A model generated the notes under the pieces. It was not told the origin of the DNA. It was given only the letters and a program-made list of their open reading frames with translations, and made no database searches. Made by a program: the position numbers and the translations under genes. Of a stretch of 64,000 nt of DNA, positions 1-64,000 are shown in pieces. Each line of letters starts with the position of its first letter. The first letter of the stretch is position 1. Source of the DNA: Iphione sp. A-MEVVRFRX5 (Eukaryota); NCBI GenBank assembly GCA_976226885.1, contig OZ320314.1, positions 34,596,001 to 34,660,000 on the forward strand. Reading direction: 5' to 3'.

Positions 1-3000
1 TTGGTAGCAGGCAGCCATTTCTGGACTATCGTTCTATGTAGATACAGTCAAAAGGTTCTGAACACCACCTATCTATTGATGATACAGGTGTCAGAGGCTA
101 TAATTGTCATTGGCCTTCCTTACGAATAAAAACGTGTCTGGTGATAGATGCTGCATCCCCCTAATCAATCCTTAGCAGAGAACTGCGCTGTTTCTAAGAT
201 ACAAGGTGATTTAAGTAGCCTTTGTATGCTTCCGCTTCGTAGCACAGAAATCGTACGAATGGACGCGACTTCAAAGCGGTTTGACGATGTGCCCAATTGA
301 TGAGATAAGTTTAGAAATTGGATTCAATCCTCACACAACCTCCCCGATCGACTAAGCGGGTGTGGCCGTGTTGGGCGAATATAAAGTTCAGTCAGCATAA
401 ATTCTCCCCTCTTTCCCTCCAAAAATCGATATTCACACCTGACCAGGTCATCAAAGGTCGCCAGGTAAGATGCAGCGGCCAGTGAGAGGTGTCAGGTGCC
501 AAGGCCTCCGCACCAAACCCCCCACTTGTACACATATTTATTTCAAACACTGCACATTAAAGTTGCACGGGTATTGATTGCAACCAAGTCATCTAGTGCA
601 AACCGTGGCAGGGTTAAAAACTCCAGAGGTCAGATCCACCACCGTTTAGTTCTTTTTTGTTGGAAAAAAAAGTTTTGAAAAATGGGGAACGATAAAATAT
701 TCAAAGTGTTGTAATGGAAGAACAGGAAACACGACATGTTGTCAGCATGTTATGCAATGGAAAGGGTAAACTCACCCCCCTTCACTTCCATCCTCATTAA
801 AGGTCAACACCTAGGTCGGAAGGGTTACAAAGGACGGGTAGGCCTAATGGGGATTTTGCATTTTGAACCTGCCTCCAACCATCTTAAATGTGCACTTTTG
901 CTCGCACTCCTCCTTTATGCAAGGTCCGTCGGTCGCACGCGAGAAGCAGTTTTCCCAATTCGGACTGTCAGAATTTGCGTGTTATTGATGGCCTTGCAGG
1001 AGGGGTATGTGTTGATGTGACCTTCCTCCTAAATGCAATGAGTGGTATGGAAAAAGATACGGTGTTGTGGGGTGATTCATTTGGCAGCAGGCCGTTCAGA
1101 AATACTGGCTAGCGCCGCGGACGACAGCGTTAAAAGTCTGTTCAATAACCAACTGCGACATACAAGCATCATACTAGATCATACGTCTGATTCGCCTTTA
1201 ATGTGAACGTACCACCGTTCTGCGTTATCACACAATATGCTCCATCTCAGAAGGATATTTTCTTTTTTTTTCCGAAACATCCCATTCACACTTTTAGAGC
1301 GAACGCTAAGACGCAAGGGTCGTTCGAAGAGATTAAATCCCTCTCAAAGCTTTCTTATTACCCGTTGCCAGCACCTTCTGTTCATTCCCACGCTGACCCA
1401 TTGGTAAATAAGGTCACATCTTGAGCTGTATTGGTCGGTGTACAGAATCATAAGCTGGAGACGTGCCATGTGTATTGTATGAATGTAACCTACCGTGCTG
1501 CACATGGAAATATCCCACCAGCAAGCCGACAACACGAAGAATGAATATTTAAATTGAAACGCGGCAGAAAACACCGAAAGGGAGTAGCCTTTATGCAGGC
1601 CTTCCGGCAAATGAAGCCATTACGTCTCCCAAGAAGCCACTTGAGAAGCCACAGCATGTGTACGCAAACATTTATTCTGTCGCCAAGATGGGGCACTTGG
1701 CAGGAGGGAAAGGAAATATGAAAAAACTGGCAGATTTCCATCCTAAGTAGATTGGGGTGGAGAAAAACGCAAACATGTTATCGATTACCTTGGGGGGAGC
1801 ATTGTTAAAAACGGTGCCTTTTCATTCTGCTCGATTGGCAACGAATTGAAGTGTTGTGGCGAAAAACAATAATCACAAGCGCGAAAGGCATGCTGGAGGA
1901 AGACAAAAAAGGGTGACGCGGGGATTCAAAAGTGAACGGTGCAATAAAATCTAATCACCCTAATAACTGCTTTTTATGTATGGGTTGGAAAAAGGCAAGC
2001 AAGCGTAAGTATTCCTTTGCTACCGGCCAGCTACAGCGTAGTGGGGTTGATAGAAGAAAATTGACTTGGCACCCGCAGCTAGCAATATGATGCCTTTTGA
2101 TTTACGCCTTGCCCTTTCACTGTTCTTCATTTATATGAATAATATGGCTGCGCTGTGATGACCATTTCAATGAATTATTGAGTTCTCAGGGATTGAAATC
2201 ACAAATTTAATGAACCATCATGGGACGTTTTACGTTTATTCCTTCTCTGTGGAACAATAAACAAGCCCAGAATCCATGAATTCGACAATCGAAATGAATC
2301 ATGTAGATGGACCTCACAAGGCAAAACAATGGTAAAGAAATATAAGAGGGAAATGGCCATAGTAGCACATTTGGGATTTGCAGCGTCCACTCATTCTGTG
2401 TAGGCTGTCCAGTTTAGATTTCATCCAATGTGTGGGGGATGCGCGTATCTTATTGGATTATAAAGGGCGCATCAATCATACTTGAGGAGACCGACGGGTC
2501 AGCATCCATATTTCATGGTCTACACTCGTCCTAAAACTGACCCGACTCGAATTTGCTTACCGCCCATGGTCACTTCGAGTCGCCTGCAGAAAGTAGATTT
2601 GGCTGCTCCGCGGGGCTTTCATCTTTTATTGAGCCTGCCATTGATTTCAAATTTGTTTATTACTGTATTGGGCGATGCGTAACGCAGGGGTTAGGGCCGA
2701 CTTGGTTTGAAAAGGTCGATTGGCTGCACGTTCAGTCCTTTGGACTGGATATCTCAAAACCCTGGAGGAAAGGAGGAGTAGGCTCTCTGGACGCTGAGGT
2801 TGCCGCGTCTCCGTGAACTGCCCTCCTCCACGGCGAGTGCCATCAATTTCAAATCTGTTTATTACACTTCGCATTAAGATTTAACATGGCCGCTGCCTCT
2901 AAGTGATATCCGTCCACATCGGGCGGCCTCCACCGAAATGGGGTCAGAAAATGGGTCGCGGCGACCACTGATGGAGTACATTTCCAGTTCGATTTAGCAT

Positions 3001-4999
3001 TCATATTTCACAGTAAAATCCCCGTCGTTCAATTGCTTTATGCTCCCGGGCTGGTGCGGCAAAGCCATTGCCCAGGCCCGATCTAGTGCCGATAGAGGAA
3101 GGTGATTTAACATATAAATCTCCCAACAAATCCCCCGTGCAATTGGGGGGAGGGAACATCCATTCGCTGACCCGCCCGGCAATGGGAATGAAAAATTAAG
3201 AATGCTTTATTTTGGGCAGCAACGTGATGGGTCGGCAGAGGTTGGGCGCCCATTCGAACATGTCGAGCTGGTCATTAGGAGGTGGTGTATATTCATCACT
3301 GTCCCCGCGGCTCAGCGAGAAGGTGACCAAACAAAATAATGATGGCTCCCGAGCCGATGATTGAGTCCAACCAAAAGCTGATCCCTGGGAATCTTAGATA
3401 TTGGGACGTGGCGTCAACACAGAGAATGCATTGTAGATTGGCATAAGTGCATGGCTGATGCCACATAACGCATTTTGCACACTGCCCGCTGGGACAATGT
3501 AGTGCGGCCCTACGTGCACCTAATGCTATGATAGTGTGTAGGGCACCGCCCTCCCCCCTCCGCGCCCGATAACTAGTGCTGACAATTGACTAGAATAGAG
3601 CCGGCAGTCCATATTCATGAGGCAAACATAGGCACGAGTGTTTCTGACATTTCTCCAGTGTTATCAGTTGGGATGATGGTCTGCCGCCGCAGACAGAAGT
3701 GTAAGCCGGCAAAGAAATTTTCAGCGACCTTTTCTCGATGTCAGCACACGCTGCCAATGGGTTGTGTCCTTTCCTGCCGAATGCATCTCAGACAATTTCT
3801 AGAAACAGCCAAACGAGTCCCAATTTCCAACACACGTTCGGCCGGCAGCGACGAGAAAAAGTCATTTTTCAAATTCTTTCGGATCTAAAGAGGTCAGGCA
3901 GGCACGACCATCCAGTCTTGATTAATATCTGGTTCTATAAGGGCGTACATTCCCCTACTGAAATATTAACTATGCCAGGTCAGACCATTGTAACCTTGCC
4001 TGGCACATTAGGCCGACAAAACGGGAGAGTCGGGCAGACCTTCAAAATTTACGACCGGGGTGTTTGTGTGCGATGAATTAACAAAGTAGATTTGGGTTTC
4101 GATTCGCCATTCATATTTTATAGCGCAGCCATCTAAATTGGATCGGGAAAATTTATTTATGCCGGTCTTGGGGTTATTGGACAAAGGAGCGTGGCCTTGC
4201 CTTGTCTTCCATAACGTCATTTAAATTGACTTGGCCAAATTTATGTTCGCAAGGTTGCGAAAATGGGAGGCAGCGGCCGACCCAATCTACGGGCAGCGGG
4301 CAAATTTAAAATCACGTGAGGGGTGAATATATCACGTGGCACCCATCGGGGAAGATGAATTCATGCCAGACATTTATAGAAATGGAAGGAGCGGTCGGAT
4401 GATTTGCATGTAGTTAGATGGAATCAGAGGACTACCGATGCATTCCAAGTGCTACGAAGTCTGATGAGCTGATAAAACCTTAGCATGCGCCACTGCTTCA
4501 GGCATTGCACAAATCCAAGAAATCTCGTCTTTAACCAAGCCTTGGCTATGTTTAGAATGAACATTTGCAATGAATGTAGAATCAGTTTTCTTAGAATTAG
4601 CATTAACAGTATTTTTGTGATTTTTTTTAAATGAGGGTTGTTAGCTTCATTCAACGGAAGACAGCCTCCACGCTAGTATTCTAGCAACAGAGACGTGGTT
4701 GACCAAATAGTGAGAACAAGCTAACCCTTGAGCCTTCTTCTCTTCTACATTCATTAGTGATTGCGGAGACAATACAGAAACTTCTCAATCCGGTTATCTG
4801 CCACTCTCACGGGCGGCTAAATCAAATCGACTACACCCCATACATATTCATACGGGCACTCTATGATTGATTAAAATTCCTGGGGCCAGAAACCCCCAAA
4901 AATCACCATCGTGCTGTCACTGTGGAGTCTTGCATTTCATTCACCATGCTTCCATAGCTACCACTGCAAATGTTACCATCTTCAGCGTAGCTCGTTGGC

Positions 5000-5830
5000 C
5001 TAGTTTGTGATCGTGTCGCCCGACTCATTCGCTCCTCCTCCCCTCCCCCCCACACACACCCCGCCGAAACCCACCACATGCCCCCCCTCCCCCCAGAAGC
5101 AGCCCCCAATCACTACGACTTCCTTGCGGCAATAGGGTAGCCGTCGGCTCGACCCTCCGGAGACAGACATTCGTCGTCTCACGGCACGGTGCCTTAACGG
5201 TCGTCGACCGAGCCGGGAATCTTGGTGTATTAATGTGGCGAGCGCCATTTCAATAAAGCTTGAGTTACTACCGAGCATGACGTGAGGGTTTGGTACCATT
5301 AGAGGTCAGCAGCAGCCGCCCTCCTCAGCGTCGAACCCACCTCCTGGCAGGCTGGTGGCGTACGTACAGAGGTGCCGCCACCACCGCCACCACCACCACC
5401 GCAGCACCCCAATCTGCGCGCTACCCCCGGTGGCTTCCTCGGCCGTGCGAAGCGTGTGCCCTCTGCCGAAATTGAACGCCGGCTTGAAATTTAATGACGC
5501 GCCAACCAATGAAGAGATGACGTGACGCTGGCAGCGGGCGGACTCAGCCAAAGGCCAACCGTGTTCATTGTACGCCGGACACATTCCACCAAGCGGCTCA
5601 AACCCACAACGTCGCCGCCGCCACCGCCCGTTTTCTCCAGCAGTTGCTGCCTGTCAGGCGCCAAAAGGCACATTTCATGCGAAATGTCAAAGAAATGATT
5701 CGCCCGCGTCTTATTGGCATTCTGCGTCTCCTATCAGCCGCTGGAATTAACAGCGACGGTATTGTCAACTCGCAGGCTGGTCTGACGCCGCCGGGTGCCT
5801 TGCATACAGGACGGTGCTGCCGCATGTTCT
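5000..5830. promoter_or_regulatory. Enhancer/promoter-like GC-rich island
   Basis: CpG-rich. CCAAT 5506-5510, TGACGT 5518-5523 and GGGCGG 5536-5541 lie in tandem; no convincing coding frame. Confidence 0.35.
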
Positions 5831-5930
5831 GAAAACCAACCTGGAAGACAAGCAGCGAAGTGCCCAAGCCTCCTATGGGAAAAGGTCTAAAACGACGCGG
5901 AAGAGAGTGCGAGAATATGAAAGAGACACT

Positions 5931-5983
5931 CAGACAGACAGACAGACAGACAGACAGACTGACTGACACAGACAGACAGACAG
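5931..5983 (+). repeat. (GACA)n microsatellite
   Basis: cagacagacagacagacagacagacagactgactgacacagacagacagacag. Confidence 0.95.
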
Positions 5984-8900
5984 AGTGAGACAGAGAGTGA
6001 GAAAGCGCATGAAACATAAACAGCACACTTTGGGCAGAGGATATCTTGGCAAACTGGGACTAGTGCACACATACCAGGGAACCTAATCACTTGTCAGGCA
6101 AAACAATCAAGCTGGCAACTCTATTGTTGTCCAGGTGAAACACAGATGACAGCAGGCGCTCGCCACCTAGACATGTTCAAATATTGGCCGATGAATACAA
6201 TCTAGAGCTCTATAAGCTCACTCTCAACTTTACAAATATTACGTATAGAGTCGCAGTGGTTGTCTCCCTAGTGAAGTGGGGTTCGCCCGCGATCCTGTCA
6301 ACGCGCTGACACCGGCGACACCAGAGATTCGGGTGACGTCACCTCGTGCAAGCATGAATGCTGGTTGGTTGAGGTGAACCAGATATGCGATAGCTGCTTC
6401 TGATGCGACCATTGAAGTACTTTACGACAACCTACCTTTCATATAGTGACCTCTGATACATACACGTGCAAAGGCTACTAAGATGTTTCATTTACTGGGC
6501 AATATGTCACCGGTATAACATTGCTAACAATAAGAATACCTACATGAGGAATCCATTCACCCATCTTTGTGTATCTTGAAATTTTCCAAGAGTACATCAT
6601 TTAATTAGTCCGTTGGTTGCCGTGCTGTTTGTGACCACAGAATTTGAATCGCATTTACCCTTAACACATAACACTAAAAGTAGCGATATTTTGCTTTGAG
6701 CTTGTACTCATGTCACAGTTTAAAAAAGGACGTGTTTTCAAATGGCACTCATGTTATGAAACAATATGCATATTGGATATATGGACTGCTGCTCTGACCA
6801 CATGTTCAAGAGAACATGTACATAAAATAAGGTGGTTATAGCCACACCCGATTTCTTTCCTCGACCCTCCTAGAATATTGACGTCAAAGACCTACACGGG
6901 TTTTGGGTCATTTAGAAAATAAATAATACAGAGTCAGCAAGAACATTTTTTTAAAATATGGGGAAAAAATTACCAAATATGCAGGAACATAATTACGAAT
7001 CAAATACATGCACAAATTCCAGATAAATCAAACGTATACAACCTGGTCAACCACGTTATGTAACTCATGTATGTCTTATGTAAAATAAAAGAATCGGACA
7101 CGGCGTATATGGCGGAGAGAGGGAAAACAACGTTTCGAAGGGCAAAACCTCAGGCCAGGTCGACCGATGCTAACTATCAGCGTTTTGATCATGGTCTGTT
7201 CGGCATGATTTGTCATCATGACCGAACCCGTACACGTTGTGCTGTGATTGAGGCAAGGCCGAAATATCAAAGTCTTGCGTGCGCTACACCATTTCTTAAT
7301 TGGCGAAGTCCCACAGCGCTAGACACAATACAAAACAGCTGCTGGGTTTCCTTAGATTATGTTCCAGGCAAATTTTTGCCGAACAGACCCGCCACGGGAA
7401 TAGAAGCGACACAAAAAATGGCTCGGAAGGCGTTGACAGAGGTGGAGTTTTGCTACAAGCAAGAGCTGCTACGGTATATTTTTTAGATATTTTTTCCCCT
7501 AGCTTGTTTCGCTAGGGCGCGGTGGAGATTCTGATCTCAGATTTATCAGAATTTTGCGGGGTACGATTAATTTCGTTTTCTATACTGAATAGCGTTGCGA
7601 GGGAAAAAAACTTATAGGGCAACAAAGCGGAGTGCAAAACGAATTGATGAAACTTGTAACGGTAGGAACCAGCATAGTAAATATAACTACTCATCGTTGC
7701 CTTTAAATACATGCATATGAAATAGGATGAGAAAATATCATTACATCGAGGTACACGGAGTGATCGGCTTCCCTCAGCAGGGCTACATCGGTGGAGGTGT
7801 CAATTCTATAAGCAAAGTCTTATTGCATTTGTCACTCCGTCAACTACAAGAGGATCGTTGCCCAGACTGCTGCGCCTGTTTGACTAAAAGCAGAGTGCGC
7901 GGCACTGCCTGATTGCAATCACGATGCGTGAAGCTTGTCCCTTTGAGAATTAGTCGTCTGTTTAGCCTTGGGTTACATTGACCAAACTTTAAAAGCCACC
8001 AAAATACACACAGAGGCTCCGCCTCCACAAGGCATATCGCATGGTATACCGCTTCCTATCAAGCCATCATTGTTTCGGGTATTTTGATCTCGCTCAAAGT
8101 ACACATCCGCACACAATGGCCTGAAAGCCCTCGAGGAAGATGGATTCAAATTGCCTTGCACTAAGCAGTTACCTTTGCAGTTTATGTAGCCGCTTGGTGT
8201 TGCGCGGGTTGGCACTGACTGTCTGTCATGCCATTGTCGCATCAATACCAACCACTTGTCCTCTGACGATTGCGTGTGCCTGCTGATACTTAGTCATAAA
8301 TTTAGCAGCGGCATCCCCCCCCCCGCCTTACTCTACCCCCAAGTTCCCTGCCCTCTTCTTCTGAAATTGAAATTAATCACAACAGCGACTGGCTGATTAA
8401 TCATGACTTGTTTTTGGCGTTGGTTTCTGGCATCCCACTTAATTGGAACGGGATCTTTACCCATTTCCGCCCGCCGCTGCTAAAGACTTCCGCGGCCTTT
8501 AATGGCAGTGGCGCCTTTAAGAAAAATTCGACAATTTGCCGGCATCGTTTGAGAAAGATCACAGGTGGAAATGTTCTGTCAAGTTACGTAGAATTGCTCA
8601 ATACCGTTGACAGTACGGTACACTTGACAGTACACTTTATAATGTTATACGACGGCTCATCAACAACCGCATTCCCTATAGATCACTGCATTACAGGGTA
8701 CACTTCTCAGATATTGCACTTTTTCTCCCATCTGTTCCTAGGCAGGATACTCACTGCAGTAGCGAGAATGTAACCATGCGCAAAGGGCCCTTGGATCATA
8801 TCTTAATAAAGCAATGAGGCATTCATGTCCAGTTATCTTGTTTTTTACAAGTGTGATAAAATGGTGAGAGCACACACTTTTAAAGCTAGAACTGCTCCAA

Positions 8901-8996
8901 TAATACGTTTACGTGGACCAGTTTGCCTATTGTGGGGAATGTGGACACGGGGTTCGCAAGCTAGCCACCGGCGGTTTAAATATCTGTCTGTCTGTC

Positions 8997-9143
8997 NNNN
9001 NNNNNNNNNNNNNNNNNNNNNNNNNNNNNNNNNNNNNNNNNNNNNNNNNNNNNNNNNNNNNNNNNNNNNNNNNNNNNNNNNNNNNNNNNNNNNNNNNNNN
9101 NNNNNNNNNNNNNNNNNNNNNNNNNNNNNNNNNNNNNNNNNNN
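8997..9143. other. Assembly gap (147 N)
   Basis: N run, preceded by TCTG repeats. Confidence 0.98.
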
Positions 9144-12100
9144 TACCATGTAAGGGCCTGTGTGTTACACATCGCCACTACAGAGCGAGCACTCCATGAC
9201 ATCGTCAAATTTGATCAGCGCTGCGTCGTCTTTTATTACTGTGCCTTGTTTGCAGGCTTTTTCCTTGGGCGGCAGACATCAGGCAGTAAAAGATGCTCGC
9301 AGCTATCTTTCTTACCGAAAACCAGGGCGATAGAAGAGTATGGATTGAAAGCAAGAGCCCCTCTTTTTTCACAAAGTAGCACAGAGAAGCAGGCATGCAC
9401 TTAGCGCGACTGGCTATTTGTTTTCACTGACGGCAGCAGAGTGGATAAATACAGACGATTGTATTTCACCTGAGAAGAGGGAGAAATCACCAAAAGATGG
9501 GTAATCATGGAATTGGCGTTTGCGCTGCGGCTCAGATTGTGAGGAGATAAACCCAGCCATCCTTTTATTTCGAGAATATTTTTTTTCTCCCGTTGACTTT
9601 TCCTTCGGTAGCTGACAAGGTATTCGCACGCATACAAAAAGGGAGATGATAAGGAAAATAGAGTCTCTTTTGTGCGAATCAATTATTGCATGTCGTAGGC
9701 GAAATTAAGTAGCCTTCGTGCTGTGTTTATACAGGCCTGTCATATCTTCCGCCTTGGCAAAACTGCGCGAAATATAGAACAGCAATCCCATCCCGCACTA
9801 AGCCTGCCATTGCATATCCCGACATGCCGGGCAATCGAAGCTCAGCTCCTGTGACACATTCATCGGCCAACTTTTGAATAATTGTTTCAGCCTATTTCTC
9901 TTCCAAGACACAAAGTATGTGCGCAATTTCACTTTATGGTGTTTGCACTTGTGCTTGAGACTCACCGGCATAAAAGTAATGGGCACGGTTGCCGTGACAA
10001 CGCAGCCATATTGGATCGGAATGCGGCCCTCATAAACATGTTGATGTCACCGTTTTATTAAAATCGGTGCTATGAAAATGTCAGTGTGCTGCCCAGCACC
10101 CCGACACATGGGGCGGGGCCTCGGCCGTTTTTATTGGGCCTGAGAACATACAAACCACGTCGGCCTCAGTCCGAGGATCGTGACGGGGGTCGGCCCTCTC
10201 CTGGGCCTGGCCAAGATGAAGACCTCCAGCCTCTCCTCCTCCTCACCCTCTCAGACCTGTCCTTCCCTCCTCCCTAGCAACAGGTCATTGGGTCTCAGAA
10301 GAAAGGATTTGTCTGCGCCACTGCAAGAGACACAGAGGTTTCAGGGAGAGATGCATATCCCCCGCCCGTATCGAGCTTTCATCGAATACATGGAGGACGC
10401 CTCAAAGGCCCCCCCGTCGACGAGTGAATTGCTCAAGTTTCTCAGTTGCATGCATGAAATGACTAAAGATGTCGAAAATATGTGATATTTTATTAACCAG
10501 AGTATGCCCTCACAATAACAGAATATGTGGCGTGAATGAGGCTTCTTCTCAGGAGCAATCTTCATATAAGTAAAACAAATAACATTACACACATACTTAG
10601 ACGAGTCCTTTGTCGGATCAACCATCGACAATTTTCTGAATACTCTTCGTTCGGTATACAGGAATTGCCACCACGATTTTTTGTACCGCAATGACATTCA
10701 GGGGAGGAACATCCAATTTATGCCTGTGGAGCCTCGCTCGAGCCACGTAGATGGCCTACCGGTTAGTGTGCTACACATGTATGCATCATATGTCATATCC
10801 CTATCACCAAACTGTCTCCCGTCCCTGGTTCTTACCTGTACGTTGAATTCATACAGTCTCCCTAGAACGTTAAACGATTTCCGTGTATACTTGTACATAC
10901 ATGTATACGTACAGTGGAATGTCATCTTCAGAGTAGATTAGGGGGGAGAGGAATCAGGAGAGTTACTCGGATTGGCTTATTTTCGATTTCGTTGACTAGA
11001 AACGAGAACATGCTAGCTTGAAATCAGAACAAAGCCAGTTGCAAAGGAGAGCCAGTGAGTAGAAATCAGGAGATTGAGGTTGTATTCGTGCAGTACACAT
11101 TTAGCTCGAGTTGCTCTACTGAGCTCCTCTCACCTGATGAATCATATTGTTCAACGTTGTTCACCGGAGTCACCTGTAATACGATGTACTATGGCGAGTT
11201 AACCGGGATAGGCTTCATTCAGAAATAATCTTAGAAACTGTTGCCCCCTAAATGAGTTAAAATCAGTGAATCTGTGTGTTCTTTGTTTCGAACACCATAC
11301 ACTTGAAACAATGAAATCTACTGTAAATCTATCAACACATGTCTATCGGAAATATGCAAATGTCAAGAATGTGACAGCTGTATACAGTACCCTGCTTTTC
11401 ACATGCCTATGTCTGACTTGAGCACTACTTATTGCAGTAGGTTTACTTCCAAGCTCTGATACTCAGAGCTCTTACTGCTACTGCTAACCTCGGATCACTC
11501 CCTCTGTTCATTTTCTCATTGATCATTCAAGAATGTAAGTTCTGATTAGAAACTGCTTGGGGAAAAGCTGAAGTTCAGCAGTTTATAATGTACTATGTGC
11601 CATATGAGGCCCGGGGTAATAGTGTAACAAGTTGACATTTTGTAAGCCACATCTTTGCTGGGTTCAGTGTATGAACACCGAAAGGTCAGAGTTTGCCTCT
11701 GACAGAATTCAGAATCAACAAAAGCCGATCCCGATGCTATCAATGCCAGAGTTAATCTTGAAAGCTGAACTGAGCGGTCTGTAAGATGTTTAACTAGAGT
11801 AAAGTCAGCACTTGGAGAGAGCTAGGAGGCTGACGTTATATGACGCATATTCGAAACTGCAAATGTTGTGGTTAGTGACTGTTCTTCATACCATGTTCTG
11901 ATTGTATGCTATGCGAATGTCACCATATTAATAATACCGACATTTTGGGCAAGTTGACTGCCACGGTCCAGGTTCCCTTGCCAAGCTATGAGTTATACAG
12001 TAGGGATGAGTGACCCTACATTTCTGTATGTATTACTGGAAATTATTACCCAAATAACCGTTAGAAACAGCTATAATAACTTTTCTCAGAAATTCCGAAA

Positions 12101-12964
12101 GACCTGCATCAACTACAAACAAATTTATTGTCCACAAGTTCTTCAAACAGTTCTGTGGTCAGAGGGTAGGCGGGTCAGACTGAAGCAATCGTGAATTCCA
12201 TGCCCATCACATGGGCGGAGAAACAACAAATGTTCGTTTTATCTTTGGCCACTATTGTGGCTGGTTGTCTGTCCTTCTCTACCAAGATGCAGAATGCCAG
12301 GGTGAGATCGTAATGCTTACTGAAGATTCCTACATAGAGGACAATCATACATGGCCGTTTGGATACCTCAGGTAATAACCCTATTACAAAAGTTAACCAG
12401 AAAAATCATGTCAATCGTGTTTCTGAGTTATAAGTCCCTGTTACTGTCAGGACGTGAAATGTCACAATCACATACGTGACGACTTGAAGAAGAAAAAGGC
12501 TTTTAAAAAAAAGTTTACTAGGCTGATAACTATACTAAAAATATGCTGAGACTTAATCGTCTAAAACACACTTTTAATAGCAGTCTGATGTATTCCTTCT
12601 TTTCCCACTATGACTTGTAAAAATCATTTTCTTTTTCAACTTTCTTTTTTAACTGAAGTAAATACATTGTCAATTTGTTGGCTTGTAAAAAGGGCCCTAT
12701 ATGTTTTGGTGGCAGGGTGATGTTGAATTGTCCTGTTTAGGGAGGAATTTACTTGACTAAATATGACTGCTCTCTTTATGTGAACTACTAAGTTGAGGGC
12801 GAACAAGAGACTGGGCCTTTGGGGTCTACTAGTCCTCACCTCTATCACCTATCACAGTATGTGTGTGTTGATGAGCAAAAGACACTGGAATGCAATAACC
12901 TAATCTTTGAACTAGAGTGTGGACCTGTGAGGTATGTCTCCCACTGTCAACTGCATAGGTGAGT

Positions 12965-12966
<2 letters not shown>

Positions 12967-12998
<32 letters not shown>
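12967..12998 (+). repeat. (GA)n microsatellite
   Basis: Direct sequence. Confidence 0.95.
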
Positions 12999-13002
<4 letters not shown>

Positions 13003-13460
13003 GTGAGTGAGTGTGTGTGTGTGGTGTCTCTCTCTTTACAACCACCTTGATTGGCACCTCATTTTGGGATGGGTGGGTAGGTGGGTTTGTTTAAGTCCTT
13101 CAGGTTTACAACCCTCAGTTCTGCCTGACTGAGCACACAGAGGTCCCAGACTGCTACAAGCTGATACTGGTAGAAGCGAGGTATTGGTGAGATTGTGTGT
13201 GTGTACATGTGTGTGCATTGTGAGACCTAGGAATCCCCAAACCAGGTACAGTGGAAACTATTTCCAACCACATCATTTTCTGACCATTCTTGCTATTCCA
13301 AGCACCTCAGGTGGGATCCAAGTATTGATTTCTATACTTAATAATAATCAATTTGTGACCAAATTTATTAATGCAACCACTTGACCATGGTCACTAGTGA
13401 TAGTCACAACAAGAGTGTGGACCTGTGAGGTCTATTGTCCCCCGCCATCAACATCAACTC

Positions 13461-13465
13461 TGTGT

Positions 13466-13498
<33 letters not shown>
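13461..13498 (+). repeat. (GT)n microsatellite
   Basis: Direct sequence. Confidence 0.95.
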
Positions 13499-13724
13499 GT
13501 GTCTCTCTCCTTACAACCACCTTGATTGGCAGCTTGTTTTGGGGGTAGTTGGCTAGACTTGTTTAAGTCCTTCAGGTTTACAACTCTCGGTTCTGCCTGA
13601 CTGGGCACAGCCACCTCGGTTCTGCCTCACTGAGCACCAGACTGCTACAAACCCTCGGTTCTGCATGACTGAGCACTGAGTGTGTATGTATGTGCATTGT
13701 CAGACCTAGGAACCCCTGAACCAG

Positions 13725-14224
13725 GTATGTATGTTTGTAGGTGTGTTAGGAAAAGAGTAAAATTGGCATAATTTCACCTTCAAAATATTTGAATTACTAC
13801 CAAAATTACCCAGTGCCATGGAGCCATATATACCAATATCATATATTAAAATCAGTTTTTTTGAGTGAAGGGTTTAAGACTTATAAGACCCACAAGAGTG
13901 TGACGGATGGTCGGGACACCAGCTGGCAGCATTCCTAATGTCCCCCCCTCTATGAGGCGGGGGACAAAAAGGGTTTCAACTGTATGTATGTTTGTGGGTG
14001 TGTTAGCAAAGGAGTAAATTACCATAATTTCACACTAAAATACTTGAATTACTACCAAAATTACCCAATACCATGGGTCAATGTATACAAGTATCATATA
14101 TTAAAATCAATTCATTTGATTGAATGGTTTGAGAGTTATAAGACCCACAAGAGTATGTTGGAAGGTTGGACAGTCAGCCAGCAGCATTCCTAAGGCCCCC
14201 CACTCTCTATGAGGTGGGGGACAA
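13725..14224 (+). repeat. Diverged tandem duplication B (257-bp period) ending in GC-rich hairpins
   Basis: GTATGTATGTTTGT.GGTGTGTTAG starts at 13725 and 13982. Both copies share GAATTACTACCAAAATTACCCA and TTATAAGACCCACAAGAGT, and end with CCCCC..CTCTATGAGG.GGGGGACAA at 13967 and 14224. Confidence 0.9.
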
Positions 14225-14401
14225 TTACTTCAAATGAAACAGGAACAGACCAGTAACATATGTCCATATGGGTCAGTATCACATCCAACTCGCAGTCCAT
14301 TTGACAGATGGGGACTGAAGACCCAGACGGTTGTGACAGAGGATGGCTGGTCAGACAGTAGTGCTCCTAAGATCCCAACTCCTCTTGGAGGTAGGGGACA
14401 A
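14223..14401 (+). mobile_element. Hairpin-terminated non-autonomous dispersed repeat, copy 1
   Basis: AATTACTTCAAATGAAACAG...GACAGAGGATGGCTGGTCAGACAG...CCTAAG + hairpin; homologous to 55099-55291. Confidence 0.6.
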
Positions 14402-14801
14402 ACAATGTATCCAAAAATAAGAAACATGACCACACCATAACTCACATATATATGTATCAGACGTGTTAGCATCAAAAGCAGGCACATGTATAGAATTAAA
14501 CGTCCATATAAAATGGATGACGTCTTCCTTCCAGTGAGCGTTAGTAAAAGTCACCGTTAACTGGGAAGGGGTAGCCATTATATGTTATGTGACGGACTTG
14601 GACAGAGGCATTATACTTTTATTCATATTGAAATTATTATTATTTGAACTTCTTTTACGAATTTCTGTTACCTATGTGAATATAAGTTTTTTTTACCGTA
14701 CAAATGAACGAGTAGAACAAATTACAAACGGTAATATTATAATGGCCATCGACCAAATGGTAATATTAAAATAACCATAAAAAGAAATCGTGAACACCTA
14801 A

Positions 14802-14815
14802 CCACTAGGTGGTAG
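14802..14815 (+). promoter_or_regulatory. CTCF-like motif
   Basis: CCACTAGGTGGTAG is close to the CCACYAGRKGGCRS consensus. Motif match only. Similar matches occur at 6158-6173 (-), 24454-24465 (-) and 46444-46461 (+). Confidence 0.35.
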
Positions 14816-15539
14816 CGAATTCATTGTTTTCATTATTACTTTTATTATTGTTATGGCCACTATTATGCTACAGCATATGCTATGAAGTATTCTGGCAGTA
14901 ATCCTTACAGTGCTAACGGTAATATAACTTGCAGTGCCATAAATTCCGTACATATAACTAAAAAATATTCAATAATCCATGAGCATCATTTAAAATCTAT
15001 CGAATTTTGCCTCGACTGATTTAAGGGCATATTGTATGTGTACTTGCAGCGCATGCTGAGGGGAAAATGTCCTTGAATTTTAGTGAAAAAAGTCGGCCCC
15101 GCCCAGTCCCGTTTAACATTTCCAATTCTTGTTCCAGAGGACCTTTCGTGACACTGAACATTTTAGCATGTATATCATCCAAATGCCACCTTCATGCAGA
15201 CAAAATTATGAAGTTCATTTAGTACCAATCTTGTAAACAGCACGAGAGACAGCAGTCCCGCCGTGCCAACCGCACCACCCAAATGCCAACGTCACGACAT
15301 CCGTCGAGCCAACCTTAAATCCCTATTGCTGTTCATCCCACTTTATTGACATACTCAATCCAATTCAGTTTCATCAAATCGCGGGAGGCAGCAACTTAGG
15401 AAGGCGTGCCTTTAGGGAGCTCTCACATATGGTCTTTAATAGGCTATCCATTTGACAGCAGGCAACGAAGATGAATTTGATAATCAAACGGGTTGATACC
15501 CCCGCGCCGCACATGCTATAGCTCCCACCGGGGGATGTA

Positions 15540-16460
15540 ATTAAATATTCCGTGCGCGACAATAATCTTCTTTAACTGTCAGCACCACCACCACCATTAT
15601 AAGACACGCATTAGCTTTAAAGAATCGGCTGACAGAGCAGAGCGCCGCCGCCTCCAGTCGCCCGCCGCCGCCGCCGCTTTAATAGTGGGATATTGACTTT
15701 CCACGCCAGTTGAATGCTTATGTAAAGTGGATTCAAAAACGCTTGTCGCCGCGGCTCCCGCAGCGATACCATTTGGCATGCAACGGCCCCGGCAGGCAAG
15801 TGCCGTGAGACTGATGATTCTTAAAGGGGGTTGAGCTTTAAAATATACGAGATCCCCTCATGAGCGGAACTAATGGAGAGTGTATATCCGGAATGGTTTT
15901 TTTTAAACGGAAGGATGCCTATTAGTGTATGGGCGGAAAGCAAAACAGGCGCGTTTCCCGACAGCATTTCATAATCAATCAATTAATCAAATACGATTTT
16001 GAAAGGCACACAGGAGCTGCATTATGGCAAGTGGTGTGATGTGGGAGACACGAATGGGAAGGAGGGGTGTGTGTGTGGGGGGGGGGTTGGCTAAAAGAGG
16101 GAGGGCGGAAGGCAGGATCTGCGTGGGAGAACGAGAGAGGGTGGTTAGCACAGAAAATCAATCAGTGGTGGCCGCAGGTGGAGCTTTATTTTACAAACAA
16201 TATGATTAGAGAAGTCCGCATCATTTCTACTTTCTGCTGATGCATCACCTGTGGGATGGGGACCGCGCGGCGCGGCGCACTCCTCGCCCGCCCAACCAAT
16301 CAGGCCTTAAAAACCACACCTGCGCGGCGACTCGCGTTTCCCAAGCGGGCATTAAGGCGCAAGAGTAATCTGTTATCAGAGGTCCCCGCAAAGGTGAAAC
16401 CCAAACCACGGACGGCACTGACCAGGTCGTCTGACGATGCCTAGCCAGTGCCGCCCCTTG
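15540..16460. promoter_or_regulatory. Enhancer/promoter-like GC-rich island
   Basis: TGATTGAT/TGATTAAT on the minus strand at 15974-15989 and 16157-16164, GC box CCCGCCC 16287-16293, CCAAT 16296-16300, TTAAAA 16307-16312. Confidence 0.4.
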
Positions 16461-17618
16461 GCCTCATTATTCCTTTTATATGTGCGAGTTTCTCCACAAG
16501 TACCGTATAAAGGGATAATTATCGGCCACTGTACTGTCACTTGGTGCTGTTTCCGATGATCGGGTAGAAAGGCCGCCTCAACCTCTTTTTTGCCTTACAG
16601 CCGGCCATAAATCCATGTTGAAATGAGTTCTCATTTCAAAAATATCTCTACAGAACGTATCGGACCTTATCGGCTCTTAAAAGTATAGGTGGTTTTCTGC
16701 GAAGATGTATATGAGAACGTCTCTGTCCAGAAATCAGTAAAAGGAGCGAGAGGACAAGCTCTCGCTAATCAGCCGAATATAGCCTTTGAACATTAGCCCC
16801 TCACCCGTTATGCGAGTACACAGTCAAAAGTCAACCACTGTCATAGCAGACCGACTGGAGGTGGGAAGGAGGGTAGATGTTGCGTAGGTGGGTGCGGGGG
16901 GGATGGAGGAGAGGAATCATATTTACGTTCAAAAGACCCGAGACCTAATCAAACCTTGTGCAGTGAGTATCCGGCGTCACCTTAGTCGTTCCAGTTGGTA
17001 ACTGGCGAGAGCGCAATGATCCTGCAACTCTTGTTCACCTGTTCTTTCAAGTAATTCATTTCCTCTGCGGGATCCAGGTAAGAGGAGCCCGCGGTTCACT
17101 TTCCCTTCAGCCACTCATATTAATTAATCGATGCCTGCGCACGATCAAAGATCCCGAGCGGTGGGGCCAGAAAGCGACCCCGCCAATTACTGGCGGGCAA
17201 GGAAGGAAGTACGAGCAGGGACCTTCACACGGGCCTGACTGAAAACGGACACAGCGGCGGCGACGGTTGGCGCTGGGATTTCAAATTAATATACATCGCT
17301 AGCGAGGATCAGAGACAGAGAGGTAAATGGCAGGGCGAAAGGATCACTGCTAGGTTGACACGGGCATATGGTAACTCGCTCCGAAGGTTCTCTACCCCAA
17401 CGGCCTAAAACCCCCCACGAATGGGTAGAAACATCTGACATATAGCTGGACTAGGGTCTCCGATGACGCCAGAAAGCCTTGGCTATTTGACAGAAAGGTC
17501 ATACCCAATACACCACACAACGTGTGACATAAATGAAGCTGGACAAACACAAATATCTACATGCTGCGGTTGAAAGGGAAACAGCGCCAGCAAAAGAAGG
17601 AGAGGGAATCCAACATAC

Positions 17619-17703
17619 CGTCTAAGATCCTGAGAATCCTCTTCCGTGACATCATGTCCAGCTGCTCCAGACACATGGCCTTCAGCTCCTCCAGGCGCAA
17701 CTC
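17619..17703 (-). CDS. CAAP1: Next internal coding exon (85 nt, phase 0/1) of CAAP1 orthologue
   Basis: Acceptor tgacttttcccccacAG and donor G|GTATGT. Encodes ELRLEELKAMCLEQLDMMSRKRILRILD(G), matching the recalled vertebrate CAAP1 segment NCSIEEIKKLCQEQLELLSEKKILKILEG. In frame with the 35815-36015 exon. Confidence 0.9.
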
Positions 17704-20700
17704 CTGTGGGGGAAAAGTCATTTTGTAATACCATGTATGTGAGACAGTAGCAAGTGTACACGTGTGCCACTTAAACTAAGCCCATATAAATGTACTACAT
17801 GTACTCTGTTTACTGATATGTATAGCTATGTACTTTTTGTTCATTGCTGATGACTTATGTAAAACGTAAAAAAAGCATATTGCATTGAACTGCATGAACA
17901 ACTGCAATACTTTTGACATAAACGAAACAAGACAAGCTGCAATACAATAAGAGCCAACAATGACTTTCAAAAGCAACATCATAAGAAAGAAAATTGACAA
18001 GATACTTAAAGCTTGGAAATCATCAAATCATCTCTTGTAAATGTAGTTGGCAAACAAGTTCAGGTACTAAGTACTACTGAAGAACATACCCTAACAAAAT
18101 ACGAGGGTGGAAAAATACGAATATTTGCACGAGAGGTGACAGATTACATCTTTCTACATCTTTCTGCTTATCGATAAATATGAGAAAGTTATCCTTGCGA
18201 GAGAAATGAAGGGATTGTTTTTTCGGTTTTCATAGTCCACTAAAACACGCCTGTACAATATGAAATGGACACTATCGCCCATATCAATTTCAACTCTTTT
18301 GCAACCAATAAATATATACTCAAGTAATCGCTATTCGTTGTATTTACATTTCCAGACTTACAAATGAAATTTGAAGCTCACTTGTGTAGAATGTTTAGGA
18401 CAGCGTCGATTATTGCTACGTTTTTCAAGAGCAATTATTTGTATGGTCTATTTCTGTTATCAGAATATGGGCTTTTGTGGAGGAGGCGGGTTGATTAGCT
18501 TAACACAAGGTAAAAGTAAACGACAGCGTGGAAGTGTTCCGCGGCAAGTATGTATGCTGTCAACTAAAATTCATTAGCTCATGTGAATTAGAACACGTGA
18601 TAAAATTAATAAAACTATAGAGAAGAACTTCGGACATAAATGAATACATTGACGCAGAACGTCTATATATGGTGCTGAATATTGAGTTCTCTGCAACGGA
18701 TGCTTATGTCAGTTGCACCGGAACCTACCTCAAGATTAAAGGTCGAAAAGGCTATAAGCCTAGAACAATATCTAAGTGTTACGAGCACTGCTGTTGAAGG
18801 TCAGTCTAATGTAATATACCGGCACTGGAGATCCTGGCCCTCTAGGTGGCAAAATTATTGCGTTTGGGTGGGGCACTGAAGGTGTGCGTATATTAGGCCA
18901 TTCAGTGGCCCCGGAGGAATCACTGAGCTGCCATCATGCCAAATGCAATTTGCTAATTTGTACCGGGAGGGTCAAGGACCTGCTGGGAGATTGCGTGGAA
19001 AGGTGAAATGTATAGCGGCATTGCTACATGGAAAAAACACCCCCCCGCAGACCACCTTTTACGGACATGGTCTATGCGTTGGGTAGAAGACATGCCATTT
19101 CAAAGCAATTGGGAATCATCCTATGCTCGTTTGAAGCCAAATGCAAGAGGAAAAAAAATAGTCGAACTATATATTACGGTTTCATTGGTTCTTTTCAAAT
19201 ATTACCGTATCACACGTGGGGGAGAAAGGTCATTTAAATATGTCGAGAATTACATTATTGACGAGGGGGGGGGGGCAGTTGATGGTGAAAATTTACAAAT
19301 ACATGTACCTCGAAGTCAAAAAGAACTTTACGTGACATACTGCGGGAAAGCCAAGCATACACTCAGCATATCAAAGCCGAGTTAAAGGCAGCAGTAGAAC
19401 AGGGGGTTCGCTGTTATTCAGGAATACCTGGAGATTAATGCGAATTGAGCACTATGGAAACGGCAGGCGGGGACTAACAAATCGCGATTCTATCTCAGAT
19501 GTTGACATGACTGCGAGCCGTTTTAGTCTGCTGTCTTTTAACACGCAGCTGTTTCCGCCTAGTATACTGATGGTATTCTCTTGTCCAAATATACAATACC
19601 GCGGAATCCGCGCCACTCCATTATCTGCGGCGGGAGTTAAAGAGCGACGTGCGCCGGCATAGATGATCGCCATAAAAAAGGATTTCACTCTTCCACCCGC
19701 CGAACTGGATATGTGGGAAAAGCATTCCTCCGCGCATTCAAATTGGACCAACAAAAAGCGCGGCCGGCAAAGCCAAACACGTGGGAGATTGAAAAAGCAG
19801 ATGAAGCCAGTCGAGGTAATTCCCCAGCGGCCAATATCAGACAAAACAGAGAATTGCGCAAGTGGATTGAATCTCAATTGCAAGTGTAATGACAATCAAT
19901 GGCACGAAGAGAGCACCCGTTAAGCATGCTAGATTTCACCGAGCCTCCTCGGAACGTGACAAGGCTGCGGTTTTTGACGAGTCTCACTGGAGTTATCAGG
20001 AAGGCAGGCTCCCTAAACCCACTGCTGAGAGCGCGCGCCGTCGGAGGCGGTGGGTTGCAATAAACCTCTAATCGACCAGAGAAAAGGAGATGTGACAAAC
20101 ATTAAATTTTGACACAAATCACCCCCACCAGGCTTGAAACATAAGGCGAGCGCTTGCGTGAGCAGCTCCTTCTCGAGTACTTTCAGCGGGAGGCGTATCC
20201 GTTGGCAGCACCGCCCCAGCCTTCTCCTAACCTATAGGAATACAGCCGGCAACAACGAGCGGGAAAGTTTTTTTTTAACATAAGTACATCGGATCGCATG
20301 TATGGCTGATGAATGATTAAGAGGGCTGAATGTAATTGAATTCAGCGAGAGGCGTGATGTGAAATTACCTCCTCAATTTGCCCTCTAATTCAGGCCCGTT
20401 GATCCGGACTACATAGTGGTAGCTGGCTTCAAAGCTGGCGTGATTAATGCATATAACAAATGGCATTAAATCATTAAACTTCAAAAGGAAACAAGGCGGC
20501 CTTCGAGCTGTTATTAGCATTAATCTTTCACGATCCAACGGGATGCCGACTGACGTGCGGGGCACGGTATAAGGGTGTAAAATTTGACAGTCACAATCAA
20601 TTACCTCGCGTTTGATTGGTCGGTGTGTTTCAAGTTTTGAATGTAATCATCGCAATTAGGCCACCATTTGTATTGGCGATGTGTGTCGGTCGAGCGAAAA

Positions 20701-20818
20701 GCTGGGCTGGAGCAGTGATGCATGTTTGAACAGCCGTTTTTTATCGGCATGAACAAAGGCACTGTTTGTACAATTACAGCATACAAATAGAAGCGAGAGA
20801 CGCCTAGGCAGACCTGTT

Positions 20819-20987
20819 NNNNNNNNNNNNNNNNNNNNNNNNNNNNNNNNNNNNNNNNNNNNNNNNNNNNNNNNNNNNNNNNNNNNNNNNNNNNNNNNNN
20901 NNNNNNNNNNNNNNNNNNNNNNNNNNNNNNNNNNNNNNNNNNNNNNNNNNNNNNNNNNNNNNNNNNNNNNNNNNNNNNNNNNNNNNN
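20819..20987. other. Assembly gap (169 N)
   Basis: N run. Confidence 0.98.
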
Positions 20988-21029
20988 TCTGTTGCTCAGT
21001 TTTAATCTATCATTATCTGTCCGCCTTTA

Positions 21030-21116
21030 TCTCTGTCTCCACATCCTCTCTCTCTTTGTCTGTCTATCTGTCTGTCTGTCTGTCTCTTTCTCTCTCACAT
21101 ACACACTGTCTCTCTC
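21030..21116 (+). repeat. (TCTG)/(TC) pyrimidine-rich simple repeat
   Basis: ctctctctctttgtctgtctatctgtctgtctgtctgtctctttctctctc, adjacent to an assembly gap. Confidence 0.85.
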
Positions 21117-24100
21117 CCCACTTTGCATTTAGCCACCCACCCCTTTGCCTCCTCTTGGTCTATTAGCCCAGATCTGACAAATCTGTACCTCTATTCCTCT
21201 AGGCTATGTTGACTGTAGAATGGTCCTCCTGTACTCTTTGGGCAACAGCCCCATTTACTGAAAAACGACATCAGCAACATTTATCAGAGATACATGTTTC
21301 AAATCTTACTCGATTACTGCGAGAGTAACTTTGTGTTTTATACTGTACGTATAAAAGACAAATTTGCGAACGCAAAGAATTACTCGGTGAAACCATATGC
21401 AACCATAGGTTTTGCCTAGAGGTAGAATGCCATGGACATTTCTTCTGTATAATGTACGAGGTCGGGGCTTCATTGTTCCACTCGCAACATGAAGTTATTA
21501 TTTTGGAACTGGAGGAAGCCACACATGACGAAGCCAAGACCGATAAGCTGGTCAAAGCCATAAATCACGCGCGAATCATCGGGAGAAAGCCTGGCTGCCA
21601 CTGCTAAGATAATGACGCATCTCTTCAAAACGCTAGCTGATTGGCTGCACATCCAGCCCCTCCATCTATTACCTTACTACAGTTACCGACCAGCCGAAAG
21701 GTCGTTACCAGCCAGTTTGAAAGCAGTATCTTGGCTTCTCCATCGCATTTATCACACAGAAATAGCATTCAGCGAACGACATTTGAGTTTCTGCCATCTA
21801 ATCTAATGGGAATGGTATGAAATGGCTCAACAGTAACAAGGCAGGAAATGGATAGAGCGCAGGCGTTCAGGGAGATTTGCATGAAAACCTCTTGGTTTCT
21901 GCAATGGCTGGCCAATGTACAATAGGACATTATGGCTCGAACCTTCGAATACGTCCAATGGAAAGGAAAATATCAGTGCCTTATATATAAACTCAGAGGG
22001 CTATTAACGTATTTTATTGATAAAGTTCCACAGCCACCTAGCTGGTGGGTCTATCGTATTCTATAATCCTCCTTTATGGACTTGGGGAGTCTACGGGTCG
22101 CGTCTTCCGAGGGAGATAGCCATCAGAAGAACGATAAATAATGAAACAAGAGATGTGAGGAGAAGCTGTGGCTTCCGTGACCTGAACTCTAATGTTGGTG
22201 CCATACTGTTCAATCACACTTTCACGCGGATGACAACGCTATTGGGCATGCCCTACACACCACCAGCGGCAAACAGAACGCAGGCGGCTGCCGCACTCCG
22301 ATTTACATTTCAAGTAGTTTCATCCAGTGCCACAGTGCTCCAAAGGTCACCTACTTTAGTAAGGGGAAGCCACGTTATAACGGTATAAGACTTGCCTCTA
22401 AGGATGTGGAGCTACTCCGCAGGGATATCCACGACAATAAATGATATAGGTTAAATAACATATTTTTTAACCCAAAGAGCTTTTATAAGTGATTTTCTAT
22501 TGAGACTTATAAAAGGGAAGGATGTGAAGGCGAAATACACTGGAATATAGCATGAGATTCGTTTCATTATTGTTCTCGCGGCAAAATTTGGTCAAGAACA
22601 ACTGTGAAGTGGAATATAAAACCTTCAATACGAAACACTATATCTGAATGTATACTAACTTTTAGGCGTGTATGCTGTGGAGAGAAACACAAGTGCTATT
22701 ATCATTATTGCTTTCCATGGTTCTATTCAAAACTTCTCCACCATTAGCCAATGGTTGGCGGACAGAACCGTCACTGGATACTGGACACACGACCGATTGT
22801 TATGTCCATCCATCAAGGAACCCATTTGCTTTGGCTTTTAATTTGGAAAATTGCTTGTGGAATGTGGATATGGGACAATATGATCAATCGAGTGGTTTCA
22901 GTTTGAAACTTGAGTGGGCAGCGGTGGGTGGGAGCAGAGGAGCGGTTTTTCTACAACTCACGCGCTGACCACTGGGCGGCACTCCTCATAGGCATGACGT
23001 GAACAATAGCGTGACGTCATAACGGGTGGTCCCGGTGCCGGTAAAAAGCTTTAGTGACAGCGCCAGCGGCGGCGGCGAGTGGAAGCGCTGCTGCTGTGGC
23101 AAGGCGGCATTGCAACCGACTTCTTTAATCATTCTTCTCCCCTGTTGCTTCACTTCAATCACAATGGACAGTGGTGTCTTCTACTTTAATGAAACAAGAC
23201 CTGTAAACGCCGAACTGATTAGGTTAGAGCCTGCATGCTCGAATACGGTTCCCATCTGCGGCCCTACCCCGCTTGGTAACCGCCCTTAAACAGATCGCCA
23301 ACCACTAGCGATTACACATCTTTTGATGTCGCCTTATTAAAATAAGGCACACAATTGTCGTGAAATTACCGAAAGAGAGGTGTGGGCAGTAGCAAGAGGA
23401 AATCTTGTCTGATCTCGGGAACGTTATTGGGTAATCAGGAGCCAAATTCAGCGTCTTTTGATGATGTTCATCCAATCCCAATTCATTTTCATTTCAGTGG
23501 AGACAATGCCTGCTACTTAAGGACAAAACTGTCTAAAGGAGTAATGTACTCCAGGACATCAAAAGGGCCTGCATCTTCCTGGTGACAATTGAAAAATGAA
23601 CACCTGATCAAATGTGAATGTATCAGAACCACACAAATTACCAAAAGGCAAAATTATTATCGGGAAAAAGCTGTATGTGATGTCAATATTTTCTACAAGG
23701 GAGTAGAAGTTTCAGCCGATAATTTGGCATTCACCATGAGCAGATGAATAAAGTCATTCGAACAACGGCAAGGCCCATGTCGAGGATGATTTCTGCTACA
23801 ACGTGCAGAAATGCTCATTGATAAGCAGATGCAGGCGATTAACTATAGCTTAGAGAAATGGGCCCAGCTCCTCGGAACGACACTAGCTGCATTGCTGGTA
23901 GCTTCCACTCAGGAGACAAGATTTAGCCGCTTGTTCCATCAAGGGATCATATGCCTTTACTGGTAGTTTCAGCTCGAGATCCTAAGTTCTCTAGGGCAAG
24001 CTGTCCGCTTCTGACCCTTAACATCTCCACTTTCTGAAAGCTCCAATTACGACTCCCATCAGCACTGTCCATCATCATCGGCAAAGGTGGCTTCAAAACT

Positions 24101-27100
24101 TAGCCTTTCCAGACACCCACCATTGTTGTGTTTTTGCCCATCGAGGTTGTCTCCTCCTCAACCTATTTCTAATTTGCAACGGCATTAACCACTAGGAGGC
24201 CTACTATCAGAGAAGATAATGCCTGTATTCGGATGTCCAATTGCCTAACGATGGGTGCTGCAAGTCCAGAAGCCCGCTTACAAAAAGACTCCCAACATGA
24301 GCAATAATTCCTGACTTTTCCCACAAACGACGGCCAACAAAAGTAGTCATCATGATGTGTAATGGGCATATGCCTGCACAATGCGCCTGCCTGGTCATGG
24401 CGCCTAATTTGCCGACGTCACTTCACAAGCGCGCTAAGCATGACGGGTAGCGTAGCGCCCCCTATATGACCGGCGACAAACAACCGATGGCCAGTGTGAT
24501 CAGGCCAGGTAATGGCTATCTGCGAGGGTTAATGATTGTTAATCTCTAGCTCCACGGTCAACATGAAAGCCCCCGCCCTCCAGCCCTCTTCCTGCTCCTT
24601 AATAGCCATCTCGGAGCGGCTTTTGCTGGTCCTTCCTCCTGAACTTGTCATACAATCAAGCCGCTATACACCTGGCAGCGATGAAGCCTGCCTCTTAGAT
24701 AAGAAGGATCGGTAATGGTCAAGCGCCGGCACGGATTCATCCGGCCGCCCAGCCTGCGCAGGAAATCAAACGTGATTTCCGTCTGGATTATAATGACCCT
24801 CCACGCAGATGATCCCCGTTTATTATCTGTGCGTAATTCCTGATGAGAATGTCAGGACTCTGTCACGATCGGACCGGGAAGCCTCGAGGACACTCTGAGA
24901 ATAGAATGTAGCCCTTGGCTCGGACACATTGGAAGTCTTCCTAAGACAGCTGATAAGACGTTGTTGCCATTCATCCACATGCTGCACATCCTATTAAGTC
25001 ATTGCATGGCCTCTTGCTATCCAGTTGGCGATCGGAAGCTTATGCAGAAAGGGGAAGGGAGCGGGTCGTCTACAACTCGTTCAAAGCGGGTTTGACAATA
25101 AAGTCGTATTTTTGGCCTGACCGGTTATAAATCATCTGCGAAACATGTCAAACGACCCCTTTGATGCCATGCTTTTCAATTAGGTGACGTCCAAGGAGAG
25201 AGGCAACCAACCGATCTGTCAGTGCTTTTAGGATGATGAACTTAGAACATCATTCTAACATGCCCTTCTCAGTGGCTCCATAGGTAAGCCAAAGTCGTGA
25301 GTAGGTGTCAATCAGGTCAATCGAAATACCCAGAAGCGTTGACGAAATGGTATGGGAAAACAACAGGTGAAATCTATATGTAATATGCTCTTTGAAAATA
25401 AGTTTTGATGTGCTCTTTGATGTGCTCTTTGAGAATACGTTTTAAAAAGCAAAACCACGAAACTCGTAACCACATGTGATTAATAACTAATTGGGCACTA
25501 CAGCTTTTACAACGGTGCTAACTTCACTCAAAAGCTGTTCACCAATGTTTAATAAAGTGTTAAAGTACTCCTAGCCGACACCCTCATAGCCGCAGCCATG
25601 ACTAAAGGCCACACCCCGCCAGCCAGTTCCATTTCTCATATACGATCTATAAAAGGTTTGACAATGGTTAATAGTTTATGGATATAACAGGAAATAGGAT
25701 GTATTGGAACAAGACATGTGAATACGGTCGGTGGTTGGTTTTGTTATGTGTTTATGAAAGAACACATATACATATGCATATAAATGCTACTGATGCATTA
25801 TATTATTAAAGTGGATGTATCTATAAATATCAGTGATGAATAAACTAGATGGGTGTATACACGGACATATACTGCAGCTCTGAAGACTTCTCTTTATTTG
25901 TTCTGAAATGACCAAGAAGGGGAGTCAAAAGTCAACTATAAAACGGAAGCACCTCAGGAGGCATGCATTCCTGATGGATTCAAGATGGGAAAGTAATATC
26001 TGCCGTGCTGGAAAGCTTTCTTTCAAATACCGAGGGACATAAATTAAACAGATCTTGAATAAGGAAAAAAATCTGGCACTTGTTATTGAGAATGTTTAGA
26101 ATGTGGCTCACATCCGTTTTTGCTCGATGCAAAGGGCAGACGAAAACGAAATTGTACAGGGGAATTAGATTACATTTCTCTGCCGCCTATTGCGTGTGTG
26201 CCTTTCTATTTCCTGACAAATGAGGAGGGGGCGCGTACGGCTGCTTCCTCATTTCATGAAGAATCGTAGGAAGCTTCTTTGAGAGCAAGTTGCCAATGGC
26301 AATAATTTCTTTACGGGGCTGTGCACAATAGGCCTCTAATTGGTTGTGTGGTTATTGTGAGGAGCAGCATCTGCATGCCTGTCGCATCTTGATTACTGCC
26401 GACCATAAGCCCATTAAAATCTACCCGCCACCATGGCGTCACAACATGCACTTTACGTATTTATCTGCCAGCCGTATATTGGTTTTTTTGCCTTTCTAAA
26501 CTGTGCGAACGTGACATTTCACCATGTAAAGTGGAGTACCAAAAGGAAGGATGAGGCACGAATAAGGCTGGGGGTTTGGTGCAGGGCAGGGGGTGGCGAC
26601 GGCGTTGCGTGCCTCAACAGTTGTTGACATGTATTTCTGAGATCTCTTTTCTTTAATAAAAGCAAAAACAGAGAACACGATTCTGGCCGACTTGGTACAG
26701 CGGGTAACTGGTTCATTGTTCGTCTTCACTCACCAAGGTGATCCTTCCTGTCAATTAAGCAATCCTTTGTCATCGCACCAAAGAAAATTAAAACAAGCAA
26801 TAAAGTGTCTTGTTCAATACCAACGCCAAAGCCTGCGGGATTGAACTAATAACTCGCAACAAGCTAATATAGCTGTTATATAGGGGACTGCATCAGGGAT
26901 GGCAGGACCAAAACATGCAATCAGAATGGAATGGTGATCGACTAGGCGATGAGCCCATTTTTTTCAGCTGTTCCGACTATTCCTTTTCTCATTCAGAAAA
27001 CACCTCAGAGCGACGAATCACCATCTCAGCCTTAATAATTCAAGGCATATATATTAAAGGTTCACTGATTTGGAGTGAGCGGACAGAATTCTGTAATCAA

Positions 27101-30100
27101 TCAAAATGAGTTTACACGACGCAGTTGCTCTAATTGCCTGCGGTGGGAAGTGAGAGCTGATAAGGCCGAGCAGCTCTCAGTCAAGAAGCAATCTCACCGC
27201 GCCCGATTGCCACTTCTTGAATAGCAATTTTATTCTGATTTTATGACACGCCCAGACTTTTGGTAAGGCATGCACCATTTATGGGGAACTCCGACTGGTC
27301 GTGAGGTCGCTAAAGTCAATTCCCCGGGTAATTACCTTTTGTTTCTAAGATTTATTGCTCCTTGTTGGAGTTTAGCAACAAAGTTTGATGTCAGCCACTG
27401 GGTGTAGCCAATATTGGGAGCTGTGAGCAGCACTACTAATGGGGTCAGTGTCAATGTGGCCGAGTATAAATCAGTATTTTATTGAGTTGAAAACTATAGG
27501 CCATTATTGCAAAAAATATACAGGAGGTCTCATTCGTGGGTGCCATGAATCATTCCTAATTGACAATTGGGTTGTTCCGCATCTATGGGACGATATCAAA
27601 CAACAGGCCGAGATGCAAGGGGTCCATGACTTGCCAAAAGAATTGTGAACAAGGCATCGGCAATCCTCCTGCAAAGATGGATGGGGAAATACTTTTCCGA
27701 GGAAGGAAATAGCATGCCGCCTTTCAAGGGGTCCCTCGTTACCTGTTATACCCATTAACTACAACGTAACAATTATTACTTGTCATACCCATTAGCTATG
27801 CCCGAACTAAAACAAATGATCACAAGTATCAAAAGTGAACATTTGGAACTGCATCGTACTTGTGAAATGTCTGACATCCAGTCATGACAGCATTTCTTTA
27901 TGGGCAAAATGACCCACAACTGTGTCTAATAACTATGTATTACTTGCGTACTGTGATTTACAATGATCGACAACTTTGAAATATAATTATGCAATCGCTA
28001 TTAAACGCGACGCCAAACGGAGACAAGACTTTCAACGTATACGGCATACAACAAGGAATATACATGAACATGTACCTAGTGAATGTTTCTCCGCGACAAC
28101 GAGCATTTGCGTATGGGTTATGATCACCATGCCATCTTCAGGTCCGTGCGAGAAACAACCTGCCTCTGCCTCTGACTAGAGCCGGTGGCTTCGCTTCTGC
28201 TATTGAGAGTGGCTTCGATGCTGGCTTCCCTGGTGGTTTCGGGAGCGCTTCCACGCAGGAGACGGCACTCTGTGGTCGCCTCACGACCACGGTCCATCTG
28301 TGCCGACGACACAAGTTATATATTGATGAGTGGGTCGGCTGATGAGGTTGCTGGGAAATGATCTAAGCTACCGGTAGGCATTTATCATCCCCTTAAAGTA
28401 TCACCAAAGCGTCCTGCGGGGACAGATATCTCCATCCATACTTCGTCCAGTCGTCGTTCGGAAATTCACTCAAATTACATTTGTATGATGTGCGCATCTA
28501 TTCAGTTATATGCAACCTATATGACGAGCGTGGTGAATTTGGTGGCACTATTTTTTCCGAAACAATGCGGCAGTCTGGGATGGCTCTCCTCATGTGCGTA
28601 TTGGCGGTTGTCTGCTACTTTATATTCTTGTCAAGCAAGCAGTATTGCTGTTATTACCGTGCGCCATCTTAGCGACGGCGAGCCGTACTTAGTCATGCCC
28701 CATGCACCTTGTCCCGTGACAACGGCACCCATCGTTCACGAATTATAAATTTCTTCTGCCAAAATTTGAATTTATATGAAGATTAGGCCGTGTCTGCGGC
28801 GCGTCTCAGCGCACCTTGGCTGGACCCCTACTTATTACCAGGCATAAATCACGGGGCGCGCCACATTAAACATTCACTTGTAAAACAAATTACTCATCAA
28901 GCCGTAAATCACCAGCGCCTACGTCCCGCCCGTGTCCATTCTTGTGGCTGTGACCCACGCCCGACAATTTATGCCACAATCGCGGTGCTTGTACAAACCT
29001 TCCAGCGGCCGGACATTGCCTCCATGCCTGAGGAATTAGCCCCTCCCGAGCTCAGGTAATGCGGCCAGAAAAAGATAAGTGTAAATGTGGAACATTTATC
29101 AAGTAAATTATGTTTGCTATTTCCCACGCCCCGTGCCTCATTCACAGGCCATCGGGCCTGCGTCCGAGTAGCACAGCCTTCTCATTTTCTTTACTCCCAA
29201 ATATGTTCCAGGCTGATGGAAAAATGACCCCGGGTCACAGCGGCTTCGTGTACTTTGAGTAGCGCGACTAACGCAAAAAGAAGCGCCCGCAAACATTAAC
29301 TACGCAAAATATATGACGGGGGAGATTCCATGCTGATGAACATGTCAGGGGACTTAGTGCCATCAGGCTGGGCCTGCGTGTGGATTGCATTCGCTCCGCG
29401 CGATTACGGTCATCAACAATGACCAAAAATGACCAAATCCAGGCAGATTGAATGGCCCAGGCTCTCAGCGTATCAGATCCAGTGGTGAACACAAAGCCAG
29501 TCAGTCAGCCGATGTAGGTGTGGCGCCGTCTCTCTGGTCAAAGAGAAGTTTTTACTACCACTAATGGACTTCCACAGTTTCATATCCGTTTCATACACAT
29601 GTTGTCTTCTGGTTTCTATTGTGTATCGTTGCACATGACACGCCTCCTTTCCTTTCTTGATATTGCCTCAACGTTTCGGGATGACAATGCAGCAGCCTTC
29701 ACGGTGCTATACGATACGTTGCTAAGATTTTGGCTGAAGTAACATATCAACTCGGTTGTTTTACTTGGAAAATTCAGTTTTCATTTATGTATTATCCAAG
29801 TTGCAAATATAATGTGGTTGTGTCATCTGGATGAATGATTTGTTATTATGATCATGCAATATCCCCAAATAGTTTGTCCATAAAATTGCCTGCATTTTTA
29901 AAAAAATATATGTAAATGTTATCAATTTTCAGCGATAAAAAGAAATGAAATAGATGAGGGAAACGCTGAATAGAATTTGGTACCGGGTATATATAAAAAA
30001 CACTTTGGCGAAATGCATCGTTGCGATCTTCGAGGGAGACACACATTACAAATATGCAAGTGAATTGAGATAGATTGCAAGAAAAAGAGGGAAAAGGAGA

Positions 30101-30254
30101 GTGTGGCAAACAGAGAGACGAAGAACGATACTTTCAAATCGTATTGTTGAACGCGAGAATCCGATATAAGAGACGGATAGATCATAAACGAGCATAGAAA
30201 GGCCAGAAAGCAATGCTGGAGAATTTTTTAACAGCACTAATGTTGAGCTAACTG

Positions 30255-30287
30255 ATCTATGTTTCGACGGACCACCTTCCTCCAGTT
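30255..30287 (-). ncRNA. Strongly degenerate hammerhead-like relic
   Basis: Minus strand reads CTGGAG-GAAGG-TGGT-CCGTC-GAAA-CATAG. Helix II has one mismatch followed by GAAAC; the 5' core is corrupted. Confidence 0.3.
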
Positions 30288-31636
30288 CACTGTGAACCGA
30301 ACCAACAGAAAGACTGGAGAGTTCCGTCTAAATATAAAGCAAAAGTAGACCTGTGAGGAAATGACGGCCACTTGCACCAATGTAACTAAAGGCAATCGCA
30401 AGACCTGGTCCCCTGAAAGGGTTATTGCTCAAACAAATAATAAAACAGTGATGTATTCAGCTCGCCTGGCTAACTTCATCGTAAGCTAAGACCATGTGGC
30501 AGGGGGACGTTCCTCCCAACGTTCAGGTAAACGAAGCTGTGTTTCCTACCCTCCTGGCATGGTGTTTCTTAGAGGGATTCTATCTGCTGTACAAGATATC
30601 TGTGAAAGCGGTTATCGGTGCCTTTATTTTGAACCTACAAGTCACCAGCGTCAACAGCAGCACGTGTCAGAGCGTTTCGTCATTTCAATGTTTTTTTTTG
30701 TTGCTTGGCAACCGGCCAACCGTTAAATGCCTAATAATGGACCGTGAAAATATTTAGATGCATCACTAGGGACGTTATTAAATTTGCAAGCAGTTTTAAA
30801 AACAAAACGAATTCACCAATAGTGTTTTCCCCATTTAGTCGCGCATTTACTGTATCTTTTAGATTAATATAATGGACCGCCTGAAATACTGTCACCCTTG
30901 GTTTTTCACCCACACTGTTCACATAGAAGGGTCTTTGCCTTCCAAGTGGTGTTATTGCATTTTAAAAACGAATCTCATGTTACCATCCCAACCGTTTTCT
31001 TTAACTGGTCTGTTCAGAGCGAGAAATCAAACATCCGTTCCCTCACACCCTAGGAACACAGGAGAAAAGAAACCTGAAAGAAGGTGACAGAGCCCGATGG
31101 GCCAAAAGGGTAAGTAACAATTCCTAGCAAGAGGTCTCGCAACTCGGCAGGTAACTGTTAATGTGTCGATAGTGTACGCTTGCGAGTGCGTGACTGTTCA
31201 AGATTTGATCCATACTGCAGAAAATGCTCTGCGTAATGATTAGAGGTAGTTCACTTTGAAAAAGTAGGAAAATGGAAACACAACTTACTTGCGTTTGCCT
31301 ACTGTGCCTGCCAAGTTTCAATGATAAACATGTCTACTTCACTTTTTAGCAGATGAAAGGATTGTTCCTGTAATTGTTTCTAACAAAAGAACCCTCACTG
31401 AAGCAATAAACTGGGATAGCTACGCAATGAATTACGTGAAATAAACAGTAAACACAAAACGGCACTTTAATAATCAGATGTATGCCTTACTGAGGGCACA
31501 TTCTGGGACTAATAGCCTAGTCTTGGACACTGACATGCTCCATGTGATTTGGCTGGTGATGTGACTTTTTGACATAAATGGTAGGAGTAATTATAAATGA
31601 CTGCTAGTATCAATGGCACTGATATCCACGAAACAA

Positions 31637-31659
31637 ATATATATATATATATATATATA
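31637..31659 (+). repeat. (AT)n microsatellite
   Basis: Direct sequence. Confidence 0.95.
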
Positions 31660-34600
31660 CTATATACAAACATATACATGTACAAAGTTAAAAATTAGTA
31701 TCCGAACTCTAATCACCCAGATTTTCTCCTTATCCGGATGAAATAACAGGGAGCAGATGTGATCTGTGCAAGTAGGCATGACTCTATTTACAAAATGAAC
31801 CCTGCTAGCTATGCACGCCTTAATGATACAATATAGTAAATATACTGCTTTGTTTTCGTTTTGTTCATGTACGAAAAGAATTGTCTCATGCATGTAAGAA
31901 TTCATTTACGCATATATATGTATATATGTGTGTATACATGTTCTACTACAGGGCCCTTGGCATCTGTCCACCAACAATACATTTTTTGCTACCCTTTGAA
32001 CATAATCAAAGATAAAAGCAATGGTTATTAGATTATTACAGTGTTATCTTCACAAGAGACCATCGTGCAAGCTGTATATAGTCAATCTCAATATCTTCGA
32101 GTTTTGTTCTGTTTGAGGAGAAAAGGGGTTGATATTAAGTACATGGCCATAACCAACTATTTTCATGTCACTACCGGTACAAGGCACTTTGGGTATATTA
32201 CCCACTTGCGGTCCTCGGGATGCAACAAATGGCAGATCTCATATTTTTATTCATTTCCGTTTGGCATAAATAGGAGGACGTGCGAGAATACCCTTATAGA
32301 AAAAAATACATAAAATTATATCAAATACTGACATAACTTCCATTGCCATGAACGTGTAGTGGTACCACGAGCCGATATCACTGAGTTTAATTAATCTTAT
32401 GCAGACCCCAAGGGGGATATGCCAATTTGTAAGAATGTCACAATGTGTGAGATATTTCGACAGCACTGTTTCGATATCATATCATATACTTAAGAATAGC
32501 CATCAAAAAGTGGCGGGGATAACTGCCTGGCTTGTTATTTTCATTTGTGCTCAGAAACTGAAAAAGTGCGCTGAACCGCTTTCGCCAGTGTATTAATTAG
32601 AACATATTGATAACACTGCATGCGCCTAACAGGTCCTGTTGTGCCGCCACAACTTCCAGATGCATCATGTATGTGCATTACAAACAACAACTAATGTTGG
32701 ACATTCATTTTTCATAATTTTTACATAACCTCCGCTGACGGAAGGCGATTGCTTGCCAGAGTAAATTTCCAGCGGTGGAGGGCTCACGGCTGTGTCATGC
32801 TAAGCAAGTTCACCACCTTACATCAGGTATGCATGCAATATACCGTTGCGCGGTGAATTTCTCCATCCCTCATAATTTTTCCATCGTTTCCCGCATACCC
32901 CGACAGAGAGTGAAGCACGAAGACAATAGACTTCCATGCCCCACTTCTCCTATCCGCCGGGCCCATCAAATTTCCATATATCCGAATTTATCGATGTATG
33001 TTGGCCCACAACAATTCGCACGTAACCGCAGAGGGCGACTTTTCGCCGCCTGACGCGGTAGTCTCCTATAAAATAAAATTGTGATATTTCTTCATGTCAT
33101 CAAGCGGAGGCCAATATACATGAAGATGAGGGGCCGTCGGCGCATGATCCCGCGACGGCAAATTACATTCCGTGCCATTGAAAATTGAATGTTTGCATGA
33201 CGGCCGCGCTGACGCCACACTAAACACACACAGCCACCCGTGTCAGACTCAAATCCAGACTAATTGTTATCCATCAATCACGGCCAGCCTAGATTAGACC
33301 TCAAAATTGGCTTTAAAATCTCCACCGTTCCGCGCCCTTGTCGGGTCGCTGTTTTCACTTTTCTTGCCTTCATCCCGAAAGCGAGACGCGGAACTCCTGT
33401 GTCAATTCTGACAAAGGTACCTGGTAGGGAAAGCCTTCGCTGTCAACGTACTATTATTCCCCACAACGCCGACCCAGGTTTCTTTTATCGGACTGAAATG
33501 GTCTCGCTGCTGCATCCAAGAAAAGATCTGTGTTGGATCTGTTATAAAACGTCAATGTCCTTCTGCCTGATGAAACAGTCCGCTCTCAAAGGCGGCCTAA
33601 TCAAGTCCGGCTGGAGGAACACACATACGGACTGCTTCCATTAGACAACCAATTTAAATGGGATTACCCCCATTCAAACCACACAGACGCCTCGGAAATA
33701 GATCTAAAACCGGGTAAAATTATTAAATCATTGCGCCGGACTGGGTTTTGTCCTATTTCACCCTTGGCCTCGCCATCATAGAAAGTCCTTTCAATATACG
33801 GGGGGTCTATCTTCGGCTGGTCCTTTCATCTGTTACTTCCGCGCGCCCCATATCTTATATGGTTTAAGCCTGCTCCATATCCAAAAGCTCCGAAAATTAA
33901 ATCAATGTGAATTGGATTTCTTGCCTTTGAAAGCGGGGAGGAATCAAATCAGGAGAAGAAAAGACAACAAGTTCCAGACAGAGCGGCGAAGGGAATTGAA
34001 GGGTGGCAGGGCAGGGAAGAAAGAACAGGAAAGAAGGAGAAAGGAAAGGCGTCCGCCGCCCGTGTCTGGTGTGGGTTGATGAAAGACGAGGCCAAGGAGC
34101 TGCCGGTAAAGCACACGCTGCCAGATCAATGTGTTAATACACTATGTGCGCCTCGCGCCGCAGCCCATCGGGCCGCGTCAAGATGAATATGTATGACGTT
34201 AACTTTAATCCGAGTCCCATTTCTCACCGTTTCAAATCGGCGTAATGATGTAGGGAGCAAGACACTAATTTCCGAGTGAAAATTGTCGGCCCGCCTTAAA
34301 TCACATCTCGGTGGCAGCGCGCCGCCCGATCTGATAATGATGGAAGTGAAATCTATGGTGGCTCACCGCACCGTCTTGATGACGTACACTGCGCAGCCGG
34401 CAGAGGAGTTGGCCGCCCGTTGCATTTCAATTCCTTTGATGAACAACGGTGTCGTTTCACCTAATCGTGATGATTTAACAAAAATATATCTGACAAGATG
34501 AAGATGGATAGCTGCTGGCGGCACCCGTGTCGAGCGGGAGGAAAGAGACGGCCGGTGCACATAAGGATATGCTCGAAAGGATATGCGAGTGTTCCCGTGG

Positions 34601-35814
34601 GGTGTACGTCAGCGCATGTGTGCATAGGAGCCTGTCTACGTGTACGTGCGCGTGTGCGTATGCGTGTGCGACTGTGGGTATGTGGGGGGGGGCTGTGGTG
34701 AGGAGAGTGGTATGTGACGAGGAGAGTGAGTGCGACGAGGGAATGATGTTGCAGGGTGGAACAAGGGCGGCAGTTGGTGACAGTGAAAGAGGTGCGCCGT
34801 AGCTTGGGGGGGGGAGGGGGAGAGGGAAGCGTGCGCGTTTCTCCAGCGAGAGCGGCGCCAACAACAAGAGAAATACCAGTAGGCAAGGCAAACCGTCAGA
34901 CATCAAAAGCCGTTCGCCACTTATCATTGGAAAGAACGCGCAATATTTCTGCAGTCAGATCCCACATGCGATTCACAAATCAGTGTGTATCAATGTTGCA
35001 TATGACGTGAACAAACAGAATTACATTCCTCCAGTGAAGCACAGTGACAGTGAAAGCGCAGGCTGTGGGGGGGGGGGGGAGGGCGACCCAAAAGGGGGAC
35101 AGTACTGCAGGGCCGACCATCGTTTGCTGGCCGAGTCCAGACATGCACATGTACATAATTCATCTACCCTCTGACGACGAGCCCGTCACGGGCTTAGAAC
35201 CGCAGGAAGCAAAGACACCATGACGACAACGGCAGACTACCCGGGCCGGACTTGTAAGTAGTATAGAAAAGTGGGACCCACCAAATGTCTCAAAATAAGC
35301 GGTCGATGCTAAGATGCCGAGCGACGAGCTATCAGCTTGTGTTCTTTAAAATGTATCAGAATTGAAGTAGAAGTATCCAAATACTGAAACAATACCCTGT
35401 CTATTATTTAACGAGTGGCTACGCCATGCACAGCAGGACTACCCTCGCTCAAACAGTATTAGGAAAAAATACCATTTGGATTCGAAAAATGGAAATGTAT
35501 TCTTATATACAGGTAGTGCTTTAATTCACCGCCAACTACTATAACGTATTTCTACTTGATTGCAGACATGCTTACCCTATATGTCAGATGTCTAAAAGGC
35601 CGGTAAGCAGTACGTACCTCCCTTGGGTTGAAAATCAGGAATCAGGAAGGTGTATGTGTAGACGCTCTATTACGAGACGTAAAACTATGCATGCAGGGAG
35701 ACATTCCCTTACCCTTAACACCAGCAATTTTCTCCCTTGTTAAAGACTGTCGGAGGAGGGAATTCTTCGCATTTCTTTTGAACACAGTCCCTAGAATTGG
35801 TCAATGACACTTAC

Positions 35815-36015
35815 TTTACAGGACTCGGGCAGCATGGCTCTGAGTTTCTTGGTGCTGATGCTTCTAAACATGTGCTCGAGCATCTCCTCGCGGTCGTGAA
35901 CGTACTGGCCCACAGCGAGCAGCTCCCTGTTCAGGTCCAGGTCACTGTCACAGTCACTGGCGCTGTCGTCACGCTCCGATGGTTTGTGCTGTTGCTTGCG
36001 GTGACTGTGTTGTGC
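35815..36015 (-). CDS. CAAP1: Internal coding exon (67 codons, phase 0/0) of caspase activity and apoptosis inhibitor 1 orthologue
   Basis: Minus-strand acceptor ttattgacgatttgtgtttctttttaacAG and donor AAA|GTAAGT bound a 201-nt open exon: AQHSHRKQQHKPSERDDSASDCDSDLDLNRELLAVGQYVHDREEMLEHMFRSISTKKLRAMLPESCK. It aligns without gaps to the vertebrate CAAP1 core as I recall it (LDLTVSLKPVSFYISDKKEMLQQCFCIIGEKKLQKMLPDVLK). The homology is from memory, not from a database search. Confidence 0.9.
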
Positions 36016-39000
36016 CTGTTAAAAAGAAACACAAATCGTCAATAAATTACTTTCCGAAAGACGCGTCTACAACAGGGGAAAAAGATAGATGGGCCTGTAT
36101 AAACAAATTTAAAACCAAAACGTGCGCGCGGAGTATTTTTTCCGCTGCAGTTTAATTATCGGGGATCAAAATCAGCGCATCCTTGAATGCCTACTTTGCT
36201 GCACTGTATGCAAGTAGTATTACATTACCGAAAGAGCATATCCTGATTCTGCTGATGAAAAATTCTATACTAAAGCGAAATGGACTATACTGCGCCATAT
36301 TTTACGGCGAGTGAGATCCTTAATGGAGAACATCACTCCTGTAATGGATATAAATTACCCGTCTTTGAAAGGCCTGTTAGACAATGTGTCAAACTAACAA
36401 TTATATAATAACAGATGACAAATATTCAGCCGGTAATGTTCCACATTCACCCATACGGTGGATTGCAAACAGCCTGTGCCCACCCCCGCCCTTATGCCGA
36501 CAATTCCTGCGCTTGGACTGTTCCGGAGGAAAAAGCATTCTGGCAGCGCTGTCACATTAATATGGGCTTTGCCATAATGTGATGATGACCGTCAAGTCTG
36601 ACAGTTCAATATATCGTGCGATGAGGGACATATGAATCATAGAAATTTCCCTAGTGATGTATGCGGCGCAGGAGCAACTGGGAATCCCAGTCGGTCCTTC
36701 TTCGAGATAACAAAATGGCTTCCTGCCGACCATCTCTCATCAGCACTTTGGGCAAGCTTGTCTGATAAATGGGTCCCTGTTTTAATGATGGCCTCCTACA
36801 GTGCTAGACAACTTCAATAAACCCATAGATCTTGCTGCTCCAATGTCTACCTCACAAGTCAAACATTGGCCTTCTCTCCCTGTGTGATATGTCAGGAAGA
36901 GCCATGTGCTTCGTATAAACCAAGCGGCGCACAAAGGCAGGCCCCCGGGCGACATGAGAGGAGACGACTCCCGGTTAAGGATTACTGCCAATTCTGTAGG
37001 AACCCCTGCGATCATTAATGAAAGCAGTCCGCGTTCCATGCAGAAAATATCATTTGTCGAAGAAAATGAACCGCCATCATTATTTATATTGAGCAGCCGG
37101 TCACCGATGCCAGACGTTGGTGCCATGGGGAAGCAGTTACCATCCCAGAGCCCCCCTTCATGATGCGACTTCTCCGACTCGCGCTCGTCGGGCCGTCCAA
37201 GGCCCCCACGGTAGGCTCTACCACGGTCACTTCAATCTACTGGCGTCCTGCGTATTGTGGAGCGGCTTTGTGGCGCTGATGACATCAGATCGGTGTCTGT
37301 CACAAAAACAACATCAAAACTCCATTTTTCCCCCTCTCTTCAAAACCCTGTCTTGCTCGCCGGCGAAGGCAAGCGACGTGGGAGGTCATGGCCCCTGCCG
37401 CCTCCGACCACCGGCGAGGAGAAGCAATCACACTCGGCCGAGTCTGTCATAATTACTTCAACAAACAGCCCAAACTGGAATGAAATTTCCAATCTAGCTC
37501 GGAACATTTATCTACGGCAGACTTCATTGTGCAGCAATCGTCCACACAGCCTCGTGCCATTTGGAAACCATCAATCAGCATTATTTGGCGGGTCAAAATG
37601 ACAGCCCTCGCCCGATGGCTATTAAAATTCATTGTTAGACACTGCTGTCAATATTCCTACACATTCTCGCAAGATTCGCCACTCGTGCAATGCAATTTTC
37701 GTAGGGATCAGTGGTGAAATGCTGGCCTGTACTTCATGTAGCCGCCTGCAGCTGCCAGGTATTGCTGGCCATGCTTGGGGAATAGAAAGTTGTAGGGAGA
37801 TGAGCGTCTAACCCCTTGCATCCGATGACATTGAATTTGCCTGTCTCTGACAGGCTTATTCTTTTCCACTAGCCTGACGTCTTCAGGGTGTTGTTCGCCT
37901 GCCAAGGCTTATATTGATAACAACGGTCGAACTTCTTTCTATCAAAGTTCTCCATACAATGCTGACGGGGAGCAGTATGTCAGTGCTCCACCTCAGATAG
38001 CACTAATCCTTCTCGCAGGCAGCACTTTGTCAAGCCGAAGCTTATGAATCTGTCCCCTAAAACTTGATATGAATGCATCCTGCCATTGAATGAGCTCTCT
38101 TCAAAAGGCCACGGCATCAGGCTTTTTTTCACTCATGGAACCTCTTCCCCACATGAAACCATTATTCTTTCCTCGAAGGAGGATGGTATGTACTCCACCA
38201 GAGCTCCTTTTAAAAGATGATGGTATATCGTTCTTTCATTTTGCGCGGACCTTGTTAAGTGATACGTGCCTTTTTCATGAGCAAATTCCATCTTCTGCTG
38301 CACGCACAATACCAAAACAGAAGATCCCTTTGGTCTTGACATGCATATTTCAATTCTTTCCGCGTATAGTTTTTCACATAGTGCGGAATGGATGCTAACT
38401 CTTGCCAATGGCTTTACTTCGCAAAAACATGACAGGGAGAACTTTCAGACGGTAGCCTGGCTAGCTTTGGATCGTCTGGCAATAGATCACGTTTGGCTAA
38501 AATGTTTTTTCTGAATGGTGTTATCAAAAGGAACTACTTGGAGATTTTGCATGTGGGGCTTTCATGTTGTTTTCGTTGCTAGTGCACGTATGTACACAAG
38601 CATGGGATGAAAAACATATTCTAGACGTCAATATCTTATTCTCAAGGCATTCAACTAAATAACCAGCATAGCCGAAACTTTCATTTGCCGCATATAGTTA
38701 TAGCGTTTTCACTAAGAATAAATATTACCTCAAATATCTGGCTATGTGCGAAAAGGTAGATCATTCATTCGCTGACCCTCAACGATCTAAATACGTAACC
38801 TTTTTGGTTGGTTTGTCTTTCTGCGACGCCTCTGGCTTACCTTGGCCTGTGGAGCTGCGCATCTTCATCCAATGCCAAAAGCCATCATTTGGTTTCATCA
38901 GGGAGCCAGCTCACCTCCCCGATAGTCATTTTACATGGCCAGTCGTCACTTTATTGGCAAAGTTGAAGGTTGCTTTACCAATCGGCCATGTGTGTGACTG

Positions 39001-40689
39001 CTGCGGGCGCGGGCTGGTGGCTCAGGTAGAGGCCGCCTCTGATCTGTGCCCTCCAAACCTCACCTTCATTTTACTTCCACCTCAATGCATCGTGCGCACA
39101 ATTCAATGCCATTATGGACATGATCGTGTCCCTCAATAGGTCCCTAGCCGAGTCCCTGAGACGGCCTTTAGAACGGAGTACGAGTCTGAACGTTCTATTA
39201 CTATACACTTTGATCTCTCTGTTGAGAACCAAACTCTTTCTTTAAATCGCACAGTTAAGTTGCTGGTGTGTGTACATGGTGTGTGTGGCCTTCGAGAGCT
39301 GTAAAGCGGGACTGACACTAAGAACTTGAATCAAATGAACGCCGCCCAAGGCACATCATATGAACACCTGGCTAAGGAGACTTCGCCACTACGTGGTGAC
39401 ATTCAGACCACATAATATCCTCTAGAGGTCAAGCAAAGTAGAAAGAACAAAGCCGGAAGGACATCTCTTAGAGGTTGCTGCCCTTCCCAAGATCCTCTGA
39501 CTCCTCTGAATAAAGGTGTAGAAACGCTTGCCACGTGTTATCCGTAACTTGTGCATAGAAATTACATTTAATTTCATATTCGCCTCTTAGTACACGTAAT
39601 AGTGCAAATAAATGGGCGTGTCTGTGAGAGAAGGTCCCTTCTATTCATACTTATTAATCTTCAACTTTGCCTATAAATACTACATCTTTTTAAATCATAT
39701 ATTATATATGTTAGCAGGATTTTGTTTAAAAGTATTCAACTAAAGCCTGCTATGGGAAGTTCAAAATGTCCTATCACACAGTTATATATAAGATTATGTA
39801 AGAAATAAACGGATCTACTATCGAACAGTCAGAATTTGTCATTCCAATCCATTTCTTGCAATACACTACAAATGAATTCTCTCTATTCTAGAGAATGCTT
39901 CATTATTTTGTACTAATACAGTAAGTCAACTCTCAGCATTTTTTATTTCTCATAATAAGGCAACAGATCGGGTACAAGAATCAGCTACAGCATTTCTTTT
40001 ATAGTATTTCTTTTTCAAAGTATTGTCTGTACGCCTAGTCTGGATACATTTTCTCACATTATGTTACAGATAATCATAGGTACATTTATGACTTCGACTC
40101 TGAGCTGTAAACATACAATTGAAATTATGTATATTAAACTTATGAGGCTGAGACCCAGAGTTAGTGACAAGTTATTTGCGTCTGCCTTTCTTACCTGATG
40201 TCCCTCTCAATGTTTTCAATAAAGACTTTATATATATAACAAATATTTTCAGAAATACACATATTTCGGACGGAAAACTTCTTCCTTCAGGAAATTTATC
40301 CTTCAAGTGTTTTCATAAAGGGCTACTTTCACAGCAGATATCTATGAAATACAGAGGCAATGGGTGATGCCTAGAGGGATCATGTGCTCTAAGAGGGTTA
40401 AACATTTAATCATATCGGTCTTCATTTTAAAATATGAATGTAAAATTAAATTCAAGTTAAGATAAAAGGCAAAGGACAAAAAACTGTGATTTAGCTGATA
40501 GTATGACAGTGATTTATCAAATGGTTTAGTCTTTTAACCAATGGCCAACTGCTAACGACGTTTAGGTTACCTAGTGGGACTCTAAAAATTAGTCACCTCT
40601 ATGCTATCCTTGACTTGTAGCAATGGCAGTTATGGGAGTACTTCAATTCTATGCATACCACATGAGAGATTTCCACGCAATTCAGTTAT

Positions 40690-41243
40690 TCTTCTAGTTC
40701 AAGTTCAAGACTGACAGAACAGATGCCCCAGTACCGTCTACATCCAACTCCAGTAATAGTAGCTCAACCGACAGTGATGCAGCTCCTGTGCCGAGAAAAA
40801 GGCTAAAAATCACACTGCTATAAGCACATCCACCAGCACCCCGCAGAATCTCGATGAACTGCTACATGAAGATCTGACTGTATCCAGCGACAACTAGAGT
40901 ATGGAAGACGGAGAGATCAGATCCAACACCAGCGCCAGTTCGAGTCCCCCAACATCCAAGAAGAAGGATGGTCCACCTCACAAGACCTCAGACAAACCCA
41001 AGGATCCTGTGGAGAAGTACATCTCACAGCCATCTAGTAGCAATAGTAGCTTTCCAGAGTATAAGCCCACACCCATCTTTAGGCCCCCATGAGAGGACAG
41101 TGCTCAGATATATTTCGGTTAATGAGTGGTTATGCGATGTCCAGAAAATGGTTTATGAGGCAAATCAGCGGATTGGTAAAGCAATGTACCAGGCTATGGT
41201 AAATGAGGGCTTTGCGCCACCTAAGAAACAGACGTGGGTATAG
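40690..41243 (+). pseudogene. Disrupted ORF of unknown family (S/T/P-rich, basic NLS-like motif, YKPTPI motif, helical C-terminus)
   Basis: Joining frames gives TDAPVPSTSNSSNSSSTDSDAAPVPRKRLKI / TAISTSTSTPQNLDELLHEDLTVSSDN*SMEDGEIRSNTSASSSPPTSKKKDGPPHKTSDKPKDPVEKYISQPSSSNSSFPEYKPTPIFRP / HERTVLRYISVNEWLCDVQKMVYEANQRIGKAMYQAMVNEGFAPPKKQTWV*. This requires two frameshifts and one stop (40895-40897). Confidence 0.55.
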
Positions 41244-41410
41244 AATGATAGTTTGATCTCTTATTACATGTACATGTTACACATGTTAGAATTTTTTTTG
41301 CCATATTTGGTATTGACCTTAACATATGGACCTTTGACCTCAACCTACTCACATAATTATACTGACCACACAGAGTACCTCAGAACCAATGATTCACAAC
41401 TAATTGACTT

Positions 41411-41448
41411 GCTCCTAATGAAGGGCGCATAAGCCCGAAACGATGAGC
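41411..41448 (+). ncRNA. Mutated minimal hammerhead ribozyme relic
   Basis: GCTC-CTAATGA-A-GGGC-GCATAA-GCCC-GAAA-CG-AT-GAGC. Helix I (GCTC/GAGC) and helix II (GGGC/GCCC) pair perfectly, but core G5 is A and U16.1 is A, so it is predicted to be inactive. Confidence 0.7.
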
Positions 41449-44400
41449 TGTATATTGACCAACAATAGACCACCACTAAATTCAAAGACAAGGTAGTTGG
41501 GTTTTGTTTGGATAATTCATATCATCAGTTATTCTTTCTTTACGAACCAAGCGATGTATTTCTTTGCGTAACGGATAAACATCCAAAATGGAATCTTTTA
41601 GGACGGGCACGTGTCACCTGGAAACTTTACTACACGTGAGAAGTGTAAAGCCTATTCATTCCATTGCATCTCGCGCGAATGTGGAGAATCATGATTACGC
41701 CTTGGTGTTCAACATACTTCACAGTGTGAATCTGAGGCATTGGGTAAAAAAAGGAACCTTTACTCAAAGGACGTCCTACACGAGCTACAGGTAGTCACGA
41801 TACATTTTGCGTTTCACGAGGACGTGAAATACTCAGCCTGTAAGCCACGAGAACCCCCGAAAGGGCGGCGTCTGACCACTGCAGGTGACCCCTTCAGGGA
41901 TATAGAAACGTTTGCAGAGACACCTGCGTTGGCGCTTACTCCTACCTCAGCTACGTAACTCATACGATGAGGATCATCAGCTCAACGGATCGGCTTAACG
42001 GTGCTGATCCGTGTAACTAAAGGTCACAGTCCTAACCACCGTCTTCCCCTGAATTAGAGTACTCTTAGTATTGCCATTGATTATCTGACTGAAATGGTAT
42101 GGCCTGGCGATTCTGACGAGCGCTTCCTCAGATTGATTTCTCTTAGTTATTTTTTAAAACAGGGATGCTAGTGCCATCTGCGTAAGAAGCGGGATAACGC
42201 AAAGGCGTTGGCAACTGGGAGTTCCCCCCTATTGACAAAAATGGCCCGCCATTGTCTTGCATCCTAAGAAGACGCCGGATGAGATATTTGCCCATAATAA
42301 AAGATATATGAATGTATATAACATGGAAACAAAACGCCAAGCGGGTTATCTGGCTTGATGCAATGCGCACGCTTTCTTCGTGAAGGCAGGCGATCTGTTT
42401 GTTTTGCGACGATACAGGCCATAATGGCTTTGTAAAACCGGTCACGTTCGGCGCAAGCACGTTTAAAGAGCCGCCCACGAGCGATTAGAGCAGTTAGTGT
42501 CCTGTCAGGGGCCCATATACCTTCATCATTTTTGCTCTACGTCGTCCGGGACGCAGTAAAGGTTAGACGCTGCTTGACCCGATGTCTCTTCGACAACTGA
42601 GTCATCATCTACAAAAACGGCCGCCAACTGCCGATCTGCTTTGAAGGCAGCCTGCCCAGTGTCACAGGCAGTTCAGGAAGAAGCGGTTCATCTTCAATCT
42701 TTGATCGCCTATGGTTAGTTACAAGGCGCTTACATTCCACGAATAAATGACGGCCGGCCCCCGGCCCGGGCAGTCTTTTCGCATGCGTCCGTCTTAAAAC
42801 GAGCCTTGTGGCAGACCAGCAGGAGTTCATGGACCGGGCGCCTATCTATCAGCGCTGACGAATGCCGTCACTCTTCAGGCGAAGGCAATCAAAATTTGTC
42901 AGCTGTCATTTTAACCCGCAGCAAAAGAAGGAAACCTGTCCCAGGATCTCATTGATGGTGCCTCTGCGAAAACAATGGCCATAAGTTTGCCTCTCGACAA
43001 AGCCAGTGCATCGCATTATCACTTCAAAGAGCGAAGTGATTCGTCCAAAATGGCAATGGGGAAGTTGAATTGCTGCTTGCTCAAGGGGGACTTACGTCTG
43101 TGGCGATTTACGTTTGGAGAATATTCTTGGCAATGAGTATCAATTTAGCAGGCTCCTTGGGTACGTCGGCCTTCAAACAGGAAGTCCAGAGGATGGAAAT
43201 GCGTTGTCCTTCTACTTGGGAGTGATGGGCATGGATTTAGCACGCTTGGAAAAGCTCCTGTCAGAATTGTCAGGCGGAATGACAGATAGCGGCTATGGCC
43301 AATCGGAGCCACTTGCTTGCAGAGGGAAGGCAATGGTAGGGGGAAGGCCAGTAGCAGCGGGGTCCGGGGTTGGCAGGCGTTGTGACGATGTCACCACTTT
43401 GTGACTCTGGTCATCAGCGCCTGGACACAGGTGACCATCCATCACGTGATCACAAAGAAGGCCACGTGGTGCGGAGGTCGGACATTGTCATGCTGATGGG
43501 CTGACAGACTATGAAGATGGATCCGCAAGGTGGACAGCAACCGCTATTGACCATCCAAAACTCTATCCTTCCCTCCAGACCGGCCGCCGCCAATGCCAGG
43601 GCCCTCAGGTCTTCATTCCTCATGGATTACACCTAGGATTAGCGCGATTACAAAAATACCCCCACAGGATTAGATTAGGGGCTTAATGTAGGCAACAGGT
43701 GTCTTATTCAGCTGGGTACACCAGTAGTGTGCTTTACACTGGTTCTTGCCGATAGGGTCCCTGCCGCCGGCAAGAGTACACACCTGAATCTGCCTGGGAC
43801 AGGCCGTCAGATTCAGTGGCCACCTCACTAAAGCCAGGATTAGCCCCTTCACCAAACAGGATTACATATTCCCACTCGGTTTGAATTAAAGCCGTGATCC
43901 CGGTTAGATTCGCCCGTCAGGGGTCTGGACATCGCTGTCATTCTATAACCTGTCAATGAGCTGGACGTCAGCAAGATCGATGGGCCACTTCTTCCTGGCA
44001 GCCGCCCTCTGCCTCAACAAAGTGGGCAACTTAGAAGGACTCAGGTCAACCGGCTGGTAAGGGCAGCTCGGTTCTTGCGTGGGAATTGCATAGGGCGCCA
44101 TCCTGGCTTCATACAATAAACAATGGACGTACGGCGTGTTTACGCTGCTCGAATATATCAAGATAAATATTCATGGGTCGGAAATTGCATTTACAACTAT
44201 ACTGCCTGCCAGTGTGGCTCTCCTTTTTTTCTTTTTGTTTTGTCCAACATATTGCATGATATATAATTTCAAAGAAAAACGAACGAGATGATGAATACGA
44301 TTTGCAACGTCTATGTTGTCTTCTGAAAACCATACGTGTACATATATTTTTAATTTATGCCCTACCAATATAATGGAGGGAATAAATAAACTATGTAAAT

Positions 44401-44509
44401 ATCTTTAATACGCGGTTACTTAAGAAACACACACACATTATATTTACATGAACATATACACATAAGCAGGAACGTTAGCTTCAGTTCGTTTCAACAAAGA
44501 AATTTACTT

Positions 44510-44895
44510 CTACTCTGTGTCCTGAAAGTGGCCGCACTGGGCCTTAGTGCAGAGTGTGAGGAAGTACTGGTGCTGGACAGAGATGATCCTAATCAGTGGT
44601 CTCGTTAGTACCTGCTCCTCGCTGCCATTACTGCCAGCTGCACTCTGAACGCCCACCTGACAATTACCAACAAGTGGTCACTTAAACTATCAGCTCTTTT
44701 GCCCTCACTCTCTCATTGTCTCCACTTCCTTCTCGGTCTATCCCTAGGGTCTGTCCACCTTTTTCTATAAACATTTCTTTCTCGGCCTTCACTCTCGCAC
44801 TCTCCTCATTCTTCTGTGGCTCGATCTCTTTTGTCTGTCCATCTCTTTGGTAGAGAGTCTCTTACTTGCTCTTTTGGTGTTGATATTTCTCTGAC
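44510..44895 (-). pseudogene. Frameshifted ORF relic, charged low-complexity region plus short C-terminal segment
   Basis: Minus frames give DGQTKEIEPQKNEESARVKAEKEMFIEKGGQTLGIDREGSGDNERVRAKRADSLSD, then after a shift VGNCQVGVQSAAGSNGSEEQVLTRPLIRIISVQHQYFLTLCTKAQCGHFQDTE* (stop 44512-44510), followed by AT-rich UTR-like sequence. Confidence 0.4.
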
Positions 44896-45074
44896 ATAAA
44901 CGCATAGTATTACATTAACTGAATACTCAAGAGACATTCCATTGATATTTACTCCTGTTTATTGTTGTTCGAAAGCTTAACACATGATTTATCTCATACA
45001 GTCTCCTGGTTTTAACATTTTTTCGTAATCAATTTAATATCTAATCAACTATTAACTAGAAATTTACTGCTGAA

Positions 45075-45290
45075 CTGTGATAACCATGGTTGCTTCCTGG
45101 ATACCCTAGCAACAGAGTAGTATAAAAGGAGAGACCTCCTGGTATGTTGAACACAACCGCTTGTACTCCTGATGAAGACAGGTTGACTGTCGAAAGCTTG
45201 AGTTGGATTGATTGGAATTTTGGTTACTTGAATACAAAGAAGTTCTGGAAACTGTGTTTTGGTTTTGCTTTCCTAACATGTATATATTTA
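45075..45290 (+). mobile_element. PLE pseudo-LTR / retrozyme LTR-like solo remnant
   Basis: TATAAAAG at 45121-45128 lies about 40 nt upstream of the intact hammerhead and is followed by a T-rich tail (gttttggttttgctttcc). A degenerate partial copy (ACTCCTG...CGAAAGCTT) sits at 44951-44978. Boundaries are approximate. Confidence 0.55.
45165..45203 (+). ncRNA. Minimal type I hammerhead ribozyme (PLE/retrozyme type), apparently intact
   Basis: ACTC-CTGATGA-A-GACAG-GTTGA-CTGTC-GAAA-GC-TT-GAGT. Helix I is ACTC/GAGT, the core CUGAUGA and GAAA are intact, helix II GACAG/CTGTC is 5 bp, helix III is the palindromic AAGCTT, and the NUH triplet is CUU. Confidence 0.8.
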
Positions 45291-48200
45291 TATTTTACAT
45301 GTATATGTAAAGGATATACATGTATATATTCTTTCTGTGTATCTCTGTCTTCTCAGATGTGTTGTTAGCCTTTCCCACTACCACATTTATCTTCCCTCTG
45401 TCCTACTTAAATGCCCCCTTATTTTCCTTCTTTGTGTATCTTTTTCTATCTCTTTCTCCCAGCCTGTCGAATTCCTCTGATGCTCTACCTGCTGTCTGGG
45501 AGCGCCACTGCTGCTGCTGCTAAACTCCTGGCGGCGCCAGTTAAAGCTCGCGGGTCGTTCCCACCCGCTACTACAAGGCAGAGATTGATCAGGGCCTTGA
45601 TGCTCTACAACCCGCCCCCAGTCACCTCCCCCGGAGGCTCCCCGAACCAGGGGCCTCTCCAGGCCAATGGACGGTGTCTGTCCACCGTGTAAAGCGTCCT
45701 TCCCTCTTACCAGGCCCGCGCGTCGCTCCCGGTAGCGCCTGCTAATTGATACAAGGTGTCCACCTGTCCACGTACGGCGGCCAGCTGCGGCCTACCTGTG
45801 GCATGCTGCGGCCCGTTAGCCACCTGATTCTTCTCTCTCTCTTTCTCTCAATGGCCATTCTGCTGGGGGGGGGGGGTGTGTGATTCCTTTCAGCCATGCA
45901 CCGTGCTACAGCTGGTTTGATATGAGTAGTATATGGAAATGTAAGATATGTGTCTGTGACTCCCTTTTTTTAATGGAGCGTAACGACAACTGCTCATGTA
46001 GCCTAACCAATTAAAAAAATAAATGCGTGTGTATGTGAGTGTCACAGCAATAGCATTATCACAGCTGCAGCGCGTTTATCTATTGGATGTACCATGAAAT
46101 GGAATGCAGAGATGTACTGCAGCCTTCATGCTATTCTCAGATGCATCTACTGATTACGGCAATCTGGTACCTACGACAGCGGATGCTAACATTAGTCTTT
46201 AAATCCCTGGCCCGTCCACCCAGCGAACACAAAGGCTGCAAGGGACGGTAACGGGTGTCTACCGTGCCCGCCTTTCCAAATCCCCAACAATATGCTATTA
46301 GGCTTGCTGTGATGGATGGATGGCGAGCATGGGTAGTGGGGGCCTGACACTGATCCCCGCTAACATGTGTAGGTGGTTAGCCCGCTGACACCTCGAGTGC
46401 TATCCATCACCTGAGGGCGTTGTGGCCGGCCAGACGCTCTACCTGGCCGCCAGGGGTCAGCCTGCTTACAGCGTCCCTCAGGTGGCTGGCCGTCTCACCG
46501 GTGGGAGCGTCTATCAAAGGTCGAGGATGGGCCTGTTAGGGTTGCGATCCAGTATACAGCCAGTGCATCGCACAATAGGACCAGCGTGGTTAGAGGGATG
46601 ATGGTAGAGGAGTAAGAACCCATTAAAGATAGTCTCTGTGTAGGGGAAAAAGGGAACGAGCAAGTAGCATTGCAGATAACAGGTTGCGTTTCTTCGTGAG
46701 CCTGAAAGGTGGTGGACAGAGAAGGCAAAATACATGTCCACACACTGGAAACACCAACCACTTAAATTTTAAAATCGATCCGATAAAAAAGTTTATGTTG
46801 TATCATGATAGTAGTATAAAAATTGGTGATATGGACACTTGCAACTTTTTATGGTCCATCTACACTATAATAAAAAGTCCATTCTGAAAGATAGGTATCC
46901 ATTTAAATGAACTTGTTGACCGTACACTTACGAAAGGACCAAACAGGAAACCTCATGAATCAATTCAAATCGTTCCACGTACCTATGCAATCAATACTGA
47001 ATTTAATATCCAAATTGTTGACGGGATACAAGATCGGCTGCTGGAGAATGATGCAGGGAGGTTGAGAACACCTTACCGCCGGTACAAACAATGTAATAAA
47101 GGAACAACAATCGCCAGAAGGCAGTCCGTGAAGTTGACGTAAGAACTGCAAAAAATAGTAATAAGGAGAACGATGGAGGGAGAGGGAAACGGTCTATGGC
47201 TGGGTGTTTTTAGCTTGAGGCTGATAGGGTTGGCATGTTGTTGGGGTAAGGACTGATGAGTGCACGCAATACGGAACTCTCGATTACAGACTCGCCTTAA
47301 TTTTCAGAACGAAGCCGCTTTTGTCTAGAGGCAAAGAACCTACTTTCACGCTGCACAAAACAAGCCGATTTGAGAGCCCCTAGGCAGAAGTGGTACAAGG
47401 TAAAGCGAATTGAAAATCCTCCCCCCAAGGATATTTGAGTAAATTAATAATCGCGAGAACGATGTTTAAACATGATTCAATTTGAGCAATCATGCAAATC
47501 TTGTATACATCACGGTACGGCTTGTCGAGTTTAAAGGGAAAAACGGGTAAAGTTGAACTGCTGACAAAACTTAATCAGAGGGCCACTACTGAGAACGAAC
47601 ACGTTGGACTAGAGTACTGTGAGGAAAGGGAGTTCGTGGTGTGGAGTATAAACTGGGGTTCATGCCAGTACAGTGTAGTTGGAAGGGCAATCTTTTGATA
47701 GCGTCTGGATGCTGAGCTGGTTCACGTCCAGAGAGATGATATGGTGAGTGGGCAGCTTGGCACGGTGGGCGGTACCATGGATGCCCATACCGCTCCGACT
47801 GTCCTCATGGGTGGGCCGTGCGGTGTACCCAGCCCCACCCACCGACCCACCATCTCGCCCACGTCTCCGCTGGATCGGCCGCCTTCCCGCCTCGAGCTGC
47901 CAGTTGAAGCCTGGTTGCCTAGTTCACTTGGCGTGTTTTATTTCAGACCTTCGTTAGCGGCACGAGGATCATTAGCACAGGCAGTGCGGTATCTGTCTGC
48001 CGGCACACCATCCATCCATCACCATTGAAATATTCAAGTCCCCGCCTCTTAAGCTCAGGTGACAATGTACACTGACACTAAATCCCAGAGCAGCGCAAGT
48101 ATTTTCACGCATCAATACCGCTGTTGACAGAATGGACCGTGCTGCTGCTGGCTCGTGCCCTGCCCTCCTTCTCCCTCTCTGATAGACAGACAAAACTGAC

Positions 48201-51200
48201 CGCCCGATATTATCTCATACATGTTTGGGGGGGGGGTGTAACGGGGTGGGGGATAGAGGCGGGGGAGGAAGAAGGTAGGTGGTCGTATACACCAAGGCCC
48301 TTCCTCATCCCTCAGGAGGAAAAAAGTACCATCTGCCCTTTTGGCAATCATCATCAGAGGCACGCTCAAAAATAATCATCCCTCGGGTAAACCGCACCCC
48401 CCACCCCGAACCGAAATACCGGTAGCCTTAATTGGGCCCAGTCCATTATATTCAGTCTGAGAAATGTGCCTTTACGGCCAGCAGTAACAGGCGCCCAACG
48501 CTGCCTGTGCATTCCGGCAATCTTATTACCAGAGATTCATTTAGGCATTTATCATAGCCCTGAGCACATGGGGATTTGGGAATTTCCACCAATCTGTCTT
48601 TCAGGTTTCGAAGGTAACTCTGGCTGGCTGTCCTATGAACTTATCATCAACTTTCATATTCCAGCTTAATGCCTGATGCCGATGGGACAGGGCCCGGCTC
48701 CTATCTAAGCAATCAGAACGTTCGCATTGGGTTTTGCAAGGAAATTAATTATATAGTGGCCATGGGGCTGTGCCAGAACTGGTGTAATAAGAAAATAGGG
48801 CTAATCAGCTTAGGGAATCATTCTGGTATTAAATGATGGTTTTCAAGCAGAGGCTGGCAGCACTGGCAAGACGTGTTTCATGTCGTTCTATGACTTCCTA
48901 AATTCAGCAATAAATGAGGCGAACTCTGGTGAAGGAAAGGGTGGCGTTATTTGTGAAGAAACCTTTCATCTGTTCCTACCGTCATGATCATGTTTTTCTC
49001 AACGACCAAACACGTCGTATTTCCTTTCTATGTATCACCTGATCATAATTCCAGAAGCATTCACGTACTGCCACTGTTGCAAATGGCAATTCGGAAGGCC
49101 AAGGGTGACTAAGATGTTTTTCTTCGGTGCCCTTTGAACATCGAGTAACAGTTTTTCCCCCCCATTTCTTTCGGACCGTCATGCAAGTCACCTCCATGTC
49201 ATTAACCACCTGTAAGTGCTGACTACCACCGCCGTCAGTGGCTTTGCACATGAAACATGGGGAATCTAGAGGAATTTCACGCCTTAGGTCACCTCGACAG
49301 GAAATGAAAGTCGTTAATTTTACTCTCCGGGGGCAGGAGCGATGCCAAAACGGTTTGGGGAGAAGGGAAGCCACATCACGGGAAAGGTTAACCGACAGCA
49401 AAAAGGGCAGAATTTCTCATGGCCTTGGCCGCCCCGCGAAAATAAAAGTGTATGTTGATTGCTCTGTTTAATATGTATAGAACGTGAGCTGCCTATGTCA
49501 CGTGGAAGACGATGGGAAAGCTTAATGCCTCCTCCAGACAATCTTAATTCACGCCGCTATCTTGATCCGGAAGACCTGCCATGGGGATCATGCACAAAGT
49601 GGCTTCATCGTCAGGGAGAGGAAGGTGAAATGGCATACAGTCCGTTTTGAGCAGATCTCATGATTTCTTTGACTATCGTGACTGTGTTTTGATAATAGTC
49701 TCCGGCCCTTGTGGCCCTCTTTCGAATGGCCGGACATAAATCCGAGTGACTGAACAAAAGTATTGTTCGCGATAATGAAACTTACAAATTGGTATGAAGC
49801 CAGCGTATAAAAGTGAGTTATGTTGTAGATAGGCGGTCCCTAGCCTATACACTTAGACCAGGCGGAGCGGTCGTCCCCTTCAATAGCTTCCCTTATTTCT
49901 CCACAGAAATCAGCGGTGCATTCCTTTGTCAGAGCCGCCTTATCAGTGTTGCCGAGTCAGTCACATATCCAGGGAGAAACGTCGGAGTGAAATATGTGCC
50001 TCGATATGAAACGACGCCAAAAACCCCGGCTATTTATTGCCGATCAATACAAATCTTTATTTCACATGCGATTCTTTTAACCATATCCCAATGCGCAATC
50101 AGGGGAGCTGGAACGGGGCGCTATCCCATTCGGAGCGGGGTCGCCTGGCGTGCCCCCACATCTTGCCAATAGCATCGTTGGCAGACATTTTCACAATCGA
50201 AGCGGTTGTTTGGATGGGGGGGTACTGCTGAGGGCAAGAAATAAATAGGAAGTCTGTTTGGGCAGTGCGCCGGCCGCGCTGGTCATTTCGGGCGGCCACT
50301 GTAATGGTCCTTATAGATTATGCACAACATGATCCTGCTATGGATGAACCAATAAATTTCTGAAGCGCCTCTGCCAGACCAGGCCTGAGCCTCCTATATT
50401 TCAAATGAGAAAAATTCAAATGCGCTACCATGGCTTATCGACAGGAGGTGATGTGGTAGAGAAAACGGCGCTAGAAATATATGGCCCGTCATTGCGTCTT
50501 ATCGTGTCACTGTCTCTCGGGCATATAGGAACAGGTCAAACCCCATAAATTATTGACAGTCACTGCTCGATTTGAATTCTTCGCCCGGGCTCGGGTGGCC
50601 GGCGCGCCGCGCAAATATAACAGTTCACTATGCATTACGGCAGGAATCTTTCTTCGCCGGCTGATGTGACATCTTGCGCGCTGAAATGCAATCGGCAAGA
50701 CATCACTTTTGAAAGAATTACCCGCCTCATACGTCGCAAGCGGGCCAATAATTGAATTGGGAATTTCAGAGTGGCAGTGATAAGATGACTGGTCAGATGA
50801 CATCTTTTGGCGGGCCGCCCACTTTAGTGCAACTATATAAAAGGATCAGAGTGGGACCTAACCTGATCTCGGCCGGGCAACCCACTTGGTCGCCATGCGC
50901 GACAACTCCACATTAACGCCACCTCCAAAATATGACCACCGTCACATCGCACTGTAATGGACAATATTTCTAATTAGGCAAAATGCACCGCCTGGCTGCC
51001 TGTCTCCAGCTCTGGTCTGACGAGGCTGTTACTCAGACAGCAGTCTTTTTGTGTGCCTTTTCGCCGGTCAATTACGTGCCTCTCAGCTTACGGTGCCACC
51101 ACCCTTTGACTTTTCCCATCTACAGGCAGGCCATTATTTTCAACATTTGTGGCGACGTTACTTTATTCTAAATACACGCGCCAAGGCGCGACTAGAAATG

Positions 51201-54200
51201 GGATCCGGGTCCAATCTCTTGGAGATGGGCAAATGTTGATTCGACGGGCCTCGTCTGCAGCACTCGGCCCACAAATTAGGTGTTCTATGGAGATTCAGTT
51301 TCCTTTGGTAAGTGTAGGATCTGTCATTACGGTGACGTGGTAGGGATGTCCTAGACGCTGGGTCGTCGGCTCAGCACCCTGCCCTCTGCCGGCCGCCTGA
51401 GTGCGTCTGGGGCGTGCTTACACCTTACCCTGGCGTAGTAATACAGCCGATGTGTGGGGAGACCGCGTCACTGTCGAGACCTCTGGTTCTTGGACGTTCC
51501 CCCCCCCTCCCTTGCTCCCTTCCCACTCTACAAACAGCGCTAGTGGTGGGCCGAAGATGCAGCACGAGCCAAGAGAAACCATTAGCAGGATGCAAAGGGA
51601 CAGCGGTAATCTGCAGTGGTAATCTGCAGCACATCTGTTAAGTGCGGCACTGTGTTTCTCTTTTTTTTTGTCCTTTTAGGTTACAGAAAAGTTGGGTTAC
51701 TTTGAAGCTAGAACAAAAAGCTTGACCATTACTCTGGCGGTCTCTTTTTTTAGGGTTTTCATTTTTTTCGTGATCTTGCCCCTTTACTTATTCATCTGTT
51801 GATTGTCTTATCCATAAAAAGCTCAGTTTTGCGGAGGATTCCTTGATGAGTTCGTCGAGCGTACTCGTGACATGGTAAATTTATCAAAGTGGCGTGCTCT
51901 CACCAAGGCAGGGTGTGGTTTACATCACAGCCACACGTCTGAGTGGACTATTCAACAGGTGCAGAGATGGCCCTGGTGGTTGACGCCTACTTGCTAGGCG
52001 TCGCCACTTGTCTCAGGGCAGGGATACACCATGGGTGCATGATGAGAGGGAGGGTGGGGAGGGAGAGAGCGAGAGAGGCCAGCCGCACGGCAAGATGGAC
52101 CGAGACGGCCAAAATGTCGCCTAGCCCTTCCTGCGTTATCTAGATGAAAACGCGCTCTCCTTGTGATTCCTCCTAACCATATGAGCCAGTCCGGTGATCA
52201 AACTGGACCTATTCACATTTACTCAAAGAGCTTCCTATATATTCAATAGGATAGCACGGAGAATATAAAAAGAAATCCCACTACCCATAATATCCAAATT
52301 ACACCTTCCCTACTGGGATTGCAGGCGTAATTTCCTTTAATAAAGGTAGTAGGCGCCTAATTTTGACCACCTCACTCGTCCCTGTACTGTCCACGGTACG
52401 TAACCCCCTCATCCAGATGGTAACAAACGATAACTTCAAAGTTGGAATAACCTAACATTTTTTCTTTAAAATAAAAGAACATGGGATTAAATACCATTTT
52501 TAAAAATAACGTGGAAAGGGCGTTTAAACATTGGCAACCCAATGTACAAGTGTACTTGCCTTTCCAGCCAAGTAGTGTATAATCAACGTTCTGGGTCAGG
52601 CGATTTTAGTCACACAACTGTCAGGCCTCCGTATAGACTTACACGGCACGACTCGAATTCCTCGGGTAAGAAAATCCTCAAGACTCTTAAATCTAATACT
52701 TTCTTCAGGCAAATGAACACAAGTGCACACTGCATACATACGAGACTTGTCATTTGATAACTCTTTTGGTTCCTTCATGGAATTCTGCTTCTCTCCGATT
52801 TCTCAGCAGCTGTTCAAACGCCGTGAGCCATCAAGAGTTGTTATCATCAGCGCACTACTGACGTTCACTCGCCTCCCTGCACGGCGTAAAGGCCCCATTT
52901 TCACTGATCTGAAATGGTTTAAAGACGCGGCGCGGCGCCGTTTCCAACGTAATCCGTGTGATTCGCCGCGGCAAATTGTTGGCAATATTAAAACCCAGAC
53001 TGCATGTTGCGGCACCGATGCGGGTAAACGGGAATCGATTCGCAAGCGGCCGCGAAATGGAGGGGGGGGGGGAATTAGAGCGAAAGGAGAGAGGGGGGGG
53101 GGGCTGAGGTTTGTTGGAGTGAAAAAGAGGGTTGCTCGTTAATGTTGTCATATCAATCGTCATTTTGAGAGTACTGCCAAGGCTGCATACCAAGTCAGCC
53201 AAGATGGAGACTACATCGATTTTCAATTTTGAAAATCTTTGAACTTGAAGCCACAGGGGACACGTTATTTATTCACCGCTCTGCGGCGGCATTGAAGCGA
53301 TGGCAGGAAGAGAGACATCAGTGATAAAGCGTTTTTCGCCTCTCTATATGCGATGGGTTGTGCGTGAGCGCATTTGTGAAGATGTGTGTGCGGCTTAGGA
53401 GTGGGATAATCAAGCAGGGTAGGGGGTTGTTTCCAAGTGGGATGTTTTCAAAACGTCACTCGCGGCATTTGCCTGACATCCAACATTAGTTTAACAAATT
53501 ATGTTCCGCCATTAGGTAAGCTCCCGGGATGAATTGAATTTGCTGCTGGTACGAACCAGCTTTGTAGGTGGTATAATAAATGGCTGGGGAGAGGGGTCCG
53601 CCTAGGAAAAAAACCCTCCTTATCTAAGTTATCATCAAACACGATAAGCGTCATCTCACTGCAACATCCCCTAATCTGATTCCCCAGAAAGCAGGAAAAG
53701 GGAGCTCAATATTTGATGTTCAGTTTGTTTTTGATGTGACATAGCCCGACTGGTGATTTAGAAGCTGCGATATGCTTTAATGTTGTTGACGCCCCTCGTT
53801 CCGTTAATTTGGCAGCAAGGTGTGTGCTTCCAAGCCTAAGCTCCCCCCTCCCCTCCCCATGCCGCTTTGAAAGATGGCAATCGCATGCATGTGGTGGCCA
53901 TATATCAAGGCCGAGATTTACGATGAGTTATAACCCCGGTGCCGAATCGCAAGCAGGTGAACTTTGCGAGAGAAATTAATCAAGCGCGGCGCTGCGCCCA
54001 AAACAAAGCCCTCTCAAACAAGCCGAGGCGCGGCTACATGCCGACATATATCACGACGTCTCCGAGTGGCGGCCGCCATAGTCATAGGCCGCGAGATTAA
54101 TGCCGTGGATTTAAATCGACGGTTCTCTCACTCCCCACCCGAGCAACGGCTGCCACCGCGCCAGACATGCGGTTGCGCGCCACCAAACTTTGTGCGGGCA

Positions 54201-55098
54201 CGTCTTAAAAGCAGGCAGACAATGATGTTAAGTGAAGGCGCTATTTATCTTGCGTCATTAAGAAGCAAAGAGGCGCTGAGTGAGGGAGGCAGGGCGATAG
54301 AGAGAGACACACGGCGAAAAGGACGCAGGCTGTAGTTTCGGCGGCGACCGGCAGGTGGTGCACTCAGTCTCGTCGGCGGTCGCGCACAACGTCACCTCTT
54401 CCTCCATTAAATCAACAACTTTCATTTGCCGGGACCGGCGAAAAAAGCGAGTTTCACTGCCATAAAACATGCATGGGGTAGTTGAACAACAATGAGGGTT
54501 GGCATACGCCTGCAGTCTTTCTTCAGCAGTCGAGTGTAGAAATAGACGCCCATGGAAGGAAAGTGCCCCACTTGAACTCGGAGCATCGCCTAGCGTCAAG
54601 CACCAAGCGGTAATCAGTTCGGGCATGTAGTCTAGGCCTCGAAATCCTTCAGCGGCACGTTCTTAGCCTGTTCTACAGGTTAGACGCCATGCTCTGGAGG
54701 AGGCAGGTATCCGAAAAATCCACGTGCATTTCCCATGAATGACACATGACATTATCCTGAAAGTTAATAAGACCCTACAGATTGACATTTCTGTGTCATT
54801 TTCATTGTGGCAGTCTCTTACATTTCAAAACATCATATCCATAGAGACGAAAATACGAGGAATTTTTATCAGTACTCTTATAGATATGGTATTTCAAAAT
54901 AAAAAAGGAAGTCGACGTCTGAGGACTGTAGTCCCCCATCAGCCATTCAACTAAGCTCGTTCTGCTCTGAGTCCTGTTGGGTGAACATATTATGACATAG
55001 ATACAATTGTCAGACTGGTTCTAATACACACAAACGCATTCACACATGCACATATAAACACACACACATCATATTGAAATACAGTAATTGCACCCCCA

Positions 55099-55291
55099 AA
55101 TTACTTACAATGAAACAGAAATTGGCCAGTAGCAAGTGTTCATATCGGAAAGTACCCTATTACAATATCAGCTCATGTCAAACAATACTTGGCCATTTAT
55201 AAGAGCTACTGGAACATGACAGAGGGTCGGACGGTTGGACAGAAGCAATCCTAAGCCCACCCCCCTACTGACCCAGTGAGGCGGGGGGCAA
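55099..55291 (+). mobile_element. Hairpin-terminated non-autonomous dispersed repeat, copy 2
   Basis: AATTACTTACAATGAAACAG...GACAGAGGGTCGGACGGTTGGACAG...CCTAAGCCCACCCCC...GAGGCGGGGGGCAA; homologous to 14223-14401 and to the ends of the duplication B units. Confidence 0.6.
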
Positions 55292-58245
55292 TAACTGCAA
55301 AGAAAGGTCATTACAAATTAAAAATTTGAGGACTTTCTTAATTAAAGCCTTATTTTAATGTTCATGTGTTTTCGTGTCCATGTTTAGCATCATGCTCTTT
55401 TTTGTATTTACTGCTAATTACTACAGTGTGTTGGTGTACCTACTATGTCAAACACAACTCCATGTTTCAGAATGGAGTATGTTGCAATTCGGACGGAGCA
55501 CGGATCTGTGTTAGAAGCAGATGAAACAAAAAGGCCAATTCCTGCATATATGTCCATGCATATGTATGTCAAATTTGCCTTTCCTTTAACGGATACTAGT
55601 ACACTTGTCACACCCGCATATATGTAATAGCCATATACTAAATAAACACAAAGAACTGTTTAACAAAAAATGTTCAGTCATATTGAAACATGGAGCCACA
55701 GGGACACACCATACGCTTGAAGATTAGTCCCATCGGAGCTACAGCGTGAAATCCAAATTAGTCCCACACATAACTTGAAAGGTGAAGGCATTAAAGCCGA
55801 AGCGATTTCAGGCTGACTGCCGAGCAGCAGCGTGCAGCACGACAACAGCCGCTAGTGCCGAAGATAAATGGTAACTGGCGGCGGCGGCAATGGCTCCCCA
55901 AGTTTATTTCACATTTTAAACGGTTCGCACCGACAGCGTAATCAACCCACTCATCCCGCTAAGCGCTGGGGCCTTATTAGCCTTCATAAATATAATTCAC
56001 AACTGTAATTGGTGAACAACCCCTCTTGGTATTTTTTCATCCTCGGAGCTGCCTCTGTAACACAAACGGTTTGCCACACGACTCAACCAGACACCGAATC
56101 TAATTGGATTTCATCATTTTTTTTAGCCGGCAGCATCGCGACTTTTTTTTTCGCGCGCCTAAGTGAGATTTAAGCAGTATTGGGCGGCGGCGTTCATCCC
56201 ATCGCTCGATCCTAATGACTTTCAATGGGTTTTGTTTTTGCTGCGCTTCCGCCTTAACGCCAATGTGGTAATCTGTTAAGTGTATTTAATGTGTGCTAAG
56301 GAAAAAAACAACTCCGCAGCCTTTTTTTGAGTCTCCTCTGATAAGCCTCTTCATCAGGGCATTTGAGGGAAGCCTCGGCTCTTGTGTATGATCTTAAAGA
56401 GGCAGCAGGGGCTGAGCTGCGGCATGTGCGATGATGGATATGTCTCCTCAATTGTAATCCAATACAGCGCTCAGTGGCTGACAGAGGGGATTAAAATCTG
56501 ACGAGTTAAAGGCGCCTCCATCGAACTGACACTCCAGCGTACCGCTCCACGTGCGGGCGTGCAATGGGAGGGTGGGGGGGGAGGTGTGGCGGCAAGAGGG
56601 GCCGCCTGCCTGGCACGAGACAGGCAGGCCGAGGCGCTCTTAATATATCATAATCAGAGACGCAACACCCACGGCCGACTTAATGACATAATTTAAACCG
56701 TTTAACTTGAATGAAGTGAGCGTTAAACAGCCACATCTTGACATAATTGTCACTCGCTAGCGTGTGAGGATCCAACGATACATATCGCCCCTGTGGGCTG
56801 CAAGTGCTCTAAATTAAAAGAGAGGCACGGCCCTTATCAAGTACCTCTGGTCTATGTTAGAAAAAAAGCAATTTGTCAGCAATTGAGGTTGAAGTAATAT
56901 ATTTAAATGCGACTTCATACGCAAAGGGAAGAAAAAACTGTAAACGTGTGCGCTTTTATCGTCTTGAGACAAGTTGTAAAGGATTTTCGGTAGTGCATCA
57001 ACAATGATAAATTGACTTAGTTTAATTGCTCTTAGGGGAAGCGATTAAATCTCATGTAAAGCCTTCTGGACGTTTTTGCCATCGCTACATATGATACGTA
57101 AGTAATGAAATATATTTGACTTAATGAAGCTACTAATGGAATAAAACGTCACCCCTGTTGTTATACATGGAGGTGGTATTAGTAATGATATCAATCTTAA
57201 CTTACCTTGCAGGATTTATATCACTAAGGAAAATATCAAATTTGCATATCAGTCAGAAGATTACATCTCAGACCATTAAAGTGCGACGCCACTGTTGTAG
57301 GAGTCAATATCACATGGCAATATGTCACACCTTTAACTTAATTATTCACTTTTGCGCAATGTCTATTTCGGGTGATAAAATGGGGATTTATGTTTTGGTC
57401 GGTGGAATATTACCAGAAACTTTATACGTTTGTCTCTGAGTTTCGAACTACATGTACAGTTGTATTCACATTCATTGTTTTACTCTACTACTTTGATGTG
57501 CATGTCTTTGGTTTTAAACCCATTTCCTCGTGTCCCATTACTTTCCAGTGCATGATATCTTTTGAGCAAAAGGTCTGATCAGCAGTTTGTAATGGTAGGA
57601 GGAAGTACATGTATTCTGAAACAGTTCATTGCAGTTAGAGACAAAACAGTCCGAGTTAGAAAAATCTACATGTACTCATTTTCTAGGTTATGATTTTTCA
57701 CGTTTGACAACCTCTGTAGCAAAACAGTAGAATAATATAAATCAAATGTGTACATGTAACAAACATTACCTCCTCCTTGAACCGAAGTGTAGGCTGACAC
57801 ATTCCACATGTTTGTGCTGTGTTACGAGTGATTATCACTAAATACAGACAACTCTCACTTAAAGTTCTAATTCAGTCAGGATGCACCCCCTATACTCGCA
57901 ATGGACTCAAGACCGTGTATATACCTAGGTACTAAACCCGGTATTAATATTCATTAGATTAGGAACTGGTAGCTCATTGGATGAGGAGAAGTAATCAATA
58001 TTTATTGCATTTCCTTAAATCTGTTTGGACCTGATAGGTCACATGGCTCTAAGATGATGGTTTCTTTTGAAAACAACAACAAGAACTCATTCATCATTCT
58101 GCAGGTAATATGATGACTAATTTAGGCTTCAAAACCTTTGCATTTCACATAATCATATCAGAATCCCCAAAACCTCGAATCAGAACTGCAATTAACGATT
58201 TTTTTTTGTGTACTAGTCCACTAGACTAGACACTCTATGCCATCG

Positions 58246-58400
58246 TAAATTGCGTAGACCAGCTCACAGAGAGACCAGCCTGAGATGAGAAGAGATCTGA
58301 CAGAACCAACGGCACATATTTTTATAAAAGAGACACCATAGGAGACCAGACTGCAAAAGAGACCAAGTTTTTCCAGTTCTCATCGAACTATATGTAACTG
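58246..58400 (+). mobile_element. Possible MITE fragment with repeated AGACCA subterminal motifs
   Basis: AGACCA recurs four times in about 120 bp (plus a GAGACACC variant), as in Tc1/pogo-derived MITEs. No TIR pair was found. Confidence 0.25.
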
Positions 58401-61189
58401 TAAATGTAGACTGCCATTTCTGAGAGATGCCAATCAAGGCGGTTATCTGTTAAACTACGACATTGGATACATACTGTACATCCTACACTATCCTTATACA
58501 TATTTAATGGTTTGTAGAATATAGAGTCGGAAAATTTTGAAACGCTGTGCATTTCAATGTAGTTAAGAGGAAGTAGTTTAGGGCTCAAGAGAGGAAGGAG
58601 GATCAAAGAACGACCTTTTGTAACAGGTCATGTATACCCCAAATACCGGCTTGGAATGCATCAAAATGCAGTGAATATTACTAACGAGAGTGCTATGCAA
58701 TAAGTATGTACATGATAATGTAATTTCAATAGTGAATCGTTCAATACGTGATGAAAAGCAAAAAAGAAAGAGAAGAGTAGTCTTTAAGCAGTGCTTAATA
58801 TTAAAAAAAAATCTTCCTAGTTAATCATAACAGATTTCATGACGACTTTCTCTCCCCTTTGATGGCACGGAGCAAATTAATGATAGAACTCAGGCTGGTA
58901 TTATTTGTTCACGAAAAATAAAGTATCAATCATATTTGATTTGATATATGACAAGTGTTAAACTGCAGGCATGTTGACGCAAGCATCAAATTTTATTTCA
59001 CAAAGAGCATGACATAATGCCAAGAGTATACACACATACTAAAATCTGAGTTTACGGCTAGCAGGGTTGCGACCAGGAGGTGAGGCTTTACGGTAGCTCA
59101 GTGGGGCAGGTGAACGTGTCATAGATCGGCCGTTACCTGCCACAAAGATCAAACCGCTCCATCACCCAACATTTTATCCCTGCGTTAACCCATCGGCCCG
59201 ACGTTAACCCGCCGAGTCAGCCGCCGCGAGGTCGAGGGTTTTGTGACAGTTGTGTGGATGCCCTTAACGCCACACTCCACCCCCAAGACCCTCGATAAGA
59301 AGTTGTTTGGGTGAATGAGGTGGGTGGGGTACAGGGACTGCTGGTTAACACCTGGCCTGGTGCGTACCTTTACCTGGGCCGGAAGCCTCCCTGCGCCAAG
59401 GCGCGGCACCCCTTGATTGACAAATTGGATCTGCAGGGGTGCTTCCCGTGCCCCCTGCGCTCCTGCCGCCCTCCCGCCGTTACTGGGAACCTTGTCTTGT
59501 CAGCGCTCAGTCTCCTGCCCTCACCATGCGTCACACACACACATGCACACACACATCAACCACTCACTATACGTATATTATAACCATGAATTCTCACAGA
59601 ATCTCTGCTCCCTACTACATATGGTCTCTCAGTAAAAAAAATAACCCAAAAGACTCGTTTGACCCCGGCGGTATTTTTTCACGTTCTGTATATACCAACT
59701 GGCCACAAGCTACAAGCGCCAGCGGCCGCGTGTCCAGCGACTCCCACCGGGGACCTTCAGAACTAATCTGATGGCAGGCCGCACAGGAAAGGACGGGGGA
59801 AAGTGGGGTTTTAAGCAGTGGAAAGCGACAGGCACACCAACTGTTTGTAGGTTTAGCGTGGCTGAAAAAGGCATCCGGTTAGCCAGATGAAAAGGTAGTG
59901 CAGCTCTGGGAATTGCCGCACGACAATGAAGACGTACGGGGGGAGCGTGGAGGTCGATCCTAAAGCGGGTCACTGACGGCAGAGGGCGCGAGGGCGCTGT
60001 AGCCATCAAGAGGCGATCAGCGCCGCCACGCCCCGGACCCTTGAGGGAAAGTGGTAAGGGGCAGGAGGATAAGAAAAACTATCGCCTGGCTTGACTACTA
60101 GTCTCACAGGTAGAGAGCCCTACAGCTGGTTTCCTGTTCGTAACCGAGCCACAGCAGGCTAGTGCGTGGGGGGGCTCTCTACCGCCTGCCGCTCACAACT
60201 TCACATCTCGGTTTAAAAAAACACTGCAAATGATTTATGAAGGGCATGCACAGCTCCCCTCGAAACTATCCACTACAAATGAACGTAAATTACGAATTAA
60301 ATGGAACCGCCGGTAAAAATGCCAATAACATTTTATAAAGTTATGCCATCCTTTCATCAGGTGCCTTTTTGTACAGACGAACATGGTGTATGCAGAGGGT
60401 CATTTTTTTCATCTCAGAAACTCTAGAGCCAGTTTCACATGTATCCTCTGACTTTTCATGCACAACAGTACATTGTTTATGCACCCCAATCAAGGTGCAT
60501 GAAACCTGTCTGATGATATAATACCAGATGTCCTCCTGCACTACTTTTCTATAGGATTTATCACTCTGCGTGACAACCTGTCTTTGACTGATTGGAGAAA
60601 CATTGACAGATCTATTAGCATAACACATGTGCATGTGAACGAGCAAGTTAACTTCAATGTACCTCCTGAAAGGTAGAACGGTCCGTTTGGTCTGAATGGA
60701 CAGACAAATACATATATGTGAAACCCAGCTTAAAAGAGTAGACCATCGTAAATATAGTACACGTATGTGTATATTACCTGACCTTAAATTAAGGAGTGTA
60801 ATCAAATTCACTATTTCTGAACATTTACCCATCAAATTTGCTGCATTTACCCATAAAATTTGTCGCTGTTTAGATGTGTTCTCTCCAACCTCTCCACATA
60901 TTTTTACTTGATCCAATGTATGTTCACACACATTGCGTTTTACAACATATTCATATAACCCATCCAAACACATCCACAAAGGACACCCCGGTGCATGAGG
61001 TTCTGGGACAATTTTTCAGGCATGGCAACACACTGGACGCTCGTACAAGTGTATACATGTATACACTGTACATACTGGAATATGTTGTTACATAAAACAC
61101 AGACTATACGATTTATCTACTCTCGCAAACTTGAATTATTACAAACATAGTGGCCTTCAATAAACGTACAACGGCTGGACTTGTGTATG

Positions 61190-61469
61190 CTGCTTATCGG
61201 TGGATATGGTCGCGTTTCAGTCTTCGAAGCGCCGCTTCCGATACGATCGTCAAACGTACTGAAATTAGACGGCAGTAGGAGATGACGGCTACAAAATGGG
61301 CGACGCGCGCGCCGACACTGAGTAGAATTTTACGCGCATTTGCTGACATGTCAGCACTACAGGCTGTCACAGAGGTGCTGTCATCGCAAGCTGACGAGCG
61401 GCGCGACGTCCGATTAAAAAAGAAAAAAAAAAAAGAATCTCGGCCCAAGACAAGACGACGACGGTGAGC
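61190..61469 (+). promoter_or_regulatory. Candidate CpG-rich promoter / first exon of a plus-strand transcript
   Basis: CpG-dense. ETS-like GCTTCCG at 61234-61240, YY1-like AAAATGGGCG at 61293-61302, ORF from ATG 61282/61348 ending KKKKKKESRPKTRRR, and a candidate donor CG|GTGAGC at 61463/61464. Confidence 0.3.
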
Positions 61470-61767
61470 GGCAAGTTATACTTTCATACGGACGTTCGAT
61501 CATCATGCTCTATGCCCGTCTCCTCGTCGGTCCCGCCTGCTCCTGCTCTGGTATCGTGGCAATTTGCTAAAGCTATATGGTGTTTTGTAGTGAGAGACGA
61601 CCAAAAAGATGGAAGGGATGGCGGCAGCACCACCAGGGAAGGAAGGGACGGAAGAAGTGGAGAGGAGGGGGGGGGGCAGAAGGGGAGGGAGAGGAAGTGG
61701 GAGGGGGAAGCGGGGTTGTTCAGGGAAGGGCGGGTGTGTTAGGATACTGGGCCAAGGCTGCAAATCC

Positions 61768-61777
61768 TGATTGACAG
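61768..61777 (+). promoter_or_regulatory. PBX-MEIS/PREP decamer
   Basis: Exact TGATTGACAG. Motif match only. Confidence 0.35.
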
Positions 61778-62389
61778 ATGGCGATGAGGGAAAATTAACT
61801 TCAACAGGTGAGAGGCATGGAGGAATCATCTTGCACGCAACCGTTTCAATGACTGGCGTCTGATGGCCACTGACAGTCCCCATCATTGGATTAGACTGTC
61901 TCCAGCACGATGCTGTACTCCTCCACTACCATGCATACAGATTACAGATTAGTCATAATATAATATGTCTGTACGCACTGTACCATTTCCAGATATTTTA
62001 CCTCTGACGATGTCATGTCTCAGATTCTAACAGAGGACTACACACATTAAATGTATGTGTATCAAATAAAACCCAAGATCTTTGTTTTATGGCTGATAGG
62101 TTGGCTTTGTCACTCGTATCATAAGAACATGTACATGTACACTCGTAGTTTCGGAACAATTGTCCCCTTCTTCCGGAGGTATTTCCGAATGAACAAGATG
62201 AATTTCAATGACAAGCTGCATGGGCATGCTTTCCCCAGGGACAGCCATTCTTAAGCACAGTACATGTACTACTTTATATTTGCTGAAATGTCTATTGACC
62301 AGGAGGAATTAACCTTATATTATTCAGAAGGGGAAAATGACGTTGACACGGTTCTATGTAAGGGATTATATGTTTCTAATAAATCCTAC

Positions 62390-62429
62390 ACGAGTGACAA
62401 TTTTGGCAAGGCCGGGTAATGCACCTGGT
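62390..62429 (+). mobile_element. Possible non-autonomous Helitron 3' terminus
   Basis: GGCAAGGCCGGGTAATGCACCTGG|T ends in CTRR followed by T and resembles recalled GCGAAGCCGGGTA...CTAG termini. Confidence 0.25.
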
Positions 62430-62608
62430 ATCAAGAATAAATTATTCTAGGAAATAAAATATTTATGTAACATAGCAACACCAAATCAGGCCTTACGTTG
62501 AATATCGAAATAATCATGCTAATGTCTCTATACGGAAAAACAACGGTAATGTAACTTCTACCATTTCACAAGTCATGTAGCCCCAACCCAGAGTGATCCA
62601 CAACTTGT

Positions 62609-62707
62609 AAAAAGGCTGTGGGTGTATAGGATTCTGTCCTCTATGCACAAAAAGACCCCAGAATCCTATTCGAAATAAGAGTAGGGGACAACCCTGGGTA
62701 TTTTGGT
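62609..62707 (+). mobile_element. SINE core fragment (MetaSINE-like)
   Basis: GCACAAAAAGACCCCAGAATCCTATTCGAAATAAGAGTAGGGGACAACCCTGGG resembles the recalled MetaSINE central domain (AAAGAACCC...TCGAAAAGAGTAGGGG...CCCGG). Assignment is from memory. Confidence 0.4.
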
Positions 62708-62789
62708 CTCTCAATTCTCAATAATAGATGATAGTATGCTACCCCAGGAGGATATGGTTGAGCCCAGTCATATAATAGGTGAATATCTA

Positions 62790-63158
62790 GTCCCTGGTAA
62801 AAGATACAATGAAATGAGCTGACATGTCGCCTTCGAGAAATTTACCGAAAATGTACACAGAGCAGTTGCAGAAACCTGCAGAAAACAATATGTGGGACAA
62901 ACACAAAATTCATTAAAAGTGAGGTTCAGTTCACATAAAAATGACATAAAGGAAAAGAAAGACACAACAGTATCTCGCCATTTCAACTCATGTCCCAAAT
63001 ACTCACCTGCAAAATGGAATGGGGTATTGATCTCAGTTTTAGAATTCTTCAGAACCCCAAACAATACCGATTTCAGGCAGGAACGCAAACGAATCGAACG
63101 ACGGTGGATCCATAGACTGAAAACTGTGATCCCAAGAGGTCTAAATACCATGGACTAA
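62790..63158 (+). pseudogene. C-terminal GIY-YIG endonuclease fragment of a Penelope-like retroelement (5'-truncated, upstream part degraded)
   Basis: Frame reads TCRKQYVGQTQNSLKVRFSSHKNDIKEKKDTTVSRHFNSC...ERKRIERRWIHRLKTVIPRGLNTMD*. It has the CxKQYVGQT motif, the conserved R (VRF..H), E (IERRWI) and GLN of PLE GIY-YIG domains. There is an in-frame TGA at 62820-62822 and no RT domain upstream. Confidence 0.85.
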
Positions 63159-63466
63159 CGCAGACTGATCCGATATGCTAAATATGTCATGCAACTGTAT
63201 TTTCATCCCATAGCATATGGAACAGTCAAGGTGCCTGTCTCCCAAATCAATGGATCGACTAGGTGCGGCCACGCTACACCTGCCCATCAACAAGACTACA
63301 CACCTAACGCTAGTCTTGAATTGGACCATCAAGTCCAAGTAGGGCCTTCCAAGCCGAGGACTCCAAGCAATTCAATTCCAGAAAAGTCATTGTATAAATT
63401 ACCACATTGACATTTGAGTCATACGTGCCAATTTTATACAGACGCATCACAAATCCTATTATGCAC

Positions 63467-63490
63467 CTGATGAGACACTCCAGTCGAAAC
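63467..63490 (+). ncRNA. Hammerhead ribozyme core relic in PLE 3' region
   Basis: CTGATGA-GAC-ACTCCA-GTC-GAAA-C. Core and helix II are present; I could not form helix I or a good helix III. Confidence 0.5.
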
Positions 63491-64000
63491 CACACTCTGA
63501 GTCTCTCAAATATCCCAATTAAGACTTGAGTACTGGTGTAACTACTTACAAACATCAGCCCCCCAGAAAACCATTACAACAAGGGATTACCAGTTAAATC
63601 ACACCAAAGATATACATAAGAGACTCCCATACCAACAGGAGACATGACAACCCCTCACCAGGCAACCATCTCTCCAATCAGAGTCTAAACTAAAAGAGTC
63701 ATTGACAATAGTTCCATCACTAAGACTCCCATTGTGATGTCAACTTACTGGTTTGGAACACAGGTCAAAGCATACCGTCATCAGGACAGTGTTGTGGTCG
63801 TGCACTCTCCGTCTTTCATCGTTTATTGAAAACATATACAGAGACGAAATGTCTCTTAAGTTGATGGTGATGTTCCCAGCTGTGATGTAGACCAGACAAG
63901 TAGCAAGAGTTCACCAGCGGTGAATTTAACCAGATCGTAAAATTTTCAACATCAACCCTTCCCTGACCACAAAAAAAATAGGGGTTTGAGTATTCCTAAC

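What the first reader, a model, noticed from the sequence alone, without database searches (positions are those of the whole stretch)
1..64000. CAAP1 stretched over more than 18 kb (possibly the whole 64 kb): candidate bystander gene of a genomic regulatory block
Seen: two short CAAP1 exons separated by an 18.1-kb intron, with no further CAAP1 exon recognisable in the 17.6 kb downstream or 28 kb upstream. The non-coding DNA is mostly non-repetitive and full of GC-rich islands with TAAT, TGATNNAT, AACAAT and TGACGT motifs. Established: housekeeping bystander genes with expanded, enhancer-filled introns mark genomic regulatory blocks (e.g. Elp4-Pax6, Lmbr1-Shh, Sowah-Irx), and human CAAP1 borders the 9p21 gene desert towards ELAVL2/DMRTA1. 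Inference: these introns hold enhancers of a neighbouring developmental gene, perhaps Elav or Dmrta, and the vertebrate 9p21 desert may descend from this arrangement.
Basis: partly seen in the sequence, partly recalled or inferred. Interest (0 to 1): 0.7.

Follow-up and report, generated by a model that had tools for sequence, protein, structure and literature searches.

The report
Stretched CAAP1 gene with conserved intronic elements
The whole 64-kb window lies inside a small housekeeping-type gene (CAAP1) of a probable annelid worm. Its giant introns hold at least 17 short non-coding stretches kept in order in a related species, as expected if they carry switches for a neighbouring developmental gene that is not yet identified.

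Summary
Observation confirmed, on the minus strand. Exon A (35815-36015) and exon B (17619-17703) each pass Pfam's CAAP1 cut-off. They are split at the same intron position as in molluscs and a hemichordate. The intron between them is 18,111 nt, counting a 169-N gap. No other CAAP1 exon is in the window, although the first exon, the SSSGTEE motif and the C-terminal ELELEMRARAI motif are strongly conserved in relatives. The gene therefore runs off both ends and spans more than 64 kb.

New evidence: 39 kb of a related species' contig aligns to window 20.7-53.7 kb only in 17 collinear non-coding blocks. These total 2.9 kb at 68-90% identity, and 7 of them exceed the exon's 75%. Third codon positions are only 60% identical. 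All six frames score alike, so the blocks are non-coding.

CAAP1 is also stretched in four molluscs (35-138 kb). It is compact in a nemertean, a hemichordate and two echinoderms (coding span 2-14 kb).

TGATNNAT is over-represented, and 3 of 6 TGATKGATGG sites lie in conserved blocks. AACAAT is not enriched.

Earlier, unchecked notes of this scan place elav 344-400 kb away. No target gene, enhancer activity or deep conservation is shown. Verdict: a plausible new candidate regulatory block with a bystander gene.

The parts
35815..36015 (-). CAAP1 exon A (67 codons, phase 0 at both ends); encodes ...DSDLDLNRELLAVGQYVHDREEMLEHMFRSISTKKLRAMLPESCK
   Evidence: PF15335 39.4 bits. Splice sites read. 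Profile E 9e-23. 75% identical to the exon of the relative.
17619..17703 (-). CAAP1 exon B (85 nt, ends in phase 1); encodes ELRLEELKAMCLEQLDMMSRKRILRILD(G)
   Evidence: PF15335 28.3 bits. Splice sites read. Profile E 7e-11. The chiton orthologous exon is 82% identical at nucleotide level.
17704..35814 (-). Intron between exons A and B, 18,111 nt including a 169-N gap; holds 7 conserved non-coding blocks
   Evidence: The same intron is 34.6 kb in a chiton, 17.3 kb in a scallop, 6.2 kb in an oyster, 3.6 kb in a hemichordate and 0.5-0.8 kb in echinoderms.
36016..64000 (-). Part of the intron 5' of exon A (more than 28 kb); no first exon found; holds 10 conserved non-coding blocks
1..17618 (-). 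Part of the intron 3' of exon B (more than 17.6 kb); no SSSGTEE or C-terminal exon; not covered by the relative's contig
20712..20788 (.). Conserved non-coding block 1 (77 bp, 73%; weak, but collinear)
24303..24544 (.). Conserved non-coding block 2 (242 bp, 68%)
28742..28911 (.). Conserved non-coding block 3 (170 bp, 82%; identical runs up to 26 bp; contains TGATTTAT)
33068..33304 (.). Conserved non-coding block 4 (237 bp, 79%; contains TGATTGATGG next to AACAAT/TAATTG)
33541..33734 (.). Conserved non-coding block 5 (194 bp, 73%)
33853..33980 (.). Conserved non-coding block 6 (128 bp, 86%)
34260..34308 (.). Conserved non-coding block 7 (49 bp, 86%)
37446..37739 (.). Conserved non-coding block 8 (294 bp, 76%; contains TGATTGATGG and CTGTCA)
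38935..38986 (.). Conserved non-coding block 9 (52 bp, 88%)
44582..44684 (.). Conserved non-coding block 10 (103 bp, 73%)
45742..45771 (.). Conserved non-coding block 11 (30 bp, 90%; short, but collinear)
47966..48129 (.). Conserved non-coding block 12 (164 bp, 75%; contains TGATGGATGG, which is TGATTGATGG in the relative)
50030..50560 (.). Conserved non-coding block 13, the largest (531 bp, 73%, E 1e-80; 1-2-nt indels that would shift any reading frame)
50900..50976 (.). Conserved non-coding block 14 (77 bp, 77%)
51102..51327 (.). Conserved non-coding block 15 (226 bp, 68%)
53215..53249 (.). Conserved non-coding block 16 (35 bp, 89%)
53473..53735 (.). Conserved non-coding block 17 (263 bp, 68%); the relative's sequence held here ends just beyond it
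20819..20987 (.). Assembly gap inside the A-B intron, so the intron length is an estimate
8997..9143 (.). Assembly gap in the 3' intron; its left flank ends in a TCTG microsatellite

Best explanation
Shown: the window lies wholly inside the CAAP1 gene of a probable annelid. Only two of the gene's exons are present, separated by an 18-kb intron and flanked by introns of more than 28 kb and more than 17.6 kb. These introns carry a collinear array of at least 17 short non-coding elements. Purifying selection has kept them, in the same order and similar spacing, in a related species whose neutral DNA no longer aligns.

Inferred: the elements are clusters of transcription-factor binding sites, that is, developmental enhancers. 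They include sites that resemble Pbx-Hox and homeodomain sites. They probably act on a neighbouring, tightly regulated gene and not on CAAP1 itself. That would make CAAP1 a bystander gene locked into a genomic regulatory block, with its introns kept long because they hold this regulatory DNA.

The target is not identified. The elav gene, noted 344-400 kb away on CAAP1's 3' side, is the only named candidate (about 0.2).
For: Gene structure.

Other exons absent, although their motifs are invariant in 10 orthologues from three phyla and present in the two closest full-length cDNAs.

The 17 collinear same-strand blocks (2,872 bp, 68-90% identity, 61 identical runs of 10-26 bp) against a 39-kb stretch of ENA contig ERZ26222911 ctg1019419. 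A reversed-window control gave 0 hits at 60 bits or more, against 11 for the real window.

Divergence: exon A is 75% identical at nucleotide level, and only 60% at third codon positions. About 92% of the intron DNA does not align.

Non-coding: the indels are not multiples of three, and tblastx scores are similar in all six frames.

The relative also lacks exon 1 and exon B within 19 and 20 kb of exon A, so intron size is conserved.

Mollusc CAAP1 genes are stretched: chiton 49 kb, oyster 35 kb, scallop 98 kb, abalone 138 kb. The oyster and scallop have no called gene within 10 kb on either side; the chiton has none upstream and one about 9.5 kb downstream.

Motifs: TAAT cores are enriched in the blocks (45 against 28.9, p 0.002). 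TGATKGATGG occurs 6 times against 0.7 expected, and 3 of those lie in blocks.

GRB criteria come from PMC3514665.
Against: Only one comparison species is available, and its identity and divergence time are unknown.

No expression, chromatin or contact data exist, so activity and target are pure inference.

The elav distance rests on unchecked earlier notes, and the 344 kb in between is uncharted. elav encodes an RNA-binding protein, not a transcription factor, so it is not the classic kind of GRB target.

The blocks are not found in other phyla's CAAP1 loci. CAAP1 is compact in the nemertean, hemichordate and echinoderms sampled.

TGATNNAT enrichment is spread across the locus and is not specific to the blocks.

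Similar GC-island, transposon-poor stretches are noted elsewhere in this genome, so that texture may be general.
Confidence: 0.5

Rival explanations
1. The conserved blocks serve CAAP1 itself, as intronic enhancers, alternative promoters, untranslated exons or splicing-control elements (for example recursive-splicing aids for giant introns). There is then no bystander relation.
For: The blocks lie inside the gene, several of them within 1.5-2.5 kb of exon A. No target gene has been shown.
Against: The conserved cores are AT-rich clusters of homeodomain-type motifs, not splice-site-like sequences. CAAP1 is regarded as a broadly expressed, non-developmental gene (established knowledge, not tested here). 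Orthologues work with 2-6-kb genes in a nemertean and a hemichordate, so the gene itself does not need this DNA.
Confidence: 0.2
2. The long introns are neutral bloat of a large genome. The aligned blocks are then chance survivors or slowly mutating patches between two species that are not very distant, without function.
For: Chromosomes in this genome are large: a note lies more than 75 Mb beyond the window. Other giant introns are noted. The divergence time of the relative is unknown. One transposon remnant is present.
Against: Third codon positions are only 60% identical, and about 92% of the intron is unalignable. Yet 7 blocks exceed the exon's 75% identity, reaching 79-90%, with sharp edges and identical runs of up to 26 bp. 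Order, strand and spacing are all kept. Few repeats or transposon traces were found.
Confidence: 0.12
3. The blocks belong to an unannotated nested gene or long non-coding RNA lying in the CAAP1 introns.
For: The window has no RNA data. The blocks cluster (33.0-34.3 kb and 50.0-51.3 kb), as the exons of a small gene might.
Against: There is no frame-specific conservation. The indels would shift any reading frame. Nothing matched Rfam at gathering thresholds over the whole window. No Pfam domain was found in the open frames that overlap the blocks.
Confidence: 0.1

Closest known systems
Genomic regulatory blocks with bystander genes (Kikuta et al. 2007; Irimia et al. 2012, PMC3514665), e.g. Isl-Scaper, Otx1-Ehbp1, Pax6-Elp4, Shh-Lmbr1
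   Same: A small non-developmental gene with several introns above 10 kb. Short, highly conserved non-coding elements lie inside those introns and are kept in order. The flanks are gene-poor in mollusc orthologues.
   Different: No target gene has been identified, no enhancer activity or contact is shown, and conservation is shown against one species only. CAAP1 was not found together with 'genomic regulatory block' in the paper library, and the supplementary lists of known pairs could not be read.
Vertebrate dmrt4(DMRTA1)-elavl2-caap1 conserved synteny at human 9p21 (PMC7689362)
   Same: CAAP1 and an elav-family gene lie on the same chromosome stretch. According to earlier notes, elav lies on CAAP1's 3' side; from memory this is also so in human.
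   Different: The distance here is about 0.35-0.4 Mb with unknown content in between. No Dmrt gene is noted. Linkage in the intermediate lineages (molluscs, hemichordates, echinoderms) could not be tested. CAAP1 is compact in the sampled non-vertebrate deuterostomes.
Bystander erosion as a source of vertebrate gene deserts (Touceda-Suarez et al. 2020, PMC7530604)
   Different: CAAP1 is still intact in vertebrates, so it has not eroded. The paper's main text does not mention ELAV, CAAP1 or DMRT.

Membership tests
[quoted passage not shown] | Match to the 63-residue CAAP1 domain above the curated cut-off | tested here: met
   Exon A scores 39.4 bits (profile positions 4-41) and exon B 28.3 bits (positions 37-63); the cut-off is 25. 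The exons were searched separately and were not joined.
[quoted passage not shown] | Orthologous exon-intron structure (domain split at ...LP.ILK | ..EELK...; exon B ends after ...IL.G in phase 1) | tested here: met
   The exon boundaries match those of chiton, scallop, oyster, hemichordate, urchin and crinoid genes.
[quoted passage not shown] | Full-length gene with the ADSTQ/K-rich first exon, the SSSGTEE motif and the C-terminal ELELEMRARAI helix | tested here: inconclusive
   None of these is in the window. They are expected outside it, but an incomplete or decayed gene cannot be excluded from this window alone.
Genomic regulatory block, bystander gene (criteria of Irimia et al. 2012, PMC3514665) | 1. 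A developmental regulator gene in conserved linkage with the non-developmental bystander | tested here: inconclusive
   elav lies 344-400 kb away according to earlier notes only. Vertebrate elavl2-caap1 synteny comes from PMC7689362. Linkage in other invertebrates could not be tested. The nearest neighbours differ between chiton, nemertean and hemichordate.
Genomic regulatory block, bystander gene (criteria of Irimia et al. 2012, PMC3514665) | [quoted passage not shown] | tested here: met
   Introns of more than 28 kb, 18.1 kb and more than 17.6 kb. The relative has at least 19 kb and at least 20 kb. Mollusc genes span 35-138 kb.
Genomic regulatory block, bystander gene (criteria of Irimia et al. 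2012, PMC3514665) | 3. Short, highly conserved non-coding regions in the bystander's introns | tested here: met
   17 collinear blocks, 7 of them more conserved than the exon, and non-coding by frame and indel tests. This rests on one comparison species, and no conservation across phyla was found.
Genomic regulatory block, bystander gene (criteria of Irimia et al. 2012, PMC3514665) | 4. Enhancers in the bystander's introns that act on the regulator's promoter; bystander and target expressed differently | not testable with these tools
   This needs ATAC-seq or H3K27ac data, 4C or Hi-C, reporter assays and expression data.

The most novel reading that the evidence does not exclude
elav and CAAP1 form an ancient bilaterian regulatory block. 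The CAAP1 introns of annelids and molluscs carry long-range elav enhancers (or enhancers of another neighbour). The same linkage persists as ELAVL2-CAAP1 across the vertebrate 9p21 desert. That would make CAAP1 a so far unlisted deep bystander gene, and it would give an RNA-binding-protein gene, not a transcription-factor gene, a block of this kind.
Probability: 0.15. Interest if true: 0.65.

Novelty: new member of a known kind. Interest (0 to 1): 0.45.

Why it matters
Clusters of conserved non-coding elements and bystander genes are well documented in vertebrates and flies. They are much less so in spiralians.

This locus offers a concrete, testable case: defined elements with coordinates, inside a simple marker gene whose exon structure is conserved across phyla. 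CAAP1 is repeatedly stretched in molluscs and in this worm, but compact in other lineages.

If the target proves to be elav, or another gene that is also linked to CAAP1 in vertebrates, the locus would document an ancient linkage kept by regulatory constraint. It would also bear on how vertebrate gene deserts arose.

If the target is lineage-specific, the locus shows that the same housekeeping gene can be recruited as a bystander more than once.

Tried and rejected
1. The gene is on the minus strand.

2. Further CAAP1 exons: tblastn with 98 relatives, motif regexes, composition scans, a 13-protein profile and the two closest full-length cDNAs all found none.

3. Deep conservation of the blocks: blastn and per-block nhmmer profiles were run against chiton, scallop, oyster, nemertean, hemichordate, urchin and crinoid loci. 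Only exon hits appeared; block hits were no better than reversed controls. No non-coding conservation was found among the mollusc loci or between the two echinoderm loci either.

4. Coding or RNA nature of the blocks: rejected. tblastx scores are alike in all frames, the indels shift frames, and Rfam gave no hit.

5. TGATNNAT as a mark of the blocks: rejected, 6 against 4.4 expected.

6. Listing the genes between CAAP1 and elav: the notes database holds nothing for that interval.

7. CAAP1 in published microsynteny or regulatory-block lists: no paper holds both terms, and the supplements are not held.

9. Naming the relative species: no name is available.

10. The word search found no annotated annelid CAAP1 carrying the Pfam domain, only a weak Helobdella hit.

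12. The large representative search was used before the word search. An exon-sized query cannot reach full-length relatives under the word search's length rule.

13. No human contig was fetched or compared.


Full report
**What is there**

The window is animal DNA: GC 0.45, CpG observed/expected 0.79, with two N gaps. Earlier notes of this scan call the genome a probable annelid worm.

- Exon A is 35815-36015. It has an AG acceptor and a GTAAGT donor and holds 67 codons.
- Exon B is 17619-17703. It has a polypyrimidine-AG acceptor and a GTATGT donor, is 85 nt long and ends in phase 1.
- Searched separately by reference, each passes Pfam's curated cut-off for PF15335 (39.4 and 28.3 bits against 25). 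Together they cover the 63-residue domain, profile positions 4-41 and 37-63.

The intron between them is 18,111 nt. That figure includes the 169-N gap at 20819-20987, so it is an estimate.

**The gaps**

Both gaps lie in non-coding DNA, at least 3.1 kb from any exon, so reading frame is not at stake.

For the 20819-20987 gap, conserved blocks on its two sides map to the relative's contig in the same order and orientation. That speaks against a misjoin. Two cautions apply: the left block is weak (45.5 bits), and the spacing differs (3.5 kb here, 6.5 kb in the relative).

The 8997-9143 gap follows a TCTG microsatellite. Nothing was available to check it against.

**No other exon**

An exon-sized query cannot find full-length relatives under the word search's length rule. 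I therefore used the representative search with exon A. It gave 98 hits. Cluster look-ups named several of them as CAAP1 of molluscs, hemichordates, echinoderms, a nemertean and arthropods.

An alignment of ten full-length proteins shows four conserved parts:
- a first exon (M..ADSTQ plus a K-rich tract);
- the exon A/B domain;
- an invariant SSSGTEE-type motif just after exon B;
- an invariant C-terminal E(I/L)LELE(M/L)RARAI.

A profile of 13 full-length proteins hits only exons A and B in the six-frame translation (E 9e-23 and 7e-11; next best 0.49). Motif regexes, composition scans and tblastn also find nothing. The same holds for tblastn with the two closest full-length cDNAs from the word search, P0127 and P0138.

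So the gene runs off both ends of the window. Its introns are more than 28.0 kb, 18.1 kb and more than 17.6 kb, and the locus spans more than 64 kb.

**Conserved non-coding elements**

The closest hit (P0001, 75% identical over exon A) lies on a 239-kb ENA contig, ERZ26222911 ctg1019419. Three look-ups gave 39,185 bp of it.

Against the window, every hit that is not a microsatellite is on the same strand and in the same order. These are exon A plus 17 non-coding blocks between 20.7 and 53.7 kb. The blocks total 2,872 bp at 68-90% identity and contain 61 identical runs of 10-26 bp. A reversed-window control gave no hit at 60 bits or more, against 11 for the real window.

The two species are well diverged:
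- exon A is 75% identical at nucleotide level;
- third codon positions are only 60% identical;
- about 92% of the intron DNA does not align.

Seven blocks are more conserved than the exon (79-90%).

The blocks are not coding. Their indels are 1, 2, 7 nt and so on, and tblastx scores are alike in all six frames. Rfam finds nothing in the window.

The span from the first to the last block is 33.0 kb here and 36.7 kb in the relative. The relative has neither exon 1 within 19 kb upstream of exon A nor exon B within 20 kb downstream. Intron size is therefore conserved as well.

**Texture and motifs**

The conserved cores are AT-rich motif clusters with ordinary GC content (0.23-0.51).

| Motif | Observed | Expected |
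|---|---|---|
| TGATNNAT | 92 | 53 +/- 8 |
| TGATKGATGG | 6 | 0.7 |
| TGACGT | 31 | 22 (marginal) |
| AACAAT | 57 | 58 (not enriched) |

- TGATNNAT is the most over-represented gapped 4+2 word that is not low-complexity, ranking 15th of 4096.
- Three of the six TGATKGATGG sites lie in conserved blocks. From memory, this decamer resembles Pbx-Hox composite sites. That is a lead, not a test.
- TAAT cores are enriched in the blocks (45 against 28.9, p 0.002). TGATNNAT is not (6 against 4.4). It is equally dense in the relative, so it may be a background property of these genomes.
- Internal repeats are few. The 100 longest open frames give one transposon trace, a GIY-YIG domain.

**Comparison across animals**

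| Species | Group | CAAP1 extent | A-B intron |
|---|---|---|---|
| Liolophura (chiton) | mollusc | 49 kb | 34.6 kb |
| Saccostrea (oyster) | mollusc | 35 kb | 6.2 kb |
| Ylistrum (scallop) | mollusc | 98 kb | 17.3 kb |
| Haliotis (abalone) | mollusc | 138 kb | not mapped |
| Lineus | nemertean | 2 kb, dense neighbours | not mapped |
| Ptychodera | hemichordate | 6.2 kb | 3.6 kb |
| Diadema (urchin) | echinoderm | coding exons span 13.7 kb (annotated range 83 kb) | 0.8 kb |
| Antedon (crinoid) | echinoderm | coding exons span 5 kb (annotated range 30 kb) | 0.5 kb |

The oyster and scallop loci have no called gene within 10 kb on either side. The chiton has none upstream and one gene about 9.5 kb downstream.

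The stretching is thus shared by molluscs and this worm, not by the sampled deuterostome invertebrates.

The worm's conserved blocks are not detectable in any of these loci by blastn or by per-block nhmmer profiles. Their best hits equal those of reversed controls, while the exon profile does find its orthologues.

**Neighbourhood**

The window's flanks cannot be read with these tools. Earlier notes of this scan, which I did not check, place an elav gene 344-400 kb before the window's start. That is on CAAP1's 3' side, next to AGBL4/CCP6. Nothing is noted for the interval in between, and no Dmrt gene is noted in this genome.

A paper reports dmrt4-elavl2-caap1 synteny as conserved in fish, reptiles and human (PMC7689362). 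I found no paper that links CAAP1 to regulatory blocks.

Irimia et al. 2012 (PMC3514665) give four criteria for such a block:
- long bystander introns: met;
- conserved intronic elements: met;
- a linked developmental regulator: inconclusive;
- enhancer action on that regulator: not testable here.

**Verdict**

The introns really do hold a collinear cluster of constrained non-coding elements, and the gene is stretched in a lineage-consistent way. This makes CAAP1 a credible bystander gene of a regulatory block (confidence 0.5).

The target is unknown; elav rates about 0.2. Activity is untested, and conservation is shown against one species only.

The proposed ancestry of the vertebrate 9p21 desert is not supported by the compact hemichordate and echinoderm genes.

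This is a new candidate member of a known kind of arrangement. Its value is as a testable spiralian example.

Noticed in passing
window 62823-63155 (+): An open frame with a GIY-YIG endonuclease domain (Pfam E 5.7e-6; ...KQYVGQT...), of the kind carried by Penelope-like retroelements. No reverse-transcriptase frame was seen upstream, so it is probably a decayed fragment. It is the only transposon protein trace among the 100 longest open frames.
   Followed up: partly
window 45121-45203: Another first-stage note calls this an intact minimal hammerhead ribozyme. Rfam found no match in 44800-45500, even at E up to 1, and none at gathering thresholds over the whole window. The stretch is not among the blocks conserved in the relative.
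   Followed up: partly
window 12967-14224: GA and TG microsatellites (12967-12998, 13461-13502), a 255-bp unit duplicated in tandem (13725-14224, 83%) and a dispersed 135-bp repeat pair (13003-13137 and 13478-13609). This is the only internally repeated part of the window.
   Followed up: no
window 8983-8996, left edge of the gap at 8997-9143: The sequence runs into the gap as a TCTG microsatellite, so the gap probably replaces a simple repeat.
   Followed up: no
L003 (Liolophura sinensis CM072726.1), about 54612-56500: The annotated chiton protein P0034 continues after ...RILRILDG into 'LTWDWSTTLSF...', unlike all other orthologues (which have ADP..ISSSGTEE). The model probably reads through the donor of the exon that corresponds to exon B.
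   Followed up: no
L010 (Diadema setosum OZ188198.1) and L011 (Antedon mediterranea OZ206125.1): The annotated CAAP1 gene ranges (83 kb and 30 kb) far exceed the span of the coding exons (13.7 kb and 5 kb). The rest must be distant untranslated or alternative 3' exons. Gene range alone therefore overstates the stretching in echinoderms.
   Followed up: partly
word search: Among 65 CAAP1-like proteins of 174-699 residues, none from an annotated annelid genome carries the Pfam domain; there is only a weak Helobdella hit. One possible reason is that annotation pipelines miss or split this stretched gene in annelids.
   Followed up: no
L001, L007 and L008 (ENA ERZ26222911 contig): Most 'genes' called on this animal contig have several in-frame stops under the standard code. 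They are artefacts of a prokaryote-style caller on intron DNA, so product tables for such contigs carry no gene information.
   Followed up: no
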